Shown piece after piece: positions 1 through 17,017 of a stretch of DNA of 17,017 nt. The stretch lies in the UHGV virus genome UHGV-0118085; one strand, given 5' to 3'. This stretch comes from a virus. The notes beneath the pieces were generated by a model. The model was not told the origin of the DNA. It ran no database searches and saw only the letters and a list, made by a program, of their open reading frames with translations. Positions within the stretch are counted from its first letter, which is position 1. The number at the start of each line of letters is the position of its first letter. The position numbers and the translations under genes are program-made.

Positions 1-44
1 GGAAGCAAATCATCTGCAATGCATTAAGCAGCAGGCAAATTGAG

Positions 45-89
45 GATAAAAAAAAACCCCACATCATGTGGGGGAAGACAGGGATGGTG
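45..89. repeat. Attachment-site direct repeat, ogr-proximal copy
   Basis: gataaaaaaaaaccccacatcatgtgggggaagacagggatggtg matches 16963..17007 at 44 of 45 positions; the single difference is a at 56 versus c at 16974. The flanks diverge immediately outside the repeat. Confidence 0.8.
48..73 (-). terminator. Intrinsic-terminator-like hairpin inside the att core
   Basis: A 7-bp stem ccccaca/tgtgggg (57..63 and 67..73) with a 3-nt loop follows a run of nine A (48..56). On the minus strand this reads as a GC-rich hairpin followed by a U tract. The same structure is present in the right copy. Confidence 0.5.
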
Positions 90-112
90 ATTTAAATATC
101 ACCATAACCGAA

Positions 113-134
113 TGAAACAAAAGGATTTGTTTCA
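113..134. repeat. Perfect 9-bp inverted repeat tgaaacaaa-agga-tttgtttca
   Basis: Read directly from the sequence, between the att core and the arm-type repeats. Function unknown; possibly a protein-binding site in the att arm. Confidence 0.4.
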
Positions 135-140
135 TGTGAT

Positions 141-158
141 GTCCACACATCGTCCACA
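141..158. promoter_or_regulatory. Two direct GTCCACA repeats 11 bp apart, candidate integrase arm-type sites
   Basis: GTCCACA occurs at 141..147 and 152..158. The same pair with the same 11-bp spacing occurs at 16863..16869 and 16874..16880. Direct repeats one helical turn apart flanking both ends is the pattern expected for tyrosine-integrase arm sites. Confidence 0.5.
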
Positions 159-161
159 TCG

Positions 162-186
162 AAAAAAAGCCCCGCATCTGCGGGGC
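162..186 (-). terminator. Rho-independent terminator immediately 3' of ogr
   Basis: Stem gccccgc/gcggggc (169..175 and 180..186) with loop atct, followed on the minus strand by a run of seven T (162..168). It begins 5 nt after the ogr stop codon. Confidence 0.7.
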
Positions 187-191
187 CTTCA

Positions 192-440
192 TTATATCGC
201 TAAATTTAGTTGATCGCGTCCATAGTGCGAGGCGGGAAAGACGCCTGCAGGAACAAAGTCAGGCGCTAATTTATCGCGCCGCTCACGCTTGGTGACAATT
301 TTTTCAACGCTATTAAGCGTCGTGAATGACAAGCCGCATTCCATGTTCTGGCACTGATGATACTGACGAATCGTGACTTCACTGAGAGGCTTACTGGTGC
401 GGGTGCGGGCCGTAGCGCCACAATGTGGACATTTGAACAT
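192..440 (-). CDS. ogr: Ogr/Delta-type zinc-finger late-gene transcription activator
   Basis: 82-aa ORF with the Cys4 spacing C-x2-C-x22-C-x4-C (CPHC ... CQNMEC) and the YHQCQN motif typical of P2 Ogr. It sits directly downstream of D, as in P2. Confidence 0.85.
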   Translation of the reverse strand: MFKCPHCGATARTRTSKPLSEVTIRQYHQCQNMECGLSFTTLNSVEKIVTKRERRDKLAPDFVPAGVFPASHYGRDQLNLAI

Positions 441-478
441 AATGGTGACTCCCCTGGGGAGTTGAACTCATCGCTATT

Positions 479-1612
479 CTATTCAGTTTCTGCAATCCAG
501 TCAGATATTTTTGCTTCAAAGTTAAGCTGTGTAGTAAATCCATTGCTATCAACGTCATGCTGTACCTTGCTGATTATCCAGTCCTGGGCGTCAATATCTG
601 CCTTAAAACCGGTCACGGTCGAATGCATTTCCGGGTACAACTCCGCACGCCCGCGCGCCAAGGTGATCGAAAACTCCGCCGCGCCGCGCTGTAACTGCTG
701 CCACTTTGCCGCCGCTGCGCGCCTAGCGGCTTCTTCGTTCTGGAAGGTTTTACGCATAATAAAAACGTTACCTTCAGCGCCTTCAATGTAGTCACCTTCC
801 CTGCTGCTGCTCTTATCCTTTTTTTTCGTTGTGGCACGGCGACGAACGCTAACCTTTTTCTTTTTCCCGTAGTTTAGATCAAGCCAGTACGCGCGGACGC
901 CGGTATAAGCGTCACGATCAGCAACCCGGAAGCGGTGCCGGTCTCCACTGCTGCGCGTGATGGCAATCGACGGAATAGCCTTCCCTGATGCAGTGAAACC
1001 ACCACCCGGCACGATAAACAGCAGACTTCCATTTTTTACCGTGGCGATGGCCCCTAACATTTCCGCCATTCTGGTCAGAAATGACATATCGCTTTCCTGA
1101 GTCTGATCGGCGTGATCAATTTCCACATCCATCAACAGATCGCTGATTTGCGGCGTCAGGTCATACCGTTTTGCGATAGCAGACACAATCCGCTCCACAG
1201 TCACATCATGCCAGGAGACTTCACGCTTTACGTTAAACTCTTCTCTGAAATCTGCACTTCTGGCAGTCACGGTGATACGGTCGGGCGGCCCGTCGTGCGC
1301 CACTTCATCAACCGTGTAGATGCCCTTATAAACCAGCGCTTCACCCATCCACCCCAGCCAGAAAGACAACTCAGCGCCACGCGGCGGAAGAGCAACGCTT
1401 CCATCAGTGTCATCCAGCTCTAATGTCAGCTGATCGGCGTCAAAACCCCGGTTGTCCGTCAGGCTGATGGATATCACGCGATCTGATAATTCTGTTAACA
1501 CCTTCCCGCCTTGCCGGACGCTGAATGCTGGTATTTTTAACGCCTCCGTCAGGATGTCATCGACACCGCCAGCCGCGCCCGAAATCATACTGCTGATCAC
1601 TGAAACACTCAT
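479..1612 (-). CDS. D: Phage tail protein D (gpD / late control D family)
   Basis: Long ORF resembling the P2 gpD family and immediately upstream of ogr. The track ORF runs to 1726, but the ATG at 1612..1610 is preceded by GGAGG and gives a P2-D-like length of about 377 aa, so I prefer that start. Confidence 0.8.
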   Translation of the reverse strand: MSVSVISSMISGAAGGVDDILTEALKIPAFSVRQGGKVLTELSDRVISISLTDNRGFDADQLTLELDDTDGSVALPPRGAELSFWLGWMGEALVYKGIYTVDEVAHDGPPDRITVTARSADFREEFNVKREVSWHDVTVERIVSAIAKRYDLTPQISDLLMDVEIDHADQTQESDMSFLTRMAEMLGAIATVKNGSLLFIVPGGGFTASGKAIPSIAITRSSGDRHRFRVADRDAYTGVRAYWLDLNYGKKKKVSVRRRATTKKKDKSSSREGDYIEGAEGNVFIMRKTFQNEEAARRAAAAKWQQLQRGAAEFSITLARGRAELYPEMHSTVTGFKADIDAQDWIISKVQHDVDSNGFTTQLNFEAKISDWIAETE

Positions 1613-1672
1613 ATACCCTCCCGTTTTGCTGAATAATTCCACGCGGGCGCGCGTGGGAGAATTCGTTTTAGT

Positions 1673-1690
1673 TGTCAGAGAGATAGCACA
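1673..1690 (+). promoter_or_regulatory. TGT-N12-ACA dyad, the Ogr-dependent P2 late-promoter activator-site pattern, upstream of FI
   Basis: TGT at 1673..1675, a 12-nt spacer cagagagatagc, then ACA at 1688..1690. The dyad centre is about 70 to 85 bp upstream of the FI start, the right region for an activator site near -55. Confidence 0.5.
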
Positions 1691-1753
1691 ACCAGAAAGG
1701 CGTGAAGCCGTTACGTCAATCAGCAATCATGGTGGCGAACTCAACAAAACGTA

Positions 1754-2956
1754 ATGGTGACAAACATGTCTGAGACACGTTTTCACGGTGCTCGCACCAA
1801 AGAAGAAACCGACATCACGAGGGTAATTAACGACATTGACTCCAGCGTCATTGGCGTGATTGTCATCGCTGATGACGCAGACGAAGACGCTTTCCCACTT
1901 AACATCCCAACGCTTATCACGCGGCCTCAGTCGATGCTCGGCAAGGCAGGGAAAACAGGGACGTTGTACAAAACACTGAAAGCTATTTCAGACCAGGCAA
2001 GCGCGAAAATCATTGTTGTTCGTGTTGCCACGGCTAAACCGCCGGAGGAAGGGAAAACGGCGGAAACACAGTCGCAGTTGATTATTGGTGGCTCTGATGC
2101 TGACGGTAACTACACCGGCATGTATGCGCTACTGACCGCCGAACAAAAAACGGGATATCGCCCGCGCGTCCTGGCGGTGCCGGAATACGATACCGAAGAA
2201 GTAACATCACAGCTTTGCGTGATCGCCAAACAGCTTCGCGCCTTTGTTTATGCTGGCTGTAACGGCTGCAACACACTGGCAGAGGCCCGGCAATATCGTG
2301 AAACCTTCGCATCACGTGAACTCATGCTGATCTGGCCTAACTACATTGCCTATAACCAGGTGTCCGGGGCAAATGAAGAGTTTCCCGCCCCAGCCTATGC
2401 GGTAGGGCTGCGCGCGTTTATTGACAACCAATACGGCTGGCATCGTTCTCTGTCTAACATCGCCGTCAGTAACGTGCTTGGCATGTCGAAGGACGTTTTC
2501 TGGGCGCTCCAGGCTGAAGACAGCGACGCCCAGACGCTGAACAACGATGAAATCACCACCATCATCAAGCGTAACGGCTTCCGCTTCTGGGGCAACCGCA
2601 CCACTGACACCAATGAATTTACTTTTGAGGTGTACACCCGTACGGCGCAAATCCTGGCGGACACCATCGCAGAGGCACAGTTTGAAACCGTTGACGGGCC
2701 ACTTACCCCAACCAACGTGAAAGACGTGGTGAGTGCAATTAACAAGAAACTCAGCGCACTTGTGACCGCTGGCAAGCTGCTTGGCGCGGAGGCGTGGTTT
2801 GACATTGTGGACAACCCGACCGCAAACCTGATTCAGGGAAAAGTGGCGATCCGTTACAAGTATACGCCAGTACCGCCGATGGAAGATTTAACGCTGATCC
2901 AGACGTTCACCGATGAATATTTTGAAGGCGCGTTTTCGTCTCTGGGGAGTAACTAA
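1754..2956 (+). CDS. FI: Contractile tail sheath protein (P2 FI family)
   Basis: 400-aa ORF with tail-sheath hallmarks (DADEDAFPLN near the N-terminus, GFRFWGNRT, LRAF, C-terminal YTPVPP). Its stop is immediately followed by the start of the tube-like ORF, as for FI-FII in P2. The true start may be the ATG at 1766 (MSETRF...). Confidence 0.85.
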   Translation: MVTNMSETRFHGARTKEETDITRVINDIDSSVIGVIVIADDADEDAFPLNIPTLITRPQSMLGKAGKTGTLYKTLKAISDQASAKIIVVRVATAKPPEEGKTAETQSQLIIGGSDADGNYTGMYALLTAEQKTGYRPRVLAVPEYDTEEVTSQLCVIAKQLRAFVYAGCNGCNTLAEARQYRETFASRELMLIWPNYIAYNQVSGANEEFPAPAYAVGLRAFIDNQYGWHRSLSNIAVSNVLGMSKDVFWALQAEDSDAQTLNNDEITTIIKRNGFRFWGNRTTDTNEFTFEVYTRTAQILADTIAEAQFETVDGPLTPTNVKDVVSAINKKLSALVTAGKLLGAEAWFDIVDNPTANLIQGKVAIRYKYTPVPPMEDLTLIQTFTDEYFEGAFSSLGSN

Positions 2957-4039
2957 ATGGCGATTCCAGCAAAATTGCGGCTGTTCACCTGCTTCGTGAA
3001 CAGCGTAAACAATATCGGCAAAGTGACATCTGTGACGCTGCCAAAACTGACCCGGAAAACGGAAGACTACCAGGGCGGCGGCATGATTGGTTCCGTTGCC
3101 GTCGATCTCGGACTGGATATCTGGCGATTCTGGGAACCGATCAAAGCCTTCTTTGCGGGCTTCTTTGCCGGTGTGATGCAGGCTCTTACACCGTTCCGGG
3201 ATGCCTTTGCCGGGCTGGCCCCCGTCTTTGATGTGATCTCGAATGCCGTTTCTGAGTTATGGCAGTGGTTCAGCAACCTGCTTTCACCAATGACGACCAG
3301 CAAAGAGATGCTTGATAAATGCGCAAGCGCTGGGGAGACATTCGGCAAAGTGTTTGGCCTGGCAATTCAGGGGTTAATGTTGCCTCTGACCGGGCTAGCC
3401 AAAATGGTTGGATGGATACTTGAAAAGCTGGGACTGATTCCATCCGGGATTGAAACAGCAAAAGCAAAAGCTGAGAAGGTACAGAAGGAACTAACACCGG
3501 CAGGATTGACTATGCTGCAGGACAAAGTTGGCGCGCTCACTGGTGATGTAAAAGCAGTAACCGCACCACCTATCGCACCGCCATCACCGGTGATTGCCGC
3601 AGATACAGGAACACAACGACGCTTACAGAAAATTGCCGACAACACCGGCGGGATGCTGGATGAAACCAAAAAACGGATCGGCCCTGGCGATATAGTGTTT
3701 AAAAACCTGCCCCGCGCATTAGCCGTCCACGGCACATGGCAGGAAGCACAATCAACCCAAGGCGCTAACCTGACCCAACTGAGCGGGCGACCGGTTATCG
3801 CAGCGGCATCAGCCCCGATTAAACCAGCGGCTGAAATACAGGCTATTGGCGGGCAATCCAGGAAACAAATCAGCAGATCGGCGCAAAACACCACGCCTGA
3901 TGAAATGCATATTCACATTCATATGCACGGCAATTTCAGCAACGACGCCCGCGACATTGCGCGCATGACCGCCGACGCAGTACAGGCAGAATTTAATAAG
4001 CGCTTCCGCTCACGTAGCAGCTTCAGTGACAATGAATAG
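2957..4039 (+). CDS. Chimeric ORF: tail-tube (FII-like) N-terminus fused in frame to a tape-measure (gpT-like) C-terminal portion; probably a deletion remnant
   Basis: The first ~54 residues (MAIPAKLRLF...VTLPKLTRK...VDLGLD) resemble the tail-tube N-terminus. The remainder is an Ala/Gly-rich, partly hydrophobic sequence typical of a tape-measure C-terminus. 360 aa is far too long for a tube protein (about 170 aa) and far too short for a tape measure (about 800 aa). Confidence 0.6.
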   Translation: MAIPAKLRLFTCFVNSVNNIGKVTSVTLPKLTRKTEDYQGGGMIGSVAVDLGLDIWRFWEPIKAFFAGFFAGVMQALTPFRDAFAGLAPVFDVISNAVSELWQWFSNLLSPMTTSKEMLDKCASAGETFGKVFGLAIQGLMLPLTGLAKMVGWILEKLGLIPSGIETAKAKAEKVQKELTPAGLTMLQDKVGALTGDVKAVTAPPIAPPSPVIAADTGTQRRLQKIADNTGGMLDETKKRIGPGDIVFKNLPRALAVHGTWQEAQSTQGANLTQLSGRPVIAAASAPIKPAAEIQAIGGQSRKQISRSAQNTTPDEMHIHIHMHGNFSNDARDIARMTADAVQAEFNKRFRSRSSFSDNE

Positions 4040-4051
4040 GAGAGCAAAACA

Positions 4052-5749
4052 ATGATGATGGTTTACGGAATGTTCGTCTTTGAGTTAAAAACCGTTCCCC
4101 ACCAACAGTTGCAGCAATCAAAGACCTGGAGGCATGTGAAGAACGAACGCATAAACCGATCGGCAAAATGGCAATACATTGGCGCGGGTGACGATCAAAT
4201 CACCCTATGCCAACTCACCATGAAGCCGACAAAGACGGGCGGCGATCTGAAGGAAATTGACGCGCTCACGCGCCAGGTGAAGAAACTGGCAGAAGGACAA
4301 CCGGCGCAGCCATTCAAGAAAGCGCGCGCGAGCAAAAAGAAAAACCACTTCACCGAAGCGCAGATCGCCGCGCTGCGGGAAAAAATTCAGGACTCCTTGG
4401 CCTGGCATCAGCAAGGATGGTTTGAACAGCGCCAGCAGCGCAACCGCATGATCCTGAAAAGTCGCCAGATTGGCGCTACCTGGTACTTTGCCCGTGAAGC
4501 GCTTTTACAGGCGCTGCGGGATGACGTTAAGCACGGGTATCAGCGCAACCAGATTTTTCTGTCAGCGTCACGTCGCCAGGCGCACCAGTTCCGGGGCTTC
4601 ATCCAGAAGGTTGCAGAAGAAGTCGACGTAGAGCTAAAAGGCGGTGACAAAATTTTGTTATCTAACGGGGCCGAATTGCATTTTCTCGGCACGTCTGCTG
4701 CTACCGCGCAGAGCTACACCGGCAACCTGTTTTTCGACGAATTTTTCTGGGTAGGTAACTTTGCCAACCTCCGCAAGGTGGCTGGCGCAATGGCAACCCT
4801 GAAAGGACTGACGCGCACTTATTTTTCAACGCCATCGAGCGAAAGCCATGAAGCCTACCCCTTCTGGACGGGTAAGCGCTGGAATGAGAAGCGGGCAAAA
4901 TCCAGCCGAGTAGAGTTCGACACAAGCTGGAAGACGCTCAACAGCGGCCTGTTGTGCCCGGATAAAACCTGGCGGCAGATTGTCACCCTGAAGGACGTGA
5001 TCGACCACGGCTGGGAGTTCACCGACCTGGAAGAAATCCAGGACGAAAATACCCCGGACGAATACACCAACCTGTACATGTGTGAGTTCGTCAAAGAAGG
5101 TGAATCCGTTTTCTCACTTAATCAGCTACTGACGTGCGGCGCGGACGGCTACGACGACTGGCAGGACTGGAAACCCTACGCCCCCCGCCCGCTTGGCGAT
5201 CGTGAAGTCTGGATAGGCTACGACGCCAACGGCGGCAGTGGCAACGGTGACAGCGGCGCTGTTTCCGTGGTTACCCCTCCCCTGGTCAGTGGCGGCAAGT
5301 TCCGCACGATAGAGACGCGCCAGCTACGCGGGATGGAGTTTGAAGAACAGGCCAAAGTGATCGAAGACCTGACCATTAAATACAACGTCCGGCACATCGC
5401 AATTGACGGTACCGGCATTGGTGAAGCGGTCTGGCAACTGGTCAAGAAATTCTTCCCGGCGGCGGTCTGTTTCATCATGTCGCTGTCATCAAAGCGCACT
5501 CTGGTACTCAAAATGCAGCAGGTGATCCGCGCGGGCCGCTGGGAGTATGACCGTAGTGAACAGGCGTTAGTGTCAGCATTCAACGCCGTCAGGAAAATCA
5601 CCACCGCCGGTGGACAAATTACCTATGACACCGATCGCGCGCGCGGCGTCAGTCATGGCGACTTAGCCTGGGCAAATATGCTGGCAATCATCAACGAGCC
5701 ACTTGGACGCGAGAACGGCAGCGGCGGCGGTTCCGTAAGAGAGTTTTAA
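4052..5749 (+). CDS. Chimeric ORF: gpU-like tail-protein N-terminus (about 65 aa) fused in frame to a nearly complete large terminase (gpP-like, ATPase plus nuclease)
   Basis: The N-terminus MMMVYGMFVFELKTVPHQQLQ...WRH...ITL...TGG matches the gpU family pattern. The rest carries terminase large-subunit features (KSRQIGATWYFAREAL, QIFLSAS, GNLFFDEFFWV, YFSTPSS...YPFWTG, C-terminal IAIDGTGIG). An RBS (GGAG) precedes the ATG, and the stop overlaps the Q start (TAATG). Confidence 0.65.
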   Translation: MMMVYGMFVFELKTVPHQQLQQSKTWRHVKNERINRSAKWQYIGAGDDQITLCQLTMKPTKTGGDLKEIDALTRQVKKLAEGQPAQPFKKARASKKKNHFTEAQIAALREKIQDSLAWHQQGWFEQRQQRNRMILKSRQIGATWYFAREALLQALRDDVKHGYQRNQIFLSASRRQAHQFRGFIQKVAEEVDVELKGGDKILLSNGAELHFLGTSAATAQSYTGNLFFDEFFWVGNFANLRKVAGAMATLKGLTRTYFSTPSSESHEAYPFWTGKRWNEKRAKSSRVEFDTSWKTLNSGLLCPDKTWRQIVTLKDVIDHGWEFTDLEEIQDENTPDEYTNLYMCEFVKEGESVFSLNQLLTCGADGYDDWQDWKPYAPRPLGDREVWIGYDANGGSGNGDSGAVSVVTPPLVSGGKFRTIETRQLRGMEFEEQAKVIEDLTIKYNVRHIAIDGTGIGEAVWQLVKKFFPAAVCFIMSLSSKRTLVLKMQQVIRAGRWEYDRSEQALVSAFNAVRKITTAGGQITYDTDRARGVSHGDLAWANMLAIINEPLGRENGSGGGSVREF

Positions 5750-6810
5750 TGAACACAACAACACACGAAAGCGGCCTGACTATGCTTACTGACGGTACAC
5801 AGCAACATGATATTGGTGAAGCACTGAAGCGCGATCCAGCCCTTAGCGCTTTCACCTTTGATGGGCCATACCAGGTCGCTGACGCTTACGACCTGCTCGA
5901 CAATATGTATTGCGCCGATAACGGCAGATATTACGAAACACCGGTGGACTGGTACGGGCTTGCGCGCTCATTCGGCAAGGCGTCCTGGCACCAGTCAGCG
6001 CTGTACTTCAAGCGCAACGCGCTGGCGGGTTGCTTCATCCCACACCCGCTACTGTCTCGCCAGACGTTCTCCGCCCTGGCGCTTGACTGGTTTGTGTTTG
6101 GCAACTTCTACCTGGAAGAACGAAATAACCGACTAGGCGGGCTGCTACCGCTCCGCCATTCCCCGGCGAAATACACCCGGCGTGGCATTGACCTGGATAC
6201 ATACTGGTTTATCAGGCAGTGGAAAGACGAATCAGCTTTTAAAACCGGCTCTGTCTGCCATGTGTTGAACCCTGACATTCATCAGGAGATCTACGGGATG
6301 CCGGAGTACATGGGCGCGCTATTGTCAGCCAGCCTGTCACACTCGGCGGACATGTTCCGCAAGATGTATTACGAAAACGGATCTCATGCCGGATGCATTC
6401 TGTATATCGGCACATCACAGGTGGACGACGCTGGCGTAAAAGTCATACAGCAAACACTGGCGGGAGCCAGGAACAAAGGGGCATTTAAGAACGTAGTGAT
6501 CCACGCGCCAGGCGGCGGTAAAGACGGGGTACAACTGATGCCCTTCAGCCAGATATCAGCAAAGGATGAGTTTTTAAATATTAAATCAGCGACACGCGAT
6601 GACATTCTGGCGGCTCACCGCGTACCGCCGCAACTGATGGGGGCCATGCCGGACGGCAACGGCTCATTCGGTGATGTGGAGAAGGCCGCGCGCGTGTTTG
6701 CCATCAACGAACTAATGCCAGCAATGGAAGCGCTGAAGCACGTCAACGACTGGCTGGGGGAAGAAGTGATCCGCTTTAAACCTTACGCCCTGCTGGAAAC
6801 CATGAAATAA
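5749..6810 (+). CDS. Q: Phage portal protein (P2 gpQ family)
   Basis: 353-aa ORF of P2 Q size, translationally coupled to the terminase ORF, and followed by a GC-rich cos-like spacer as in P2. Confidence 0.85.
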   Translation: MNTTTHESGLTMLTDGTQQHDIGEALKRDPALSAFTFDGPYQVADAYDLLDNMYCADNGRYYETPVDWYGLARSFGKASWHQSALYFKRNALAGCFIPHPLLSRQTFSALALDWFVFGNFYLEERNNRLGGLLPLRHSPAKYTRRGIDLDTYWFIRQWKDESAFKTGSVCHVLNPDIHQEIYGMPEYMGALLSASLSHSADMFRKMYYENGSHAGCILYIGTSQVDDAGVKVIQQTLAGARNKGAFKNVVIHAPGGGKDGVQLMPFSQISAKDEFLNIKSATRDDILAAHRVPPQLMGAMPDGNGSFGDVEKAARVFAINELMPAMEALKHVNDWLGEEVIRFKPYALLETMK

Positions 6811-6984
6811 CCAACCCGCCGCCATCCCGGCGGCGCTCTCCGCATCACATCAATACACGGCACGCCAGCGCCATTCTAAGCGCCCCATAATCTAAACACG
6901 CCATTACCCGCACACAACACACAGAACGCAGCAGCGCGCCAGAATTGCGCCAATTTCCCTATATTTGAGGTATACCCCTTCCCA

Positions 6985-7030
6985 CCCCGCCGCGCGGGCT
7001 TTCCCCCCGTCACCTGCGCGCGGCAAACAC
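6985..7030. other. Putative cos (cohesive-end / packaging) region
   Basis: A GC-rich palindromic stretch containing gctttcccc, which resembles the reverse complement of the P2 cos end as I recall it. It lies about 190 bp past the portal stop, where cos is expected in this orientation. The match is partial. Confidence 0.3.
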
Positions 7031-7152
7031 GCGTGTTTTCGTGCATTGGCAGAACCACATCCAGCAACCATAGACCCTGCCATTATCGTCTTAAAACTCG
7101 ACTGATTTAGTTGTGCATTTTTGTGCACTTTCTTGCATGTCATTACACGTAT

Positions 7153-9924
7153 TTAATCATCTAGCAACGGATCTTGTGCCTTACTGGAATTAACTTGCTC
7201 CAAATGCTTAATACAATCTTCACTTGAAATAAAATAGACCTTAGGTTTTTTCCTTAGCTCATATGTCAAAAATACTGTCACTTCCATTTTTACATACGTT
7301 TTCAGATTAGTTTCATTTATATCTAATCCTCTTGAAGTCAACAAACTATCAGATGGAGAAGTGAAAGATGCTTTTAATATATCGTCTCCCTCAAGAGAAA
7401 AACAACAAACATCATCAAGATGAATATAATAAAAACCATCCTTATTAAATTTTACATCATTTTGTACTCTATATCTCATTCCTCTGTAGAATCTGACGTT
7501 ATGATCAAAATCATTCTCTATTGCGCTTATAGTTATAAACTTCAAACCTTCAGGGAGTTGGTTAAGATTCTTAATAATAACAACATCCATATCATGAAGA
7601 TCACTAATCAAATGAGAAGTGATGAGTTTGAAAACATTTGCCGCATATAAAGATGGAGATTGGGAATATATTTCTCCATTAATGGGCTTAATAATCTGTC
7701 GCTTCGTAATTAGATATTCAAAAACAAACTTGTCACTAATATTTTCACAACTACACTCTAAAGTAGCAAACTCACGAAATGTTTTTATGAAATCATTTTT
7801 TAATCCATCTTCATATAGCTTCATGAGTTCTTCATCATAAGGAGTATTGATCACATCATTGACTTGAATATCAAGAATCTTAGAGTTTATTTCTTCAAAT
7901 CCAGAAAGTAGATTATGCTTACGCTCATCAAAACTATTAAGCTCATCATTATGAGCTTCTAATTCGAGTAAATCCATAACTTCTCTAAAAAAATCTGATT
8001 GATATATAGACATGACATCATCTATAAAATGAGATGAAAGATTATTTACCTTTACAAGGTTCTCTAAATCATCAATATATATTAGACTTAAACCATTATT
8101 GTACGAACGACCTTTGAATAAAATCAATGCTAAAGCAAAAGCCATATAATGTTGTGATCTTATAGAAATAGCACCTGAGCCAGTTGCATCCCTTATTTCA
8201 AACTCATCTATATCATCTAAAAAAACAGATTTTAACGAAAAAAGAATATCATAAACTTCTGATATGAAGTAAATCTCCGTTAAGTAATGAGGATTCAACC
8301 ATTGGCTCAGCAAGTTTGCCAGATCTAATATTTCCTCATTCTTATTTTTTAGTTCACATAATCGAATGCCATCATTTTTTCCTAGTAGGTGCTCCAACCG
8401 CATTCCAATACAAGATATCACTATTTTATTCGCATCAATCAGCAAGGATTGTCTAGTATTCAATTCAGATGATGAAATGCCAATATAAATGTTATTATTC
8501 CCAGTAAGAAATGTAGTGTTTATTTTAAAAGCATCATAATGTCTATTGACAAGGTTTTTAATACTCGACTTAAGATAAATCTCAAGAAACTTATCACTTT
8601 CAGAATACATAACTCTTTCTTCTGTGAAACTCCTAGACTCAATCAAAAAACCATAATATGAAGATGGATCATAAATTATTCTCGGAAGAGAAAGCATAGA
8701 ACTAAAGACGATTAGAGCTTTTTCAATATCGGTATATAGAAGAAGCCATAGCAACTTATTATAAAACGCGAATAGTATTGTTTGTGGTGTATTTTTTGAG
8801 GATGGGGATTCATATATGAATCGTTCCAAACTTAAAAACACTCCTGCACTTTGAGATTTTGAAATTATTAAATATATTACTTCCACACAAAAATCAAGTT
8901 GACTACTTAAACTCCCCTGCAAGGTGTTTAATGTATTCCTTACAACCATCAACTCTATTTCATCATAAAAATAGAAATTTTCGCTTTCATTAAGATAATT
9001 GAATGATTTACTAATGAGCGTTTTAATTTTATTAAGAGACTCATGATTTTGATTCAAATTAATGCCTTCATCAGAAAAAATAATGGCATCTCTATCAATC
9101 ATAGGCTTGTGAAATGTAGGTGAGATATATAATACAACTTTTGAAGTGCCGAAAATTTTTGTTAGTTCAGCATTCAATTTATTTAGATTATTCTTATTAA
9201 GGCCAACTATTACTTTCTTATCCGTAGAATATGTATTTTTAATTTTTACTCCATTTAGAGGCATGAACTCCATTTCATATTTAATAACTGAATTCTGTTG
9301 GTTTTTTATAAAATTACGAAATTCAGCAAGTAGATGCTTGCTATTATTATTACTATCTAAAACAAATGAACTAACTTCCGTTACTTTATTCAATAAAATT
9401 GCATCAATCAACTCTTTTTTCTCTGTTATATAATATAAACTCCTGAACATGGATATGTATCGGAATATAAAAAAAACAGAGCATGATACTGACAAGGCAT
9501 ATTGAATAACCCCCCCACCGATTACCAAGAAAAAGATTCCCACAAATAATCCGCAAATAGCATTAAGGCTGAATGAATAAAATTTATATTCTCTCAATAC
9601 CAATTGCCTTGTTACATTAACAAAATACTTATTTGATGCCTCTGTAACCTGTTGAACAAACATTCCCATAAATGCAATTGATAATGCAGCGATTGTTCCG
9701 TGGATTGATAATATAGTTCCCCAAGAGCTAGGAATCCAATTTAACTCTGCTTTATTAACGTATAACGGAGAAATAAAGAGCCAGCGATAGTCAGAATCTC
9801 CTCCTGCCCCTACAAAAAATAAAACCGAACCTAAAAGCAAAATTAAACCCATCTTAATAAAAGACTCAATTGCTTTTTTACCTGTGAATTCAGCCACCTG
9901 CTTTGATATTTTACCACTATCCAT
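7153..9924 (-). CDS. Large AT-rich cargo protein of unknown function with about four N-terminal transmembrane helices; candidate anti-phage defence or exclusion protein
   Basis: Uninterrupted 923-codon ORF. Sampled 60-nt lines inside it give 19/60 and 14/60 G+C, against 37/60 in a sampled line of gene A. Hydrophobic segments fall at residues about 25-41, 66-90 and 118-165 (nt about 9430..9852). No Walker A, HUH, DPPY or other motif recognised in the soluble part. It occupies the P2 tin/old position between A and cos/Q. Confidence 0.8.
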   Translation of the reverse strand: MDSGKISKQVAEFTGKKAIESFIKMGLILLLGSVLFFVGAGGDSDYRWLFISPLYVNKAELNWIPSSWGTILSIHGTIAALSIAFMGMFVQQVTEASNKYFVNVTRQLVLREYKFYSFSLNAICGLFVGIFFLVIGGGVIQYALSVSCSVFFIFRYISMFRSLYYITEKKELIDAILLNKVTEVSSFVLDSNNNSKHLLAEFRNFIKNQQNSVIKYEMEFMPLNGVKIKNTYSTDKKVIVGLNKNNLNKLNAELTKIFGTSKVVLYISPTFHKPMIDRDAIIFSDEGINLNQNHESLNKIKTLISKSFNYLNESENFYFYDEIELMVVRNTLNTLQGSLSSQLDFCVEVIYLIISKSQSAGVFLSLERFIYESPSSKNTPQTILFAFYNKLLWLLLYTDIEKALIVFSSMLSLPRIIYDPSSYYGFLIESRSFTEERVMYSESDKFLEIYLKSSIKNLVNRHYDAFKINTTFLTGNNNIYIGISSSELNTRQSLLIDANKIVISCIGMRLEHLLGKNDGIRLCELKNKNEEILDLANLLSQWLNPHYLTEIYFISEVYDILFSLKSVFLDDIDEFEIRDATGSGAISIRSQHYMAFALALILFKGRSYNNGLSLIYIDDLENLVKVNNLSSHFIDDVMSIYQSDFFREVMDLLELEAHNDELNSFDERKHNLLSGFEEINSKILDIQVNDVINTPYDEELMKLYEDGLKNDFIKTFREFATLECSCENISDKFVFEYLITKRQIIKPINGEIYSQSPSLYAANVFKLITSHLISDLHDMDVVIIKNLNQLPEGLKFITISAIENDFDHNVRFYRGMRYRVQNDVKFNKDGFYYIHLDDVCCFSLEGDDILKASFTSPSDSLLTSRGLDINETNLKTYVKMEVTVFLTYELRKKPKVYFISSEDCIKHLEQVNSSKAQDPLLDD

Positions 9925-10104
9925 AAGAGCACCACTTTAATATGTAAATTACAAATCAAGAGTTATAATTAACACACACAACGAAACCGTCTCTATTCTC
10001 ATAAAATACGCCAACGCATATTAGATATAGACCTCTAAGTTTCGGTTCTGATTGAATTGATAAAAAAATCATTTCACTATATGCTTTGAGGGAAGTAAAA
10101 GTAT

Positions 10105-12594
10105 TCATCTTTCAGGGGCAATCCTTTTCAACATTCTAGTGTAATATCCAATTGGATCATGCCTAATGTTACCACAGTCAATATTATGTCTTATTTGCAT
10201 ACGTTGCCACAACGCCCTGATTTTAGAGTCCATGCTGGAGTCTGATCGACGTCGCACTTCTCCATTGTTGTTGGCATAAACAACACTTTCATCAATACGC
10301 AAATGTTCGCCGCGTAACAACAACTTTATTTGGCCTGTACTCAGCTTCATGCCGATAGATCTGGCATAGTCATCCATTACAGCTATGCGTGCTTCAGGTA
10401 TTGGCACAGTGACATGGTCAGCAGGCATACATTTTTCCTGTTGGCGCAACTCATGAGCTACCTTCAGATAGATCTCTGCTCTAGCCTGCTCAATTTCACC
10501 ACAATCAAATGCCGTAATAGCATTAGCAAGCGCTTCAAATTCATCAGCAGGTGATTTTTGCCGTTTCGATTTGTAGTTTCTTAAACCTTCATTAAGACGC
10601 ATTTTCTGTTCGCGGGTCATTTGACCAATTTCATACTGTTCGGGTTCGTCCGGTTGTGAATTTTCACATACTGATTTTGTGTGTTTTTTGTACTCAGTAC
10701 AGTTATTGACACGAGTCCAAGAGGGCGCGGGCGCGCCCTTAAGGTCAAAACCTCGACCAGCGTCGTCGTCTGCTTTTGGCTTCATTTTGACAATACGATA
10801 AGAATGGAGACGGGTTTCAACCGGAGGAATAGTCGATGCTGGCATGACTACGCCTTTAATGACTCTCTGAAACTCGCCGTAACTGCTCGGTTCATCCCGG
10901 TACTGATACCATGCGCGCAACACAAGCCTATTCCGTGCCACGAACGGGCCACCCTGCAAGGTAATGTAGTCCTGCCAGTTCCCCGCATGTGCGGCGCGAT
11001 GTAACTCACCGAAAACCGGACTGATACGATCTGCCATTTCCTGATTCTTCAGGCGGCGCAACTCGCGCCAGACAGACACCGGCGCACCACCCAAAAACTG
11101 AAACTGACGAATGCCCCAGCATGAAGCCCAGGCGGTAGCGTGTTTTGCTGTTTCCTTCAGTGGACGTCCGCTTTCGTCGTCGCTTTCACCATCCAGCGCG
11201 TAGCCATCAATATTTTTAGATATGTACTTAACAACATAGCCAGTAGCACTCCCCAAAGCCGGATCTATTGGCTTAAGCTCAAAGCGCGGTTGCTTGCCAG
11301 TCTTGCCGGTTAGCTCGTCTGCATCCTCACGTGTGGCGTAGTCTTCCATCACTTCCAACAACTCGCCGGTATGTTCCGGGGCAGTGAACAGAAGGCCATG
11401 CCAATGCGGAGTAGCATCATGGTGAGATTCAGCAACGCGAAGGCCAAAAACAGGAATCTCACGGCGCGCAAGCTCCGCGCGGATCAGCTGCCAGACGTGA
11501 TTAAGGTAGTTCTGTGTTTTGCGTGGGCTTGCTCCGTTCCATTTATGATTACGATGCCCGAATACTGTAAAAGCATGATATTTAGACGGTGCGGTCAACG
11601 TGAAGAAACTACCGGCAAAACCGCTTTCTGTTGCCACTTTCTCAAAGCCACCAATGCGCGTCATCAACTCAACGCGGCGCTTTTCAGGGTTAGAAATACT
11701 TTTATCAATCTGCTCTATCAGCGAAATGCGCTCGCCAGTTACCTGATCTTCAAGTTCAAGACGGCTCATAATTTCGCGACTACGCTTACGGCGGGAATCC
11801 CACTGTGTAACGTGGTGTTTGCTGCAATACGGTGAAACATCGCGGCGCACATCACCATAAGCAATGTGCAAATGCTCACGCCAGCGGCGGGCGTACTTGC
11901 GCAGAAGGCGTGACCAAAAGCGATCGTGCGTGGTTTTTTGTATTGCCGCCGCCGCTTCATCAAGCGCCATCCGGCGCTTCTTCGCCCAAGGTGCCACCAA
12001 CCTGAAATACGCAATTAGTCTAGAGCCTTCACGCACCATGCGTTTGCCGTACTCAGCATCACTAAACATGCTCGCGCCTTCACTCACTTCAGCCAAAACG
12101 GCATTGGCATAAATGGCAATGTCCTGTGCCAACAAATCAATATCTTCATCGGTACTATCAGCCAGATTATTGAAGCGGTGCGCTAGCTCACGCAGATTTT
12201 CAAACGTGTGAAATAGTGGGTTTAGTTCAGAGAAAATGATCCAATCATTGTCTTCTGGTACCGCGTATTGATTCGTGACGTTACGGACGTGTGGAAGCTC
12301 GCGCTTAACGATATCGCGTAGCTTCAGTTTTGCGATATGACGTCCTTTATCCTCGTGAACGGTATTTATGTAAAAAGCAATGCGACGGCGAATGAAAGAA
12401 GGTAACGGCTTAAGGGTATCTTCTACCCATGCGAAAAACTCCTGCTCTTGACCCAATTCATATAGGTCAACAGCGGGAGTCTTATCGACGGAAATGGCCT
12501 GTTTGGGCTCATTCCAGGCGTAAGCATACCGGGCTGGCTCAACCGAGCCTCCCGGCATGGAGGTCATGCTATGGGTGCGGCGAACTGAAGTCAT
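10105..12594 (-). CDS. A: Rolling-circle replication initiator endonuclease (P2 gpA family)
   Basis: HUH motif PHWHGLLF (nt 11398..11406) and the twin-tyrosine motif YVVKYISKN (nt 11224..11238) with the two Tyr three residues apart, as in P2 A and phiX174 A. The track start at 12597 is a TTG; the ATG at 12594 is preceded by AAGG, so I prefer it. Confidence 0.9.
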   Translation of the reverse strand: MTSVRRTHSMTSMPGGSVEPARYAYAWNEPKQAISVDKTPAVDLYELGQEQEFFAWVEDTLKPLPSFIRRRIAFYINTVHEDKGRHIAKLKLRDIVKRELPHVRNVTNQYAVPEDNDWIIFSELNPLFHTFENLRELAHRFNNLADSTDEDIDLLAQDIAIYANAVLAEVSEGASMFSDAEYGKRMVREGSRLIAYFRLVAPWAKKRRMALDEAAAAIQKTTHDRFWSRLLRKYARRWREHLHIAYGDVRRDVSPYCSKHHVTQWDSRRKRSREIMSRLELEDQVTGERISLIEQIDKSISNPEKRRVELMTRIGGFEKVATESGFAGSFFTLTAPSKYHAFTVFGHRNHKWNGASPRKTQNYLNHVWQLIRAELARREIPVFGLRVAESHHDATPHWHGLLFTAPEHTGELLEVMEDYATREDADELTGKTGKQPRFELKPIDPALGSATGYVVKYISKNIDGYALDGESDDESGRPLKETAKHATAWASCWGIRQFQFLGGAPVSVWRELRRLKNQEMADRISPVFGELHRAAHAGNWQDYITLQGGPFVARNRLVLRAWYQYRDEPSSYGEFQRVIKGVVMPASTIPPVETRLHSYRIVKMKPKADDDAGRGFDLKGAPAPSWTRVNNCTEYKKHTKSVCENSQPDEPEQYEIGQMTREQKMRLNEGLRNYKSKRQKSPADEFEALANAITAFDCGEIEQARAEIYLKVAHELRQQEKCMPADHVTVPIPEARIAVMDDYARSIGMKLSTGQIKLLLRGEHLRIDESVVYANNNGEVRRRSDSSMDSKIRALWQRMQIRHNIDCGNIRHDPIGYYTRMLKRIAPER

Positions 12595-12603
12595 CAATCC
12601 GCC

Positions 12604-12777
12604 TTAGATGGAAACAGTGTCGCCGGGCTGTATTGCTCTGGCGTCACGTTCTGAATAGGTGATCAGATCTGTATTGCTGTAACCCCCCTCACCCAGAACC
12701 TCAACACGAGTTATCCAGTAATTACGGCGCGGGAGCACATCCAGCACCTTTGTCACAACGACCTCAACGGGATTCAT
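12604..12777 (-). CDS. Hypothetical small protein (57 aa), translationally coupled to the methyltransferase
   Basis: Hand-translated as MNPVEVVVTKVLDVLPRRNYWITRVEVLGEGGYSNTDLITYSERDARAIQPGDTVSI. Its ATG (12777..12775) overlaps the methyltransferase stop codon (12779..12777) by one nucleotide (TGATG), with AGGAGG upstream. It is below the ORF-track length cutoff. Confidence 0.45.
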   Translation of the reverse strand: MNPVEVVVTKVLDVLPRRNYWITRVEVLGEGGYSNTDLITYSERDARAIQPGDTVSI

Positions 12778-13760
12778 CAGAACACCTCCTGATCATCAAA
12801 AGCACCAGAGGCAACCATTTCTGAATAGGTCGCATCAGCCATCACAGCACCGCAATCAGGACAACCGCCGCCAGTACGCCCACAACAACCACAAACGCGT
12901 AGAAAGCCGATCACCTCGCCAGCCAAGTTGCGAGATTTGGCCCCTACAGATCGGCGGATTTCGAATGAATTAAGGGTGAACGGGTAGTAAATTTTGCGGG
13001 TTTCCGGGGTATCGCTACCGGAAAAAACAGACAGGCATCCTTCGTTGTTATGAGCGGTAATCAATGACTCAACCAGGTCACGGTGATCATCGACAGTGAA
13101 GGGTTTACCGTACGCGGTAAAATCAGCCGTTTTACTCGCTGGCAGGTAAGGCGGATCACAGTAAATTACTGTGCGCTCAAATATGCGACTAGCAACAGGG
13201 ATGGTGTAACGGAAATCAGCGCAAAGAAACTGAGCACCTTTCTCATATGCTCGTTTTGCAAAGTGCTGGATCTCTGCAACAGGGAAAATTGGCTTGCGGC
13301 GACGACCAAATGGAACGTTAAATTCATTCTTCCCATTCACTCGGTATAAACCGTTATAGCAATGACGGTTTAGATAAAGGAATAATGCTGCAAACTTTAC
13401 AAGTTCACTCTGATAATAAACCTTTCCATCAGAAGTTTTTTTATTATGCTGGGGGAAATCACGATTAAAATCATTAAATTCATTGCGGCATTTATAATAT
13501 GCCTCTTCATTATTACCGCCATCAAATAGAGTAGCAGCGACATCTAGCAACGATTTAGTATTGTTCTTCAATATTGAATAGAAGTTCATAAGCGCTGCGT
13601 TGCTATCACACAGAATATAGGTTTTATAGTCAGTGTTCAGAAAGACGCTACCACTACCTACAAAAGGCTCAACGAGACATTCACCCTTTGGCAAAGCCTC
13701 CAGTACATGAGGCATCGCGCGAGACTTGCCGCCCGCCCAGATCAGAGGGGAGTTAACCAT
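12777..13760 (-). CDS. Dam-type N6-adenine DNA methyltransferase with a Cys-rich C-terminal tail
   Basis: N-terminal SPLIWAGGK...EPFVGSGSV (AdoMet-binding) and catalytic DPPY (nt 13146..13157). I start it at the ATG at 13760 (MVNSP...), preceded by AAGGAG, rather than the track start at 13832. The C-terminus carries CGCCGRTGGGCPDCG (nt about 12852..12893). Confidence 0.85.
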   Translation of the reverse strand: MVNSPLIWAGGKSRAMPHVLEALPKGECLVEPFVGSGSVFLNTDYKTYILCDSNAALMNFYSILKNNTKSLLDVAATLFDGGNNEEAYYKCRNEFNDFNRDFPQHNKKTSDGKVYYQSELVKFAALFLYLNRHCYNGLYRVNGKNEFNVPFGRRRKPIFPVAEIQHFAKRAYEKGAQFLCADFRYTIPVASRIFERTVIYCDPPYLPASKTADFTAYGKPFTVDDHRDLVESLITAHNNEGCLSVFSGSDTPETRKIYYPFTLNSFEIRRSVGAKSRNLAGEVIGFLRVCGCCGRTGGGCPDCGAVMADATYSEMVASGAFDDQEVF

Positions 13761-13920
13761 TTTTTTGCTCCTTGATTTCTGCGGCCTTTTCTCTGTTGTA
13801 GATCCAGTCTTCCAGGCTGCGATAAATTTCATTGGTGGACAGCTTTTCTTTTTTCAGTAAGGTTAATTTGATACGTAACAACCCAAGCAGGTGCGCGCGT
13901 TCATTTATTTGAATTGTCAT
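13753..13920 (-). CDS. Hypothetical small protein (55 aa) overlapping the methyltransferase start
   Basis: Hand-translated as MTIQINERAHLLGLLRIKLTLLKKEKLSTNEIYRSLEDWIYNREKAAEIKEQKNG. GGAGG lies upstream of its ATG, and its 3' end overlaps the methyltransferase ATG by 8 nt. Confidence 0.45.
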   Translation of the reverse strand: MTIQINERAHLLGLLRIKLTLLKKEKLSTNEIYRSLEDWIYNREKAAEIKEQKNG

Positions 13921-14000
13921 AATCAACCTCCTGAAAAAAGATAAAGCGAAGCCCCGGCAGAAATGCCGTAAATAAACAGATTCAGATTGCAGTTATTTAA

Positions 14001-14282
14001 TTAGCGAGCACCGCTATTCCAGTATTTCTCTAATTCAACACTGAAGGCGTCACAAATAGAGCCGCCCGGAAGAATAGAAAATTGAATGCCCGTCTCTTTA
14101 CATCGCACTTCAAAACCATTTCGAGCAATATCAGATAGCGCCATGCCCTGAACAACATTACGCGATTTGCTGTGCTGATGACTTGGACTATAGCCGCTGC
14201 GAGACGGTGTGCGGGTTCCATCCTGCCGGGAAGCATTGACGCTCTGTCGGGCGTTCAGAATAGCTGCTGTTGAGGTGGTCAT
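14001..14282 (-). CDS. Hypothetical early-operon protein (93 aa)
   Basis: ORF in the cox-to-A early operon; its ATG overlaps the stop of the upstream ORF (ATGA). No motif recognised. Confidence 0.55.
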   Translation of the reverse strand: MTTSTAAILNARQSVNASRQDGTRTPSRSGYSPSHQHSKSRNVVQGMALSDIARNGFEVRCKETGIQFSILPGGSICDAFSVELEKYWNSGAR

Positions 14283-14530
14283 AACCCCCCCGGCTGAGAG
14301 TGATCAATTGCAAGTGGTAAAGGCACTACACCACTCATTACAGCGCTAATGGTTGGAAGCAGATCATCAATAGTTTCATTATCGCGCAAACAGAAAGCGG
14401 CACCGTAGAGGTGCTGAAGGCCGCTAGCCAATACGCCGTAATGTGACTCATGGCCTTGAGGGTTGTTTTCCATGTTGAAATGGTAATCCTGGAGCATTTC
14501 ATTTACCTGCTCCGCGTAGCAACGTTTCAT
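14279..14530 (-). CDS. Hypothetical early-operon protein (83 aa)
   Basis: ORF with an ATG start at 14530 overlapping the upstream stop. No motif recognised. Confidence 0.55.
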   Translation of the reverse strand: MKRCYAEQVNEMLQDYHFNMENNPQGHESHYGVLASGLQHLYGAAFCLRDNETIDDLLPTISAVMSGVVPLPLAIDHSQPGGL

Positions 14531-14787
14531 TGTTCACCCCTGTCGAATTTGACTGTCTCGGAAGGTATGGAGACCTGGCTATTCCGGCATTCCGGCGCAC
14601 GCTCAAGAACGATTGACACGGCATAGCAAAGGTCTTCATCGGTCAGGTCAAGCATGTCCTTTACGCGCAGGATTGCTAAAGTCGCCTTTGCTCGCTTAGT
14701 TACGCGTGAGGTTGCAGCCTCTTTTTTCGCGGTTGCCAACATTTTTTTAGCGGCTGGTGATAACTGATGAGAAAGTAAAAGACTCAC
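14527..14787 (-). CDS. Hypothetical early-operon protein (86 aa), GTG start
   Basis: The start codon at 14787..14785 is GTG, preceded by AGGAGG 4 nt upstream, and it overlaps the upstream stop (GTGA). Confidence 0.5.
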   Translation of the reverse strand: MSLLLSHQLSPAAKKMLATAKKEAATSRVTKRAKATLAILRVKDMLDLTDEDLCYAVSIVLERAPECRNSQVSIPSETVKFDRGEQ

Positions 14788-14975
14788 GCGGCCTCCTGTC
14801 TCAGTTGATCAATGGTTGAAAGGGCTTCAGCTAACGCGAAATCCAGCCCCAGATAATTACCATCTTTGGTGATTTGGTAACGCTGGCGTGAATACGGCTT
14901 TTTGCGTGGCAGCTTCACAATAGTGAAGCCGCGATAGATTGCTGTTTTGCTGTTGATCTGGATAAGCATCATCAA
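14784..14975 (-). CDS. Hypothetical early-operon protein (63 aa)
   Basis: ORF starting 18 bp after the cox stop on the same strand; first gene of the overlapping chain. Confidence 0.5.
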   Translation of the reverse strand: MMMLIQINSKTAIYRGFTIVKLPRKKPYSRQRYQITKDGNYLGLDFALAEALSTIDQLRQEAA

Positions 14976-14992
14976 TCCCTTAGCTTCAGTTA

Positions 14993-15265
14993 TTAAAGGC
15001 CCATCCAGAGCAACCAGGCATCACGCTGTTCAACCGGGCGGTTATAGAACGCCTCACGCACCCCGCGATTGAACTCAGGAACAAAGACCAGCTTTTCTCC
15101 CGCGCGCGCTTTTGGCTTCGACGGATCACGAAACTCAATAACCGGCAGCTTATTTTTTTCAATCATGGTTTGTACGGCTGTGCGTGGTTTACCTAGCAAT
15201 TCCGCGAACTTATCAGGATGTACCGCATCAAGCGGGTACTGAATAACGTAATCAGCAGCTTCCAT
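14993..15265 (-). CDS. cox: Cox-like excisionase / early repressor of the lysogenic promoter
   Basis: 90-aa ORF divergent from the C repressor gene, resembling P2 Cox (FAELLGKPRTAVQTMIEKNKLPVIEF...). It is the first gene of the minus-strand early operon leading to A. Confidence 0.75.
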   Translation of the reverse strand: MEAADYVIQYPLDAVHPDKFAELLGKPRTAVQTMIEKNKLPVIEFRDPSKPKARAGEKLVFVPEFNRGVREAFYNRPVEQRDAWLLWMGL

Positions 15266-15426
15266 AAACTATCTCCATTCTCATTTGGTTACATGCTAAC
15301 CTTGTAAGATCCAGCGGCTTTAAAACGGCTCAGGATGGTTCCTGAGCGGCTGGACTCACGCCCAAAAAGGTTCTGAGTCAATGACCTTTTCGGGTGAGTA
15401 TAGTCATTAAGTCAGGACCAAATCAA
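15266..15426. promoter_or_regulatory. Divergent early/lysogenic promoter-operator region between cox and C
   Basis: 161-bp intergenic region between divergent cox and C. It contains a perfect palindrome gctcagga-tggt-tcctgagc (15328..15347), near-direct repeats ggttcctgag / ggttctgag (15338..15347 and 15369..15377), and a -10-like TATAGT (15399..15404) upstream of C. Confidence 0.55.
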
Positions 15427-15720
15427 ATGAATCTTGCTCAAAAATTGCGAGCGATCAGGAAGGCAGAAGGGCTAACACAGGCTAAATTCTGTGAAATCAG
15501 CGGGATAGCGTTAGGAACGCTGAAGAATTACGAAGGAGGGCATCAAGAGCCAGGTATACAAGTGATCATGCAGGTAACTAACACGGCGCATTTTGAAAAA
15601 TACACCCTGTGGTTAATGACCGATAAGACAGCACCAGAAGCCGGGCAGATTTCCCCGGCCGTCGCACACTCTGGGCAAGACGAAACAACCTCGTCACCAT
15701 CAGGCCGCAAAACTGGCTAA
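15427..15720 (+). CDS. C: Immunity repressor C (P2 C family, helix-turn-helix)
   Basis: The C-terminal half (FEKYTLWLMTDKTAPEAGQISPAVAHSGQDETTSSPSGRKTG) closely resembles P2 C. I start it at the ATG at 15427 (MNLAQKL...), preceded by AGGA, giving 97 aa; the track ORF begins at a GTG at 15394. Confidence 0.85.
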   Translation: MNLAQKLRAIRKAEGLTQAKFCEISGIALGTLKNYEGGHQEPGIQVIMQVTNTAHFEKYTLWLMTDKTAPEAGQISPAVAHSGQDETTSSPSGRKTG

Positions 15721-15862
15721 CGATTAACCGGGACTATATTTATTACATAAGTTGTTTACTTGTAAGGAAATATAATTTCAGGCGTTACAAAGAAGTAAGT
15801 AAGAAACCTCGGACTGTTACTACTAATCCGTGCAAGTTTGAAAGCTCTATTCGGAGGGTCTT

Positions 15863-16843
15863 ATGACTATCAAAAGACTCGATGATGGGCGTTATGAAGT
15901 GGATATCAGACCGCGCGGGCGTGAAGGACGTCGCATCCGCCGAAAATTTGAGAGAAAGGCTGAAGCTATTGCCTTTGAGCGCTACACATTAGCGAACGCT
16001 AACCAGAAGGAATGGGCGGGCCAGAGAACAGATCGCAGATCTCTATCTGAATTACTGGATGCCTGGTGGAAGTATCACGGTCAAAACCATGAACACGGTG
16101 AGAAGGAATTTAACCACCTCACGAAGACGATCGGCGGCATCGGTGACATACCCGTTAGCCGCGTGAGCAAACGGCTCCTGATGGACTACCGTTCTATGCG
16201 ACTTCGTGACGGTATCAAGGCATCAACAATTAACCGTGATATGTACCGTTTTTCAGGCATGTTCACCAAGTTGATTCAGTTGGAAGAGTTTTCCGGCACA
16301 CATCCAGTGCATGGACTACCGCCACTGGCAGAAGAAAACCCAGAAATGACATTTCTGGCAAAGGAAGAGATCAGCAGCTTACTAAATGCCTTAACCGGCG
16401 ATGCAAGATTGATTGCCCTTCTGGGCGTCAGTACCGGTGCGCGATGGTCTGAGTTGGCAACGTTAAAGCCTTCTCAGATCGTCAATTGCCGCGTGACTTT
16501 CCTGAAGACCAAAAACGGGAAAAAGCGCACTGTTCCAATTTCTGCTGAACTAGAAAAACTGATCAAGAGGGAGGCAAGCGCGAAACTGTTTAAAGTGGAC
16601 TATGAAAAATTTTGTCTGATCCTGAAGGCGGTAAAACCAGATATACCCCCGAACCAGGCAACACATATTCTGCGTCATACCTTCGCAAGTCATTTTATGA
16701 TGAATGGGGGTAACATTATCGCGCTACAGCAGATATTAGGACATGCCAGCATCCAGCAAACGATGGTTTACGCGCATCTGTCGCCAGACTATCTGCAAAA
16801 TGCTGTCTCACTAAATCCCCTTGCCGGTGGCGTATCGCTTTAA
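15863..16843 (+). CDS. int: Tyrosine integrase (P2 Int family)
   Basis: 326-aa ORF with the catalytic signature HILRHTFASH ... MVYAHL (H-x-x-R and the nucleophilic Tyr). It lies downstream of C on the same strand and next to the right att repeat, as in P2. Confidence 0.9.
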   Translation: MTIKRLDDGRYEVDIRPRGREGRRIRRKFERKAEAIAFERYTLANANQKEWAGQRTDRRSLSELLDAWWKYHGQNHEHGEKEFNHLTKTIGGIGDIPVSRVSKRLLMDYRSMRLRDGIKASTINRDMYRFSGMFTKLIQLEEFSGTHPVHGLPPLAEENPEMTFLAKEEISSLLNALTGDARLIALLGVSTGARWSELATLKPSQIVNCRVTFLKTKNGKKRTVPISAELEKLIKREASAKLFKVDYEKFCLILKAVKPDIPPNQATHILRHTFASHFMMNGGNIIALQQILGHASIQQTMVYAHLSPDYLQNAVSLNPLAGGVSL

Positions 16844-16854
16844 GATAGGAGTGA

Positions 16855-16887
16855 CCTAGAGTGTCCACATTGTGTCCACACTCTAGG
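16855..16887. promoter_or_regulatory. Inverted repeat cctagagtg / cactctagg enclosing two direct GTCCACA repeats; candidate integrase arm-type sites
   Basis: GTCCACA at 16863..16869 and 16874..16880, 11 bp apart, identical in sequence and spacing to 141..158. It sits between the integrase stop and the att core. Confidence 0.5.
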
Positions 16888-16962
16888 AAATTCAAAACGG
16901 CTCAGGCTGGCTCCAGCATTTTATAAGTAGCTGTTTTTACTTGAGGTTATACGTAAGTTATT

Positions 16963-17007
16963 GATAAAAAAAACCCCCACATCATGTGGGGGAAGACAGG
17001 GATGGTG
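16963..17007. repeat. Attachment-site direct repeat, int-proximal copy
   Basis: Matches 45..89 at 44 of 45 positions and includes the same A-run plus ccccaca/tgtgggg hairpin. Confidence 0.8.
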
Positions 17008-17017
17008 TCTATGGCAA

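Follow-up and report, generated by a model that had tools for sequence, protein, structure and literature searches.

The window, a 17,017-nt stretch of DNA (UHGV virus genome UHGV-0118085), holds an element that we take, at a probability of roughly three in four, to derive by very recent deletion from a temperate Peduoviridae phage whose gene order is of the P88/Xuanwuvirus type, and that is integrated in the cpxP 3'UTR of E. coli. The element is a non-autonomous defective prophage, for which helper-mediated spread is possible. The initial annotation had read it as a P2-family prophage without capsid, baseplate/fibre and lysis genes, which near-identical intact relatives and tblastn bear out, and as keeping its integration, immunity and replication genes and a hotspot cargo gene, with which the comparison to intact relatives agrees.

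The element is integrated between fieF and cpxP

Two 45-nt direct repeats, identical at 44/45 positions and 16,918 nt apart from start to start, bound a span of 16,963 bp that includes both copies (Table 1). Each copy resembles the attP region beside int of P2-like phages. A synthetic empty site (689 nt) was assembled from the left flank, a single repeat copy and the right flank. This site was contiguous at at least 99% identity in 4,593/5,426 complete E. coli genomes (85%), with the repeat present once in each empty site; in NZ_CP025851.1 it was found at 100% identity between fieF and cpxP. Because the empty site carries one copy and is contiguous across E. coli, the repeats represent a duplicated att core and a chance repeat is excluded. 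As the attB core, the 45-bp repeat lies in the 3'UTR of cpxP, between this gene and fieF. Coordinates, attP similarity and empty-site reconstruction all agree with the earlier description of two 45-bp repeats around ~16.96 kb.

The cpxP stop lies ~26 nt past the attR repeat, and an Rfam Hrs1 match at 16966-17017 was truncated (E 4e-4) and under the gathering score. The cpxP 3'UTR gives rise to the CpxQ sRNA (PMC4817254), and a P2-like prophage of E. coli W, Wphi1, has been reported at cpxP-fieF (PMC3032704). As in a Peduoviridae prophage, a tyrosine integrase is accompanied by an att core duplicated at the element ends, and P2-type core genes stand in P2-type modules from ogr through int.

Table 1. 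Features of the element and their positions in the window.
Feature	Coordinates	Strand	Basis or remark
attL, 45-bp att core, fieF side	45..89		direct repeat D1; terminator-like hairpin within
Likely ogr terminator, hairpin and T-run 3' of ogr	162..186	-	terminator-like hairpin 169-186
ogr, late-gene activator, 82 aa	192..440	-	PF04606 Ogr_Delta, E 4.5e-19
Gene D, 377 aa	479..1612	-	PF05954, phrog_52; mechanical ORF extends to 1726
TGT-N12-ACA dyad, candidate Ogr-dependent late promoter element (pF)	1673..1690		D/FI intergenic region
FI tail sheath, 396 aa	1766..2956	+	Pfam sheath domains
FII (1-54)::T (C-terminal ~306 aa), in-frame fusion	2957..4039	+	deletion-1 junction 3118-3119
U (1-51)::P (61-574), in-frame fusion	4052..5749	+	deletion-2 junction 4206-4208
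Q portal, 353 aa	5749..6810	+	phrog_68, E 5e-145
cos-like sequence GGTGACGGGGGGAAAGCCC	6996..7014	-	15/19 bases match P2 cohesive end
Hotspot cargo, 923-aa membrane-anchored protein	7153..9924	-	GC ~0.30
A, replication-initiation nickase, 829 aa	10105..12594	-	PF05840, E 5e-95; phrog_91, E 1e-225
D12-class N6-adenine methyltransferase, 327 aa as called	12777..13760	-	PF02086, E 7.6e-53; ORF extends to 13832
Small early-operon ORFs, 55, 93, 83, 86 and 62 aa	13762..14975	-	same ORF set in relatives L022 and L029
cox, 90 aa	14993..15265	-	Phage_Cox assignment in collection
24-nt repeat, candidate Cox box, cox/C switch region	15319..15342		repeat D2
C immunity repressor, 97 aa, HTH	15427..15720	+	HTH matches
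Tyrosine integrase, 326 aa	15863..16843	+	PF24624, PF00589
24-nt repeat, second copy, candidate Cox box	16891..16914		arm between int and att core
attR, 45-bp att core	16963..17007		overlaps cpxP 3'UTR terminator (CpxQ sRNA region)

Two recent microhomology deletions account for the structure

The element is collinear with a P2-like prophage of E. coli ES1 at 84-92%, and its gene order is that of P88. In ES1 and phage P88, FI-U shares its strand with P-Q and runs opposite to D-ogr; a partly deleted prophage of AMSCJX04 has this orientation too. This native order in ES1 and P88 rules out a rearrangement as the origin of the D/FI divergence.

All 39 proteins of the intact ES1 relative were searched against the window by tblastn (E≤1e-3). 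Nothing was found in the window for E, E', G, H, I, J, W, V, S and R, for the LysB/C-like, lysozyme and holin-position ORFs, or for X, L, M, N and O, and remnants of the missing genes were not detected elsewhere in it. This agrees with the reported absence of capsid, scaffold, small terminase, head completion, lysis, baseplate and fibre genes. With FII, T, U and P truncated and the others absent, the virion, packaging and lysis gene set is incomplete, and the element is therefore a defective derivative and not a functional phage; as in other defective prophages, essential genes are lost relative to close intact relatives. An R-type tailocin was rejected as a candidate, with tube and tape measure truncated and baseplate, fibre and lysis genes absent. 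The element was aptly called half-size: it measures 16.96 kb, whereas the ES1 relative measures 29.6 kb and the contig with the closest intact relative 32.1 kb.

Both deletions were mapped by collinear blocks against ES1 and the near-identical relatives L031 and L036 (99.9-100% identity). Deletion 1 spans 2,916 bp relative to L031, with TA as microhomology, and deletion 2 spans ~12 kb relative to ES1, with TAT. As in P88/Xuanwuvirus, the FI-FII-E-E'-T-U block is inverted relative to D; owing to this inverted block U and P are co-oriented, so that a single deletion can fuse them. Since the order in the relatives puts U and P on the same strand, the two microhomology deletions account for the whole structure.

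The junctions lie within two chimeric ORFs (Table 1). In the first, the Phage_tube match is confined to residues 4-54, and tape-measure PHROGs match residues 43-359; in the second, GpU matches at residues 6-75, and Terminase_6N and 6C match at residues 133-548. What is left of tube, tape measure and U (residues 1-54, ~306 C-terminal residues and residues 1-51, respectively) fits the earlier statement that most of these three is missing. The terminase had been described as N-terminally replaced; its N-terminus is indeed altered, and its actual form is an in-frame U'::'P fusion produced by a single deletion. The packaging genes had been listed as kept, which holds in name only: P is without its first 60 residues (HTH_23/Terminase_5 region) and its own promoter, and the small terminase M is absent. 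The in-frame state of both deletions could hint at selection for fusion proteins; its chance probability is ~1/9, which is not significant.

The deletions are very recent, because relatives in which the matching late genes survive encode proteins 100% identical to the retained ones. FI occurs as exactly the same protein in the intact relatives GCA_031331435.1, GCA_031298555.1 and SRR30760020. Q is identical to Q of intact relatives (the exact protein is found in 228 collection blocks, intact prophages among them), Ogr is 100% identical to that of the intact relatives L031 and L036, and residues 18-377 of D show 99.7-100% identity to D of intact relatives. A phage satellite of independent lineage was ruled out by the 99.9-100% identity of the retained segments to intact phages. 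Beyond the two junctions, further decay is absent from the element. The term decaying prophage, as first applied, is correct in that the element is defective, but it is freshly deleted and intact elsewhere. A single complete parent was not found; near-identical relatives that still have the deleted genes exist. At least three further independent deletion patterns are present at the same att site (L042, L045/46 and Citrobacter L059), and deletion decay appears to be recurrent at this locus.

These observations suggest the following course of events. The parent integrated by its own tyrosine integrase between fieF and cpxP, and illegitimate recombination at microhomologies of 2-3 nt deleted ~15 kb in two places. 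Deletion 1 runs from FII codon 55 to T codon ~684, E and E' included, and deletion 2 from U codon 52 to P codon 60. The latter removed the genes for tail fibres, baseplate, tail completion, lysis, head completion, small terminase, capsid and scaffold together with the divergent pO/pP promoter region. The lysogeny/early module is complete and unaltered (int, C, cox, the small ORFs, dam, and A with its ori). Also left are the cargo in the cos-proximal hotspot, the cos-like site and a stump late operon in which the candidate pF precedes FI, FII'::T', U'::'P and Q and from which D and ogr diverge. As for persistence, loss of the lethal late functions may have removed a cost, and the cargo, perhaps also immunity, may be useful.

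Lysogeny, replication and regulatory genes are retained

Gene families were assigned by Pfam and PHROG searches, which confirmed the list of retained genes first proposed (int, C, cox, A, methylase, terminase, portal, sheath, D and ogr). Relatives L022 and L029 have identical C, Cox, Int and Dam proteins (100% for C, Cox and the D12 methyltransferase), and Cox is 100% identical in L038 and L047 as well. The exact integrase protein was found in 57 collection blocks, some of them relatives with different cargo. Family searches with the small early-operon ORFs gave no matches. Because C is 100% identical, the element is predicted to be homoimmune with L022 and L029; L029 additionally has a 574-aa terminase call and Q.

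Regulatory and packaging sites could also be proposed. The candidate Cox box matches the window at 3 places, as many as 0/200 shuffles gave, and in the P2 record Cox is annotated as binding the Pc region and also attP beside int. TGT-N12-ACA has only 3 matches in the window, one of them inside the 153-bp divergent D/FI intergenic region; by analogy with the activator-site annotation of P2, this dyad may act as a late promoter element. The hairpin 3' of ogr is placed like the ogr terminator annotated in P2. P2 cos had no match in the window at ≤3 mismatches. The cos-like sequence aligns locally to P2 cos with the same geometry relative to Q, and its region is 91-99.5% conserved in intact relatives, making it a putative cos site; a second 4-mismatch match elsewhere in the window is due to chance.

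Taken together, the element would be incapable of lysing the cell or building particles on its own. Derepression, excision by Int and Cox, and replication by A are probably still possible, and C would provide immunity against homoimmune siblings, in addition to any effect of the cargo.

The hotspot cargo gene is probably under purifying selection

The cargo gene occupies the gpA-gpQ position, the cos-proximal hotspot of P2-like phages (PMC9122126). Searches of Pfam, PADLOC and NCBIfam gave no match and a fold search no informative one, leaving the protein without a recognisable domain or fold. Its homologues form 14 clusters, in Enterobacterales only. A Kosakonia P2-like prophage has a member of the family in its A/Q hotspot; the 18.8 kb of it that were analysed still contain A, Q, P and the genes for head and lysozyme. 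In the Citrobacter remnant L059, at the same site, the 923-aa homologue is intact, A is frameshifted, int and Q are truncated, and almost everything besides the homologue is lost or broken. Comparison with this homologue gave a dN/dS of 0.205. The low dN/dS and the intact homologue amid degraded phage genes point to purifying selection on, and retention of, the accessory gene; for the copy in the window this evidence is indirect, and so is its support for the initial proposal that the prophage is kept as a carrier of its cargo.

The same element is found on apparently divergent host flanks

Copies of this element, differing by 0-1 SNP over about 16 kb, were present on ~22 contigs from isolates (GCA_018022265.1 and GCA_047770995.1) and gut metagenomes. 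In metagenome carriers, the right flanks differed by 37-84 SNPs per 9.8 kb (0.4-0.9%) with 0 SNPs in the element. This flank divergence alongside an identical element runs against purely vertical persistence, but the contigs concerned are metagenomic and could be chimeric, and the two isolate genomes have identical flanks.

The pattern brings up a rather unlikely explanation, namely that the element is a self-excising, self-replicating mini-phage that, having kept cos at about half the parental genome size, is packaged by a sibling P2-like phage, whether co-resident or superinfecting, possibly as a cos-to-cos dimer of ~33.8 kb in helper capsids, and spread among E. coli lineages. The near-invariant element on differing flanks is consistent with such spread, and so is the retained cos-like region, 99.5% identical to the region in relatives whose late genes are intact. 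In metagenome ERZ27266050, a phiT5282H/SEN4-like P2-family prophage (integrase 66% identical) stands in tandem at the same att. Among isolates, too, the flank haplotype does not track the prophage type, although independent lysogenisation followed by deletion would equally yield this. Two copies would amount to ~105% of the 32.1-kb contig with the closest intact relative; dimers of the other derivatives (17.6 and 18.6 kb), however, would be 10-16% above the parental genome size. A precedent exists in the P2-like Sp13 of strain Sakai, which is without morphogenesis genes (no head/packaging genes) and still excises, replicates and is packaged with outside help, via other prophages (PMC2669165). 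Set against this, the attP (int-att-ogr) junction of the element was not found in IMG/VR or JGI metagenome contigs, and the long contigs all show the integrated state. Moreover, sheath, D, portal and truncated terminase form no coherent hijacking toolkit and look like chance leftovers of two deletions.

A fuller version of this idea, which we consider improbable, is a mini-P2: a half-genome element that still excises and replicates and is packaged by sibling or heteroimmune P2-like helpers, for instance as a cos-to-cos dimer filling one parental-size head. If true, it would account for an identical 16.9-kb sequence in numerous gut samples on apparently different E. coli chromosomal backgrounds and would offer a snapshot of the first phage-to-satellite step, the payload being a new hotspot gene for a membrane-anchored protein.

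Very improbable is a domesticated interference module, in which the chimeras and the spare sheath, D and portal, under Ogr-type activation by a related phage, would poison the assembly or packaging of that phage and add to C-mediated immunity. The long chimeric ORFs lie downstream of the candidate Ogr-dependent promoter, siblings share C at 100% identity, and both deletions are in frame; yet two such junctions are expected by chance ~1 in 9, other independent derivatives have different junctions and no similar chimeras, and the element is too young for detectable selection on the chimeras. An assembly artefact, in which an intact prophage was collapsed or mis-joined, can be practically dismissed: related prophages are known as difficult to assemble (PMC3032704), but both junctions recur in independent assemblies from different pipelines (GCA_018022265.1, GCA_047770995.1, several ENA MEGAHIT metagenomes and Logan contigs), and contigs of 50-140 kb span both junctions plus host flanks.

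Discussion

The deletion derivative described here is an ordinary defective prophage, though unusually well documented, and adds no new kind of biology. Like Sp13, it is a P2-family element that has lost most morphogenetic genes and kept integration, regulation and replication functions. Sp13 belongs to an unrelated lineage at a different site, has a P4 epsilon-like gene and was not among the top matches to the window; its behaviour was shown, whereas that of the present element is inferred, and the deletions described here are far younger and can be mapped more precisely. Wphi1 of E. coli W shares the integration site and the phage family; the prophages of E. coli W are complete, at 31,005 and 32,732 bp, and the paper does not state which one is Wphi1 (PMC3032704). 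The int/att region of the element is only ~75-80% identical to described P2-like phages. P88, among the best cos-region matches (~82%), differs in being a complete 35.8-kb phage; it matches the window at a nucleotide identity too low and patchy to place the element in the genus.

Conserved defence genes have been described in defective P2-like prophages (PMC13586616), and the ogr-D' remnant of K-12 is a defective P2-like region (PMC3032704). These have lost mobility and structural genes with hotspot genes intact, the state that Citrobacter L059 represents for the cargo family. Compared with such remnants, the present element is at an earlier stage, with all of its retained genes intact and both att sites, int and cox present, and its cargo is no recognised defence system. 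If mobilised, it would resemble P4 in having an integrase, its own replication and a putative P2-type cos by the hotspot, and in needing P2-family structural genes. Unlike P4, it is without alpha primase, sid, psu, delta and a capsid-size redirection function. Markers of satellite families (P4, PICI) had no match in Pfam or PHROGs, all ORFs of at least 300 aa are P2 genes or cargo, and replication relies on a P2-type A.

The element offers a clean, datable case of the first step of prophage domestication, with both junctions mapped to the base. The derivatives at the same att site represent successive stages of decay, ending in the Citrobacter remnant with cargo only, and this series favours the view that cargo in the P2 hotspot outlasts the phage that delivered it. 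The family of 923-aa membrane proteins is a candidate for a defence or exclusion gene. If the element can be mobilised by a helper, it would also bear on the origin of satellites from phages.

Gene content and native order of the element

Pfam and PHROG scans of the window identified ogr, D, the sheath gene FI, the portal gene Q, the replication gene A, a D12-class adenine methylase, cox, C and int. Both databases also revealed two composite open reading frames (ORFs): in one, the tube-protein match covered the first 54 residues only and the remainder matched tape-measure families (FII'::T'), and in the other, GpU at the N-terminus was followed by Terminase_6N/6C (U'::P). When all proteins of an intact relative were searched by tblastn, the window yielded no match to E, E', G, H, I, J, W, V, S, R, any lysis gene, X, L, M, N or O. 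These results confirmed the kept and lost genes listed in the initial annotation, and the tblastn search recovered no structural genes overlooked elsewhere in the sequence. The same absences ruled out a tailocin. A 50-aa ORF next to A, annotated in some Logan contigs, had no family match.

In the window, D (minus) and FI (plus) are divergent, which differs from P2. The native order in relatives is ogr-D (minus), FI-FII-E-E'-T-U (plus), fibre, baseplate, lysis and head genes (minus), P-Q (plus), the hotspot, A...cox (minus) and C-int (plus). This D/FI-divergent order was present in the intact E. coli ES1 relatives and in phage P88 (genus Xuanwuvirus), and a partly deleted prophage, AMSCJX04, has the orientation of ES1 and P88. 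An inversion as the origin of the D/FI divergence and the U'-P fusion was thus ruled out, and because U and P are co-oriented in the native order, plain deletions are sufficient.

Two in-frame deletions in an otherwise undamaged prophage

The window is collinear in five blocks with ES1, the intact P2-like prophage of E. coli ES1 used as reference, and it was 99.9-100% identical to three other relatives (L031, L034 and L036) in the segments common to both. Compared with these three, the first deletion removed 2,916 bp, from FII codon 55 to T codon ~684, at a 'TA' microhomology. The second joined U codon 51/52 to P codon 61 via 'TAT', with ~12 kb lost relative to ES1. The reading frame is preserved across both junctions, and the resulting fusions are FII(1-54)::T(~306 aa) and U(1-51)::P(61-574). 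The terminase had been described as N-terminally replaced; the replacement was upheld, and its nature is the U-P fusion created by the second deletion. Missing from the P fragment is the HTH_23/Terminase_5 region that full-length relatives have at the N-terminus. The fragment has also lost its own promoter region, so that its expression would depend entirely on transcription continuing from the FI promoter. A second variable locus, situated between U and the fibre genes, holds a DNA invertase with alternative tail-fibre/assembly genes in the closest intact relative, L036, and in P88, and an acyltransferase instead in ES1; the second deletion took this locus out of the window.

The retained proteins are nearly identical to those of relatives. 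Ogr (100%) and D (99.7-100%, residues 18-377) match L031 and L036, which have a complete tail module, and complete-tail relatives encode the identical FI protein. Q is 100% identical to its counterpart in L038, L040 and L047, three relatives whose head and lysis genes are complete, and C, Cox, Int and Dam are 100% identical to those of L022 and L029. Beyond the two junctions, the retained genes contain no frameshifts or stops. This indicates that the element was formed by deletion recently and is not what remains after long decay. The earlier description as a decaying prophage thus held for the loss of genes, but not for long decay. From the identity of these proteins, the element is predicted to be homoimmune with living siblings. 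Taken together, the best supported reading, at a probability of about 0.75, is that the element is non-autonomous and arose very recently, by two deletions, from a P2-family prophage with the P88 gene order.

Coordinates of features in the window and in compared loci (cis elements are candidates)
Feature	Sequence	Position	Strand	Remark
45-nt direct repeat	window	45-89; 16963-17007		
FII'::T' fusion ORF	window	2957-4039		'TA' at 3118-3119
U'::P fusion ORF	window	4052-5749		'TAT' at 4206-4208
Candidate cos-like 19-mer	window	6996-7014	minus	15/19 match to P2 cos; P2 geometry relative to Q
Cargo gene	window	7153-9924	minus	A/Q hotspot
50-aa ORF	window	9956-10108	minus	overlaps end of A, directly upstream of cargo
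Candidate Cox box, 24-nt repeat TTYAAAACGGCTCAGGMTGGYTCC	window	15319-15342		cox/C switch region
Candidate Cox box, same 24-nt repeat	window	16891-16914		arm between int and att core
Candidate late-promoter dyad TGT-N12-ACA	window	153-bp D/FI intergenic region		Ogr-family activator type; 1 of 3 matches in window
Segments lacking in window	ES1	9485-12397; 13498-25484		
Segments lacking in L042 (GCA_013750095.1)	ES1	9570-21440; 22286-24830		
Segment lacking in L045/L046 (GCA_054837795.1, GCA_019320455.1)	ES1	13529-26826		
Remnant at orthologous site	Citrobacter cronae L059 (GCA_016502245.1)	6671-13976		Q fragment, cos region, intact cargo homologue, frameshifted A, int fragment; one att copy
Invertase at variable locus	L036 (SRR30760020)	7417-7809		
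Invertase at variable locus	P88	26977-27564		
End of tandem prophage	L005 (ERZ27266050, k141_171365)	1-2544		equals L051 19988-22379
att core in separate record	NZ_JBQJRQ010000002.1	16242-16286		45 nt

Three kinds of cis element, all of them candidates proposed from their positions, were found. The 17-nt core of the 24-nt repeat has three matches in the window, a count reached by 0 of 200 shuffles, and since the full copies lie at both places bound by P2 Cox, they are candidate Cox boxes. A search of the window for P2 cos with up to three mismatches gave no match; the four-mismatch candidate came from local alignment only, and the region around it is 91-99.5% conserved in intact relatives. The dyad would be an element of a late promoter.

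Integration at the cpxP 3'UTR

The two 45-nt direct repeats are identical at 44 of 45 positions and spaced 16,918 nt apart, and each aligns with the attP region next to int in P2-like phages. We assembled the predicted empty site from the left flank, a single repeat copy and the right flank. It was contiguous at ≥99% identity in 4,593 of 5,426 complete E. coli genomes, in the fieF/cpxP interval every time. This identifies the repeat as the attB core, duplicated when the element integrated. The proposed tie between the repeats and integration was thus borne out by the attP alignments and the empty sites. The att core forms a hairpin followed by a T-run ~26 nt past the cpxP stop codon, which places it in the cpxP 3'UTR, the source of the CpxQ sRNA (PMC4817254). 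No tRNA was detected by a scan of the window, which excludes a tRNA as the att site; Rfam Hrs1 gave sub-threshold, end-truncated matches at both window ends. In E. coli W, the P2-like prophage Wphi1 has been reported from this same cpxP-fieF interval (PMC3032704). At attR, within 16963-17017, an intact copy of the core is kept beside cpxP, and attL holds the second copy, partial and with a 1-nt variant. One 'complete' assembly (E. coli 2020N21-246-1) contains a separate 32,330-bp record, NZ_JBQJRQ010000002.1, in which the empty-site query matched the att core only; this record may represent a P2-like phage genome that the assembly treats as a separate replicon.

Two other types of deletion derivative, of ~17.6 and 18.6 kb, were seen at fieF/cpxP (L042 and L045/L046), arising independently from related prophages. 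The U endpoint of the L045/L046 deletion lies just 31 nt from that of the window, and this region may be a deletion-prone spot. Across derivatives, the central late region is repeatedly lost and both ends stay.

Distribution and possible mobility of the element

Copies of the element were located solely through an exact-protein index, in which the U'::P protein occurs on 22 contigs and the FII'::T' protein on 21. The carriers are two E. coli isolates (GCA_018022265.1 and GCA_047770995.1), ENA metagenomes, including human gut, and Logan assemblies; relative to the window, every copy has either no SNP or a single one across up to 15.7 kb. In NCBI the fusion proteins of isolates are listed as EHK3585487.1 / HGU6748936.1 and EHK3585486.1 / HGU6748935.1. 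Both junctions agree across these independent assemblies and pipelines, which rules out an assembly artefact. None of the 5,426 complete E. coli genomes in RefSeq carried ≥80% of the element in a whole-window search, and the U'::P junction had no match in IMG/VR or JGI metagenome contigs, both of which lack the element.

The main rival reading is that helpers, for example sibling P2-like phages, actively mobilise the element, which we consider unlikely. Shore et al. are said to have reported in 1978 that P4 sid mutants are packaged as multimers in P2-size heads. Flanks are identical in the two isolates. In contigs from metagenomes that join the element to the cpxP-rha flank, this flank carries 37-84 SNPs per 9.8 kb relative to the isolates and to one another, and the element itself none, which fits horizontal spread. 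However, the discordant flanks all come from metagenome contigs, whose flank parts can be strain chimeras, and the first 2.7 kb past attR (cpxPRA) is too conserved for placing recombination endpoints. The excised attP junction likewise had no match in IMG/VR or JGI metagenome contigs. Flank haplotype and prophage type are decoupled among isolates as well: L023 has the flank of L026 with a different prophage, L042 shares the left flank of the carriers and holds a different deletion derivative, 2.3% diverged, and intact relatives whose phage arms are nearly identical differ by 0.5% in their flanks. This decoupling is explained equally well by independent lysogenisation with later deletion and by mobility of the defective forms. 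The flank divergence is suggestive of horizontal transfer, not decisive.

A potential helper was seen in one metagenome (ERZ27266050, contig k141_171365), where a phiT5282H/SEN4-like P2-family prophage lies in tandem directly left of the element's attL, at the same att core. Its end is 98% identical to Enterobacter phage phiT5282H, its int is 66% identical to that of the window, and the lengths of its C and Cox ORFs are not those of the element; the contig ends before its late genes. Reading the element as an interference module is a minor alternative.

Cargo gene and predicted behaviour of the element

The cargo gene encodes 923 aa at ~30% GC in the cos-proximal gpA-gpQ hotspot, a locus where anti-phage systems have been found and from which other genes have been tested against a phage panel (PMC9122126). 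Several hydrophobic, apparently membrane-spanning stretches within the first ~170 residues are followed by helical-repeat-like and alpha/beta regions. The protein had no match in Pfam, PADLOC or NCBIfam, and its AlphaFold model (pLDDT 76) gave only generic helical fold matches. The family comprises only 14 homologue clusters, all from Enterobacterales, and the exact protein occurs in every context as part of the present element. The homologue in the Citrobacter remnant is an intact 923 aa and 81% identical, with a dN/dS of 0.205. A Kosakonia P2-like prophage carries a 36%-identical member in its A/Q hotspot and, over the 18.8 kb retrieved, keeps A, Q, P and the genes for head and lysozyme; further members sit in non-P2 islands. 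The cargo is plausibly a defence or exclusion candidate.

As a two-deletion derivative, the element would have no capacity for cell lysis or particle assembly. On derepression it would probably excise, as Int, Cox, both att sites and the candidate Cox boxes are intact, and probably replicate through A; the morphogenesis-deficient P2-like prophage Sp13 of strain Sakai is an experimental precedent for such excision and replication (PMC2669165). To its host, the element would supply immunity through C, together with the function of the cargo. Large-scale descriptions exist of defective P2-like regions in which the hotspot genes are conserved (PMC13586616). The observation stands and is well characterised, though of an ordinary kind.

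Follow-up and report, generated by a model that had tools for sequence, protein, structure and literature searches.

Predicted integrase arm-type sites and a putative IHF site in the attachment region of a defective P2-like prophage

P2-type attachment sites and the element analysed

The arm sites bound by integrases of the P2 type have the consensus tgTGGaCa, and those of the 186 type have the consensus tgccGCCActt (PMC3448106). Recognition of the arms has been assigned to the N-terminal domain of the integrase, in which the proposed discriminator residues are Y, D and R in the P2 type versus W, E and Y in the 186 type (PMC3448106). Both types follow the same logic, the 186 type having two direct repeats on each side that are read by the N-terminal domain (PMC3448106). 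Integration of P2 requires IHF (PMC7581858), and Cox binds attP (PMC3936717). The features of P2 attP used here were taken from the protein_bind features of the GenBank record NC_001895 and from PMC3448106. In the record they are ordered as the ogr terminator, the Int P arm (aTGTGGTCAatgTGTGGACG), IHF, the attP core, Cox, the Int P′ arm (TGTGGACActgTGTGGACA) and int, the Cox site thus being annotated between the core and the P′ arm.

The attP of phage lambda (P1, P2, P′1-3; H1, H2, H′) is comparable in that its integrase is heterobivalent and spans arm and core across a bend made by IHF. Its arm motif is unrelated, and the P2 type has fewer arm and IHF sites and Cox in place of Xis. The H′ site of lambda is laid out as an A-tract followed by WATCAA-N4-TTR, and the P2-type IHF site is laid out alike.

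The DNA analysed here, a stretch of 17,017 nt that we call the window, represents a P2-like prophage of E. coli that deletions have reduced to 16.9 kb. Its status as a deletion derivative follows from the intact E. coli relatives, in which the stretch from U to the terminase normally includes the genes for capsid, small terminase, baseplate, fibre and lysis. The same relatives show that the divergent order of ogr and D, followed by sheath, tube, E, T and U, is natural in the lineage. From left to right the window encodes ogr, gpD, the tail sheath, two fusion ORFs, the portal, a 923-aa ORF, replication gene A, a Dam-type methylase, cox, a C-type repressor and int. The ogr late-gene activator (192–440, − strand, 82 aa) was recognized by Pfam Ogr_Delta (E = 4.5e-19), and its Rho-independent terminator (161–186, − strand; hairpin 169–186, T-run 161–168) has the position of the P2 ogr terminator.

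The two fusion ORFs, at 2957–4039 and 4052–5749, are both in-frame. In one, residues 1–54 of the tail tube are followed by the C-terminal portion of the tape measure; in the other, residues 1–75 of gpU are followed by a large terminase that lacks its N-terminus. The fusions mark two deletions, in which E, T and the U-to-P region have gone, and with them every capsid, baseplate, fibre and lysis gene. At least 23 contigs, derived from assemblies of E. coli and from metagenomes of the human gut, encode the identical U′-P′ protein. The 923-aa ORF (7153–9924, − strand) lies between the portal/cos end and gene A, the position of variable cargo in the P2 family. It had no Pfam or PADLOC match and matched only PHROGs of unknown function, and its 14 homologues are all unnamed or 'hypothetical', with E. 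coli, Citrobacter, Lelliottia, Enterobacter, Kosakonia and Serratia among the named sources.

The element is bracketed by a 45-bp direct repeat with a single mismatch (98% identical). The copy at 45–89 is the att core of the ogr-proximal junction (P-O-B′, attR in P2 nomenclature) and contains the hairpin CCCCACATCATGTGGGG at 57–73, and the copy at 16963–17007 is the core of the int-proximal junction (B-O-P′, attL). The 45-bp core is identical to the attP core of SI7, FSLSP004, HQ103, L-413C, P37 and R18C, which form the WPhi/L-413C group, the core of L-413C being that of WPhi (PMC3448106), and differs from the core of P2 (AAAAAATAAGCCCGTGTAAGGGAGATT). The left flank (1–44) is identical to E. 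coli K-12 DNA between cpxQ and fieF. A WPhi-type attachment site fits these observations, as the core is identical and the flanks match K-12 between cpxP/cpxQ and fieF, downstream of cpxP.

The core also corresponds to the 3′ 41 nt of the sRNA gene cpxQ (cpxP 3′UTR, K-12 b4716; L407 3331–3388), terminator hairpin included. In the integrated prophage it is the copy at 16963–17007, read on the − strand, that supplies the 3′ end and terminator of CpxQ, with one loop base changed (G in K-12, T here). A relative in E. coli ES1 has compensatory changes in the core hairpin (CCCCTCCATCATGGAGGGG). The literature searched yielded no link between CpxQ and P2-like phages. A scan of the whole window with Rfam at gathering thresholds gave no match; the window holds 55 of the 58 nt of cpxQ (45 in the core and 10 in the flank), evidently short of the gathering score of any Rfam family.

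Direct repeats and the integrase N-terminus

The earlier note on this DNA had reported GTCCACA twice, 11 bp apart, at 141–158, and the identical pair with identical spacing at 16863–16880 near the integrase. Both pairs were confirmed. On the + strand the motif occupies 141–147, 152–158, 16863–16869 and 16874–16880, both pairs being spaced 11 bp start-to-start, and in the whole window there are two further, lone copies on the − strand (424–430 and 2806–2812). From base composition, 1.1e-4 GTCCACA pairs of spacing 11 are expected per 17-kb window against the two observed, and just 1 of 5000 mononucleotide shuffles contained one such pair or more. A chance origin of the pairs is thus excluded. 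Among the 7-mers of the window, GTCCACA alone forms same-spacing pairs at two places, and 50 kb of E. coli K-12 around the attB locus contained no GTCCACA pair, only two single 7-mers.

Extended to 8-mers, three of the four arm copies read TGTCCACA and one reads CGTCCACA. The P arm has its core-proximal site at 140–147 (TGTCCACA, or TGTGGACA on the − strand) and its ogr-proximal site at 151–158 (CGTCCACA), the latter with the same C variant as in SI7, FSLSP004, HQ103, L-413C, P37 and R18C. The P′ arm has its int-proximal site at 16862–16869, 19 bp past the int stop codon, and its core-proximal site at 16873–16880, both TGTCCACA; all four are given as read on the + strand. When compared with the published P2-family consensus, GTCCACA proved to be the reverse complement of tgTGGaCa (PMC3448106): on the − strand three copies read TGTGGACA, matching at 8/8 positions, and one reads TGTGGACG, matching at 7/8. 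Arm sites of the 186 type, whose motif and N-terminal signature are other than those found here, were also considered and rejected, tgccGCCActt with up to two mismatches being absent from 90–190 and 16844–16962.

One of the lone copies extends to a fifth TGTCCACA, inside ogr (424–430, − strand) and in the orientation opposite to that of the arm repeats. It arises from the codons of a zinc-finger C-P-H-C (ATGTTCAAATGTCCACATTGTGG), resembles the P′ arm sequence TGTCCACATTGTG and is probably a coding coincidence.

The att features of the window are in the same order as in the P2 record, and the number, spacing, orientation and position of the repeats are those of the Int P-arm and P′-arm protein_bind features of NC_001895. 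The P arm is placed between the ogr terminator and the putative IHF site plus core, and the P′ arm adjoins int at its 3′ end. P2 attP (features 24265–24496) has the same motif TGTGGACA, the same 11-bp spacing and four repeats in one orientation, but its ogr-proximal P repeat is TGTGGTCA where the window has TGTGGACG. The P′ repeats of P2 also lie inside the last int codons, whereas those of the window are non-coding and in another frame, which places their conservation at the DNA level. A reading of the repeats as coding relics was rejected on these two points.

To compare whole sites, the attP of the window was rebuilt from both junctions by joining 16820–17007 to 90–200. The rebuilt attP (int, P′ arm, core, P arm, ogr) is colinear with those of seven sequenced P2-like phages, namely P2, SI7, FSLSP004, HQ103, L-413C, P37 and R18C. 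The window and six of the phages have their first P′ and first P repeats 196 bp apart; in P2 this distance, at 174 bp, is shorter by 22 bp, or two helical turns. The phages of the WPhi/L-413C group share with the window the core, the 196-bp distance, TGTCCACA / CGTCCACA and a 326-aa integrase; in contrast, their repeat-to-core arms are just 74–82% identical to those of the window and their Cox region differs. The colinearity agrees with the further claim of the earlier note, that the repeats support the att assignment.

The pair pattern (14 bases) was also scanned over 596 Gb of genome contigs. Most matches were chance occurrences in GC-rich genomes (median GC 66%), and only 2–3 of 120 adjoined a P2-like integrase, so the pattern is not diagnostic alone and context decides. 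Among viral contigs with the pattern, 58 of 120 had a gene for a P2-like Int, Ogr or D no more than 600 bp away, and the integrases next to it were as little as 37% identical to that of the window.

The int gene (15863–16843, + strand) encodes a tyrosine integrase of 326 aa with Pfam domains Int_N (57–155) and Phage_integrase (164–307). Its best PDB match, 5c6k (E = 1.4e-85), gives an alignment starting at query residue 48. Residues 1–56, which lie outside the Pfam core-binding and catalytic domains, are presumed to form the arm-binding domain. The protein is 52% identical to P2 Int over residues 1–225, with near-identity over residues 1–45. This segment includes GRYEVDIRP, a strand that is identical in P2 Int and holds the proposed discriminator residues.

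Across relatives, the arm motif changes together with this N-terminal strand. Among distinct int ends with an exact pair in the P′ arm, GTCCACA goes with G(R/S)YEVD(I/V)RP in 30 of 31, GTCTACA with GQYEVDVWP in all four and CATCCAC with GRYKVD(L/I)RP in all three, counts that do not represent independent events, since the GTCCACA and GTCTACA sets were fetched by pattern and many of the sequences are related. The viral contigs found via the integrase mostly end at the int stop codon and therefore supplied few P′ arms.

The consensus, the P2 features, the colinear attP, the integrase N-terminus and the covariation agree, and all point to the identification put forward in the earlier note, of the repeats as arm sites for the integrase N-terminal domain. 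On this sequence evidence we consider it very probable that the window holds a complete integrated P2-family element between two junctions, with four TGTCCACA-type repeats (140–158 and 16862–16880) as its arm-type sites. The P2 family is already documented to have this attachment site and IHF site, and repeats of this motif, number, spacing, orientation and position. The earlier reading is thus correct but ordinary, and the mechanism of P2-family integration gains nothing new from it. Its use is that the boundaries and recombination apparatus of the element are confirmed, and that attL, attR and the arm, IHF and candidate Cox sites can be labelled by homology. Of more interest are three by-products: the coincidence of the core with the 3′ end of cpxQ, the covariation of motif and N-terminal strand, and the compensated symmetry of the IHF region.

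The inverted repeat of the P arm

Next to the P-arm repeats, the earlier note had described a perfect 9-bp inverted repeat, tgaaacaaa/tttgtttca. The note assigned it no function. It is present at 113–121/126–134 and is in fact one pair longer, giving 10 bp at 112–121/126–135 (ATGAAACAAA / TTTGTTTCAT, 4 nt apart). An A-tract makes up its left half, and the right half overlaps an IHF-like TTTCA. Perfect 9-bp inverted repeats with spacers of 3–10 nt occur in about one-third of shuffled windows, and a second one is found at 2980 of the window itself. Taken alone, the repeat is statistically unremarkable; its weight comes from conservation in related phages and not from its perfection.

The inverted repeat has its P2 homologue, AGAAATAAATCCTTTTATTTCA, within the stretch annotated as the IHF site, a region that reads TGAAACAAATCCTTTTGTTTCA in the window. 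An IHF-like core element, TTTCATTCGGTTA (105–117, − strand), aligns with TTTCAATTTATTG inside the same P2 protein_bind feature; of the 9 positions that WATCAANNNNTTR specifies it matches 7, as AT-rich DNA often does by chance. A search based on Ogr gave only ∼10 P2-type P arms, and a large set was hence fetched with a pattern that fixes some columns (AATCC.TT). The 54 distinct P arms gathered span several core sequences (21 different 20-nt core proxies) and share the module TCGATGTGGTCAATgTGTGGACA-N5-tGAaATAAATCCtTTTATTTCA-N5-TTA. The TCA is present in 53 of the 54 and TTR in 48 of the 54, while the 5 nt between them take 33 different sequences. TCA-N5-TTR with a variable spacer is, in these alignments, the pattern of the IHF consensus WATCAANNNNTTR. 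Taken together, the P2 homology, the conservation of TCA-N5-TTR, the placement of the A-tract as in lambda H′ and the need of P2 integration for IHF make the inverted repeat best read as part of a putative IHF bending site. Most likely, the repeat at 112–135 and the adjoining TCA-N5-TTA form the IHF bending site of the P arm.

The symmetry itself is conserved to a degree that this reading does not predict. In 50 distinct P arms the inverted repeat is kept, with 92.9% of cells paired and compensatory changes at three pairs. At pair 4, 40 sequences have A:T and 7 have T:A; at pair 6, 41 have T:A, 4 have C:G and 1 has A:T, with a few intermediates. Double changes were found in 13 cells against 2.0 in column shuffles, none of 500 of which reached 13, and slid controls were lower, figures that have to be read knowing that the P arms are related and that the retrieval pattern fixed part of the repeat. 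A compensatory difference is also seen between the L-413C group (GATATAAA/TTTATATC) and the window (GAAACAAA/TTTGTTTC). The dyad symmetry is thus maintained by compensation beyond what an asymmetric IHF site requires.

These data raise the alternative that the inverted repeat has a role other than, or in addition to, that of an IHF site, its symmetry being functional either in binding a symmetric dimeric protein or in forming a hairpin in DNA or in RNA, such as a read-through transcript of int. The predicted hairpin has a folding energy of −9.2 or −9.7 kcal/mol (z = −2.7 or −4.3), and this, the paired cells, the excess of double-change cells and the three compensatory pairs (A:T to T:A, T:A to C:G or A:T) would all be accommodated, as would a palindrome at the equivalent place in 186-type P arms. 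Set against this, the stretch is the annotated IHF site of the P2 record, TCA-N5-TTR with its variable spacer is an IHF signature, and the distant P arms L285 and L288 keep AATCC, TCA and TTA but have lost much of the symmetry. Moreover, the sequences are related and not independent, and the AATCC.TT columns were fixed by the retrieval pattern. A terminator was considered in particular and rejected, there being no T-run 3′ of the hairpin on either strand. We regard a functional symmetry as unlikely, and the read-through hairpin likewise. It is similarly doubtful that the IHF-region dyad (GAAAYAAA-N4-TTTRTTTC) was itself selected and represents a second function in P2-type attP. The IHF bending site remains our preferred reading of the repeat.

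The 186-type palindrome was seen in P arms located downstream of ogr-like genes (L223, L235, L253, L255 and L257), which have GTGGCAGCA-type repeats by a tRNA core. The palindrome is long, encloses an IHF-like TATCATAAGCTTA and lies between arm repeats and core, its sequence being quite unlike that of the P2-type inverted repeat.

Candidate Cox element, predicted recombination and tandem prophages

The cox gene (14993–15265, − strand, 90 aa; Pfam Phage_Cox, E = 1.2e-22) presumably encodes the excisionase, or directionality factor, of the element. A 24-bp element occurs at 16891–16914 (+ strand) in the P′ arm, where P2 has its Cox protein_bind feature between the core and the P′ arm, and again at 15319–15342 (+ strand) in the intergenic cox-C switch region. 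The two copies agree at 21 of 24 positions, an identity reached in none of 300 shuffles (maximum 18), and the same pairing of switch region and P′ arm is found in the E. coli ES1 prophage (20/24). The element has the form TT(T/C)AAAACGGCTCAGG(A/C)TGG(T/C)TCC, and CGGCT recurs at 15315, 15326 and 15347. Since the switch region of P2 is a target of Cox, as is the part of its attP that separates core and P′ arm (NC_001895; PMC3936717), the shared 24-mer is a candidate Cox site, its switch-region copy being a candidate Cox operator. It does not fit the P2 cox-box, TTAAAGNCA.

The switch region also bears on whether the direct repeats might instead be operators for the immunity repressor C or for Cox. 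The P2 C operators O1 and O2 are, in the P2 record, a pair of short 8-bp sites, and attP is bound by Cox (PMC3936717), which would be in keeping with such a role. However, GTCCACA is absent from the cox-C switch region of the window, and the element common to that region and the P′ arm is the different 24-mer. The TGTGGACA repeats, moreover, flank the core in phages whose repeat-to-core P′ regions are divergent (P2, L-413C and SI7), adjoin integrases that are only 37–56% identical and vary with the integrase N-terminal strand. An operator function is therefore extremely improbable, and we retain the assignment of the repeats as integrase arm sites.

With this assignment, the N-terminal domain of the integrase (approximately residues 1–55) would be expected to bind the arm repeats, and the remainder of the protein to bind and cut the core (45–89 and 16963–17007). 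As both activities would reside in one protein, a single integrase molecule could bridge arm and core. Bridging would need a sharp bend of the P arm, which IHF bound in the 112–135 region would supply. In the prophage, the substrates for excision would be the ogr-proximal junction, with P arm, IHF site and core, and the int-proximal junction, with core, Cox region and P′ arm, and Cox at the 24-bp element of the P′ arm would set directionality towards excision. We infer these steps by homology, as we do binding and recombination activity for an element that is defective.

That defect bears on a further possibility, that the prophage is dead, has ceased to recombine and retains the repeats only as vestiges. 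The loss of the capsid, small terminase, baseplate, fibre and lysis genes and the two gene fusions speak for this. The element is 99.99–100% identical in two E. coli assemblies and several gut metagenomes (L529–L533), beside fieF, pfkA and sbp, and because it is defective and its copies are nearly identical, conservation within it cannot show present-day function of the sites. On the other hand, the genes int, cox and C are intact, as are the two cores and the four arm repeats, the integrase aligns over its full length with the catalytic domain present, and several assemblies share the locus of the element, which in one case follows a second P2-like prophage in tandem. We judge loss of activity to be the less likely state, though a serious contender. 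It concerns present activity and not identity, and is compatible with the repeats being arm-type sites.

The tandem arrangement is in a 50-kb metagenome contig (L530; ENA ERZ27266050, contig k141_171365), where the element lies directly behind another P2-like prophage. The junction (1412–2700) is a hybrid att, consisting of the P′ arm of the other phage (TGTCTACAtctTGTCTACA), the shared core and the P arm of the element. The upstream integrase has GQYEVDVWP where that of the element has GRYEVDIRP, which suggests, from the sequences, a second arm specificity on the same cpxQ core. The P arm of L288 matches this second specificity (TGTAGTCA/TGTAGACG), and L131 is another hybrid. Were the arm specificities truly distinct, tandem residents such as these could be excised independently. 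A general division of cpxQ-core elements, into those with TGTGGACA and an R10/R16 integrase and those with TGTAGACA and a Q10/W16 integrase, is a tentative proposal to which we give low confidence.

A different arrangement is found in Kosakonia oryziphila (L448; NZ_FMBC01000035.1, 3563–6384), where ogr and a 5′-truncated int face each other over an unsplit attP-like region, and this may be a tandem or a rearranged prophage.

Follow-up and report, generated by a model that had tools for sequence, protein, structure and literature searches.

In phage P2, the tail genes FI, FII, E, E', T, U, and D form a single operon transcribed from the late promoter PF, with ogr located downstream. The late promoters of P2 use a TGT-N12-ACA site together with the activator Ogr, and one such site lies upstream of FI; D, which closes the FI operon as its final gene, belongs to an Ogr-dependent transcription unit (consensus and operon structure in PMC3931495). 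In phage Smp131, one and the same dyad, read along either strand, has been assigned to PP' as well as PO' (PMC3931495), which provides a precedent for an activator site common to divergent late promoters. A P2-type Peduovirus record shows the order FI-FII-E-E'-T-U-D-ogr on one strand, with the start of D (29501 to 30664) overlapping the end of U (29022 to 29501), and U and D are likewise codirectional in SopEPhi. Work by Christie and Calendar reportedly placed the center of the TGT-N12-ACA site at about position -55 in Ogr-dependent late promoters. A second arrangement of the same genes is found in the phages P88, phiT5282H, and KSP20 and in prophages of the type present in ES1, where ogr and D occupy one strand and FI-FII-E-E'-T-U diverge from them across approximately 150 bp.

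The stretch of DNA analyzed here (17,017 nucleotides, hereafter the window) holds the decayed remnant, 16.9 kb long, of a P2-like (Peduoviridae) prophage. It corresponds almost exactly to one element, as is evident from the 45-bp direct repeat at both ends (att core at 45 to 89 and a 98% identical second copy at 16963 to 17007), which bounds the remnant, and from the flanking genes fieF and cpxP, between which the remnant lies in E. coli-type synteny according to the neighbors on identical contigs. The P2-like hallmark genes present are ogr, D, FI, FII (partial), T, U (partial), P, Q, A, cox, C, and int. Gene calls for cox and the HTH gene were taken from identical contigs, and Pfam matches were obtained for Ogr_Delta, GPD, the sheath domains, tube (partial), GpU (partial), terminase, portal, GPA, and integrase. 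On the minus strand lie two intact genes, ogr, encoding the Ogr/Delta zinc-finger late activator (192 to 440; PF04606 Ogr_Delta, E = 4.5e-19), and D, encoding the 377-amino-acid (aa) tail/baseplate hub protein (479 to 1612; PF05954 Phage_GPD). The plus strand then carries an intact FI gene for the 396-aa tail sheath protein (1766 to 2956; sheath domains PF22671, PF04984, and PF17482), a 360-aa FII/T chimera in which Phage_tube matches residues 4 to 54 only (2957 to 4039), a 565-aa U/P chimera with GpU at residues 6 to 75 followed by Terminase_6N and Terminase_6C (4052 to 5749), and the portal gene Q (5749 to 6810; PF04860), which is collinear with ES1 L001. The FI of the window is 92 to 100% identical to its counterparts in relatives. 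The open reading frames (ORFs) and Pfam matches confirmed the strands that an earlier, sequence-only reading of this DNA had given for D, ogr, FI, the tube/tape-measure chimera, and the gpU-like N terminus. Further minus-strand genes are a 923-aa cargo ORF without a match in PADLOC or Pfam (7153 to 9924), A (10105 to 12597; GPA match), and a dam-type methylase gene (12777 to 13832; ORF listing and Pfam), followed by the integrase gene on the plus strand (15863 to 16843; Pfam match). The possibility that the remnant occurs as an excised circle or mobile satellite, raised by contig k141_171365 in which int adjoins ogr, was rejected; the int in question is part of another, different P2-like prophage arranged in tandem on that contig, whereas the int of the remnant itself is the neighbor of cpxP.

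The window shares its genes, an Ogr/Delta activator, and a TGT-N12-ACA site upstream of FI with the P2 PF operon but differs from it in the position of D. Here D (minus strand) and FI (plus strand) diverge across a 153-bp gap (1613 to 1765) that is exactly the D-FI intergenic region. The codirectional PF operon of P2, in which D immediately follows U, is thus absent from the window, and the late-gene layout of the Xuanwuvirus/Novemvirus type is present. The sequence-only reading had given the P2 order as FI-FII-E-T-U-D on one strand, which the P2-type record bears out, and had proposed that the segment from U to FI was inverted, with one breakpoint between D and U, and that deletions followed.

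Intact relatives were found by megablast against complete E. coli genomes. The ES1 prophage is 92% identical to the window over the parts in common, and its D protein is 99% identical to that of the window. It carries ogr and D on the minus strand and, next to them, FI, FII, E, E', T, and U on the plus strand and then cargo, beyond which follow the fiber, baseplate, lysis, and head genes (minus strand) and finally P and Q (plus strand). The intact prophage of JX21CE33 has the same map. Likewise, D and FI are divergent in Escherichia phage P88 (Xuanwuvirus), Enterobacter phage phiT5282H (Novemvirus), Escherichia phage 520873, and the record of Serratia phage KSP20, where the gpD-like orf2 is on the complementary strand and is followed by the gpFI-like orf3. 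Across P88, phiT5282H, KSP20, and ES1-type prophages, D is 73 to 99% and FI 69 to 100% identical to the window, and the intergenic motifs align; the window differs from all of these in lacking the FII-to-T and U-to-P segments.

The comparison was extended with 80 IMG/VR loci retrieved with the D protein, in which FI, D, and ogr were placed by tblastn. FI was on the strand opposite to D at a constant spacing in 86 of 86 loci, or in 87 of 87 relatives with phage 520873 included. This spacing was approximately 200 bp between the ends of the tblastn matches, corresponding to a true intergenic distance of approximately 150 bp. Identity to the window D protein was bimodal in the phage collection, with 46 records at 60 to 80% and the rest below 60%, and every record inspected from the upper band had the divergent layout. 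The D proteins of P2 and SopEPhi are only approximately 50% identical. As all relatives are divergent at constant spacing, the layout is an old and fixed trait of the clade, which comprises Xuanwuvirus (P88), Novemvirus (phiT5282H), Serratia KSP20, and many Klebsiella, Enterobacter, and Escherichia prophages. Judged from these genome comparisons, the D/FI divergence is almost certainly native to the clade, and no inversion took place in this prophage. The layout is already visible in deposited, annotated, and ICTV-classified genomes and represents no new kind of system, and it is not discussed explicitly in the P88 paper, in a 2026 survey of P2-like viruses, or in a 2026 paper on P2/P4 defense hotspots.

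The decay of the remnant, when measured against its intact relative, can be explained by two deletions, one of 2.9 kb (FII-T) and one of 12 kb (U-P). BLAST comparison of the window with ES1 L001 yielded three collinear blocks, all on the same strand: window positions 1 to 3119 match ES1 L001 15001 to 18125, positions 3118 to 4208 match 21039 to 22138, and positions 4206 to 7137 match 34126 to 37057. At the first junction (3118/3119), where the match switches from L001 18125 to L001 21039, 2,913 bp were lost and FII codon 54 runs into T; a TA dinucleotide is present in both parents. At the second junction (4206 to 4208), the switch is from L001 22138 to L001 34126, with the loss of approximately 11,987 bp; U is joined at codon ~52 to P, and TAT is present in both parents. 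Each event was an illegitimate deletion at 2 to 3 bp of microhomology, and both joins are in frame by chance. The ORF at 2957 to 4039 consequently consists of FII (tube) up to codon 54 and the 3' third of T (tape measure), and that at 4052 to 5749 of ~52 codons of U and a P gene (terminase large subunit) without its N terminus. The capsid genes O, N, M, and L, the lysis genes, the baseplate genes V, W, J, and I, and the fiber genes H and G are absent from the window and lie within ES1 L001 22139 to 34125. As they were lost in the second deletion, the prophage is defective. The 16.9-kb remnant is nonviable, and several assemblies of the E. coli type contain it in unaltered form; one strain that carries it is GCA_047770995.1.

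If the segment from U to FI had recently been inverted within this prophage, with breakpoints at D/U and at about 4200 to 4300 and with deletions occurring later, this would account for a block that is reversed relative to P2 in a prophage that has clearly been rearranged. Indeed, these two parts of the sequence-only reading stand: the block is opposite to that of P2, and deletions produced both chimeras. The local inversion itself does not. Every relative, including intact prophages and isolated phages, has one orientation and one spacing, and the window is collinear with ES1 on the same strand in all three blocks. The supposed distal breakpoint is the U-to-P deletion junction, where U continues into P at position 4206 without a change of orientation. 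Furthermore, a search for short inverted repeats joining 1613 to 1670 with 4200 to 4300 returned only short pairs at the chance level. The sequence-only reading had itself named native divergence in an intact relative as evidence against an inversion, and exactly this was found. We therefore regard an inversion in this prophage as extremely unlikely. The same holds for the idea that the FI-U block is an invertase-switched segment, like Mu G or P1 C, caught in one of two states. Intact relatives do have a DNA invertase gene or gene fragment between U and the tail fiber genes, at the end of the block away from D. However, it adjoins duplicated tail fiber and assembly genes, the kind of DNA on which such an invertase usually acts, and P2-type phages carry an invertase too, with the opposite block orientation fixed. 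A single orientation was observed in all 86 loci, no inverted repeats bracket the block, and the window has no invertase gene. The features of a Gin/Cin/Hin-type system, namely, bracketing repeats and an invertase in the window and a second orientation among the loci, were accordingly not observed, and a switching segment is hardly credible.

The plus-strand block could also have been joined to D by misassembly, but the only point in favor of this is the odd look of the locus relative to P2. The exact 360-aa chimera was present, always with like neighbors, on at least 23 contigs, whose sources were NCBI isolate assemblies, ENA metagenomes, and Logan runs. Four of these contigs were 100% identical to the window over 11 to 14 kb, and the 153-bp gap and both 41-nucleotide (nt) junction sequences were exact wherever a contig extended to them. 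Two NCBI isolate assemblies had the identical sequence, gap and junctions included. No exact match to the U/P junction was found among species-representative genomes. Independent assemblies of isolates and of metagenomes thus agree at 100% identity over the 14-kb sequence with the gap and both junctions, and the layout is common to finished genomes. Misassembly, the other explanation that the sequence-only reading had asked to be checked, is excluded for all practical purposes. The native divergence of D and FI, combined with two deletions and a bidirectional late promoter in the D-FI gap, is very probably the best joint explanation of the locus.

As D of the window is separate from the FI operon and divergent from it, it needs a promoter of its own. 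The region upstream of FI in the window was aligned with its counterparts in the 86 loci, and the columns of the resulting 72 distinct sequences were profiled. The D start codon (1610 to 1612) was invariant. The stretch homologous to 1633 to 1745 had an ungapped length of 113 nt in 71 of the 72 sequences, with most of the intervening columns heavily substituted, and indels were confined to the two leaders. Within this stretch, a predicted extended -10 element of the D promoter, TG-n-AATTAT, lies on the minus strand at 1633 to 1641 (predicted start at about 1626); its TG (1641 and 1640), position 2 of the hexamer (A1637), and position 6 (T1633) were invariant in 72 of 72 sequences. A predicted -10 element of the FI promoter, AATCAT, lies on the plus strand at 1725 to 1730, with A1726, A1729, and T1730 equally invariant. 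Its predicted start (about 1737 to 1738) falls within the conserved sequence GAACTCA (1737 to 1743).

Between the two -10 elements lies a dyad, GTTGT-N12-ACAAC, of the Ogr activator site type (1671 to 1692, centered at 1681.5). It contains the TGT-N12-ACA sequence at 1673 to 1690 that the sequence-only reading had identified there as a late-promoter dyad. The bare TGT-N12-ACA pattern was not above chance in the window (3 found versus 4.2 expected), but the perfect GTTGT-N12-ACAAC occurs there only once. An Ogr/Delta-type late-promoter dyad upstream of a late operon is present and conserved: GTTGTC (1671 to 1676) was invariant, and the right half (1688 to 1690) read A-(C/G)-A in all 72. Most relatives have AGA in place of ACA as the right half-site, which makes the symmetry of binding imperfect. 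A GYGTGA sequence around 1700 to 1705 was invariant or nearly so. A generic sigma-70 scan called neither of the proposed promoters, its two matches being inside the D coding sequence; such a call is not expected for activator-dependent promoters lacking a -35 element, and the scan offers no support. Rfam gave no match in the whole window, nor with permissive settings in 1500 to 1900, and the intergenic region as a whole folds with unremarkable energy (z = -1.48).

The sequence-only reading had also drawn attention to a GC-rich hairpin, ccacgcg-ggcg-cgcgtgg, with a 7-bp stem, which is indeed located at 1639 to 1656 and extends to 9 pairs at 1637 to 1658. A role as a terminator, attenuator, or protein-binding palindrome could be argued from a terminator scan, which flagged 1637 to 1658, followed on the plus strand by a run rich in T (1 site versus 0.3 expected), and from the extension of the hairpin to an imperfect 15-nt palindrome. 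However, no plus-strand gene lies upstream, so that there is nothing to terminate, Rfam had no match, and the region folds in no unusual way. All 7 pairs were present in only 4 of the 72 distinct sequences (mode, 3 of 7), without compensatory changes. The right arm varied freely (CGCGTGG, CGCGAGG, CGCGATG, GGGAGAG, and others), and the left arm is constrained by its overlap with the invariant TG of the extended -10 element of D. What resembles an intrinsic terminator is thus a flagged pattern with a nonconserved stem and no plus-strand gene upstream of it, and a functional hairpin is very unlikely. The conserved feature of the D-promoter spacer is an alternating pyrimidine-purine GC-rich tract, CAYGYGNGYG. 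On the basis of this alignment, the hairpin is regarded as a lineage-specific by-product of the GC-rich spacer and neither a functional element nor a recombination scar.

The arrangement of these motifs suggests that the D-FI gap acts as a late promoter in both directions from one predicted Ogr site, a model to which we give a somewhat better than even chance. A single Ogr-type dyad would serve PD (leftward) and PF (rightward). With the usual 7-nt spacing from the conserved -10 elements, the predicted starts lie 55.5 bp (D) and 55.5 to 56.5 bp (FI) from the center of the dyad and roughly 111 bp from each other. These predicted distances would match the location of about -55 reported for the site in Ogr-dependent late promoters. 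One bound activator could recruit RNA polymerase in either direction, as has been proposed for the divergent P/O promoters, and an intact ogr gene adjoins D, close to the proposed promoter region. The conserved motifs and their fixed spacing are direct observations from the alignment, and it is from them that we infer the transcription starts, Ogr binding, and activation in both directions.

Extended -10 promoters can work without a -35 element or an activator, so that D might be independent of Ogr. The layout would then be native but the promoters separate, with FI activated by Ogr, D transcribed from an activator-independent extended -10 promoter, and the fixed spacing due to some other cause. 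The canonical TG-n extended -10 element on the D side, with its invariant key bases, is of the type that can act in this way. In contrast, the distance from the D -10 element to the dyad is exact in 71 of 72 diverged sequences, although the D leader tolerates indels, and the P side of the O/P region has an equal distance and a similar GC-rich spacer. Moreover, D is a late structural gene and belongs to an Ogr-dependent operon in P2 (PMC3931495). We consider independent promoters unlikely, if by no means far-fetched.

The shared-site model for the D-FI gap has a parallel in the P/O region of P2-like phages, which likewise has back-to-back late promoters around one dyad; it differs in driving other genes, and in the window it has been lost by deletion. 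When ES1, JX21CE33, and Klebsiella CP052639.1 were scanned, the symmetric dyad occurred at two places only, the D/FI and O/P gaps, and an exact pattern search of ES1 again located it only there. The O/P gap of ES1 carries AGTTGTCAGAGA...CACAACC, which is almost identical to the D/FI dyad, and the two ES1 dyads, AGTTGTCAGAGAGATAGCACAACC and AGTTGTCAGAGACGGCCCACAACC, are nearly identical to each other. The O/P region of ES1 also has -10-like elements at distances from the dyad like those in the D/FI gap. Its P side has a GC-rich CCCACGCGCGCGGG spacer resembling the D side, and its O side has a -10 element, CATCATGG, resembling AATCATGG on the FI side. However, the promoters of the GC-spacer type and the ATCATGG type are on swapped sides relative to the orientation of the dyad in the two gaps. 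No PV-like dyad was seen upstream of V in ES1.

The origin of the layout may be reflected in the gene order of the two groups. P2-type phages have G - hotspot/invertase - [PF FI...U] - D - ogr, and the window clade has fiber genes - hotspot/invertase - [U...FI PF] - D - ogr. If [PF-FI...U] was inverted once in an ancestor, the PF dyad would have come to lie beside the 5' end of D, which would then have needed only to evolve a -10 element at the right distance. Such an ancestral inversion would account for the use of the PF dyad by a D gene that had been severed from its operon. There is about an even chance that a single Ogr dyad approximately 55 bp from two core promoters drives D and the FI operon, perhaps as a result of this ancestral event, and that the late genes of the clade are transcribed from two bidirectional promoters (O/P and D/FI), as opposed to the four separate promoters of P2.

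For the annotation of Peduoviridae, divergence of D and FI in a P2-like prophage is no reason to record a rearrangement or a misassembly, since the divergent map is standard in the branch containing P88, phiT5282H, and KSP20. The true lesions of this remnant are the two microhomology deletions, and the importance of the locus goes little beyond its correct annotation. A modest by-product is a testable model in which the gap between D and FI, with its strictly conserved motif spacing, may act as a second bidirectional Ogr-dependent promoter.

Over the whole of the intact Escherichia coli prophage ES1, with which window 1-7137 is collinear in three blocks, the symmetric dyad GTTGT-N12-ACAAC was detected only in the O/P and D/FI gaps, and the region upstream of V (ES1 record L001, 27740-27950) was without a GTTGT-N12-A(C/G)A dyad. 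As the symmetric dyad was confined to these two gaps, the minus-strand late genes of ES1, from O through the fibre genes, may form a single long operon, or PV may instead carry a degenerate site. At three predicted promoters, the -10 element is separated from the dyad by a recurring GC-rich tract that is palindromic in part: the D promoter of the remnant (window 1640-1655, CACGCGGGCGCGCGTG), the ES1 P promoter (L001 33900-33915, CCCACGCGCGCGGG) and the P promoter of a P2-type record (L087, approximately 11825-11840, TCGCGGGGCGCGA). Within the D-FI gap, the D and FI leaders (1615-1632, ACCCTCCCGTTTTGCTGA, and 1741-1758, TCAACAAAACGTAATGGT) are reverse-complementary in part (78%), which strengthens the rough mirror symmetry of the gap about the dyad.

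The reading frame was kept at both deletion junctions of the remnant. The resulting FII'-'T (junction 3118/3119) and U'-'P (junction 4206-4208) chimeras are uninterrupted ORFs of 360 and 565 aa, respectively, and the terminase-portal pair now lies 3' of the predicted FI promoter. As two in-frame joins are expected by chance in about 1 of 9 cases, this double in-frame joining is probably fortuitous.

Between Q on one side and the replication gene A on the other, the remnant carries a minus-strand ORF of 923 aa (7153-9924) with predicted N-terminal hydrophobic segments. It had no match in Pfam or PADLOC and is identical across every contig with the remnant. The Q-to-A interval of P2-like phages is a place for variable cargo or defence genes.

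On the metagenome contig k141_171365 (ENA ERZ27266050; L092/L096), a different P2-like prophage directly adjoins the ogr end of the remnant, and the fieF-cpxP att site is thus occupied in tandem. An excised circle was rejected as a reading of this contig, as the neighbor is a separate P2-like prophage with its own cox, C (106 aa) and int genes.

The sequence-only reading had suspected a local inversion of the U-to-FI block in the window; an apparent event of this type was seen, but in another genome. In the Klebsiella pneumoniae "plasmid" CP052639.1 (22546-25891), the sheath gene is in two pieces: the N-terminal part adjoins D-ogr on one strand, and the opposite strand carries the C-terminal part, before FII and at a distance of 2 kb. 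This arrangement has the appearance of either a real local inversion or a misassembly of the [FI-5' D ogr] segment. A separate decayed relative, IMGVR_UViG_2603880148_000003 (374-2139), has D and ogr genes 98% and 96% identical, respectively, and an FI that ends after residue 65; the same phage type has decayed independently.

Follow-up and report, generated by a model that had tools for sequence, protein, structure and literature searches.

The 17,017-nucleotide stretch of viral DNA analysed here (UHGV virus genome UHGV-0118085, "the window") raises the question of whether a short inverted repeat in front of a tail sheath gene is a late promoter site of the kind known from phage P2 and, if so, which genes it serves. 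A sequence-only reading had placed a dyad of the P2 late-promoter pattern, TGT-N12-ACA, at 1673-1690. The letters found there, TGTCAGAGAGATAGCACA, do fit this pattern. We consider it likely that the slightly larger interval 1671-1692 is the site of an Ogr-family activator at a P2-type, sigma-70-dependent late promoter, most probably one that serves both of the late units diverging from it. This is known biology, in that it adds one further P2-type late promoter and leaves the understanding of P2 late regulation unchanged.

The element and its late genes

Pfam and PHROG scans, together with a comparison with an intact relative, identified the window as the remnant of a P2-like (Peduoviridae) prophage adjoining fieF. 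Judged by its sequence, the element is a 16.8-kb deletion derivative of a P2-like prophage of E. coli lying next to fieF, and on a contig with the same element the host flank is 100% identical to E. coli chromosomes. The intact relative used for comparison is the 47-kb locus L002 of E. coli ES1, which is about 92% identical.

Two late units diverge from a 153-bp spacer (1613-1765) that contains one dyad. The leftward unit begins with D (479-1612, minus strand; Pfam PF05954), which encodes the tail or baseplate hub protein known as "late control D", and continues with ogr (192-440, minus strand; Pfam PF04606), which encodes an Ogr/Delta-family zinc-finger late activator of 82 aa. The D start codon at 1612 has a GGGAGGG ribosome-binding site upstream, and this start is conserved in Klebsiella phage ST16-OXA48phi5.4. 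The rightward unit begins with the tail sheath gene FI (1766-2956, plus strand; Pfam sheath domains), whose start at 1766 agrees with the ES1 annotation. It continues on the plus strand with an FII'::'T fusion (2957-4039; Pfam Phage_tube over residues 4-54 only) and a U'::'P fusion (4052-5749; Pfam GpU, Terminase_6N and Terminase_6C), and ends with the portal protein gene Q (5749-6810; Pfam Phage_portal). A hairpin without a T-run follows Q at 6817-6835. Beyond it lie a low-GC open reading frame of 923 aa (7153-9924, minus strand), gene A (10105-12597, minus strand), a Dam-type methylase gene (12777-13832, minus strand), a cox-like gene (14993-15265, minus strand), a C-like repressor gene (15394-15720, plus strand) and the integrase gene (15863-16843, plus strand).

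The 923-aa open reading frame has a GC content of 30-33%, against 50-56% in the element, and its N-terminal segments are hydrophobic. It had no match in Pfam, PADLOC or NCBIfam, and matched only PHROGs of unknown function (phrog_18005 and phrog_10073). It lies between Q/cos and gene A, where P2 has old and tin and ES1 has other cargo, and this position makes it a candidate for an accessory or defence function.

The divergent arrangement of D and FI is not peculiar to the remnant. In ES1 the gene order is ogr(-) D(-) | FI FII E E' T U(+) ... G..O(-) | P Q(+), and ST16-OXA48phi5.4 (genus Reipivirus; L001, NC_049450.1) likewise has ogr and D on the minus strand and FI on the plus strand. Since the two share this layout, we take it to be native to the lineage. 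An inversion as the origin of both the D|FI divergence and the U'::'P fusion was considered and rejected, as both relatives are already divergent and two deletions suffice. The deposited tail sheath coding sequence of the Klebsiella phage (gp44; L001 positions 1560-1686) begins 126 nt upstream of the start that aligns with FI of all the relatives. The deposited start is probably mis-called; a coding sequence beginning there would cross the dyad region.

The window is accounted for by two simple deletions, FII..T and U..P, in which about 14.9 kb was lost in total. The first extends from within FII to within T, and comparison with ES1 and with locus L004 places its junction at a 9-bp microhomology (3118-3126). 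In the resulting gene, a tail tube protein cut short after ~56 aa continues as the C-terminal third of the tape measure protein. The second deletion starts inside U and ends inside P, and comparison with ES1 puts its junction at 4206-4208. It joins the first ~52 aa of gpU to a large terminase lacking its first ~60 aa. The two chimeras mentioned in the sequence-only reading are in-frame fusions, each left by one of these deletions. Both junctions keep the frame, an outcome that two junctions together would have about 1 time in 9 by chance.

The U..P deletion also took out the O|P intergenic region with its late promoters. With the P promoter removed, the D|FI node is the sole late promoter remaining in the element. 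A terminator scan found no convincing plus-strand terminator between FI and the end of Q. As the P promoter is gone as well, the only visible route by which FII'::'T, U'::'P and Q could be expressed is read-through from the FI promoter.

The dyad between D and FI

The predicted activator (Ogr) binding dyad, GTTGT-N12-ACAAC, spans 1671-1692, with its core at 1673-1690 and its centre at 1681.5. The bare pattern TGT-N12-ACA is not above chance: the window has three matches where 4.2 would be expected, and 166 of 200 shuffles have at least three. The remaining two matches are within FI (2258) and within Q (6335). Enrichment of the bare pattern was therefore dropped as evidence, and the extended dyad and its conservation were used instead. 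GTTGT-N12-ACAAC has a single match in the window, where 0.01 would be expected, and just one of 200 shuffles contained any match. With up to one mismatch to TTGT-N12-ACAA allowed, no second dyad for D was found in 1613-1765. The one-mismatch matches elsewhere in the window are at the chance level (seven against 9.3 expected) and lie within coding regions. The ES1 prophage has only two perfect copies of either pattern, bare or extended, located in its two divergent late regions, D|FI and O|P; these copies, TGTCAGAGAGATAGCACA and TGTCAGAGACGGCCCACA, have the left half in common.

Conservation was assessed in loci with FI relatives, which were kept if D was divergent from FI, giving 27 distinct upstream regions. 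A perfect TGT-N12-ACA is present in 25 of these 27 regions, centred 81.5-85.5 bp upstream of the FI start codon, and the other two have one mismatch; the compared rows represent roughly five lineages and are not phylogenetically independent. The N12 sequences are unrelated between lineages (for example, TGTTGCGGTCTGCTGACA and TGTCGCTGTCAGGAGACA), and FI identity falls to ~58%. Because the half-sites and their position persist while the N12 and FI diverge, their conservation is, at the level of sequence, the mark of a functional protein-binding site rather than of chance.

The frequency of the bare pattern, taken by itself, would permit the dyad to be an accidental match, or else the site of an unrelated regulator such as a CRP-type protein recognizing TGTGA-N6-TCACA. 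We find this hardly credible, given the rarity of the extended dyad, the conservation of its position while the spacer varies, and its co-linearity with the annotated activator sites of P2. The CRP site has a spacing equivalent to N10, which the N12 of the dyad does not fit.

The site and start positions of P2 were taken from the RefSeq feature table (NC_001895). At P2 pF, the annotated activator site is 17555-17583, the start is 17626-17628 and the FI start codon is at 17652. The pF dyad, TTGTGCTGTCGATTAGCCAA, is centred at 17569.5, which is 82.5 bp from the FI start codon. In the window the corresponding distance, from 1681.5 to 1766, is 84.5 bp, so the earlier statement that the dyad lies at the right distance from FI holds to within 2 bp. 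The two sites resemble each other in this distance, in having FI downstream, in the type of dyad (TTGT-N12-CCAA in P2 pF, TTGT-N12-ACAA in the window) and in the offset of the -10-like hexamer from the dyad (GAAAAT and AATCAT, respectively). Their spacer sequences are unrelated. The P2 promoter is unidirectional and serves the operon FI-FII-E-T-U-D and then ogr, whereas in the window D and ogr form a separate unit transcribed in the opposite direction.

The arrangement in the window has the symmetry of P2 pO/pP, where one common activator site (3057-3087) is annotated with starts at 3127 on the plus strand and 3016 on the minus strand. The dyad there, TTGTGTCAGTGATAAGCCAT, is centred at 3071.5, and the starts lie 55.5 bp to either side. 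Both loci have a single dyad between divergent late units, and in the window -10-like hexamers stand at mirror positions. Each also has a GC-rich palindrome in just one of its two spacers, towards P in P2 and towards D in the window. The genes served differ, being P-Q and O... in P2 and, from predicted starts, D-ogr and FI in the window.

TGT-N12-ACA has been given as the consensus for P2 PP, PO, PV and PF, and in phage Smp131 the PP' and PO' motifs are on the two strands of one site (PMC3931495). The predicted late promoters of phiRSY1/phiRSA1 have TGTTGT-N13-ACAACA, with a spacer of 13 in place of the 12 found in the window (PMC5694545). Smp131 and phiRSY1/phiRSA1 share with the window an extended dyad of the TTGT/ACAA type, which lies 50-90 bp ahead of late-gene start codons (PMC3931495, PMC5694545). 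They differ from it in host and in spacer length, and their promoters are likewise computational predictions.

Predicted promoters on the two sides of the dyad

The dyad had been described as lying upstream of FI. This is correct for the FI side, but the dyad very probably drives D and ogr too. The dyad is midway between D-ogr and FI, directly upstream of late morphogenetic genes in both directions (sheath to the right, tail gene D to the left), and is flanked by mirror-image hexamers. These hexamers were examined in a dyad-anchored comparison of 21 half-promoters, comprising D|FI in both directions from several lineages, ES1 O|P and P2 P|O in both directions, and P2 pF. The only conserved columns in the 21 half-promoters are GTTGT/ACAAC and, on both sides, G..A..AT at 33-40 nt past the dyad edge. 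In P2 the annotated starts follow the hexamer by 7-8 nt. In the window, hexamers of the form xAxxAT (AATCAT and AATTAT, weak at four of six matches) lie 35-40 nt outside each dyad edge. The distance from the dyad centre to the -10-like hexamer is 43.5 bp, matching P2 pF, pO and pP.

On the FI side, AATCAT is at 1725-1730 (plus strand), 35-40 nt past the dyad edge, with the same offset as in P2 pF and pO. It predicts a start at about 1737-1738 and a leader of 28 nt, compared with 24-26 nt for P2 pF. On the D side, the predicted -10-like hexamer AATTAT is at 1633-1638 (minus strand), at the mirror offset and preceded by TGG; P2 pP has the same offset. The hexamer on this side is conserved among the D-side half-promoters across lineages. 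The predicted leftward start, at about 1626, would be just upstream of the GGGAGGG of D and would give a leader of about 14 nt.

A consensus scan found no sigma-70 consensus promoter in 1613-1765. The late promoter regions of the P2-like phage phiRSY1 likewise have no sigma-70 consensus promoter (PMC5694545), and the same combination, late promoters without such a consensus and a cognate CX2CX22CX4C protein, is common to Smp131, phiRSY1/phiRSA1 and the window (PMC3931495, PMC5694545). Sigma-70-like matches in our scan occur at the chance level (four against 4.9 expected). One of sigma-70-like form, TCGACA-17-AATCAT, is at 1560-1588 (plus strand), within the 5' end of D and directed towards FI. 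If it were active, a hairpin at 1637-1658 would stand in its path.

That hairpin includes an alternating-CG palindrome, CCACGCGGGCGCGCGTGG (1639-1657), situated in the spacer of the predicted leftward promoter, with the dyad at one end and the -10-like hexamer at the other. Most related lineages have a CG-rich counterpart on the D side, and ES1 O|P and P2 pP have one on the P side; the FI and O sides never do. A terminator function for the hairpin was rejected, as both predicted starts lie downstream of it, its T-tail is poor and no plus-strand gene precedes it.

The dyad could instead activate the FI promoter only, with D and ogr transcribed from a separate promoter. P2 pF is itself unidirectional, the leader predicted for D is short, and the proposed leftward promoter has its spacer taken up by the GC-rich palindrome. 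In addition, a sigma-70-like sequence, CTGACT-17-TAGAAT, precedes ogr at 476-504 (minus strand), overlapping the end of D, with 9 of 12 matches in the consensus scan. It is conserved in the close lineage, but lies within coding sequence. In P2 an ogr promoter is annotated at the corresponding position, and CTGACT-17-TAGAAT may be a promoter of ogr's own; D would then have some other start. As an account of D, activation towards FI alone seems unlikely to us. The sole space upstream of D is the 153-bp spacer, with one dyad and no sigma-70 consensus match; the leftward xAxxAT is at the exact mirror offset and is conserved across lineages; and P2 pP, which has an annotated start in a one-site arrangement, likewise has a GC-rich spacer. 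Because that spacer with its one dyad is all the upstream space D has, a single bidirectional site is the most economical explanation.

Under the two-way reading, Ogr would bind about 55 bp ahead of each start and bring RNA polymerase to promoters that are weak in themselves, each having a -10-like hexamer and no usable -35. Activation of the P2 type works through the alpha subunit of the polymerase. To the right, AATCAT (1725-1730) would direct a start near 1737 and a transcript of FI, FII'::'T, U'::'P and Q. To the left, TGgAATTAT (1641-1633) would direct a start near 1626 and a transcript of D and then ogr. The two predicted starts are about 111 bp apart. We infer Ogr binding, both starts, activation in both directions and read-through to Q from these sequence features and from the parallel with P2. 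One Ogr site would then probably govern all of the late genes remaining in the element, plus ogr. In the Peduoviridae lineage that has its F operon inverted with respect to D-ogr, the site of pF would have acquired a two-way architecture like that of P2 pO/pP. Such assignments are of use for promoter annotation and for predicting cross-talk among remnants, helper phages and P4-like satellites.

Ogr and the present state of the element

The sequence-only reading had also credited the element with an intact Ogr that has the four zinc-finger cysteines and its own terminator, and this was confirmed on each count. The 82-aa protein scores 68.6 bits against PF04606 (cut-off 26.3) and covers profile positions 1-47 of 47. 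Its cysteines at positions 4, 7, 30 and 35 form CX2CX22CX4C, which is the motif given for Ogr-type proteins (PMC3931495). Its length equals that of homologues in apparently complete relatives, and residues 1-49, which include the zinc-finger domain, are identical in several of them; the relatives with this identical domain carry the same or a near-identical dyad. Identity with P2 Ogr is 38%. The score against NCBIfam NF007241, the equivalog model for P2/E. coli Ogr, is 57 bits against a cut-off of 116, so we regard the protein as a member of the family rather than an ortholog-grade match.

The strong Rho-independent terminator of ogr is at 162-187 (minus strand), with a stem of the form GGCCCCGC-AGAT-GCGGGGCC. 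The hairpin, GGCCCCGCAGATGCGGGGC, is followed by seven T (187-162) and has a folding energy of -19.9 kcal/mol (z = -4.5). The terminator resembles the annotated ogr terminator of P2 and the sequence that directly follows it there. Just past it, at 150-168 on the minus strand, TCGATGTGGACGATGTGTGGAC resembles the beginning of the Int-binding sequence in the P-arm of P2 attP (TGTCGATGTG...). This suggests that the ogr end of the prophage is intact, including the attachment site.

The gap between D and ogr is 38 nt and contains no terminator, so ogr would be part of any leftward late transcript, and Ogr would be under positive feedback. In P2 the positive feedback comes through read-through from pF, and the annotation there reads "terminator for ogr transcript and F operon".

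The remnant is found on about 22 contigs (L050-L057 among them), which are 99.99-100% identical over up to 15.7 kb. Its carriers include the E. coli drafts GCA_047770995.1 and GCA_018022265.1 and human-gut metagenomes, and none of the 5426 complete E. coli genomes searched has the element. Horizontal spread was considered as an explanation and rejected on the grounds that copies are 100% identical, that the fieF context is the same in two isolates and that the complete genomes lack the element. The remnant looks like a recent, clonal deletion derivative. Given such an origin, the intactness of the promoter says nothing about its present use.

It is possible, although we think it doubtful, that the operator is genuine by descent and inert in the remnant, which would be repressed or non-replicating, with Ogr never made and the deletions recent. 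Late transcription in P2 also depends on phage DNA replication. The near-identity of the few known copies and their absence from complete genomes are consistent with inertness, as are the presence of the C/Cox immunity genes and the lack of any indication of selection. Against this, an activator of the Ogr family could come in trans from a P2-like helper or a P4-like satellite, and on one metagenome contig (L051) the remnant stands in tandem with another P2-like prophage.

The bidirectional Ogr site that we favour could be activated by the resident Ogr or by a helper phage, as had been proposed. The Ogr/Delta family works in trans on the promoters of co-resident elements, and trans-activation of P4 by P2 Ogr is established (PMC7552001). 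Such action in trans is the basis for the idea of a helper activating the remnant, and the delta-dependent promoters of P4 (Psid and PLL) are among the closest known systems. Unlike the P4 satellite, the remnant is a deletion derivative of a full phage, and it has no sid, psu or primase genes.

A stronger form of this idea is that the element is a helper-dependent "mini-P2", whose late node would be fired by Ogr cross-talk when a related phage infects or a tandem prophage is induced. We think this very improbable. The element does retain int, the C/Cox switch, gene A, the cos-proximal region, the ATPase/nuclease core of the terminase, the portal, Ogr and what is probably a single bidirectional late promoter. 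If the idea were true, an element of half genome size could be mobilised, and the tube::tape-measure and U::terminase fusions could poison helper assembly, a decoy-type interference. On L051, a 50-kb metagenome contig, a different P2-like cox-C-int module adjoins the ogr end of the remnant (L051 positions 1-2500), which points to two P2-like prophages in tandem at this site, the second of which would be a natural potential helper.

Follow-up and report, generated by a model that had tools for sequence, protein, structure and literature searches.

The stretch of DNA analysed here (17,017 nt, UHGV virus genome UHGV-0118085; hereafter the window) represents a defective P2-like prophage of E. coli, 16.9 kb long, inserted at the cpxP-fieF site and shaped by ordinary prophage decay. 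One of its open reading frames encodes a 360-aa protein in which the N-terminus of a tail tube protein runs in frame into the C-terminal part of a tape-measure protein (TMP), and very probably this ORF is a deletion scar in the defective prophage and not a designed gene. The features on which this reading is built are collected in Table 1.

Table 1. Features of the P2-like element, in window coordinates (strand given where assigned).
Feature	Position	Strand	Basis or remark
attL core, 45 nt	45..89		Direct repeat with 16963-17007, one mismatch
ogr/delta-type late transcription activator	192..440	-	Pfam Ogr_Delta in identical loci
gpD-type tail gene, 377 aa as called in public assemblies	479..1612	-	Mechanical ORF reaches 1726
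Putative TGT-N12-ACA element of the P2 late-promoter (Ogr-dependent) type, D/sheath intergenic	1673..1690		Consensus from PMC3931495
Tail sheath gene (FI-type), intact, 400 aa, directly upstream of the chimera	1754..2956	+	Three Pfam sheath domains; identical protein in intact prophages
Chimeric ORF, 360 aa, ATG start	2957..4039	+	Tube residues 1-54 in frame with TMP residues 697-1002
Tail-tube (FII-type) part, 54 codons and first base of codon 55	2957..3119	+	PF04985; identity to L009
Deletion junction J1, TA microhomology common to both parental sites	3118..3119		Three-way alignments against ES1, AMSCJX04, L005, L008 and L009
Tape-measure C-terminal part, 306 codons and stop	3120..4039	+	TMP alignments; PHROG
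Second in-frame chimera, 565 aa, gpU residues 1-52 and large terminase residues 62-574	4052..5749	+	Pfam; PHROG; near-parent
Portal gene, intact	5749..6810	+	Pfam; relatives; start overlaps the second-chimera stop
cos-like 19-mer, 15/19 matches to the P2 cohesive end	6996..7014	-	Expected place beside the portal gene; identical in intact relatives
Cargo gene, 923 aa, ~30% G+C	7153..9924	-	Variable region between portal and gpA; part of the element, outside the fusion
Early region, intact: gpA replication endonuclease, Dam methylase, small ORFs, cox, C repressor, integrase	10105..16843		Gene tables
Tyrosine integrase	15863-16843		Beside the att repeat
attR core, 45 nt	16963..17007		Direct repeat; excised unit would be 16,918 bp

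A first-pass annotation of this DNA had read the first ~54 residues of the ORF as the N-terminus of a tail tube protein and the remainder as the C-terminal part of a tape measure, and this division was confirmed. Residues 1-54 share 96% identity with the 171-aa tube protein of the E. coli JX21CE33 prophage (BLASTP, E = 4e-34), and the Pfam family Phage_tube (PF04985) covers residues 4-54, corresponding to profile positions 1-51 of 165 (E = 3e-15). The 306 residues that follow (55-360) are colinear with residues 685-992 of the 992-aa TMP of the same prophage (78% identity, E = 6e-172), and PHROG TMP families span residues 43-359. Indeed, the chimera is an exact amino acid concatenation of tube residues 1-54 and TMP residues 697-1002 of the near-parental prophage at locus L009, each part being 100% identical to its source. 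The ORF is thus divided between two protein families with non-overlapping matches, at a significance far above chance, instead of being colinear with a single one, and its tube and TMP halves match two separate spots per genome in sequenced phages. One BLAST result, in which the whole ORF appeared colinear with partial E. coli TMPs ('39% identity, 99% coverage'), was rejected on inspection of residues 5-54, which are a low-identity gapped extension of that alignment.

Measured against intact proteins, the chimera keeps the setting of a tube gene together with a fraction of its product. It has its own start directly after the sheath gene, an arrangement shared with intact relatives, and the native tube start is preserved: the upstream sheath stop codon overlaps the ATG at 2957 (TAAATG), and the sequence GGGGAG lies a few bases further upstream. 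A full-length tube protein comprises ~165-170 residues and scores above the curated cut-off of its family, whereas the chimera, aligned to positions 3-53 of TIGR01611 ('tail_tube'), yielded 41.7 bits, far below the cut-off of 102.75. Similarly, the tape-measure part retains colinearity with the C-terminus of TMPs, but only 306 of 1,002 residues are left of a protein that measures ~990-1,002 aa and carries PF10145 (PhageMin_Tail) when complete; the Pfam search returned no match outside the tube part, and the PF10145 core is absent. Both of the chaperone genes that precede the TMP gene in relatives (E and E+E' types) are absent from the window. A Kyte-Doolittle scan of the chimera, a protein of roughly 40 kDa judged by its length, peaked at 1.42, under the usual level for a transmembrane helix.

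Comparison with intact prophages revealed the origin of this architecture. Megablast identified the window as a shortened relative of E. coli P2-like prophages, among which those at loci L005, L008 and L009 carry the exact sheath protein of the window along with a 170-aa tube, both chaperones, a 1,002-aa TMP and a 162-aa gpU. The gene order in intact relatives runs tube, Phage_TAC_7, GpE, TMP and gpU, followed by baseplate, lysis and head genes, and in the JX21CE33 and ES1 prophages two chaperone genes likewise separate tube from TMP. BLAST alignment with ES1 resolved the window into colinear blocks at 1-3119, 3118-4208, 4206-7137, 10434-14308 and 14837-17017; at the two joins among the first three of them, the window lacks ~2.9 kb and ~12 kb that ES1 possesses. 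Around the first of these joins (J1), the flanking DNA shares 99.6-100% identity with four intact prophages (L005, L008, L009 and L026), and on its TMP side the window shows 0-1 mismatch in 1,091 nt with respect to L005, L008 and L009. Intact phage of the parental type was encountered with no fewer than five different E. coli flanks and also in one host outside E. coli, the flank of which is only 85% identical to that of E. coli. With 0-4 mismatches from its parent over several kb, the element is very young.

At J1, the tube parent matches the window through position 3119 and the TMP parent from position 3118, which leaves a 2-nt TA overlap, and the crossover falls inside codon 55, converting A|GC into A|TC. 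The first-pass annotation had placed the junction near 3119..3125, close to where these DNA alignments set it, and had supposed that the remainder of the tube gene, the chaperone genes E/E' and most of T were lost by a deletion that kept the frame. The intact relatives bear this out: tube residues 55-170, both E/E' chaperone genes and TMP residues 1-696 are lost, and without them a tail cannot be built. The deletion amounts to 2,916 bp (972 codons) relative to the near-parent and to 2,912-2,915 bp relative to more distant relatives; the fusion is in frame because the tube and TMP genes share the parental reading frame and 2,916 bp correspond exactly to 972 codons.

The breakpoint was also searched for microhomology, as the same annotation had suggested, and the TA dinucleotide was all that was found. 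This overlap is unremarkable, since 2 nt or more are expected in 16% of random site pairs. On the other hand, when the two parental sites are compared in register over the 45 nt preceding them, 22 of 45 positions agree, including the run TGATTGG (null mean 11.4, SD 3.0, P ~0.001), a similarity that fits short-homology-assisted illegitimate recombination. We infer a course of events in which a temperate phage of the P2 type, one that circulates to this day, integrated at the E. coli cpxP-fieF attachment site, and illegitimate recombination then joined tube codon 55 to TMP codon 697. The route was probably replication slippage or end joining at the TA, and the imperfect in-register similarity upstream may have assisted it.

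Directly downstream of the tube::TMP chimera lies a second, larger in-frame fusion, which the first-pass annotation did not report. Its product begins with the N-terminus of gpU and continues into two large-terminase domains (Pfam, PHROG), and the exact protein is found on 22 contigs. The corresponding junction (J2) shows TAT microhomology at 4206-4208 and represents a deletion of ~11,990 bp relative to ES1, which took away the remainder of gpU together with fibre, baseplate, lysis, head-completion, small terminase, capsid and scaffold genes; the join also strips the terminase of its N-terminal helix-turn-helix region. After both deletions, the sheath gene, the two chimeras and the portal gene form one tight co-directional array on the + strand.

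The remainder of the window has the make-up of a cryptic P2-like prophage. The att repeats, an integrase and a bacterial attachment site are all present, and the P2 gene set and order persist with morphogenesis genes missing, the element being colinear with ES1 except for the 2.9-kb and 12-kb deletions. In public contigs it is flanked by host fieF and cpxP, an interval known as a P2-type integration site, where Wphi1 resides in E. coli W (PMC3032704). Since it has no genes for capsid, scaffold, small terminase, baseplate, fibre or lysis, the element would presumably be unable to form plaques or particles alone. We also scanned the window for the P2 cos sequence (taken from PMC3931495): no match to the 19-mer was found in the window at up to 3 mismatches, and the cos-like site listed in Table 1 is a weak match by sequence alone, as another, unrelated site with 4 mismatches occurs at 1940. 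The slot between the portal gene and gpA holds other cargo in relatives, and the 923-aa cargo protein encoded here had no match in Pfam, PADLOC or NCBIfam. Searches with Rfam, at its gathering threshold, and ARAGORN returned no RNA genes in the window.

The first-pass annotation had further proposed that the chimera could still be made from the FI promoter, and the sequence is consistent with this, so that expression from an Ogr-dependent late promoter is plausible. The TGT-N12-ACA element, which defines Ogr-dependent P2 late promoters (PMC3931495), lies ~55 nt from plausible start sites in both directions. This putative promoter upstream of the sheath gene is the only one of the Ogr type remaining in the element, ogr is intact, and a terminator scan revealed no convincing + strand terminator between the promoter element and the chimera or inside the array. 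With the tube ribosome binding site and start codon kept, the protein could be made whenever Ogr is active. Most likely, though, it would be a non-functional by-product, silent or useless, because it contains only a third of the tube fold and no TMP core.

The scar recurs in many public assemblies, another point that the first-pass annotation lacks. In the assembly collection, 31 index blocks contain the exact 360-aa protein, which was located on at least 21 contigs; these derive from two E. coli isolates at NCBI, from gut metagenomes at ENA and from Logan assemblies. Carriers include GCA_018022265.1 and GCA_047770995.1 as well as the metagenome assemblies ERZ27266050, ERZ27239093 and ERZ19661888. 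The NCBI records EHK3585486.1 and HGU6748935.1, both named 'phage major tail tube protein', are the chimera. The same scar, 100% identical, was present in at least 12 fetched loci from independent sources, and the fetched copies were 100% identical to the window over 5-14 kb. A word-indexed homology search (240 matches) skipped the identical protein and its cluster representative, both of which were recovered by exact look-ups. No divergent protein with a tube N-terminus and a TMP C-terminus was found among the 240 matches or in the cluster membership; apart from identical copies, this architecture did not occur there.

These copies evidence a discordance between element and host. Across carriers, the element differs by 0-2 SNPs in 12-17 kb, whereas the host chromosomal backgrounds lie ~0.65% apart. 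Over 8.4 kb of host DNA on the right flank, the two NCBI carriers are separated from each other by 1 SNP and from the ERZ27266050 carrier by 54-55 SNPs; two further probable carriers, recognised by an identical early region and, in one of them, also by cargo-adjacent sequence, differ from all others by 15-45 SNPs. Vertical descent would predict ~100 SNPs where 0-2 are observed, which implies recent horizontal movement of the element or of the region surrounding it. Near-identity across divergent backgrounds counts against simple decay within one clone; something keeps the element moving or favoured. Two explanations would remain for the spread, either homologous recombination of an element-bearing fragment or helper-mediated transfer of a cos-positive, int-positive mini-genome. 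In ERZ27266050, the element stands in tandem with a different P2-like prophage, the int/C/cox genes of which are 97.9% identical to those of Enterobacter phage phiT5282H. The int-to-ogr adjacency in ERZ27266050 was considered as a circular or concatemeric form of the element and rejected, as the integrase involved is a different one (65% identity) and the adjacency reflects the tandem phiT5282H-like prophage.

Helper-mediated transfer, taken to its full extent, would make the 16.9-kb element a helper-dependent 'mini-P2' that is excised, replicated and packaged by a co-resident or superinfecting P2-like phage, a reading that we regard as unlikely. Such transfer would explain the near-identical copies in unrelated chromosomes. 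The element retains int, cox, C, gpA and ogr along with its two att sites and the cos-like site, and packaging might proceed as a 33.8 kb dimer, close to the ~31.8-kb parental genome; owing to the in-frame scars, one late operon would stay translatable, and interference with the helper might be a further effect of its aberrant products. However, J1 was not found in IMG/VR and no hijacking genes were detected: Pfam, PHROG and PADLOC searches of the proteins tested returned no dedicated genes for capsid-size redirection, derepression or interference, and the remaining genes of the element are ordinary P2-type early genes. If the mini-P2 reading were true, this would be a phage caught turning into a satellite, and if helper-mediated transfer explains the spread, the element would bear on the origins of phage satellites, the only aspect of possible wider weight.

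In support of the deletion-scar reading, decay is common in this prophage family, as evidenced by different, independent deletions in other members: at locus L021 the tube is cut to 111 codons and joined to opposite-strand head genes, with the scaffold gene also truncated, and at L024/L025 an independent deletion makes gpU residues 1-63 continue in frame into the final 66 residues of the terminase. All three co-directional gene-to-gene junctions (J1, J2 and that of L024) are in frame (P ~0.04 at a chance of 1/3 each), a count that comes from a small and not pre-specified sample and to which a wider ogr-anchored context survey added no further deletion events. This count weakly hints at selection for read-through or for the products. 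The corresponding hypothesis would hold that the chimera, perhaps together with gpU::terminase, is a selected dominant-negative fragment, that the Ogr-activated late promoter drives its production upon infection by, or induction of, a related P2-like phage, and that it poisons the tail or head assembly of that phage to the benefit of the host population or of the resident element.

We consider such a selected function very unlikely. Besides the in-frame junctions, it can draw on the compact late array of sheath, chimera 1, chimera 2 and portal behind a kept Ogr-type promoter with ogr intact, on the persistence and spread of the element across backgrounds, and on the phiT5282H-like prophage adjoining it in one metagenome. 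Against it, the probability computed from three events that were not pre-specified is weak, PADLOC gave no match, and 54 tube residues are unlikely to fold or to enter a hexamer. Moreover, the copies offer no sequence variation for a selection test: all of them are identical, and purifying selection can therefore be neither shown nor excluded. Finally, the element is so young, to judge from its distance to the parent, that its persistence needs no selection.

Two further alternatives retain next to no credibility. TMPs are modular and variable in length and the NCBI label reads simply tail tube protein, so the ORF might be taken for a genuine modular tail protein of a distinct phage lineage, or else for the product of recombination between two phages instead of a deletion; the near-parent comparison refutes both versions, since a single colinear parent matches the two halves, flanks included, at 99.6-100% identity, the only proteins found with the same architecture are identical copies, and every other gene needed for a tail is missing from the element. 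A chimeric contig joining two parts of an intact prophage, or a sequencing artefact, might be suspected from a microhomology of merely 2-3 nt, from the lack of exact matches to the J1 24-mer in the GTDB species representatives, IMG/VR and JGI metagenome contigs searched, and from the lack of an element copy in 5,426 complete E. coli genomes (whole-window megablast), but it is excluded by the exact protein and 100% identical DNA in independent assemblies made by different methods (NCBI isolates, ENA, Logan) and by public contigs that span both junctions without a break and reach host DNA at either end, fieF on one side and cpxP on the other.

The deletion scar is a well-known kind of feature, and the finding is in this sense ordinary. 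Its practical bearing is on annotation. What is deposited as 'phage major tail tube protein' is a tube::TMP deletion chimera; likewise, the adjacent 'terminase family protein' is the gpU::terminase chimera. Both mis-annotated chimeras mark a prophage that is presumably unable to make particles, and completeness tools that count structural matches would overrate the element. It also provides a clean, datable case of the first steps of prophage decay, with both breakpoints readable to the base because an intact parent (99.6-100% identical) still circulates.

Set beside known systems, the chimera shares with P2 gpFII-type tubes (PF04985, TIGR01611) its N-terminus, start, ribosome binding site and position after the sheath gene, but it differs from them in holding 51 of 165 profile positions, in a TIGR01611 score below the cut-off and in the loss of residues 55-170, on account of which its NCBI name is misleading. 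Compared with P2 gpT-type TMPs, residues 55-360 correspond colinearly, and in the near-parent identically, to the C-terminal 306 residues of a 1,002-aa protein, whereas residues 1-696, including PF10145, are gone. A TMP needs upstream tail-assembly chaperone genes, and these are missing as well. Enterobacter phage phiT5282H, a P2-like myovirus, is the closest isolated phage to the TMP part, the TMP C-terminus being 45.6% identical over residues 42-348; it is distant in its tail genes and is not the parent of the element.

At the level of the whole element, satellite phage P4 and other helper-dependent satellites offer a second comparison. The likeness extends to a size of about half or less of the helper genome, an integrase, an activator of the Ogr/Delta type, an own replication gene and a cos-like site, and P4-type satellites are likewise devoid of capsid, tail and lysis genes. 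They manipulate their helper via sid, psu and epsilon, none of which was found among the annotated gene products of this element. Unlike P4, the element derives from a phage directly by deletion, and it carries gpA instead of the P4 alpha primase. It can also be compared with the cryptic P2-type remnants of E. coli, for instance ogr-D' of K-12 at the cyaR site, with which it has in common a P2-type att site, internal deletions and the retention of ogr and D. In contrast to these remnants, however, it is very young (99.6-100% identical to a circulating intact phage) and still holds int, C, cox, gpA, both att sites and the cos-like site, and both of its deletions have left in-frame chimeras.

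Two in-frame gene fusions lie next to each other in the defective element, as the tail-tube/tape-measure (TMP) chimera is directly followed by a second one that joins gpU to the large terminase (see the table below) and is labeled 'terminase family protein' at NCBI. The junction of the latter falls within a TAT microhomology (4206-4208), and the deletion of ~12 kb at this point removed tail, lysis and head genes. Public assemblies further revealed a third in-frame fusion, shared by the prophages at loci L024 and L025, in which gpU residues 1-63 precede the last 66 residues of terminase (L024 9612..10001). At another locus, L021 (6652..8120), the tube gene ends at 111 codons and the scaffold gene is also truncated. 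The decay of L024/L025 and that of L021 are independent events in sister prophages. Frame was preserved at all three co-directional gene-to-gene junctions observed (P about 0.04 at a chance of one third each, for a small sample that was not pre-specified).

Features of the defective element, in window coordinates
Feature	Position	Strand	Description
att core, 45 nt	45..89 and 16963..17007		A strong hairpin, CCCCACATCATGTGGGG, lies within the core, just 3' of cpxP
TGT-N12-ACA element	1673..1690		Single, palindromic; D gene (-) on one side, sheath gene (+) on the other
gpU::terminase chimera	4052..5749		In frame; gpU residues 1-52, large terminase residues 62-574
cos-like 19-mer	6996..7014	-	GGTGACGGGGGGAAAGCCC; adjoins the portal gene
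923-aa gene	7153..9924	-	Variable slot between portal and gpA

For the tube/TMP breakpoints, window positions 3074..3119 were compared with 5931..5976 of the intact near-parent prophage L009. Of the 45 nt located 5' of each parental breakpoint, 22 match in register, TGATTGG included (P about 0.001), a similarity that reads GMIGSVAVDLGLD versus GLIGAAFVATGLL at the protein level. This upstream in-register similarity may have directed the deletion.

Copies of the defective element (L027/L053, L032, L052, L031 and L033) differ by only 0-2 SNPs over 12-17 kb, whereas up to 55 SNPs separate carriers in the adjoining 8.4 kb of E. coli chromosome. Near-identical copies within divergent flanks imply that a prophage unable to make particles has recently spread horizontally. 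On contig k141_171365 of one metagenome, ENA ERZ27266050 (L013/L038 1..2600), the element resides in tandem with a different P2-like prophage that shares its att core and whose int/C/cox region is 97.9% identical to that of Enterobacter phage phiT5282H; this neighbor is a possible helper. The cos-like 19-mer agrees with the P2 cohesive end in 15 of its 19 nt and is unchanged in intact relatives; as it also adjoins the portal gene, the element has probably retained its packaging site.

The intact prophage in GCA_022343635.1 (L005/L057) occupies the same integration site and is 99.6-99.9% identical to the late genes of the window. The pfkA-fieF flank of its host shares only 85% identity with E. 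coli, so the parental phage moves between genera. Annotations of related TMPs exist in Citrobacter, Salmonella and Kluyvera. Searching Rfam with the att core region yielded a match to Hrs1 of 44.5 bits, below the gathering score of 56.4 (L027 11104..11176); the integration target of the phage may be a terminator or an sRNA-like element located in the cpxP-fieF interval.

The 923-aa gene has a G+C content of about 30%, versus about 53% for the phage, and encodes a protein with hydrophobic N-terminal segments and no match in Pfam, PADLOC or NCBIfam. Its homologues form only about 15 clusters, every one 'hypothetical', in Citrobacter, Lelliottia, Enterobacter and Kosakonia, and a 924-aa relative (25% identical) occupies the same slot in L024. 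We regard this gene as a candidate uncharacterized cargo or defense gene.

Finally, the distance from the TGT-N12-ACA element to plausible start sites is about 55 nt for the D gene and the sheath gene alike, and the element could serve as an Ogr-dependent late promoter in both directions. The D and ogr genes of this phage family are inverted relative to P2.

Follow-up and report, generated by a model that had tools for sequence, protein, structure and literature searches.

An open reading frame of the window, the 17,017-nucleotide stretch of DNA analyzed here, encodes a 565-residue protein in which residues 1-52 of the tail protein gpU are joined in frame to residues 61-574 of a large terminase. 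The chimera very probably arose by accident as a prophage decayed, and is the scar of a single recent deletion of ~12 kb. Judged by its Novemvirus-like gene order, early region and att repeats, all of which are present, the element that carries it is a defective Novemvirus-like, P2-family prophage of E. coli. The parts of the reading frame are as follows.

4052..5749 (+), chimeric ORF gpU(1-52)::terminase(61-574), 565 aa
4052..4208 (+), gpU-derived 5' portion (codons 1-52) that retains gpU's own ribosome-binding site (RBS) and triple ATG (DNA and protein comparison)
4206..4208 (+), deletion junction TAT (gpU parent ACC CTA TCC; terminase parent CGG TTA TGC)
4209..5749 (+), terminase-derived 3' part with linker, Terminase_6N and Terminase_6C, lacking the Terminase_5 helix-turn-helix (HTH) (Pfam, DNA comparison)

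Composition of the chimeric ORF

Pfam identifies three domains in the protein: Phage_P2_GpU (PF06995) at the N terminus (E 2.9e-13), the ATPase domain Terminase_6N (PF03237) at residues 133-359 (E 2.5e-54) and the RNaseH-like nuclease domain Terminase_6C (PF17289) at residues 388-548 (E 7.4e-33). The PHROG assignments are concordant, with large-subunit terminase families and, on residues 1-75, the tail family phrog_76. The first-pass annotation, made from the sequence alone, had described a gpU-like N terminus fused in frame to a P-type large terminase with its ATPase and nuclease regions retained; domain searches and parent alignments agree that the fusion is real, and both catalytic domains are intact. 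Its measurements were less exact. The parent alignment gives a gpU part of 52 residues where ~65 had been estimated, and a terminase shortened by 60 residues (66 when counted along P2 gpP) instead of 80-90.

Residues 1-52 agree with the gpU sequence of the intact prophage in E. coli ES1 at 51 of 52 positions, and residues 52-565 match residues 61-574 of the 574-residue ES1 terminase with 97% identity and those of the native terminase P0002 with 100% identity. The corresponding values against P2 itself are 42% for gpU residues 1-52 and 47% for gpP, which aligns from its residue 67; alignment to P2 U and P, proposed earlier as a check, agrees with the fusion. The junction lies outside the span of 4230-4300 in which it had been placed. 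The closest sequences are the 574-residue terminases of intact E. coli prophages (P0002-P0005). Enterobacter phage phiT5282H is the closest classified phage, its terminase being 79.7% identical to P0002.

The GpU domain is incomplete. In the ES1 gpU it is complete, whereas in the chimera only profile positions 1-68 of ~120 match and true homology stops at residue 52; the Pfam match is stretched to residue 75 because the terminase segment KPTKTGGDL resembles the gpU segment YPSVTGGKV by chance. Compared with gpU proteins of 159-162 residues, the chimera keeps about one third, with the same first 52 residues, start codons and RBS, and everything from gpU residue 53 onward is deleted. A sequence search against PDB chains gave no match to the chimera, nor did the PADLOC models. 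NCBI labels it simply 'terminase family protein'.

The junction and its parents

The junction is a 3-bp microhomology, TAT, at 4206-4208, where the two parental homologies overlap by three bases with no filler. It takes in codon 52 (CTA, Leu) as well as the opening base of codon 53, and one leucine is common to both parents. Parents closer than ES1 were retrieved by exact-protein look-up. Upstream, window 3118-4208 is 100% identical at the DNA level to the intact T-U region of contig L019, which carries an intact FI-FII-E-E'-T-U block; downstream, contigs L011/L012, in which the divergent O and P-Q genes are intact, match window 4206-6810 at 100% identity with their P-Q region. Likewise, in a megablast search of complete E. 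coli genomes, the terminase match of the intact ES1 prophage starts only at window 4206. The parents carry a DNA invertase gene directly downstream of U. We considered the invertase as a cause of the deletion and set it aside, as inspection by eye showed only the 3-bp repeat at the junction and no shared invertase-like site.

A native architecture of a functional terminase is another reading of this N terminus, and the database label is compatible with it. Among the best 120 of 5,817 terminase homologues, however, PF06995 occurs only in the chimera's own cluster (P0001). All other 119 clusters carry Terminase_5 (PF06056), and all of these except P0071, a shorter protein of 549 residues, also carry the HTH domain PF13384. 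Moreover, the 52 residues correspond exactly to the beginning of gpU in intact relatives, complete with the upstream T stop codon and the gpU RBS, and all head genes other than the portal gene Q are missing from the element. An assembly error at the junction is equally hard to maintain, since independent assemblies from three archives (NCBI isolate, ENA metagenome and Logan) agree base for base at the fusion. We regard both a native architecture and an artefact as effectively refuted.

Gene order in intact relatives

The first-pass annotation reasoned from the P2 map, on which U (22312-22791, +) and P (1221-2993, -) do lie on opposite strands ~19 kb apart, and concluded that the fusion implied an inversion as well as a large deletion. 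The P2 map is inapplicable to the present element, which differs from P2 (no more than 47% identity in the terminase). In the intact prophage of E. coli ES1, the Klebsiella record CP052639 and phage phiT5282H, U and P are co-oriented and ~12 kb apart, so a single deletion suffices and no inversion is needed. The large deletion itself stands: the head, lysis, baseplate and fibre genes that it was said to span are absent from the element.

From the fieF end, intact prophages carry ogr and D leftward, then FI, FII, E, E', T and U rightward, followed by an acyltransferase or invertase gene. The fibre, baseplate and lysis genes and L, M, N and O come next, all leftward, and then P and Q rightward and the hotspot. 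The right part runs from A to cox leftward and ends with C and int rightward, next to cpxP. In ES1, the block from FI through FII, E, E' and T to U shares the strand of P-Q, with D and ogr alone lying opposite to it. CP052639 shows this order for the FI-U and P-Q blocks, with the D region rearranged, and in phiT5282H (Peduoviridae, genus Novemvirus) the FI-U block is likewise upstream of P-Q and shares its strand. In the closest intact relatives the FI-FII-E-T-U block sits ~12 kb upstream of P-Q, and in ES1 coordinates the gpU-terminase deletion measures 11,990 bp. The divergence of D (-) and FI (+) in the window is therefore the native arrangement. Going by these genomes, Novemvirus-like phages carry the FI-U block inverted relative to P2. 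Erwinia phage ENT90, tried as a gene-order model, has the canonical P2 order and is uninformative for this lineage; a paper on P2 diversity (PMC13100340) contains nothing on gene-order variants or remnants.

The missing N-terminal domain of the terminase

In native P0002, residues 6-63 form a Terminase_5/HTH_23 domain, exactly the piece that the chimera lacks; Pfam finds no PF06056 in it. The same N-terminal motif pattern is present in P2 gpP. In an alignment of 24 homologues with 80-97% identity, 62% of the first 60 positions are invariant, compared with 71% in the ATPase and 48% in the nuclease domain. The Terminase_5 region is as conserved as the catalytic domains and is therefore strongly constrained in functional phages. 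In the terminase alignment, MAFFT forces the chimera's gpU segment onto the HTH columns. A literature search found no experimental description of the function of Terminase_5. The AlphaFold2 model of the native terminase has a mean pLDDT of 45 from a shallow alignment, with three short helices at residues 2-41 predicted at moderate confidence.

Like P2-family gpP, the chimera has ATPase and nuclease domains and overlaps the portal gene, but it has 52 tail-protein residues in place of the Terminase_5 HTH and has lost its own promoter. The small terminase, its partner, and the capsid and scaffold genes are also missing from the element. The strongly conserved HTH and the absent small terminase gene both favor the earlier view that a terminase without its N terminus is unlikely to work normally, and judged by its sequence the chimera most probably does not function as a terminase.

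A second deletion and the state of the remnant

The window spans the whole element, which measures ~16.96 kb between fieF and cpxP, compared with 32.0-32.4 kb in intact relatives. Its features outside the chimera and the early region are listed here.

46..89, left att repeat, 44 bp (33 bp exact), partner of 16964-17007
192..440 (-), ogr-type late transcription activator, 82 aa (PF04606)
479..1612 (-), gpD (baseplate hub/late control D), oriented against FI as it is in intact relatives
1672..1691 (+), candidate site for an Ogr-type late activator, with a perfect TTGT-N12-ACAA dyad 63-82 bp ahead of FI
1754..2956 (+), intact sheath gene FI, first gene of the operon that also holds both chimeras and Q
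2957..4039 (+), FII-T chimera, 360 aa, codons 1-54 of tail tube FII followed by the last ~306 residues of tape measure T
5749..6810 (+), portal gene Q, intact (353 aa), start codon overlapping the terminase stop
6811..7053 (+), expected location of cos, downstream of Q
16964..17007, right att repeat, partner of 46-89

The element is collinear with intact prophages save for two deletions, and its virion-gene part is 99.8-100% identical to theirs. The second deletion, of 2,917 bp, fused FII to T in frame at a TA microhomology (3118-3119); FII residues 1-54 of the product are identical to ES1 FII at 52 of 54 positions. In every contig examined, the FII-T fusion occurs together with the gpU-terminase fusion, and no intermediate was seen.

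Most of FII, E, E', two thirds of T, most of U, the fibre and baseplate genes, S, R, the lysis genes, the head-completion genes, X, L, M, N, O, the O/P promoter region and the terminase N terminus have been lost. Consistent with this, PF05944, PF05125 and PF05929, the families of the small terminase gpM, capsid N and scaffold O, are absent from the element; in intact relatives these three genes all adjoin P. Lacking capsid, scaffold, small terminase, lysis, baseplate and fibre genes, the prophage is unable to make particles or lyse the cell. The seven hallmark proteins of the Peduoviridae are L, M, N, O, P, Q and T (PMC13100340). In the element Q is intact, P and T are truncated chimeras, and L, M, N and O are absent.

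What is kept comprises ogr, D, the sheath and portal genes, the region in which cos is expected, a 923-residue cargo gene, A, dam, the small early genes, cox, C and int. Downstream of Q, positions 6811..7021 show zero differences from the intact prophage L011, and six mismatches fall within 7022-7048. In P2, cos lies ~190 bp past Q; alignment with the P2 cos end gives two candidate G/C-rich stretches downstream of Q.

Copies, rarity and age

The exact 565-residue protein was found in 35 blocks of public assemblies, which include the two NCBI E. coli assemblies GCA_047770995.1 and GCA_018022265.1, ENA metagenomes and Logan runs. Over lengths of up to 15.7 kb, the remnant copies that were compared show 99.98-100% identity to the window, and at least 15 samples or runs hold identical copies. 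The chromosome around the element is that of ordinary E. coli and matches several complete genomes at 100% identity, and all copies with readable flanks are at the fieF-cpxP site. A megablast search found the junction in none of 5,426 complete E. coli genomes, and it was not found in GTDB species representatives or IMG/VR. Two further homologues are related in form: P0123 is the chimera with an additional 5-residue deletion, and P0122 is a 509-residue terminase that starts just past the junction position. On either side of the junction there are zero substitutions relative to intact relatives, so the event is evolutionarily very recent; these comparisons point to a fusion that arose once.

The same distribution could be read as mobility. 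An intact relative would excise, replicate and package the remnant as a helper-dependent mini-phage, for example as a ~34-kb dimer, with the chimera either irrelevant or acting as a residual terminase subunit with the helper's small terminase. The complete early region (int, cox, A/ori) and the cos-proximal region are retained, 2 x 16.96 kb is close to the genome size of the relatives, and one metagenome contig (L003/L016) has the remnant in tandem with another P2-family prophage. Tandem lysogeny is simply explained by reuse of the same att site, however, and the shared chromosomal position of the copies is what vertical inheritance in one clone would produce. The element also has no capsid-size or helper-manipulation gene, its P2-type immunity repressor leaves no evident induction route, and the chimera is not needed for any of this. 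Unlike P4-like satellites, it keeps sheath, D and portal genes of its own, and neither Pfam nor PHROG detects a satellite-type gene among its ten largest ORFs. We consider mobilization of this kind very improbable.

Expression potential and possible interference

The native gpU RBS (GGAG, 4039-4042) and the triple ATG are kept ahead of the chimera. At its other end, the stop codon TAA (5747-5749) overlaps the portal ATG (5749-5751) as TAATG, which is the native P-Q arrangement of intact relatives and agrees with the translational coupling noted at first pass. Because the native P promoter region is deleted, the site upstream of FI is the only obvious promoter left for the chimera. The TTGT-N12-ACAA dyad there lies in the divergent D/FI intergenic region and resembles the annotated activator site of P2 pO/pP; the motif is not more frequent in the window than expected by chance, so that it is a candidate by its position. 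A late promoter, plausibly Ogr-dependent, is probably present upstream of FI. Transcription of the chimera could then occur only within FI-FII'T-U'P-Q from this promoter, and the protein may well be made upon infection by a related phage.

This leads to the possibility that the chimera has been exapted as a dominant-negative terminase subunit against related P2-family phages. The Ogr-type activator of an invader, or the remnant's own Ogr, would turn on the FI promoter, and the product would lower the burst by taking up sites on the portal or procapsid, or by entering mixed terminase rings that fail to load at cos; the FII-T chimera might interfere as well. The intact ATPase, nuclease and C-terminal regions, the retained coupling to an intact portal gene, the presence of ogr and the dyad, and the fact that both deletions are in frame are all compatible with such a role. 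Prophage defences that block assembly or the terminase also exist. Tab, a tail assembly blocker (PMC10884400), and TerI, a terminase inhibitor (bioRxiv 10.1101/2025.02.27.640495), have both been demonstrated experimentally, the former as a dedicated prophage defence and the latter as a small dedicated defence protein, each with an anti-defence partner.

The resemblance is limited to the hypothetical outcome: a prophage hindering the assembly or packaging of a competitor. The known systems are dedicated proteins with self-immunity partners, whereas the chimera is a truncated structural enzyme without a partner gene. It also arose in a unique and very recent event, and with zero substitutions there is no evolutionary signal of selection; it does not recur among the listed homologues, and the PADLOC result above gives it no known defence relative. 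Nothing in the sequence speaks for this role over neutral decay, and we regard exaptation as quite improbable. The broader proposal, in which both chimeras are switched on by Ogr and poison the tail assembly and packaging of a related phage, so that defence arises by deletion alone, strikes us as equally improbable.

Origin of the chimera

Prophage decay remains by far the best explanation. A deletion in a prophage at fieF-cpxP of E. coli, probably microhomology-mediated (illegitimate), joined U codon 52 to P codon 61; both genes lie on the same strand, and the two frames happened to meet in phase. This step took out what remained of U, the genes for fibres, baseplate, lysis and head completion, and M, N and O, together with the divergent O/P late promoter and the terminase HTH domain. 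A separate, independent deletion of 2.9 kb fused FII to T. We infer replication slippage or end joining as the mechanism. The main points against an accidental scar are that catalytic domains, portal gene, RBS and coupling are untouched, that a plausible Ogr-dependent promoter remains, and that two deletions are in frame. The last is compatible with selection for read-through or for chimeric products, but it is a weak argument, as the chance of both junctions being in frame is about one in nine and thus unremarkable. With zero substitutions since the event, purifying selection and neutrality look the same on the chimera; it is most probably without a selected function.

Cryptic or defective prophages of E. 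coli are remnants of internal deletions that keep immunity, integration and cargo genes. The present remnant is similar in having lost its lysis and virion genes while retaining int, the repressor, replication genes and hotspot cargo, and in the 2-3 bp microhomology at its deletion junctions. It differs in being unusually fresh, with zero substitutions and with both junctions in frame, giving two full-length chimeric ORFs. The chimera is an ordinary product of prophage decay and a further example of a known process, but a clean and datable one: the junction can be compared with two parents of 100% identity, from which end points, microhomology and lost content are read exactly. Two cautions follow. 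The P2 gene map is not safe for all P2-family elements, because the FI-U block of Novemvirus-like phages is inverted, and a pipeline label such as 'terminase family protein' can make a dead prophage look competent for packaging. Were the chimera to interfere with related phages, it would mean that defence can arise by deletion alone; nothing points there. If selection contributes to the persistence of the remnant, its cargo and immunity are the likelier reason.

The cargo gene

The cos-proximal site is a defence hotspot of P2-like phages (PMC9122126). Here, an ORF at 7153..9924 (-), between Q/cos and A, encodes the 923-residue cargo protein, and intact relatives have different cargo at this position. 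The protein has no Pfam, PADLOC or NCBIfam match and only 14 homologue clusters, all of them enterobacterial 'hypothetical proteins'. Three or four hydrophobic segments lie at its N terminus, and its AlphaFold2 model, moderately confident at a pLDDT of 76, matches generic helical repeats only in the PDB.

Gene order and a second chimera

The FI-FII-E-T-U block of the Novemvirus-like lineage is inverted relative to P2 and stands separate from D and ogr, as seen in the window (479-4039) and at three other loci (L010, L025 and L026), and U therefore shares a strand with the terminase gene P and the portal gene Q. Rearrangements will be misinferred if the P2 map is applied to P2-family prophages in general. 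Within this block lies a second in-frame chimera, in which residues 1-54 of the tail tube protein FII are followed by ~306 residues from the C-terminal end of the tape measure protein T.

Chimeric tail gene of the window
2957-4039, + strand: FII-T chimeric ORF, in frame, 360 aa

A deletion of 2,917 bp, whose junction at 3118-3119 shows the microhomology 'TA', created the FII-T fusion, and in every public contig examined the gpU-terminase fusion accompanies it. Upstream, the divergent intergenic region between D and FI contains a perfect dyad that is similar to the annotated site of the P2 late activator Ogr.

Dyad in the D/FI intergenic region
1672-1691: TTGT-N12-ACAA

The dyad is a likely candidate for the late promoter that would now drive the sheath gene, both chimeras and the portal gene.

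The spot downstream of U

In the nearest intact parents (L015, L018 and L019), a DNA invertase gene lies directly downstream of U and adjoins tail-fibre genes; gene calling splits it into two ORFs in L015 and L018.

DNA invertase genes (Resolvase/HTH_7) of the intact parents
L015, 15723-16291
L018, 7417-7985
L019, 7417-7809

Escherichia coli ES1, in contrast, has an acyltransferase at this spot. This suggests a site of variable cargo or fibre switching at the deleted segment's left end.

The hotspot gene

In P2-like phages, the cos-proximal interval between the portal gene Q and the replication gene A is a defence hotspot; in the window it holds the following gene.

Hotspot gene of the window
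7153-9924, - strand: 923-aa protein

The protein has three to four N-terminal hydrophobic segments and no match in Pfam, PADLOC or NCBIfam. Its homologues form only 14 clusters, all from Enterobacteriaceae and all annotated 'hypothetical', and the only PDB matches to its AF2 model (pLDDT 76) are generic helical repeats. The protein is an uncharacterised candidate for a single-gene defence, and the remnant may in truth be retained because of it.

Variants in single samples

P0123, a 560-aa copy of the gpU-terminase chimera on an ENA contig, carries a further in-frame deletion of five residues (TPPLV, chimera residues 408-412) within the nuclease domain. In one Logan assembly (L031), the hotspot gene is frameshifted by a 1-bp deletion at the position corresponding to 9469 of the window. 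These single-sample changes show signs of either further decay or sequencing error. A related, non-identical terminase from Logan (P0122, 509 aa) has its called start, 'MKPTKTGG...', just past the junction position; this may be a further case of a terminase with a disrupted N-terminus, or no more than a gene-calling artefact.

Attachment repeats

The 16.96-kb element is bounded by att repeats, each containing a hairpin (CCCCACATCATGTGGGG), and is flanked by fieF and cpxP.

att repeats of the window (44 bp, 33 bp exact)
46-89
16964-17007

In one metagenome contig (L003/L016, 1-2544), the remnant and the int end of another P2-family prophage, which uses the same att core, form a tandem arrangement. 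Many short-read contigs end exactly at the att repeat.

Follow-up and report, generated by a model that had tools for sequence, protein, structure and literature searches.

The spacer between the portal gene and the cargo gene of the DNA analysed here (the window, the whole stretch of 17,017 nucleotides) is very probably a P2-family cos region whose sequence is intact, a judgement on the site that leaves the mobilisation step aside. It occupies positions 6811–7152 (342 bp) and is bounded by the end of the portal ORF at 6810 and by the end of a minus-strand ORF of 923 aa at 7153. All of the sequence features by which a P2-family cos can be recognised were found there: the location, a G-rich 19-mer, the 55-bp core and a distal triple repeat, the last being a criterion derived in this analysis from P2, 186 and P4. 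That a cos site lies beside a cargo hotspot in P2-like phages is already textbook knowledge. What is added here is the distal triple repeat shared with P4, a breakpoint at the putative cut that can apparently be placed to the base, and a near-identical deletion derivative of half genome size in divergent E. coli backgrounds. For annotation, the gain is that genome ends and packaging signal can be placed for an uncharacterised P2-like (Xuanwuvirus-like) prophage group.

The predicted 19-nt cohesive end lies at 6996–7014 on the minus strand (GGTGACGGGGGGAAAGCCC). It agrees at 15 of 19 positions with the P2 end, GGCGAGGCGGGGAAAGCAC, annotated as cosL/cosR in NC_001895, and GGGGAAAGC stands in identical register within the two G-rich 19-mers. 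The original prediction had pointed to a partial match to the reverse complement of the P2 cos end, which this alignment bears out; the nonamer it had named, gctttcccc, is present too, at 6998–7006 instead of 7000–7008, two bases away. A 55-bp cos core and, for P2 and 186, 19-nt 5′ cohesive ends are attributed to Ziermann and Calendar (1990), as cited in PMC5694545, PMC3931495 and PMC2231350. The block in which P2 and P4 agree, about −29 to +26, corresponds to this quoted core. Its equivalent in the window is 6989–7045 on the minus strand; it starts at the proximal TGCA motif and extends 7 nt past the cohesive end. Alignment with the P2 core gives 40 identical columns out of 58, and both open with a TGCA-AAAAC motif. 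The position of the cut is uncertain by about 2 nt, with 6998–7016 as the alternative, because all motifs are 2 nt farther away than in P2 and the dyad centre falls at 7006/7007.

That dyad is an 8-bp inverted repeat (6989–6996 and 7017–7024; GCCGCGCG / CGCGCGGC) which brackets the cohesive end. Relatives retain a dyad around the cohesive end with altered letters, as judged by eye; L015, for instance, has GTCGCG...CGCGAC. A perfect 14-bp palindrome, AAACACGCGTGTTT, sits at 7025–7038, separating the cut from the proximal motif, and in its place P2, P4 and 186 have another inverted repeat (CCGCCC...GGGCGG in P2 and P4). With the pair 6817–6823/6829–6835 close to the portal gene, these make three perfect inverted repeats in the spacer, and the earlier description of it as palindromic was well founded.

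The motifs on the cargo side of the cut follow the same plan. Sequences were anchored on the cut and their TGCA(C/T) positions listed: these are −123, −111, −101 and −29 in P2; −124, −111, −101 and −29 in 186 and in the satellite P4; and −123, −113, −103 and −31 in the window and the Xuanwuvirus-like group. In the window, the proximal TGCAC motif occupies 7041–7045, 31 nt from the putative cut, and the distal triple repeat occupies 7113–7137 (−103, −113 and −123), both on the minus strand, with the latter as the outer edge of cos. The distal array −103/−113/−123 recurs in about 20 relatives, and a proximal motif at −29 is present also in distant prophages of Xenorhabdus, Photorhabdus, Providencia and Morganella. 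Alignment to the cos regions of P2, 186 and related phages had been proposed as a check; the spacer aligns to those of P2, 186 and P4. It does so in the orientation expected and where expected, directly after the portal gene, and the agreement extends over the cohesive end, the core and the four-TGCA array at nearly equal distances. In the P2 and 186 records, cos is annotated 170–190 bp past the portal stop, and the core in the window lies 180–200 bp past it. The succession of portal gene (5749–6810), core (6989–7045), cargo gene (7153–9924) and gene A (10105–12597) is the order of portal, cos, right-end region and gene A common to P2, 186 and the prophage of E. coli ES1.

The site therefore resembles the P2 and 186 cos in its place just beyond the portal gene and in its orientation, in the register of the G-rich 19-mer, in the proximal TGCA-AAAAC motif with an inverted repeat between it and the cut, in the distal triple TGCA some 100–125 bp off, and in the non-essential cargo region directly beyond. 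It differs in that 4 of the 19 positions of the cohesive end are changed, the repeats read TGCAC(AA) where theirs read TGCAT, the motifs are 2 nt farther from the homology-placed cut, and the portal-side arm is twice as long. Lambda cos (cosQ, cosN and cosB, with R sites and an IHF site) shares a nicking site with partial twofold symmetry and a one-sided array of short repeats, bound in lambda by the small terminase subunit (PMC4669245). However, there is no sequence relation, the overhang is 12 nt in lambda and a predicted 19 nt here, and closed monomeric circles are the preferred substrate of P2-type terminase (PMC2231350). The protein that binds the TGCA repeats may be gpM, if they are analogous to the R sites of lambda cosB.

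Short motif matches such as the 9-mer and the 15/19 agreement are within reach of chance and do not suffice as proof of cos: 5 of 200 shuffles reached 15/19 against the P2 19-mer, and the sheath gene contains another such match, at 1940–1958. What appears to lie beyond chance is the position, the fixed spacing and the conservation in relatives. For the last, 80 loci encoding portal relatives were fetched. In about 20 prophages with 71–95% portal identity, the only conserved island of the spacer is approximately 6975–7056, and in those with 71–84% identity the spacer is unalignable outside this island. In the multiple alignment of relatives, GCGCGCAGGTGACGGGGG hardly varies, no sequence having more than one altered base, and the first 11 nt of the predicted cohesive end are conserved in the relatives aligned. 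The hosts of these relatives are Kluyvera, E. coli, Citrobacter, Symbiopectobacterium, Serratia, Mixta and Pantoea, and further Enterobacter, Kosakonia, Edwardsiella, Salmonella, Izhakiella and Erwinia. An identical 33-nt core stands on seven IMG/VR contigs of 22–33 kb. The cos core and repeats of the window are a lineage-specific variant, which makes P2 itself unlikely as a matching helper. A search of a phage collection with the cos region, made for physical genome ends, matched 30 records, none of them at the end of the record; the record of P88_4B11 starts 78 bp from the core, and none of the matching phage records annotates cos at this place.

If the site works as its counterparts do, P2-type terminase (gpM and gpP) would recognise the distal repeat (7113–7137), the proximal motif (7041–7045) and the core (6989–7045) and would nick the two strands about 19 nt apart at approximately 6996–7014, a position taken from homology. 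A closed circle would so become a linear genome with 5′ cohesive ends, with the portal gene at one end and the cargo gene near the other; the cargo stop is 139 bp from the predicted right genome end.

Read as a whole, the window is an entire P2-like prophage of E. coli that is defective through two internal deletions. It belongs to the P88/Xuanwuvirus-like group, in which the FI–U tail operon is inverted relative to P2. Homology to the E. coli ES1 prophage, located between fieF and cpxP, ends on both sides at a 45-bp direct repeat with one mismatch, attL at 45–89 and attR at 16963–17007, which predicts an excised circle of 16,918 bp. The gene order, based on Pfam and PHROG scans and on genes called in identical contigs, begins with ogr (192–440, minus strand), gpD (479–1726, minus strand), the sheath gene FI (1754–2956), a fusion ORF of tail tube FII and tape-measure T (2957–4039, plus strand) and a fusion ORF of gpU and the large terminase gpP (4052–5749, plus strand). 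The portal gene follows at 5749–6810 on the plus strand (a gpQ homologue, Pfam Phage_portal), with its 3′ end facing cos as in P2. Beyond the spacer and the cargo gene lie replication gene A (10105–12597, minus strand), a Dam-type methylase gene (12777–13832, minus strand), small early genes including cox between the methylase and the repressor, the HTH repressor (15394–15720) and the integrase (15863–16843).

Apart from the two deletions, the window is colinear with the complete ES1 prophage, itself a fieF–cpxP insertion. Junction 1, at 3118–3119 on the plus strand, fuses FII residues 1–54 in frame to T residues 672–993, as placed by blastn against the intact ES1 prophage and blastp of the fusion, with about 2 bp of microhomology; the deletion took E, E′ and most of T. 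At junction 2, 4206–4208 on the plus strand, the gpU N-terminus is fused in frame to gpP residues 61–574, and about 12 kb was lost: the 3′ end of U, then G, H, I, J, W, V, S, R, the lysis genes, X, L, M, N, O and the 5′ end of P. Microhomology at the deletion junctions is 2–3 bp. Among the lost products are capsid N, scaffold O, small terminase M and the first 60 codons of P, and the baseplate and fibre genes are deleted as well. Integrase, cox, repressor, gene A, ogr, both att repeats and cos are kept as intact ORFs or sites, and the remaining genes are 99.5–99.8% identical to those of intact siblings. With its P2-type backbone flanked by att repeats and without genes essential for virion production, the element is a cryptic P2-like prophage.

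The intact siblings give the closest comparison. A homology search with the gpU–terminase fusion turned up E. coli terminases of 574 aa that are intact and 100% identical to the window over the shared part. Five siblings, L121–L125, are complete as phages, having genes for scaffold, capsid, small terminase, lysis, baseplate and fibres, and homology to them begins exactly at 4206. They match the window through 7021 and then diverge, at a mosaic breakpoint placed at 7022–7023. In ungapped comparison, the 1200 bp ending at 7021 are free of mismatches in L121, L122 and L124, and the 160 bp that follow contain 56 of them, starting at 7022. L123 and L125 each have one mismatch left of the breakpoint, and their first differences on the right are at 7023 and 7022, respectively. 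The stretch TGCGCGC (7015–7021) is invariant, so the exact base of the mosaic joint is masked. The original prediction had made mobility conditional on an intact cos; since complete sibling phages have an identical cohesive end and an identical portal-side arm over its whole length, the site is intact by comparison.

On the other side of the cut, the comparison is with Citrobacter cronae, whose fieF/cpxP locus also holds a prophage remnant, a degraded one. This remnant shares a homologous cargo (81% aa identity) and the cargo-side arm, which first differs at 7060; its portal-side arm is more diverged and its portal gene is a fragment. Taken together, the sibling and Citrobacter cronae comparisons indicate that the unit of exchange is the cargo-side cos arm, the cargo and the 3′ end of gene A. 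The putative cos cut is the point at which the cargo module is exchanged along with its cos arm. Variable cargo adjoining cos, between gpQ and gpA, defines the P2 hotspot of Rousset et al. 2022 (PMC9122126), who speculated that cohesive ends promote exchange at this cos-adjacent locus. The window is like that hotspot in having variable cargo between cos/gpQ and gpA. It differs in that the breakpoint seems readable to the base in three independent sibling types (7021/7022), in that the cargo-side cos arm travels with the cargo, and in that the cargo matches no known defence family. A breakpoint of this precision lends sequence-level support to the idea in PMC9122126 that cohesive ends promote exchange at the hotspot, and thus to the published view that cos-adjacent defence cargo is rapidly exchanged through them.

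The cargo gene itself (7153–9924, minus strand) is AT-rich and encodes a 923-aa protein with a hydrophobic N-terminus. The protein has no match in Pfam or PADLOC; it matches PHROG 18005 and 10073, both of unknown function, and only 15 homologues were found. At the same hotspot, the cargo of L121–L125 is a set of three genes, a protein of 609 aa or a Gabija-like pair (OLD-like plus UvrD), and other siblings with an identical integrase carry nSTAND3.

E. coli is the host of the element. In the assembly collection, 35 blocks list the exact fusion protein and 20 contigs carry the cargo protein in exact form, from samples that include E. coli isolates and human gut metagenomes. The copies fetched are 99.99–100% identical to the window, differing by at most one base, and the element is absent from all 5426 complete RefSeq genomes searched. 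The gpU–gpP fusion architecture occurs in a single protein cluster of the database searched. Because the copies differ so little and only one cluster carries the fusion, the element is recent, and there is no record of long-term selection as a mobile entity. The carriers L108, L112 and L113 differ by 37–84 SNPs in the 9.8 kb of chromosome right of attR; their chromosomal backgrounds differ by 0.4–0.85%, and the element shows 0–1 differences over 3–11 kb. One metagenome contig (ERZ27266050) has the element in tandem with another P2-like prophage inserted at attL. This neighbour, visible over 2.4 kb, has an integrase that is 66% identical and a cox region resembling that of a Kosakonia Xuanwuvirus-like prophage.

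Lacking head, small-terminase, lysis and most tail genes, the element could be packaged only by a helper. In such an event, a sibling phage, either co-resident or superinfecting, would package the excised and replicated circle through cos, and the cargo would move along. Helper-dependent packaging and transfer of this kind is plausible, if a little below an even chance in our estimation. It has indirect support in the near-identity of copies from divergent E. coli backgrounds and in the existence of possible helpers. Candidate helpers are the complete siblings, whose large terminase is identical over the shared part; the P2-like prophage in tandem with the element in one metagenome may be counted with them. 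The repressor region of L121–L124 is only 77–84% identical to the element at the DNA level, which makes these four candidates for a heteroimmune sibling; such a phage could supply terminase, heads and tails for the 16.9-kb circle. Homoimmune siblings such as L125, which share the immunity region, would be repressed in a carrier cell.

Size bears on the same question. Complete relatives with an identical cos core measure 30.6–33.2 kb, and a dimer of the element would be 33.8 kb. A 16.9-kb monomer would half-fill a T=7 head, which counts against mobilisation. P2/P4 packaging takes a closed circle as its substrate, and cos plasmids of 5–10 kb, well under genome size, are packaged (PMC2231350); a cos-deleted P2 lysogen packages a small cos plasmid into P2 capsids (PMC9942202).

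It is also quite possible, though well short of an even chance, that cos is intact and idle: the element would be an immobile, decaying prophage, a domesticated carrier, whose copies spread by chromosomal DNA transfer and homologous recombination. The Citrobacter cronae remnant, more degraded and reduced to cargo, cos and a portal fragment at fieF/cpxP, is in keeping with such a fate, and defective P2-like elements that keep defence genes have already been described (bioRxiv 10.64898/2026.02.27.708500). The fusion forms a single recent cluster. A scan of IMG/VR and JGI metagenome contigs found neither an int–attP–ogr junction nor, on any viral contig, deletion junction 2, so that direct signs of excision or encapsidation are absent from these collections. 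In the flank, SNPs begin 0.9–1.7 kb from attR, which leaves room for crossovers nearby. On the other hand, four carriers differ within 1–3 kb of attR when the element itself has 0–1 SNP over 2–11 kb, and this contrast fits site-specific insertion better than random recombination tracts. The retention of integrase, cox, repressor, gene A, ogr and both att repeats also speaks against an idle prophage, as does the copy with another prophage inserted at attL.

If helper-dependent mobilisation does occur, the element would be a natural helper-dependent element that arose directly from its own helper, and a vehicle for a candidate new defence gene. P4 is the obvious comparison, being a carrier without its own capsids that needs a helper terminase and whose hotspot adjoins cos (PMC9122126). 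P4 is, however, an evolved satellite with its own alpha primase-helicase replication and with sid, psu, delta and epsilon, none of which the element has, whereas the element is a recent deletion derivative of a helper-type phage. Pfam and PHROG scans of its ORFs gave no helper-manipulating gene (sid, psu, delta, epsilon) and only P2-type genes: gpD, sheath, tube, tape-measure, gpU, terminase, portal, GPA, Dam, Cox, HTH and integrase. It does lack capsid genes and carry its helper's cos, with a core identical to that of the complete siblings. The element may therefore work like a satellite, yet it is not a member of the P4 family. We regard as rather doubtful the fuller hypothesis of a satellite in the making from its own helper, which would spread through the terminase and heads of its siblings and swap cargo at the cos cut by cohesive-end joining. 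Its other half is speculative to the same degree: the cargo, a 923-aa putative membrane protein, would be swapped together with the cargo-side cos arm between co-resident genomes as one unit.

The outer repeats deserve separate consideration. The original prediction had pointed to tandem TGTGCA motifs at the cargo-proximal edge of the spacer; they are there, at 7112–7117 and 7122–7127, 10 bp apart and followed by a degenerate third unit, TTGCA, at 7133–7137. They are neither a separate feature nor one of the cargo, and form the outer triple repeat of cos. The tandem pattern TGTGCA-N4-TGTGCA by itself arose in 35 of 200 shuffles. It might instead be a regulatory or replication element of the cargo module (operator, iterons or promoter) outside cos. 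The units are indeed cargo-side of the breakpoint and move together with the cargo, and the outermost repeat of P2 overlaps the region upstream of the old/tin transcript starts. However, the distances to the cut are equal beside unrelated cargo in both orientations, the neighbours being a DNA methylase (ES1), parM/parP (Shae_phiSM and P88_4B11), old (P2), psu (P4), the three-gene set and the Gabija-like pair, and the repeats are downstream of the cargo stop, not upstream of its start. This alternative is accordingly improbable. Late-promoter and Cox-box readings of the repeats were also rejected: by eye there is no TGT-N12-ACA dyad, and the repeats are 3′ of the cargo stop and independent of the cargo.

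The cos reading of the distal repeat draws most on P4. The cos region is all that P4 has in common with P2 (PMC9122126, PMC9594776), and the distal TGCA repeat is the main block of P2/P4 identity outside the core. Sharing limited to cos ties the TGCA motifs to packaging, and the distal repeat would most simply form part of the packaging signal. The recognisable packaging signal of the P2 family would then reach past the quoted 55 bp to a triple repeat about 100–125 bp away, P4 included. No statement of this triple repeat as a cos feature was found in the literature searched, with the 1990 cos description lying outside it. Homology to ES1, Kluyvera and L116 stops at 7137, 7129 and 7138, respectively, and the recognisable cos architecture ends at 7137/7138.

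Very improbable is that the spacer is a buffer for convergent transcription, with terminators of the portal operon and the cargo gene and a chance G-rich resemblance to cos: the hairpin at 6817–6835 does lie at the position of P2's tQ, two GTGCA units could form a weak terminator-like hairpin at 7113–7128 and the 15/19 match could be fortuitous, but the first hairpin is without a T-run in the portal direction, the conserved island is 165–245 bp from either gene end and away from the stops, the four-motif array keeps fixed distances in P2, 186 and P4 whatever the flanking genes and their orientation, and the mosaic breakpoint coincides with the putative cut.

As for the remainder of the cos region, the GC content is 0.55 over the whole spacer, 0.60 in 6811–7060 and 0.40 in 7061–7152, against 0.53 in the late genes and 0.30 in the cargo gene. 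The spacer had been called GC-rich; this holds for the left 250 bp and fails for the 92 bp next to the cargo. Two small minus-strand ORFs (6876–7067 and 6904–7143) are taken to be spurious, with no gene called there in more than 20 contigs and with a cargo-side arm that is not conserved between siblings. Rfam gave zero matches across the whole window. The GC hairpin at 6817–6835 reads on the plus strand 7 nt past the portal stop, where P2 has its annotated terminator tQ. From there to the conserved island runs the portal-side arm (6836–6974), which is C/A-rich on the plus strand, with a GC skew of about −0.27, and is kept among close relatives only; in its place P2 and 186, though not P4, have a G/T-rich tract.

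Siblings that share either the integrase or the terminase of the window (loci L109/L117, L110/L111/L116 and the intact E. coli prophages L121–L125) were compared at the cos-adjacent hotspot, where all of them hold cargo other than the window's. Two distinct three-gene sets occur there, as well as an nSTAND3 protein accompanied by one of 179 aa, a protein of 609 aa, and a Gabija-like pair made up of an OLD-like TOPRIM ATPase and a UvrD helicase. The C-terminus of the gene A protein (10105–10700, the 3′ end of the gene) varies along with the cargo, and the replication proteins of the siblings are 740, 794, 812, 821, 829, 838 or 859 aa long. Beyond the cargo, sibling homology starts again only at 10142–10678, which puts the distal limit of the exchanged module within gene A.

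The window's own cargo gene (7153–9924, minus strand) encodes a 923-aa product whose N-terminal ~170 residues are hydrophobic. Pfam and PADLOC scans of this protein returned no match, and its only PHROG matches, 18005 and 10073, are both without known function. The search for homologues yielded just 15, which come from Enterobacteriaceae in every case where the source names an organism; the one from Enterobacter roggenkampii lies near T6SS Hcp/Tlde1 genes, outside any visible prophage. We consider the cargo a candidate single-gene defence protein.

Another homologue, with 81% amino acid identity to the window's cargo, is found in a far more degraded remnant in Citrobacter cronae (GCA_016502245.1), which is also located at the fieF/cpxP insertion site. 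Apart from the cargo homologue, all that is left in this remnant is part of the integrase gene, gene A in split form, an uncalled portal fragment and cos, the latter with a 1-bp deletion between two of the distal repeats. It looks like a later decay stage of a related phage with homologous cargo.

In the window itself, the reading frame is kept across both internal deletions. The first joins residues 1–54 of the tail tube protein FII to residues 672–993 of the tape measure protein T (ORF 2957–4039, junction at 3118/3119), and the second joins the N-terminus of gpU to residues 61–574 of the large terminase gpP (ORF 4052–5749, junction at 4206–4208); two in-frame joins are expected by chance in about 1 in 9 cases. 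The P promoter region is absent from the deleted element, so the fused terminase and the portal gene would now be transcribed from the tail (F) operon.

The portal-side arm of cos (6836–6974) has a strong strand skew: its plus strand is C/A-rich and, read in P2 orientation, the arm is G/T-rich with GTGTGT runs. A comparable G/T-rich tract occupies this position in P2 and 186 but is missing from P4, so it is probably dispensable for packaging. Another stretch that agrees at 15/19 positions with the P2 cohesive-end 19-mer, GGCAAGGCAGGGAAAACAG, lies within the sheath gene (1940–1958, plus strand); it has no flanking TGCA motifs and we take it as a chance occurrence.

The early operon contains a Dam-type (D12 class) orphan adenine methyltransferase gene (12777–13832, minus strand), which is kept in all siblings. 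On ENA ERZ27266050 contig k141_171365 (loci L093, 1–2545, and L108), a second P2-like prophage stands in tandem with the element. Over the 2.4 kb of this neighbour present on the contig, its integrase is 66% identical, its cox and repressor genes are different, and the att core is common to both prophages.

Follow-up and report, generated by a model that had tools for sequence, protein, structure and literature searches.

The gap between gene A and an AT-rich cargo gene in a defective P2-like prophage is the ordinary leader of an imported module

How is an accessory gene transcribed once it has been swapped in behind the replication gene of a P2-like prophage? Accessory and defence genes are known to accumulate in the gpA-gpQ hotspot of these phages, and the mode of cargo expression decides whether a lysogen is protected. 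The locus considered here lies in a virus genome of 17,017 nt (UHGV-0118085), which was analysed at its full length and is called the window below. In it, a 923-codon cargo gene follows replication gene A on the same strand across a short AT-rich gap. A preliminary description of the sequence had treated the cargo as a defence gene that must be expressed in the lysogen, and had predicted a promoter of its own inside the gap, pointing to the AT-richness and to the P2 genes old and tin. That description placed the gap exactly: 180 nt separate the TGA of gene A (10107-10105) from the cargo ATG at 9924. This stretch is also non-coding in the Citrobacter orthologue.

The window is a complete P2-like element of ~16.9 kb, flanked by direct repeats. 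An exact 33-nt repeat, CCCCACATCATGTGGGGGAAGACAGGGATGGTG, is present at 57-89 and 16975-17007 (45 nt at ~98%) and is probably the attachment-site core; because it stands at both ends, the window holds the whole element. Related elements adjoin cpxP. The small early ORFs lie on the minus strand among the early genes, and the region from 192 to 6810 encodes Ogr, D, the sheath, a fusion of tube residues 1-54 to the C-terminal part of the tape measure, a fusion of gpU residues 1-75 to terminase, and the portal. Capsid, lysis, baseplate and fibre genes are absent from the element, and its sheath-to-U block is inverted relative to the P2 gene order. The element is defective and rearranged, and another locus, L016, has the same arrangement in a further decayed state. 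The cargo sits between gene A and the portal gene, which is the gpA-gpQ hotspot placement (Table 1). Approximately 65 nt upstream of the sheath gene, at 1673-1690, we noticed a TGT-N12-ACA dyad, TGTCAGAGAGATAGCACA, as is characteristic of Ogr-dependent late promoters in P2.

Table 1. Features of the window, listed from its right end to its left
Feature	Coordinates	Strand	Remarks
int	15863-16843	+	
C-like HTH repressor gene	15394-15720	+	
Pe-like early promoter, TTGATT-18-TATACT	15426-15397	-	12.3 bits (PWM); placed like P2 Pe
cox	14993-15265	-	
Dam-type methylase gene	12777-13832	-	
Replication gene A (Phage_GPA)	10105-12597	-	E 5e-95; last recognisable early-operon gene
Swapped module: last ~110 A codons, gap and cargo	7138-10433	-	blastn breaks at 7137 and 10434 against ES1
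50-codon ORF, ATG overlapping the A stop (ATGA)	9956-10108	-	probably spurious
Untranslated gap between gene A and cargo gene	9925-10104	-	180 nt
Distal gap, no detectable constraint	9967-10104	-	43% mismatches, JC 0.64, indels (against Citrobacter L007)
Proximal conserved block, -64 to -13 from the ATG	9937-9988	-	local alignment z 2.8, p 0.02 against shuffles
TATAAC, best -10 candidate	9962-9967	-	no usable -35; hexamer alone 2.4 bits
Shine-Dalgarno-like GTGGTG	9930-9935	-	5 nt before ATG 9924; read from sequence
Cargo gene	7153-9924	-	923-aa protein; N-terminal multi-helix membrane domain and large helical cytoplasmic part
Portal gene	5749-6810	+	converging on the cargo gene

The gap is AT-rich relative to the phage backbone. 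Its GC content is 0.306, below that of all 441 windows of 180 nt taken from the backbone (mean 0.509, sd 0.053). To this extent the preliminary description was right, but the sequence around the gap is just as AT-rich: the cargo CDS has a GC content of 0.304, 59% of the 180-nt windows within the cargo equal or exceed the gap in AT-richness, and the final ~100 nt of gene A are likewise low (0.35). Low GC is a trait of the whole imported module (~7138-10433; ~3.3 kb, GC 0.317 versus 0.509 in the backbone) and not of the gap. Because the composition of the gap is that of the cargo, AT-richness gives no pointer to a promoter, and this part of the case for one falls away. AT-richness beside an AT-rich import is uninformative about promoters.

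The limits of the import were drawn against an intact relative in E. coli ES1 (NZ_CM184353), which occupies the same chromosomal site and is homologous to the window up to 7137 and from 10434. Between these break points, the C-terminus of A in ES1 is a different one, the gap after it measures 211 nt, and the cargo consists of a Dam methylase gene and a small hypothetical ORF; all of this lies on the A strand. A further relative, AMSCJX04, has three genes at the hotspot on the opposite strand, so that hotspot content differs among otherwise homologous phages. The gpA-gpQ hotspot of P2-like phages is already well described; it also holds non-defence cargo, and small intergenic leftovers of recombination are common in it (PMC9122126; PMC13586616). 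Sequenced phages have no match to the A protein of the window beyond residue ~676-681. Cargo homologues in Citrobacter, Enterobacter and Lelliottia are preceded by the A tail seen in the window (WQRM..RHNID....RHDP.GYY..ML). At one locus (L029, 3282-4000), a frameshifted copy of the tail is followed by a gap of ~160 nt and the cargo, all behind a different, intact A; tail, gap and gene therefore move as one unit. Our conclusion is that a foreign AT-rich gene entered this defective P2-like prophage by a swap at a known variable site, and that the gap is simply its usual upstream leader.

Does this leader contain a promoter? A consensus scan, which recovered the Pe-like early promoter as a positive control, returned no minus-strand promoter-like site in 9500-10500. 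We also scored the region with a PWM of published sigma-70 hexamer frequencies. The best sense-strand pair in the gap, TTTACT-17-TGAAAT, reaches 6.5 bits, which is below 98% of dinucleotide shuffles of the gap (shuffle mean 10.1) and below 97% of the 180-nt windows of the cargo CDS. Over the 775 nt upstream of the cargo (10700-9925), the best site is TTGACT-19-TCCAAT (10181-10151) at 8.8 bits, and the Pe-like promoter, 5.5 kb distant, is the sole sense-strand site of at least 11.5 bits upstream of the cargo. The control promoters set the scale for these scores. P2 Pe (TTGACA-17-TAGTAT) scores 15.0 bits and phage 186 p95 (TTCACA-18-TACTGT) 10.0 bits, the top site of its own gap, but the mapped P2 old promoter (TGCACC-17-TAAAAT / TTGAAT-17-TAAAAA) scores only ~8 bits. 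The PWM is thus poorly sensitive to weak promoters, and those of accessory genes can slip past it. On these scans the gap has no canonical sigma-70 pair, and the preliminary description had picked out no convincing one either, but an absent PWM signal is not proof that there is no promoter.

Other regulatory signals were sought as well. No extended -10 (TGn) is present: AAT precedes TATAAC, and none of the ten best -10-like hexamers of the gap has an upstream TGn. A search of 9901-10260 for a LexA box (CTGT-N8-ACAG, at most two mismatches) found none, the three Ogr-type TGT-N12-ACA dyads of the window all lie outside the gap, and the gap shares only three chance 8-mers with the Pe/Pc control region. 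On the other strand, the gap contains an antisense promoter-like site, TTGATA-17-TATGCT (10057-10085, plus strand, 9 of 12 matches), aimed into the 3' end of A. The sense strand of the cargo CDS also has three sigma-70-like sites of at least 12 bits (9411-9383, 8552-8522 and 8127-8098, minus strand), which score like Pe. These look-alikes inside a coding sequence illustrate what AT-rich imported DNA produces by chance.

Lambdoid morons and the AT-rich islands of enterobacteria, which are bound by H-NS and contain many weak promoters, are one point of comparison. Like them, the module is an insert of foreign composition (GC 0.32 versus 0.51) with an accessory gene; in contrast to morons, however, the flanking promoter and the clear terminator that define them were not found here. 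For cargo co-oriented with A, the correct precedent is the p95-tum module of phage 186, not P2 old and tin. In 186 (U32222), as in the window, a non-essential module (p95-tum-orf97) comes straight after A on the same strand, with a gap between. The 253-nt gap of 186 contains the module's own promoter, the LexA-controlled p95, with its -35 at 29020 and its -10 at 29044 (PMC7708051). The module genes of 186 are unrelated to the cargo, and the two gaps differ: p95 is recognisable, with a LexA box overlapping it, whereas the gap of the window has no comparable hexamer pair or LexA box. The old-tin cargo of P2 (AF063097) is also found in the gpA-gpQ hotspot and is expressed in the lysogen from its own promoter. 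However, the old and tin genes run opposite to A, from transcription starts at 33424/33426 beside cos, so their promoter is at the far end of the hotspot and not in the gap after A. The analogy drawn in the preliminary description does not hold on this point.

That description had also placed the cargo on the same strand as the cox-to-A operon, and this was confirmed, with the Pe-like promoter upstream of the operon. Could transcripts of A simply continue into the cargo? No intrinsic terminator was found after A on the minus strand in 9500-10500, and a 201-nt fold of the gap is not stabler than its shuffles (z -0.8). C is less frequent than G in the gap RNA (24 and 31), and C-poor RNA is a poor substrate for Rho. 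Since there is no terminator-like hairpin, no stable fold and little C, A transcripts seem to run unobstructed into the cargo. The same fold result, and an Rfam search of the gap with no match at E <= 1, led us to reject a structured RNA, riboswitch or sRNA. Only ~57 nt separate A from the cargo homologue in Enterobacter soli (L023), which fits co-transcription. Downstream of the cargo, two minus-strand hairpins (6940-6925 and 6835-6817) are followed by poor T runs.

In its simplest form, this would mean that the cargo lacks an individual promoter and closes the Pe operon as its final cistron; a repressed lysogen would not express it, and the protein would appear only upon induction or through leaky repression by C. 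The shared strand, the missing terminator, the failure to find a canonical promoter within 775 nt upstream, a score under that of nearly all shuffles of the gap, and the very short interval in L023 all favour read-through as the only source. We regard it as possible but doubtful, because several observations in relatives do not fit. The cargo of L029 lies ~820 nt beyond the intact A, behind an untranslated pseudogene of about that length. The gap in Kosakonia (L014) has a good promoter, TTGACA-16-TAGGAT, at 13.4 bits (p 0.03), the only clearly good gap promoter in the family. In addition, the conserved block before the cargo start extends further upstream than a ribosome site requires, and intact homologues survive where Pe has been lost.

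These Pe-less remnants occur in three genera. In Citrobacter, the equivalent of window positions 16293-12555 is gone, taking with it the 5' end of int, C, Pe, cox and the early genes, and A is truncated and frameshifted; nevertheless, the 923-codon frame of the cargo is intact. The Lelliottia and Enterobacter remnants, the latter in several species, retain only pieces of A and carry full-length cargo homologues. Intact cargo in such remnants weakly suggests some expression that does not depend on Pe. The cargo has a dN/dS of 0.21 and a dS of 0.50 against Citrobacter, with a dN/dS of 0.13 over the first 160 codons, but the dead A fragment in Citrobacter gives 0.27, near the value for the cargo, and we therefore rejected dN/dS as proof of expression in the remnants. 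Because the dead fragment behaves so similarly, and because the cargo gene is broken into 165- and 765-aa parts in some E. coli isolates, retention in remnants is weak evidence. What survives of the earlier claim of autonomous expression is that Pe-independent expression is plausible, given these homologues; no promoter was located in the gap.

Conservation of the gap separates it into two parts. The only close orthologue is the Citrobacter cronae remnant (L007; 81% protein identity), and the whole gap diverges from it at JC 0.52. The distal 138 nt, which contain indels, evolve at or above the synonymous rate (JC 0.64 versus a cargo dS of 0.50), and the proximal 9966-9925 have a JC of only 0.23, so that conservation is limited to the last ~40-60 nt. 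Together with the lack of a canonical pair, the distal divergence leaves a promoter in the spacer unsupported. The conserved block contains ATTATAA, invariant between E. coli and Citrobacter and spanning the TATAAC at 9967-9962, and two further elements, CATATTAAA and GGTGCTCTTATG. TATAAC carries a C at the critical last position in E. coli, where Citrobacter L007 and Enterobacter L015 have TATAAT at the matching place. Combined with any -35, it totals at most -1 bit in the PWM. Beyond this pair of genomes, no upstream block common to distant homologues or clades was significant against shuffles, and an apparent cross-clade motif, TTGAGAG..TATAAT (L007, L015 and L029), was dropped on the same grounds. 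Footprinting within E. coli was also set aside, as the gap is identical in all copies, with one SNP in 8.8 kb.

Taken together, these observations lead us to a tentative account, in which our confidence falls somewhat short of even: the gap would be the upstream untranslated region of a horizontally acquired module, and the cargo would be transcribed by read-through from A plus, at most, weak initiation lacking a -35. The A tail, the gap and the 923-aa gene would have arrived together in the gpA-gpQ hotspot of the defective prophage, with the distal ~140 nt as unconstrained junction DNA and the proximal ~40-60 nt as a translation start region (GTGGTG, 5 nt, ATG 9924). Judged from sequence, the most likely routes of transcription are two. 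Polymerases would pass unimpeded from A into the cargo whenever Pe fires, as expected from the absence of a terminator and the C-poor RNA; and initiation, at best weak, may occur near the conserved TATAAC, which would leave a leader of ~30 nt.

An alternative is that the promoter belongs to the module but lies further upstream, in the 3' coding end of A (10105-10433), so that the gap is a mere long leader. The A tail is always found with the cargo in the E. coli, Citrobacter, Enterobacter and Lelliottia clade, it accompanies the cargo even as a pseudogene (L009, L013, L015 and L029), and in the Lelliottia remnant just ~130 nt of it remain between a host-gene terminator and a two-gene cassette. 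Two candidate promoters can be named there, ATGATC-16-TAGAAT (10160-10133, 8.7 bits), whose -10 reads TAAAAT in Citrobacter, and the TTGACT-19-TCCAAT pair that is the best of the 775 nt. Both are weak and lie within protein-coding sequence, where coding constraint already accounts for the conservation. Moreover, the spacer of a TTGACA/TATGAT pair in Lelliottia is 14 nt, and the Kosakonia homologues have a different A tail. We consider a promoter in the A tail unlikely. Cloning of the cargo 'with native promoter' should take in the A tail (to ~10433), beyond the 180-nt gap.

The gap might also be coding. Its 50-codon ORF overlaps the stop of A as ATGA, the form taken by A and orf91 in P2, and translation coupled to A in this way would deliver ribosomes as close as 31 nt to the start of the cargo. 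Only 1.8% of shuffles hold a frame open for 50 codons, and some gene callers annotate the ORF. However, in the Citrobacter orthologue this frame runs into a stop after 7 codons, PHROGs and PADLOC contain no homologue, and the underlying DNA has diverged as fast as neutral sequence; on these three grounds we judge that the ORF is probably spurious, and a real, coupled gene seems highly improbable. The resemblance to P2 ends with the overlap: the sequence is unrelated to orf91, and homology of the ORF or the gap to orf91 was rejected because no similarity was found.

The preferred account assigns the proximal gap to translation of the cargo, and the start itself can be placed. According to the preliminary description, no strong Shine-Dalgarno sequence precedes the ATG, which is only partly right: GTGGTG stands 5 nt before it, and Citrobacter L007 and Lelliottia L009 have the GGTG core at an equal distance from the start. 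Met25 had been raised as an alternative start. No in-frame start exists upstream of 9924, and 11 of 14 aligned family members start at the equivalent methionine and share positions over the first ~24 residues, in the pattern M-D/N-x-N-..-L-K-H-V-K-K-S-T-x-K-E. This segment lies before Met25, and Met25 itself is not present in every family member. The alignment thus identifies Met1, and not Met25, as the start codon.

A more speculative reading concerns the purpose of this arrangement. The cargo may lack a lysogenic promoter deliberately, being placed last in the early replication operon so as to act only on derepression or replication, and the linked A tail could then be more than a recombination scar. 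We think this improbable. If true, it would make the cargo an example of hotspot cargo that works during induction, and not as immunity expressed by the lysogen.

The cargo protein is a more interesting object than the gap. That it is a defence gene was an assumption only: it has no match in PADLOC, Pfam or NCBIfam, a fold search gave no informative match, and the hotspot also has non-defence cargo (PMC9122126). The only matches are to PHROG families of unknown function. Conservation is highest in its N-terminal membrane domain, where the motifs HGTIAAL and FMGMFVQQ are invariant. The exact protein is present in one E. coli assembly and in gut metagenome contigs, and DNA and protein searches with gap and cargo found nothing in sequenced phages and complete E. 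coli genomes. The cargo is a rare, uncharacterised membrane protein, and a few P2-like elements of enterobacteria are its only known locations to date. When its model was compared with viral models by Foldseek, many HK97-type major capsid proteins were returned (E 0.03-0.3, target TM at most 0.36), none of them significant.

Neighbouring ORFs in related loci were also considered. In Enterobacter, upstream ORFs of '124 aa', '108 aa' and '88 aa' were rejected as partner genes when they proved to be fragments of A. In Lelliottia amnigena (L009:5443-5973), a 176-aa ORF with a strong AGGAG site follows the A-tail remnant and ends 27 nt before the cargo homologue; it has no family matches, and no equivalent ORF was found at the other homologue loci examined. 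The idea that the gap is a decayed copy of this partner gene was discarded, as tblastn against the gap of the window gave only E > 1. Finally, the 211-nt gap that follows A in ES1 (L025:5401-5611, GC 0.51) contains three tandem repeats of ~35 nt (..GCCAGTTGTGTCTGTGTGGTACCGAAATGGCAAT..).

Follow-up and report, generated by a model that had tools for sequence, protein, structure and literature searches.

A perfect palindrome between two divergent regulatory genes raises the question of what it serves: the repressor encoded on one side, the Cox protein encoded on the other, a further dimeric regulator, or the RNA transcribed across it. The palindrome lies in UHGV virus genome UHGV-0118085, and the window referred to below is the whole stretch of DNA analysed, 17,017 nucleotides in length. 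A preliminary description of this DNA had reported an inverted repeat with arms of 8 bp, and both a reading of the sequence and a repeat finder agree that it is perfect, the arms GCTCAGGA (15328-15335) and TCCTGAGC (15340-15347) being 100% complementary and separated by the 4-nt spacer TGGT. In 5000 dinucleotide shuffles of the cox-C intergenic region (161 nt), a perfect inverted repeat with 8-bp arms and a loop of 0-8 nt arose in only 72 (1.4%). The 13-mer that had been described as overlapping the palindrome and recurring in the att arm was recovered as such: AAAACGGCTCAGG shares 7 nt with the left arm and has exactly two exact copies in the window (Table 1), and the chance of an exact 13-mer common to segments of ~160 nt and ~110 nt is, as a rough estimate, ~5e-4. 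The near-direct repeats ggttcctgag (15338-15347) and ggttctgag (15369-15377) likewise both exist in the sequence.

The regulatory genes reported on the two sides of the palindrome are supported by Pfam matches (Table 1), and a PDB sequence search with Cox returned P2 Cox (4LHF, E 6.7e-21) as its sole match. At the protein level the closest characterised relative is WPhi, with identities of 81% for Cox, 66% for C and 84% for Int; C is 75% identical to the C proteins of P37 and SI7. A near-identity DNA search of 14900-15900 against a phage collection gave no match, relatives being found at the protein level, and over the switch an E. coli ES1 prophage beside cpxP shows 85% identity. These genes make up the lysis-lysogeny switch of a WPhi-type P2-like prophage, with cox on the minus strand and C and int on the plus strand. 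For comparison, cox-C intergenic regions were taken from ~70 related loci. A scan of a viral collection with GATCCAG-N33-37-CTGGACTC, with no condition on the inner arms, gave at least two new switch variants, the matches listed being mostly random.

The att core of the window is also present in the attP of WPhi, P37 and SI7 and in prophages beside cpxP, and in other prophages sharing the core the host flank matches the cpxP-side flank of ES1. Since both att copies fall inside the window, the integrated element is only ~17 kb long. It is a decayed or rearranged P2-like prophage that has kept an intact switch, int, a gpA-like replication gene and a methylase. The late region (479-6810) is fragmentary, with gpD (minus strand), tail sheath and portal; a tail-tube ORF comprises the first 51 residues only, and another ORF fuses the GpU N-terminus to the large terminase. 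No Pfam family matches a 923-aa ORF (7153-9924, minus strand) that separates the late-gene fragments from the gpA-like gene; it may be cargo carried in the variable region of P2-like phages. A candidate cos site (226-241) was discarded, the Pfam scan showing late-gene fragments there, and Int arm sites also occur at 138-161. At the junction of att core and host (16966-17017) there is a strong terminator-like hairpin, CCCCCACATCATGTGGGGG, and a truncated Rfam match to the Hrs1 sRNA family that falls below threshold (37 bits; gathering score 56.4). The homologous junction in E. coli ES1 abuts the 3' end of cpxP, and a host transcript may receive a new 3' end upon integration.

The direction of transcription decides how the palindrome is to be viewed. 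In the WPhi record AJ245959, the annotated features for Pe and Pc are 37 nt each, the former overlapping the start codon of C and the latter starting at the cox ATG, and the window aligns to both. The position of Pe in the window agrees with the WPhi feature and abuts the C start codon, and the Pc motif TGnTAnnCT is conserved across relatives. Face-to-face Pc and Pe are stated for P2 and WPhi (PMC1904263, PMC3936717). The 'divergent cox/C promoter region' of the preliminary description is thus accurate for the genes, which are divergent, but not for the promoters, which by homology with WPhi and P2 are convergent, so that the palindrome lies in the overlap transcribed from both and not upstream of divergent promoters. 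Transfer of the starts from WPhi, on the assumption that its annotated features end at +1, would place the Pc start near 15307 and the Pe start near 15391; the palindrome sits between these two predicted starts, inside a stretch of roughly 85 bp that could be transcribed from either side. A GATC (Dam) site falls at about +2 to +5 of the predicted Pc transcript (15308-15311) and is conserved in most relatives, in variants such as GGATCCAG, AGATCCAG and TGATCCAA, and the element encodes its own D12-class adenine methyltransferase (12777-13832).

Table 1. Features of the switch, int and att regions, with positions in the window.
Feature	Position	Strand	Basis or remark
cox (Cox: Pc repressor and excision directionality factor)	14993-15265	minus	Pfam Phage_Cox, E 1.2e-22
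Predicted Pc, extended -10 TGcTAACCT	15294-15302	plus	aligns with the end of the WPhi AJ245959 Pc feature
Outer (basal) repeat, left arm GATCCAGC, with GATC site	15308-15315	plus	pairs with 15349-15357 in RNA folds
13-mer including Cox box 1 AAACGGCT (15323-15330)	15322-15334	plus	exact repeat at 16894-16906
Palindrome GCTCAGGA-TGGT-TCCTGAGC	15328-15347	none	apical stem of two-tier hairpin; core kept, spacer varies
Outer repeat, right arm GCTGGA(C)TC	15349-15357	plus	covariation, relatives, folds
Second conserved inverted repeat CCCAAAAAGGT / ACCTTTTCGGG	15361-15394	minus	repeat finder; 12-nt variable centre
Left candidate C-operator site (WPhi O2 position)	15369-15385	none	positional counterpart of the WPhi GTCACCAATA copy that lies past the Pe start
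Pe promoter, -10 TATACT (15402-15397), -35 TTGATT (15426-15421)	15397-15426	minus	promoter scan
Right candidate C-operator site (WPhi O1 position, between Pe -10 and -35)	15403-15419	none	position
C immunity repressor gene	15427-15720	plus	Pfam HTH_3
int, tyrosine integrase	15863-16843	plus	Pfam Int_N and Phage_integrase
Two Int arm-type sites, GTGTCCACA twice	16861-16880	plus	read from sequence
Putative att-arm Cox site: 13-mer with box 1 AAACGGCT, box 2 CTGGCT (16907-16912)	16894-16912	plus	sequence
att core, right copy	16963-17007	none	local alignment, 44/45 identical
att core, left copy	45-89	none	local alignment, 44/45 identical

Among the ~70 loci the switch is a mosaic, in which the right module with the C sites tracks the C recognition helix and the left module with the palindrome reassorts independently. 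The locus L024 combines the exact C-operator (right) module of the window with a variant palindrome, and L035, L037 and L038 combine a palindrome of the window type with the WPhi O1 sequence GTCACCAATA, of which an apparent inverted copy lies across the Pe -10. In other loci (L009, L013, L018, L019, L020, L030 and L032) a small unrelated ORF of 62-159 aa, on the C strand, is found between cox and the Pc/palindrome segment; some of the loci with an ORF inserted upstream of the Pc segment have a Cox 99% identical to that of the window, and the cox leader looks like a recurrent insertion point for extra genes.

The palindrome itself is conserved as a core, TCAGGA-N4-TCCTGA, retained in 28 distinct relatives with the 4-nt spacers TGGT, TGCC, TGCT, TGAC, AGCC, ACGT, ACGC and TCGT. 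Elsewhere in the window the best copy of the dyad is TCAGAACACCTCCTGA, with one mismatch (12777-12792); it lies at the stop codon of the methylase gene and is probably a chance match. Several simple identities for the palindrome were rejected. No intrinsic terminator was called there by a terminator scan, the plus strand has no U-tract, and the only candidate U-tract on the minus strand, CGUUUUAAA, is not general among relatives, so that a terminator or attenuator is ruled out. A covariance-model search with Rfam 15 produced no hit in 14900-16960, the palindrome included, at E values up to 10. An upstream reading frame of 13 codons, beginning with the ATG at 15335, has no usable ribosome-binding spacing, and this ATG is missing in relatives with a KANK-type Cox helix. 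To our knowledge, none of the consensus sites of CRP, LexA, Fur, FNR, IHF or CpxR fits the dyad.

Position points to Cox. According to a secondary account (PMC5009727, citing Ahlgren-Berg et al. 2009), the target of WPhi Cox is a directly repeated 12-nt sequence in the Pe-Pc region. The only suitable direct-repeat pair in the WPhi intergenic region is CCWGTCCYTTCTAGG, with two copies 20 bp apart, which is probably the repeat meant in that account. The pair lies between the conserved GATCCAG and CTGG, that is, in the place of the palindrome (15311-15353 in the window), and the palindrome segment is the positional homologue of the WPhi repeats taken as the Cox operator. A box of the P2 type was rejected: the P2 cox-box consensus TTAAA(G/C)NC(A/C) has 59 matches in the window at one mismatch or less against 53 expected, which is chance level, and relatives do not share the lone 1-mismatch match in the switch (15315-15323, minus strand). 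Since this consensus is not matched, the element is not of P2 specificity. The shared 13-mer carries a putative Cox box of the form AAACGGYT, and its sequence covaries with the DNA-binding helix of Cox. Where the helix reads ..M(I/L)EKNK, 20 of 21 distinct switches and 11 of 12 att arms carry AAACGG; with KANK, KARK and KENK helices AAACCG, AGACCG or GTCG is found and AAACGG never. The varying helix residue aligns with D33 of P2 Cox, which was proposed as a specificity determinant in the paper on the P2 Cox structure (PMC3936717).

A putative second box, ATGGTT (15335-15340), forms the centre of the palindrome, 10 bp downstream of box 1, and is also the att-arm box 2 of several relatives. RYGGYT occurs at 15314, 15325, 15335 and 15346, with spacings of 11, 10 and 11; at the switch close relatives firmly keep box 1 alone, box 2 being degenerate (ATGCTT, ATGCCT or ATGACT), so that conservation there does not extend firmly to a two-box Cox site. 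In the att arm ACGGCT is followed 10 bp on by CTGGCT. The att copy of the 13-mer falls between the core and the two Int arm-type sites, which agree with the P2-type arm consensus tgTGGaCa (PMC3448106), and in the P2 GenBank record Cox binding is annotated between the core and the int-proximal Int arm, the position of 16894-16912. In all att arms of relatives a phage-specific motif of the switch segment recurs between the Int arm-type sites and the core: GTCCCTTATAGG in WPhi, AAACCGCT in P37 and AAAACGGCTCAGG in the window. The shared 13-mer may most simply be taken as the signature of the double role of Cox as switch repressor and excision factor. The dyad arms do not follow it. Both boxes are kept in the att arms, and TCAGGA/TCCTGA is not conserved there (CTCAGG..CCAGC in the window, TTCCAG..ACAGC in others), so that Cox binding does not explain the arms.

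RNA pairing would offer an explanation of the arms. Outside the palindrome lies a second, outer repeat, GATCCAGC / GCTGGACTC, in which compensatory changes are seen at alignment column pairs 11-45 and 12-44; the latter occurs as CG (11), GC (7), UA (3), GU (2) and UG (1). The covariation score of 0.138 compares with 0.060 +/- 0.012 in shuffles, is reached by 0 of 500 shuffles and exceeds every slid control, significance that the shuffle controls overstate because the sequences are related and reassort. An outer repeat of at least 4 bp with a span of 36-50 nt is present in 45 of 49 distinct relatives, in variants such as CCAGCCC/GGGCTGG, CCAGTCCC/GGGACTGG, CCAACCC/GGGTTGG and CCAGAC/GTCTGG. In the inner repeat the six core pairs form in 99.4% of cells of a gap-free alignment of 28 distinct sequences; the core is almost invariant, which leaves little true covariation in it and fits sequence-specific recognition as well as pairing. 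Families without TCAGGA have another inner inverted repeat in the same place (NNNAAAC..GTTTNNN or CCGCTT..AAGCGG). The fold of the 53-nt segment is a hairpin of two tiers, box 1 lying in its 5' internal loop, with energies of -22.1 kcal/mol (z -3.5) for the plus strand and -25.5 kcal/mol (z -5.5) for the minus strand; WPhi and P37 give the same two-tier fold from unrelated sequences. One-sided transitions in the core produce G.U on the plus strand in 5 of 5 cases and A.C in none, and over all tested pairs G.T outnumbers A.C by 16 to 6, though these events are few and possibly related. In a fold of the entire Pc leader the basal arm takes a different partner. The basal stem begins 1-4 nt after the predicted Pc start, a distance that depends on the transferred end of the WPhi feature, 4 nt before CCAG, and in P2 a 7-bp inverted repeat, TTAGTGC..GCACTAA, lies just past the annotated Pc -10. 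The fold, the covariation, the G.U bias, the position of the stem and the P2 repeat together favour a 5'-terminal stem-loop on the C-int mRNA.

A second conserved inverted repeat is present on the other side of the overlap, with arms at 15361-15371 and 15384-15394 (fold -14.4 kcal/mol, z -2.85). It is conserved with other stems in relatives, such as AAATGGTA/TACCATT and TTTGGTTTTA/TAAAACCA, and in WPhi its centre contains the operator half-site O2. This repeat would form a hairpin at +1 or +2 of the predicted Pe transcript.

Taken together, these data lead us to propose, with moderate confidence, that the palindrome is part of the segment serving a WPhi-type P2-like switch as both Cox operator and leader, a segment where Cox binding and an mRNA hairpin are superimposed. 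Pc, reading rightward into C and int, and Pe, reading leftward into cox, would face each other, with the palindrome in the stretch transcribed from both. Cox would read box 1, which overlaps the left arm, and box 2, oligomerise and bend the DNA; at the switch it would block Pc, and at att it would direct excision. This double action of Cox, on a two-box unit that recurs in the int-proximal att arm, would explain the shared 13-mer. Dyad symmetry would be needed neither for Cox nor for C. The inner arms and the outer repeat would instead form the two-tier stem-loop a few nucleotides from the Pc start, most likely as a 5'-terminal hairpin on the C-int mRNA that might, for example, protect a weakly transcribed message, and the complement of this hairpin would sit in the cox leader.

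The earlier idea that a symmetric C dimer binds either the palindrome or the pair ggttcctgag/ggttctgag has some structural appeal, in that the crystal structure of P2 C is a symmetric dimer resembling palindrome binders (PMC2995052) and the 10-bp spacing of the half-sites fits one dimer. It is nevertheless highly improbable. Known C operators flank the Pe -10 or -35, and those of WPhi are 10-bp half-sites 34 bp apart (PMC1904268); for P2-type C operators in general the half-sites are expected at 22-34 bp from each other. The WPhi intergenic region holds only two direct-repeat families, the two copies each of GTCACCAATA and CCWGTCCYTTCTAGG, and the GTCACCAATA copies, 34 bp apart around the Pe -10, agree with the published C operators (PMC1904268). 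Candidate C sites of the window stand at the same O1 and O2 positions (15403-15419 and 15369-15385) and vary with the C type among relatives. The distance of the palindrome from the Pe -10 is 50-70 bp, and it lies downstream of the predicted Pe start; its centre is ~60 bp from the -10 (15397-15402), which is no half-site position flanking the -10 or -35. The core is kept in 28 relatives whose C helices and Pe-flanking modules differ widely, which tells against the new C-operator architecture that had been suggested: one core that occurs with many C types and operator modules is not a C operator. Conversely, P37 and L024 have the C type and operator module of the window but a different or variant palindrome, and L011 has the core palindrome, yet clean direct repeats, ACACATATAGGTTC twice, flank its Pe -10. 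The near-direct repeats fail as C operators too: ggttcctgag is no more than the palindrome's right arm and shows no correspondence with C type, and of the two copies only ggttctgag falls within the site homologous to WPhi O2. Location and independence from C type agree with the remark in the preliminary description that the palindrome is probably no classical C operator. The two candidate C sites form an inverted 17-mer (82%, 14 of 17 complementary) with centres 34 bp apart, unlike the direct repeats described for P2, WPhi and P2 Hy dis. Inverted also scores better than direct for the C sites of L026, L082, L089, L093, P37 and L012, and those of the L011 type and WPhi are clearly direct repeats; conserved flanks may give part of the inverted similarity.

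The dyad might still be a DNA site for a symmetric protein, either head-to-head Cox protomers or a dimeric phage or host regulator reading TCAGGA-N4-TCCTGA, and nearly invariant arms around a free 4-bp centre, with half-site centres 10 bp apart, are the classical signature of a helix-turn-helix dimer. The palindrome also lies within the predicted Cox operator, and the orientation of P2 cox-boxes varies between targets (PMC3936717). We nonetheless regard a symmetric site as rather unlikely: the att-arm Cox site retains boxes 1 and 2 but does without the arms, phages that have the arms fall into at least two Cox helix classes (EKNK and KANK), the one-sided changes all give G.U on the plus strand, there is no other good copy in the window (the best, at 12777-12792, has one mismatch), and no candidate protein was found. 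The families without TCAGGA keep a different inner repeat in the same place, which favours pairing over one fixed protein site. Of the suggestion that the palindrome is a site for another dimeric regulator, what survives is the regulatory site as such, given the Cox-operator position and the Cox box in the 13-mer; the dimer is the weaker part, Cox being a filament-forming winged-helix protein that reads phased boxes and not a simple dimer. It is also improbable, to a greater degree, that the symmetry has no function and is a by-product of packed Cox boxes and shared ancestry, spread by recombination of the left module. Such a history would suit a switch that is clearly mosaic, a left module that travels as a unit and core arms with almost no independent substitutions, and GCGGC-type sequences are nearly self-complementary, which makes direct and inverted repeats hard to separate. 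It does not sit well with 12 arm positions that stay fixed while the spacer and both flanks of the same module vary a lot, with compensatory changes across families in the outer repeat, with the shared two-tier fold of the unrelated WPhi and P37 sequences, or with the rarity of a perfect 8-bp inverted repeat in shuffles (just 1.4%).

The combination of Cox operator and leader hairpin may be carried one step further, tentatively and as a reading that we consider possible but not probable, to a conserved and undescribed RNA layer in which both transcripts start with a covarying hairpin, H1 (15308-15357) from Pc and H2 (15361-15394) from Pe, with the operators inside them. H1 would hold the Cox boxes, in its internal loop and at its apex, and H2 would have a C half-site in its loop; DNA binding by Cox and C could be coupled to leader stability or to sense-antisense pairing in the lysis-lysogeny decision.

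Comparison with known systems places the element within a familiar kind. The WPhi Cox operator, as far as the secondary account describes it, is alike in lying just downstream of the Pc start, between GATCCAG and CTGG and between face-to-face promoters; its repeat motif, too, has a copy in the int-proximal att arm (GTCCCTTATAGG), the two Cox proteins share 81% identity, and the att core and the integration site beside cpxP are the same. The sequences are unrelated, however (AAACGGCT / ATGGTT in the window and GTCCYTTCTAGG in WPhi), the spacing of the boxes (10 bp against 20 bp, the latter with the same proviso as to source) and the DNA-binding helix of Cox (QTMIEKNK against VKMVKENK) differ, and the strong inner palindrome of the window contrasts with a 9-bp outer repeat only in WPhi. 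In P2, one protein reads short boxes phased by 10-11 bp, at the lysogenic promoter as well as between the att core and the int-proximal Int arm (PMC3936717; P2 GenBank annotation), as Cox may do in the window; cox-boxes with the consensus TTAAA(G/C)NC(A/C) are known at Pc, attP and P4 PLL, and the Cox of the window matches the P2 Cox structure 4LHF. P2 differs in having at least six boxes over the Pc -10 and -35, whereas one or two are recognisable in the window, downstream of the predicted start, and the conserved box does not fit the P2 consensus. The Apl protein of phage 186 is similarly both a directionality factor and a lytic regulator, with operators that are direct repeats one helical turn apart, situated between the face-to-face promoters pR and pL and at att; it is, however, a sequence outlier among directionality factors, with up to seven consecutive operators at pR-pL (PMC7498355), and 186 has a different, CI-type repressor (PMC1904268).

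For the RNA part of the proposal there is a parallel outside phages. Stem-loops of the ompA type at the 5' terminus stabilise bacterial mRNAs, and the window would resemble them in having predicted stable hairpins that begin within a few nucleotides of the predicted 5' ends of the Pc and Pe transcripts. The predicted hairpin of the window is unlike them in carrying putative protein-binding boxes and in being transcribed on both strands.

The element is therefore of a known kind, the Cox operator and leader of a P2-like switch, in which the box specificity is new and the leader hairpin possibly undescribed, and its palindrome is no evidence for a palindromic operator of the P2-type C repressor. 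For the family, a testable rule of Cox specificity emerges, by which helix position 36 (equivalent to P2 D33) tracks base five of the box, E going with AAACGG and K with AAACCG, and which could aid the prediction of cross-talk and of helper/satellite compatibility among P2-like prophages. If the hairpin reading is true, a post-transcriptional element would be added to the textbook switch of face-to-face promoters.

Follow-up and report, generated by a model that had tools for sequence, protein, structure and literature searches.

Putative Cox boxes shared by the lysis-lysogeny switch and the integrase-side attachment arm of a decayed Wphi-type prophage, and a conserved inverted repeat around its Int sites

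The directionality factors of P2-like phages recognise similar sequences, in similar arrangements, at the lysis-lysogeny switch and at the attachment site (PMC7498355). The Cox protein of P2 acts on cox-boxes of the form TTAAA(G/C)NC(A/C) at Pc, at attP and at P4 PLL, and it contacts DNA through its helix 2, in which T25 and D33 are candidates for the residues that set specificity (PMC3936717). In the GenBank record of P2 the Cox footprint lies between the core and the int-side (P′) arm boxes. The Cox protein of Wphi recognises an imperfect 12-nt direct repeat in the Pe-Pc region (PMC5009727), and the C operators of Wphi, as given by the oligonucleotides of another study, are GTCACCAATA repeats nearer the C gene (PMC1904263). 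Apl of phage 186 has seven operators at pR-pL and five at attP (PMC7498355). [quoted passage not shown]

We analysed a stretch of DNA of 17,017 nt, referred to below as the window. We estimate at about 0.78 the probability that its positions 16844-16962 are the integrase-proximal att arm of a Wphi-type prophage, with Int arm-type boxes and putative Cox boxes that would couple the switch to the direction of recombination, and with an RNA stem as a separate layer. Along the arm, the int stop codon is followed by two Int arm-type boxes, two putative Cox boxes, a segment rich in A/T that includes an IHF-like match, and finally the 45-bp core.

This layout is the known architecture of P2, Wphi and 186. 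The locus resembles P2 in having one winged helix-turn-helix protein that would be both the repressor of Pc and the directionality factor, in boxes spaced 10-11 bp apart, in a putative att site for this protein between the core and the int-side arm boxes, and in the distance from the arm boxes to the centre of the core (~113 bp in P2, ~114 bp here). It differs from P2 in box sequence, which is unrelated, in the number and orientation of the boxes (P2 has at least six, in both orientations), in attB, and in the placement of the arm boxes, which in P2 fall within the int coding region and lack an inverted repeat around them. As in 186, there are short direct repeats at 10-11 bp spacing both between face-to-face lytic and lysogenic promoters and at att, with a protein in the dual role of directionality factor and regulator, but Apl is a distant outlier of the family, and 186 has CI-type immunity, other arm-site and box sequences and a tRNA attB. 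Lambda Xis is likewise a winged helix-turn-helix directionality factor that occupies tandem sites (X1-X1.5-X2) head-to-tail, in the interval from an Int arm site to the core, thereby bending the DNA for excision, but it plays no role in the lysis-lysogeny switch.

The prophage and its integrase-side arm

Sequence comparison identifies the whole window as a decayed Wphi-type prophage of the P2 family, ~16.9 kb long and integrated at the 3′ end of cpxP. A 45-bp direct repeat, gataaaaaaaa[a/c]ccccacatcatgtgggggaagacagggatggtg, forms the att core at the ogr-side junction (45-89) and at the int-side junction (16963-17007). It includes a 33-nt exact block, its two copies differ at one base (A9C4 vs A8C5), and its sequence is identical to the attP core of Wphi. 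The int-side copy holds the terminator hairpin of the cpxP 3′ end on the minus strand; the terminator scan reported this hairpin inside the core as a terminator on the cpxP strand. In E. coli ES1, the home of a related intact prophage, cpxP is annotated directly beside the same att site. Between the core repeats the genes run in the order ogr, D, remnants of tail and head genes, gene A, a methylase gene, small ORFs, cox (minus strand), C (plus) and int (plus), and Pfam matches were obtained for Cox, C, Int and Ogr. Because structural genes are inverted, deleted and fused, we regard the prophage as decayed.

The structural region has several further features. D (479-1726, minus strand) adjoins an inverted sheath gene (1754-2956, plus strand), only 51 aa of the tail tube protein are left in the ORF at 2957-4039, and the ORF at 4052-5749 joins the N-terminus of GpU to the large terminase. 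The majority of the tail, lysis and head genes are lost, and gene A is intact. An ORF of 923 aa (7153-9924, minus strand), which had no match in Pfam or PADLOC, is flanked by the portal gene and gene A, where P2-like phages have cargo that varies.

The regulatory and integration module (cox, C, int and att) reads as intact and Wphi-like. The cox gene (14993-15265, minus strand, 90 aa), assigned as a Cox homologue already by the sequence-only reading, matched PF10743 in Pfam (1.2e-22) and the P2 Cox structure 4LHF in the PDB (6.7e-21), and its product is by homology a winged helix-turn-helix protein that represses at the switch and also acts as directionality factor. [quoted passage not shown] The gene of the immunity repressor C (15427-15720, plus strand, 97 aa) has an HTH_3 match in Pfam, and int (15863-16843, plus strand, 326 aa) encodes a tyrosine recombinase, also recognised by Pfam. 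Compared with their Wphi counterparts, Cox is 79.5% identical (over 83 aa), C 66% and Int 84%.

The arm beyond int carries two Int arm-type boxes, arranged as a direct repeat in 11-bp register, TGTCCACA-ttg-TGTCCACA (16862-16880, plus strand), with the single boxes at 16862-16869 and 16873-16880 and TGTGGACA as their reverse complement. The sequence-only reading had recognised an Int-proximal arm here by a GTCCACA pair enclosed between outer repeat arms, and this assignment holds on all points: the pair is enclosed as described, GTCCACA is the reverse complement of the tgTGGaCa consensus of P2-type Int arm sites, and direct repeats of it are present on both sides of the core and in relatives. 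On the ogr side the pair reads TGTCCACA-cat-CGTCCACA (140-158, plus strand; reverse complements TGTGGACA and TGTGGACG), an arrangement also seen in Wphi and P2, and has no inverted repeat around it. A box pair follows int in Wphi and ~30 relatives, and in all relatives examined, and the P2 GenBank record has the P′ arm Int site at the equivalent place. Since the boxes match the consensus, are paired on the other arm as well and keep the same arrangement in Wphi, P2 and the relatives, we identify them by comparison as the int-side Int arm sites, the P′ Int sites in P2 nomenclature. In most IMG/VR prophage calls the int stop codon is the exact end, so that the arm is missing; a scan with the DNA pattern of the arm-box pair recovered more arms.

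Adjoining the core, TATCAATAACTTA (16951-16963, minus strand) fits the IHF consensus WATCAANNNNTTR and is kept in relatives as gtaagtnattgata; the other arm keeps at 118-132 the segment aaaaggattt, part of the annotated IHF site of P2. The 13-mer TGTCCACATTGTG, made up of the first Int box and the spacer, recurs inverted at 419-431, in the beginning of ogr, as part of the codons for the CPHC zinc-finger motif. This copy is a single box, ~270 bp from the ogr-side arm boxes, and its recurrence is probably a coincidence of coding sequence.

Putative Cox boxes at the switch and on the arm

A 13-mer on the arm, aaaacggctcagg (16894-16906), is identical to positions 15322-15334 in the cox/C intergenic region, and when the comparison is extended to 15322-15344 and 16894-16916, 20/23 positions agree. 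Both the shared 13-mer and its extension had been noted from the letters alone, with the proposal that the 13-mer is confined to these two places; the window indeed holds two copies only, even when two mismatches are allowed. Exact 13-mer direct repeats as such are not unusual over the whole window (5 pairs, with a mean of 3.2 in Markov simulations). When only the cox/C intergenic region (161 nt) and the int-side arm (122 nt) were compared, 0/1000 simulations attained 20/23 and 1/1000 gave an exact match of at least 13; as these regions were picked after the fact, conservation in relatives is the stronger evidence.

The shared element can be resolved into tandem 10-bp boxes with a consensus of approximately AYGGYTCCWG. 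The arm has two putative Cox boxes on the plus strand, ACGGCTCAGG (16897-16906), which the 13-mer covers, and CTGGCTCCAG (16907-16916). They are spaced 10 bp and lie between the Int arm boxes and the core, in the order annotated for P2; two boxes only are visible on the arm, against six in P2. The putative Cox operator of the switch region (15314-15355, plus strand) consists of four phased boxes, all in the same orientation, GCGGCTTTAA (15314), ACGGCTCAGG (15325), ATGGTTCCTG (15335) and GCGGCTGGAC (15346), and their spacing of 11/10/11 bp is the arrangement expected of directionality factors (PMC7498355). Across the whole window and on both strands, YGGYTC forms chains at 10-11 bp spacing in two places only, the switch and the att arm, and the looser YGGYT[CTG] forms the four-member chain of the switch and one stray two-member chain inside cox (15175/15185). 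A four-member chain appeared in 0/300 simulations, a descriptive figure, as the pattern was drawn from the same sites; because the consensus derives from the sites counted, the chain count is partly circular.

A predicted early promoter Pe (15397-15426, minus strand; TTGATT, 18-nt spacer, TATACT) reads toward cox from the same place as the annotated Pe of Wphi. For Pc, no candidate passed a consensus promoter scan of the window, in which Pe and the cpxP terminator were the only features detected, and its position was taken solely from the Wphi annotation; by alignment with the annotated Wphi Pc, the switch boxes would begin right after the Pc -10. In five relatives (L003, L007, L012, L025 and L064) 450-780 bp of extra DNA separate the cox start codon from the box region, with boxes and C operators kept; this is probably one or more genes inserted at the head of the early operon.

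Wphi, with the Cox and Int identities given above and the identical att core, has repeats whose two locations coincide exactly with those of the boxes: one set directly follows the Pc -10, and the other lies 15-20 bp from the Int arm boxes, on their core side. These repeats are of a different, TCCCTTCTAGG type at both the switch and the att arm: TCCCTTCTAGGT/TCCTTTCTAGGG just after the annotated Pc, and CCCTTCCAG/TCCCTTATAGG in attP just beyond the Int arm boxes. The att arm has two tandem boxes 10 bp apart in both elements. The repeat in Wphi attP, which is related to that of the switch, is reportedly a Cox site (Ahlgren-Berg et al. 2009, Virology 385:303), and the stretch that we take to be protected by Cox is CCCTTCCAGTCCCTTATAGG. 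Apart from the box sequence, AYGGYTCCWG here and TCCCTTCTAGG in Wphi, the two differ at 6 of 10 Cox helix-2 residues and in the switch, where four boxes at 10-11 bp stand against two strong repeats 20 bp apart in Wphi. Cox binding was measured in Wphi, whereas the boxes described here are predicted from sequence.

The relatives provide further evidence that links the boxes to Cox. Across 28 distinct relatives having both regions, the class of box (CGGYTC-type, CCGYTC/ACGTTC-type or CCCTTC-type) agrees between switch and arm. For 13 representatives, the likeness of operator and arm was 11.38 matches of 14 within the same element versus 10.26 between different elements (permutation p = 5e-5), an effect that is modest because every box class varies the same theme. 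The Cox proteins of the relatives are nearly invariant in their C-terminal half, and most of their differences fall at residues 26-38, the counterpart of helix 2 in the alignment with P2 Cox; the equivalents of P2 T25, R29, R30 and D33 in this helix differ between box classes, and at least three box classes follow helix-2 variants. Where Cox is 91-97% identical and Int only 80-82% (L016, L018, L024 and L032), AAACGGYTC is kept at both places. Wphi and L009, with similar Int and a different Cox helix 2, have CCCTTC-type boxes at both places. On the arm of L016, L018, L024 and others there is a near-perfect tandem repeat, ACGGTTCCAG/ACGGTTACAG, which supports the reading of the shared element as a direct repeat. 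In ~28 relatives the boxes at both places follow the DNA-binding helix of Cox, and not C or Int.

It is very unlikely that the motif serves another protein, whether C, Int or one supplied by the host, for example IHF, or that it is a functionless duplicated remnant. All three proteins do act in this region in P2-type phages, and exact 13-mer repeats are not rare in the window. Yet a remnant would hardly be conserved at both places and co-vary across the relatives. In L003, where Cox is 99% and Int 98.5% identical but C only 67%, the C-operator segment is replaced and the boxes are kept, and the Wphi C operators, GTCACCAATA, lie elsewhere, nearer C; a C operator was ruled out on these grounds. 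The Int arm boxes TGTCCACA stay invariant while the motif changes by class, which speaks against Int, and the divergence of the motif between phages of the same hosts speaks against a host factor.

A host repeat was also considered as the origin of the 13-mer and was rejected within the 293 loci searched. There the degenerate 12-mer AAACGGYTCMRG was found only at the switch and on the arm of this Cox class, plus two stray matches, and since it is restricted to these two places it is not a general repeat.

The switch boxes overlap a nested dyad (15311-15353) with an outer part CCAGCSS/SSGCTGG and an inner part YTCAGGA/TCCTGAR. Compensatory changes were observed in both parts among 18 relatives, with 90% of the cells paired, and 0/500 shuffles reached the covariation score. 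The dyad may form a stem-loop where the Pc and Pe leaders overlap, and as it covaries underneath the boxes, part of the conservation of the switch may serve RNA structure and not Cox. With both copies of the shared motif beside or within structures kept by covariation, the motif itself might act at the RNA level, the leader of the cox mRNA pairing with the int 3′ UTR and so affecting int expression. Judged from promoter positions and gene order, both copies would be on the Pc (C-int) transcript, in its 5′ leader and its 3′ UTR, and the convergent Pe leader would be the exact complement, with 13/13 and 20/23 positions complementary; such pairing also predicts that the two copies co-vary. It predicts neither the tandem 10-bp helical phasing nor the link to the Cox helix, however, and the homologous switch repeat of Wphi is a published site of the Cox protein. 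In several relatives, moreover, the copies have only a core of 8-10 nt in common, which is short for a duplex in trans. We consider this explanation very unlikely, to the same degree as the alternative binders.

The tandem boxes on the att arm thus very probably bind the Cox excision/switch protein, and the earlier suggestion of a Cox-type site gains support from Wphi, from P2 and from the co-variation in relatives. Cox monomers would bind the boxes head-to-tail, one per helical turn. At the switch, Cox would sit directly downstream of the Pc -10 and cover the start of the Pc transcript, turning off C and int transcription and reinforcing the lytic programme. On the att arm, Cox between arm-bound Int and the core would bend the DNA, so that the excisive complex is favoured and integration disfavoured. 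With the same protein and the same type of box at both sites, the developmental switch would be coupled to the direction of recombination, as in P2, Wphi and 186.

An inverted repeat around the Int boxes

The outer arms had been described, with no role assigned to them, as cctagagtg (16855-16863) and cactctagg (16879-16887), and they are exact reverse complements. The full inverted repeat, cctagagtgt/acactctagg (16855-16887, plus strand), pairs 16855-16864 with 16878-16887 over 10 bp, encloses the Int boxes and starts 12 nt after the int stop codon. To assess covariation we used a gap-free alignment of 28 distinct int-side arms from elements with the same att core. Seven flank positions on each side vary freely and yet stay complementary, as in the pairs cctagag/ctctagg, cccagag/ctctggg, cccggag/ctccggg, cccgaag/cttcggg, ccctgag/ctcaggg and tctctgag/ctcagaga. 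In the 28 arms 86.7% of the cells are paired and eight pairs have changed on both sides, among them pair 9-35, with GC10/AU5/UA5/CG1/GU1. The covariation score was reached by 0/500 shuffles, and slid registers all scored far lower. RNAalifold independently predicted the same stem, and the minimum free energy fold of the plus strand had a z-score of -2.66. Compensatory substitutions of this kind point to base pairing in a single strand rather than to a protein site, and by this comparative evidence pairing of the outer arms is under selection.

The 33-bp element is nearly palindromic, as TGTnnACA is itself symmetric, and the repeat lies exactly around the Int boxes; it might therefore work in double-stranded DNA, as a cruciform or other architectural element, or as a symmetric protein site that loads Int on the arm boxes. 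The counts of G-T and A-C over all cells, 14 versus 9, would also agree with this. We find such a role doubtful. The flanks are free to vary with complementarity kept, to the extent of GC, AU, UA and CG at one and the same pair, which is the signature of pairing. The flanking repeat is missing from the ogr-side arm, from P2, where the boxes are inside the int reading frame, and from the distant relatives L010, L011 and L082, so that Int binding as such does not need the stem. In otherwise intact stems the single defects are all G-T on the int-sense strand (4-5 independent cases, no A-C), except for a G-G mismatch in L020, which suggests the plus, int-sense strand as the pairing strand. Cruciforms are a further consideration, as a 10-bp stem with a 13-nt loop extrudes poorly.

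In the C-int mRNA the repeat most likely folds into a stem-loop at the 3′ end, and in the scheme proposed above it would form a separate layer within the untranslated part of that message. Its start so close to the int stop codon would suit an intrinsic terminator of the C-int operon, as would the G+C-rich stem and T run of some relatives. The window copy is followed by aaattcaaaac, with no T run, its loop has 13 nt, and the terminator scan found no intrinsic terminator at 16855-16887; termination is accordingly an unlikely function, more so than a role in double-stranded DNA. In L016 and its relatives the G+C-rich stem is followed by TTTTTG (cttcggggTTTTTG in L016) and resembles an intrinsic terminator, unlike the copy in the window.

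A retroregulator of the lambda sib type was rejected on position. In lambda the int mRNA is controlled through sib, which is beyond the core, whereas the stem here is on the int side of it; being between int and the core, the stem accompanies int in phage and prophage alike. An Rfam scan of the whole window gave no family match at the gathering score.

Our best guess is that the stem-loop protects the 3′ end of the mRNA or serves as a control point of int expression. P2 Int is cited in PMC11789052 as a protein that binds its own mRNA and in this way regulates itself (Yu et al. 1994), which makes an RNA role of the stem a testable lead. A more specific proposal, that the stem regulates in cis as an RNA element of the C-int mRNA 3′ end, through which Int senses its own message or nucleases set Int levels, is tentative, and we hold it to be no likelier than the role in DNA. 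If it were true, the same 33 nt would have two uses, in DNA as an arm site for recombination and in RNA as an element that controls the supply of integrase. In the literature searched we found no description of a stem around Int arm boxes, and the stem is the only element of the arm that may be new.

Implications for the P2 family

Apart from the stem, novelty lies in the sequence of the boxes in this Cox class and in the three-way co-variation of recognition helix, switch operator and att boxes. The findings mainly confirm, at the level of sequence and in a previously undescribed Cox specificity class, the standard logic of the P2 family, by which one small protein reads the same box at the lysis-lysogeny switch and at the attachment site. 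As helix, operator and att boxes change together, the relatives form a small natural series on how the specificity of a directionality factor drifts under a fixed architecture, and this series could be of use in predicting heteroimmunity and cross-excision between P2-like prophages. The conserved stem, in turn, is a cheap lead on the control of int expression in Wphi-type phages, which is less well settled than that of lambda.

Follow-up and report, generated by a model that had tools for sequence, protein, structure and literature searches.

The whole stretch of DNA that was analysed, hereafter the window, is 17,017 nt long (UHGV virus genome UHGV-0118085), and its interior is a P2-like prophage of 16.9 kb that lies between the two copies of a direct repeat. 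The left part of this prophage has ogr and D, both minus-strand genes, a sheath gene and a fusion of a tube N terminus with a tape-measure C terminus. The middle part carries a fusion of a GpU N terminus with the large terminase, a portal gene and then an ORF of 923 aa, and the right part carries replication gene A, a Dam-type methyltransferase gene, small early genes, cox, a C repressor gene and a gene for a 326-aa integrase. The features on which the argument turns are given below, with attL and attR named according to the reading that we come to favour.

1-44, no strand: fieF-side host DNA with the same sequence as the fieF-cpxQ spacer of K-12; fieF comes next in L251, L253 and ES1
45-89, minus: attL copy of the core (repeat D1), A9C4 allele (a56); orphan CpxQ nt 17-58 plus 3 nt
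48-73, minus: attL hairpin, terminator-like by folding; stem-loop 57-73 of 7 bp, U9 tail 48-56
141-158, plus: two tandem GTCCACA motifs 11 bp apart, putative P2-type Int arm-binding sites of the ogr-side arm
162-186, minus: ogr's own hairpin and T-run (GCCCCGCAGATGCGGGGCTTTTTTT, minus strand), read from the sequence, upstream of the orphan core
192-440, minus: ogr, late-gene activator, reading toward attL (Pfam Ogr_Delta, E = 4.5e-19)
14993-15265, minus: cox, excisionase/switch protein (Pfam Phage_Cox, E = 1.2e-22)
15394-15720, plus: C-type immunity repressor with HTH (Pfam HTH_3), placed as gene C in WΦ and L-413C
15863-16843, plus: tyrosine integrase, reading toward attR, 84% identical to WΦ Int over 326/326 aa
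16863-16880, plus: two tandem GTCCACA motifs 11 bp apart, putative Int arm-binding sites of the int-side arm
16963-17007, minus: attR copy of the core (repeat D1), with the same sequence as the attP core in WΦ and L-413C
16966-16992, minus: CpxQ/cpxP intrinsic terminator; stem-loop 16974-16992 of 8 bp with a 3-nt loop, U8 16966-16973
16966-17017, minus: CpxQ sRNA from nt 58 to nt 7; its 5' 6 nt and cpxP lie past the window edge
16993-17007, no strand: segment AAGACAGGGATGGTG, the probable exchange zone (or else the adjacent G-run), invariant across Enterobacterales
17008-17017, minus: host DNA on the cpxP side, CpxQ nt 16-7 by comparison with K-12

Comparison with the 29.6-kb ES1 prophage revealed two internal deletions in the element, marked by the fusion ORFs at 2957-4039 and 4052-5749. 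The first runs from the tube C terminus into the tape-measure gene, with its junction at about 3118, and the second, with its junction at about 4207, extends from gpU up to where the large terminase begins and takes out the remaining tail (fibre, baseplate), lysis and head genes. Both deletions left in-frame fusion ORFs with a 2-3 nt overlap at the junction, and int, cox, A, ogr, D, the sheath gene and the portal gene were retained. Since head, tail and lysis genes have been deleted, the element cannot make virions. Copies of this 16.9-kb deleted element with 99.99-100% identity were found in one E. coli assembly and in many contigs from metagenomes, each around 17 kb long, of which 20 were read, and in the assembly L252 it stands in tandem with a second P2-like prophage on its fieF side. 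We speculate that an element of this kind, about half a P2 genome with a potential helper adjacent, may be mobilisable like a satellite. The P2 cos 19-mer had no match in the window at up to 3 mismatches, and a G-rich motif similar to P2 cos lies in 6811-7152. The methyltransferase gene of the early region (12777-13832, minus strand) encodes a D12-class N6-adenine DNA methyltransferase whose best PADLOC matches are 'orphan methyltransferase' models; ES1 has a homologue at the same early-region place and a second methylase at the cargo hotspot.

The 923-aa ORF (7153-9924, minus strand) lies between the portal gene and replication gene A, at a position that we take to be the tin/old cargo hotspot of P2. 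It has a GC content of about 30%, lies in a low-GC block spanning approximately 7138-10433, and replaces a segment that in ES1 holds a hypothetical protein and a methylase. Searches of Pfam, PADLOC, NCBIfam and PDB sequences gave no match, and a Foldseek comparison of its AlphaFold model (pLDDT 79.5) with the PDB gave none at E <= 0.001. The only families matched were PHROGs 18005 and 10073, both of unknown function, and only 15 homologues were found (Citrobacter, Lelliottia, Enterobacter, Kosakonia). The N terminus looks as if it forms about 4 transmembrane helices. Because of its place at the hotspot, the ORF is a candidate, and possibly a new, anti-phage or accessory gene.

The direct repeat at the window ends (45-89 and 16963-17007) is 45 nt long with 44/45 positions identical, the sole mismatch being a at 56 versus c at 16974, and under uniform base composition about 1.6e-17 pairs of this kind would arise by chance in 17 kb. 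Both copies score as terminator-like on the minus strand, which confirmed the duplicated core with a terminator-like hairpin described in an earlier sequence-only reading of this DNA. That reading gave the hairpin 7 bp; this holds for the left copy (73-57, a 7-bp stem with a T9 tail), and the stem of the right copy (16992-16974) has 8 bp, 6 of them GC, with a 3-nt loop and a T8 tail. The RNA fold of the attR version has an energy of -17.4 kcal/mol (z = -2.5). It had also been proposed that the site is not a tRNA, in agreement with an ARAGORN scan that found no tRNA or tmRNA in the window; a core overlapping such a gene at its 3' end was thus rejected. An inverted repeat, ATGGTGAT-N6-ATCACCAT, was also observed at 82-103, partly in the right end of the attL core and partly in the phage arm on the ogr side. 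It forms a strong alternative hairpin for the orphan transcript (-23.3 kcal/mol, z = -3.9), is partly kept in ES1 and is missing from the arms of WΦ and L-413C; it could be a protein-binding site or be without function.

The flanks of the repeat identify the host locus. Each end of the window had a match in all 5,426 complete E. coli genomes. The entire window recurs at 99.99% identity in one E. coli assembly (GCA_047770995.1, L251) and at 100% in a metagenome contig (L253), and in both the sequence continues beyond it into cpxP and fieF. In the lysogens M217 and ES1, cpxP lies on the minus strand to the right of the int-side repeat, followed by cpxR and cpxA, and fieF and pfkA lie on the left. 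The host gene beyond the right edge is cpxP, with fieF on the other side. The sequence-only reading had placed a host gene just past the right edge on the minus strand, which is where cpxP was seen in L251, L253, ES1 and M217. It had also held that this gene could not be identified from the window, a point that has to be corrected, as 52 of the 58 nt of CpxQ lie within it.

The empty site was searched for with the core and the flanks, as that reading had suggested. In K-12 MG1655, a single core copy joins flanks identical to window positions 1-44 and 17008-17017. An attB rebuilt from 1-44, the core and 17008-17017 was found at 100% identity in 3,743 E. coli genomes with the C5 allele of the right copy and in 260 with the A9C4 allele of the left copy, so that flanks and core form one contiguous site in thousands of genomes. 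The A9C4 attB was a single, unoccupied site in 12 of the 12 records listed. The core occurs at a median of one place per E. coli genome and the unoccupied examples listed were single-copy; it is therefore not part of a dispersed repeat.

The core itself belongs to a small RNA gene. The K-12 annotation places a 58-nt ncRNA, cpxQ (b4716), with its start 9 nt past the cpxP stop codon, and 37 nt separate that stop codon from the hairpin downstream. The core covers CpxQ nt 17-58 and extends 3 nt past them. Positions 16966-17017, read on the minus strand, agree with nt 7-58 of K-12 CpxQ at 51 of 52 positions, and the sole difference is in the hairpin loop. This sequence thus has identity to the annotated cpxQ, lies in the cpxP 3' UTR and is on the cpxP strand; in L251 and L253, cpxP is directly upstream on the same strand. 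[quoted passage not shown] CpxQ is an Hfq-dependent sRNA that RNase E cleaves out of the cpxP 3' UTR, and in the Cpx response to envelope stress it acts as the non-coding arm (PMC9438474, PMC4817254). The seed for nhaB and cfa is formed by the 5' end of CpxQ (PMC6755755); this seed lies outside the duplicated core.

No Rfam family reached its gathering score in the window. The only match at a relaxed E-value was Hrs1 (RF02628), at 37-41 bits against a gathering score of 56.4 and on the strand opposite cpxP/cpxQ (16966-17017, plus). Hrs1 is an Erwinia amylovora sRNA that lies between cpxP and fieF and is co-oriented with both (PMC4070566), and it is therefore the CpxQ orthologue; CpxQ lacks an Rfam annotation here because E. 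coli scores below the Hrs1 gathering score. The Rfam Hrs1 model was observed to have an A-run at its start and a hairpin after it, as though the reverse complement had been used to build it.

The same core is carried by free phages. In the genomes of WΦ (NC_005056) and L-413C (AY251033), an identical 45-nt core lies between int and ogr, and a circular 32-kb replicon with the order int-core-ogr also exists. This replicon (L257, NZ_JBQJRQ010000002.1) is a 32,330-bp circular E. coli 'plasmid unnamed3' with int, the core, a hypothetical gene, ogr and D, and is most likely an excised P2-like phage genome in its attP form that was labelled as a plasmid; the core was also seen in two other plasmid records. 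Among the prophage insertion sites given in the paper on the E. coli W genome is 'cpxP-fieF: Wphi1 (P2)' (PMC3032704), and WΦ and L-413C share the same MG1655 site and the same core (PMC3448106). The arm-binding consensus of P2-type Int is tgTGGaCa (PMC3448106), and the GTCCACA pairs in both arms of the window match it; this motif has 6 matches in the window versus 1.6 expected. The integrase matches tyrosine-recombinase families, with PF00589 and Int_N recorded for the same gene in L251. Thus, the core is found at both prophage ends, once in unoccupied chromosomes and in attP, with a WΦ-related Int beside the att site, arm repeats on both sides, and Cox and a C repressor. The core is the attachment site of WΦ-group P2-like phages, which has already been described. 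A literature search that did not include Liu 1999 and Karlsson 2006 (WΦ attB) found no publication linking CpxQ with the cpxP-fieF att site, and the additions made here, namely the identification of CpxQ, the side of the exchange as read from natural polymorphism, and the figures for occupancy and breadth, are modest.

A flanking direct repeat might also be the target duplication of a transposon or the end of a dispersed repeat family, and the bare presence of such a repeat agrees with this. However, each unoccupied genome has one copy, the identical sequence stands inside free phage genomes between int and ogr, and a tyrosine integrase, Cox and arm-site repeats are present. The target duplications of transposons are also far shorter than the 45 nt of this repeat, and we give this explanation practically no weight. 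We consider it very probable that the two copies are the attL and attR of a WΦ-group P2-like (Peduoviridae) prophage at fieF-cpxP, with a core from the CpxQ 3' part and a terminator of phage origin at attR.

The assignment of the two copies to host and phage was addressed with natural alleles. The hairpin loop carries a G in K-12-type hosts (CACAGCATG) and a T in 7/7 attP-type cores, including those of WΦ and L-413C. The alleles at attL and attR of E. coli lysogens were sampled through BLAST identity bands. The M217 lysogen has G at attL and T at attR. A synthetic attL(G) junction found perfect full-length matches in M217 and E2 (sampling at even steps of about 84 records), and for a synthetic attR(G) junction the best match was 99.0%, with no perfect one among 820 E. 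coli junctions; the attR junctions sampled had T in 6/6, including E. coli W. In IMG/VR, G was found at attL in four contigs with two different phage arms and at 0/35 attR-type junctions. In addition, the stem variants CCCCTCCA/TGGAGGGG (ES1) and CCCCCTCA/TGAGGGGG (Citrobacter) stand as complete complementary hairpins at one junction, and no chimeric stem was seen among the stem variants examined. ES1 alone was set aside as a guide to the orientation of the crossover, since its variant hairpin might have come from host or phage; the K-12-type G allele resolved this.

Because G occurs at attL and not at attR and the variant hairpins are intact, the exchange would lie on the cpxP side of the hairpin. 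We infer from these natural alleles that it falls within (GGGG)AAGACAGGGATGGTG; since the allele search pattern fixed the 19 nt right of the hairpin, polymorphism narrows the exchange zone to this extent and no further. An exchange on this side would make the attR terminator phage DNA and the attL hairpin the host original, and the same geometry would make c16974 the phage allele and a56 the host allele, which we regard as most likely. The segregation of alleles thus supports the earlier proposal that the terminator was regenerated, here by phage DNA at attR, and makes plausible, with the caveats given below, its suggestion that the a/c mismatch distinguishes a host-type (a56) from a phage-type (c16974) copy.

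The allele at 56 is not exclusive to hosts. A9C4 was found at attL beside WΦ-type arms with an E. coli flank (L044, L068, L081 and L093), and also in phage-side junctions, one attP-type (L034) and others attR-type (L062, L074, L111 and L135); in L252, it stands at the tandem junction abutting the ogr arm of this element. A purely host status of A9C4 was therefore rejected, and the assignment of a56 to the host rests on the geometry of the exchange. These occurrences, in one attP-type and several attR-type junctions and, as if travelling with the element, between the int arm of the second prophage and the ogr arm of the element in L252, speak for an exchange within the A-run on the fieF side of 56/16974, in which case the attR hairpin would be the host's and the attL hairpin with a56 the phage's. 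Against this, the G loop is present in unoccupied sites and at attL with two phage arms, in no attP core examined, and is absent from attR (820 junctions at top rank, six sampled, 35 from IMG/VR). Moreover, WΦ-type phages that are C5 when free show A9C4 at attL beside the E. coli flank, and the lineage of the second prophage carries A9C4 by itself (L034, L062, L135). We judge a fieF-side exchange to be very unlikely.

It might also be that the a/c difference arose by mutation after integration or by an assembly error and is silent on host or phage origin. The change lies at a homopolymer boundary (A8C5 versus A9C4), where errors and recurrent mutations arise easily, and A9C4 occurs in several unrelated contexts. 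However, the same a/c pair was found in three independent assemblies, L251 (NCBI), L252 and L253 (ENA), and 260 E. coli genomes carry A9C4 as a standing host allele, at a single, unoccupied site in 12 of 12 listed. There is a small but appreciable chance that this explanation is correct, and site-specific entry with a host-derived a56 remains the reading that we prefer.

Under site-specific entry, a tyrosine integrase would have recombined the prophage into the fieF-cpxP spacer of E. coli, at an attB core made of the 3' 42 nt of CpxQ, including the terminator common to cpxP, and 3 nt downstream, and the attP of the phage would have brought its own copy of this core. With the strand exchange on the cpxP-proximal side of the hairpin, probably within (GGGG)AAGACAGGGATGGTG, the cpxP/CpxQ transcript would end in a phage-supplied hairpin and U-tail at attR, and the original host hairpin would be left as an orphan at attL, between ogr and fieF and pointing toward fieF. 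Both hairpins point toward fieF, and both presumably terminate transcription in vivo. The attL copy and the ogr hairpin (186-162), which the terminator scan lists on the plus strand, would then stand between late phage transcription and fieF and may serve as insulation.

The closest known systems are WΦ (Peduovirus Wphi) and L-413C, which share with the window element the core, its placement between int and ogr, the arm repeats and the chromosomal site, with Int at 84% identity. In these phages, identity to attB is 2 nt longer (47 nt) with an ogr-side arm starting TC, whereas the ogr-side arm in the window diverges after GGTG; the element also differs in its arms, immunity region and cargo, and has lost head, tail and lysis genes. 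P2 at locH, the 3' end of the cyaR sRNA gene, is alike in that Int targets the terminator end of an sRNA gene and a replacement copy is carried, but it has another core sequence and another Int specificity. The cyaR sRNA is transcribed independently, whereas CpxQ is cut from an mRNA 3' UTR, and its hairpin therefore also terminates a protein-coding gene. Integrases of tRNA and tmRNA sites, such as those of 186 at tRNA-Ile, HP1 at tRNA-Leu, and Fels-2 and SopEΦ at ssrA, likewise enter the 3' part of a structured RNA gene with a long core that restores the gene (PMC3448106), but the target here is an sRNA and terminator. Compared with ordinary CpxQ (Hrs1 in Erwinia), to which 16966-17017 on the minus strand corresponds in its place directly downstream of cpxP, the gene in the lysogen would have a phage-derived 3' hairpin and U-tail, and a second, 5'-truncated copy lies at attL.

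The site is frequently occupied. Full phage-host junctions were found 786 times for attL and 820 times for attR in the 5,426 complete E. coli genomes, or about 15%, and a separate junction count in these genomes gave 788; these approximately 800 independent junctions have clean boundaries. Beyond E. coli, at least 120 species-representative genomes of Enterobacterales contain the 19-mer GGGGAAGACAGGGATGGTG, with Pantoea, Erwinia, Serratia, Edwardsiella, Klebsiella and Salmonella among the matches listed. In nearly all the loci listed it lies immediately downstream of cpxP and on the same strand as that gene, phage-side junctions and loci cut by a contig end being the exceptions among these matches. 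The next 16 nt (TCTATGGCAAGGAAAA) are kept in about 110 of 119 loci among the matches listed, and the hairpin varies by compensatory changes. Int-bearing elements occur at the site in about 9 species among the at least 120 listed, and the motif was found in more than 118 IMG/VR contigs. That the exchange segment is so extremely conserved across Enterobacterales accounts for the use of this site by related integrases in many genera. In Rosenbergiella gaditana (L140) and in L226, two CpxQ-core copies were observed beside cpxP, 2.6 kb and 1.25 kb apart, respectively, one with an int-side and the other with an ogr-side phage arm; these look like prophage remnants shrunk nearly to their att sites.

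The sequence-only reading is thus correct in its observation and interpretation and incomplete, having missed the CpxQ body, the identity of the gene and the WΦ site. For this host, the attL version of the hairpin has a 7-bp stem and U9 versus an 8-bp stem and U8 in the attR version, and lysogeny would appear to have changed its CpxQ terminator from the former to the latter. By the same reasoning, approximately one in seven complete E. coli genomes would have a CpxQ 3' hairpin of phage origin. A bolder idea, which we consider unlikely, is that WΦ-group lysogeny amounts to an 'RNA-level conversion', in which the Hfq-binding terminator module of CpxQ is swapped for the phage allele and a second module is placed past ogr. 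In ES1, the stem differs by compensatory changes. If the idea were true, phage late promoters could drive the second CpxQ 3' module as an ogr-3'UTR/CpxQ chimera, and CpxQ dosage, Hfq occupancy or target regulation could be altered in about 15% of E. coli strains.

The main value of the finding lies in the annotation of prophage boundaries at cpxP-fieF: since the core is both the WΦ site and part of the CpxQ gene, these boundaries should be drawn so that CpxQ stays. Prophages have been listed at 'cyaR RNA', 'rybB ncRNA' and 'ssrA tmRNA' alongside cpxP-fieF (PMC3032704), the first two as P2-type sites in Table 2, and the CpxQ site is a further case of the known preference of P2-family phages for the terminator ends of sRNA genes (cyaR, rybB, ssrA), here that of an sRNA from an mRNA 3' UTR.
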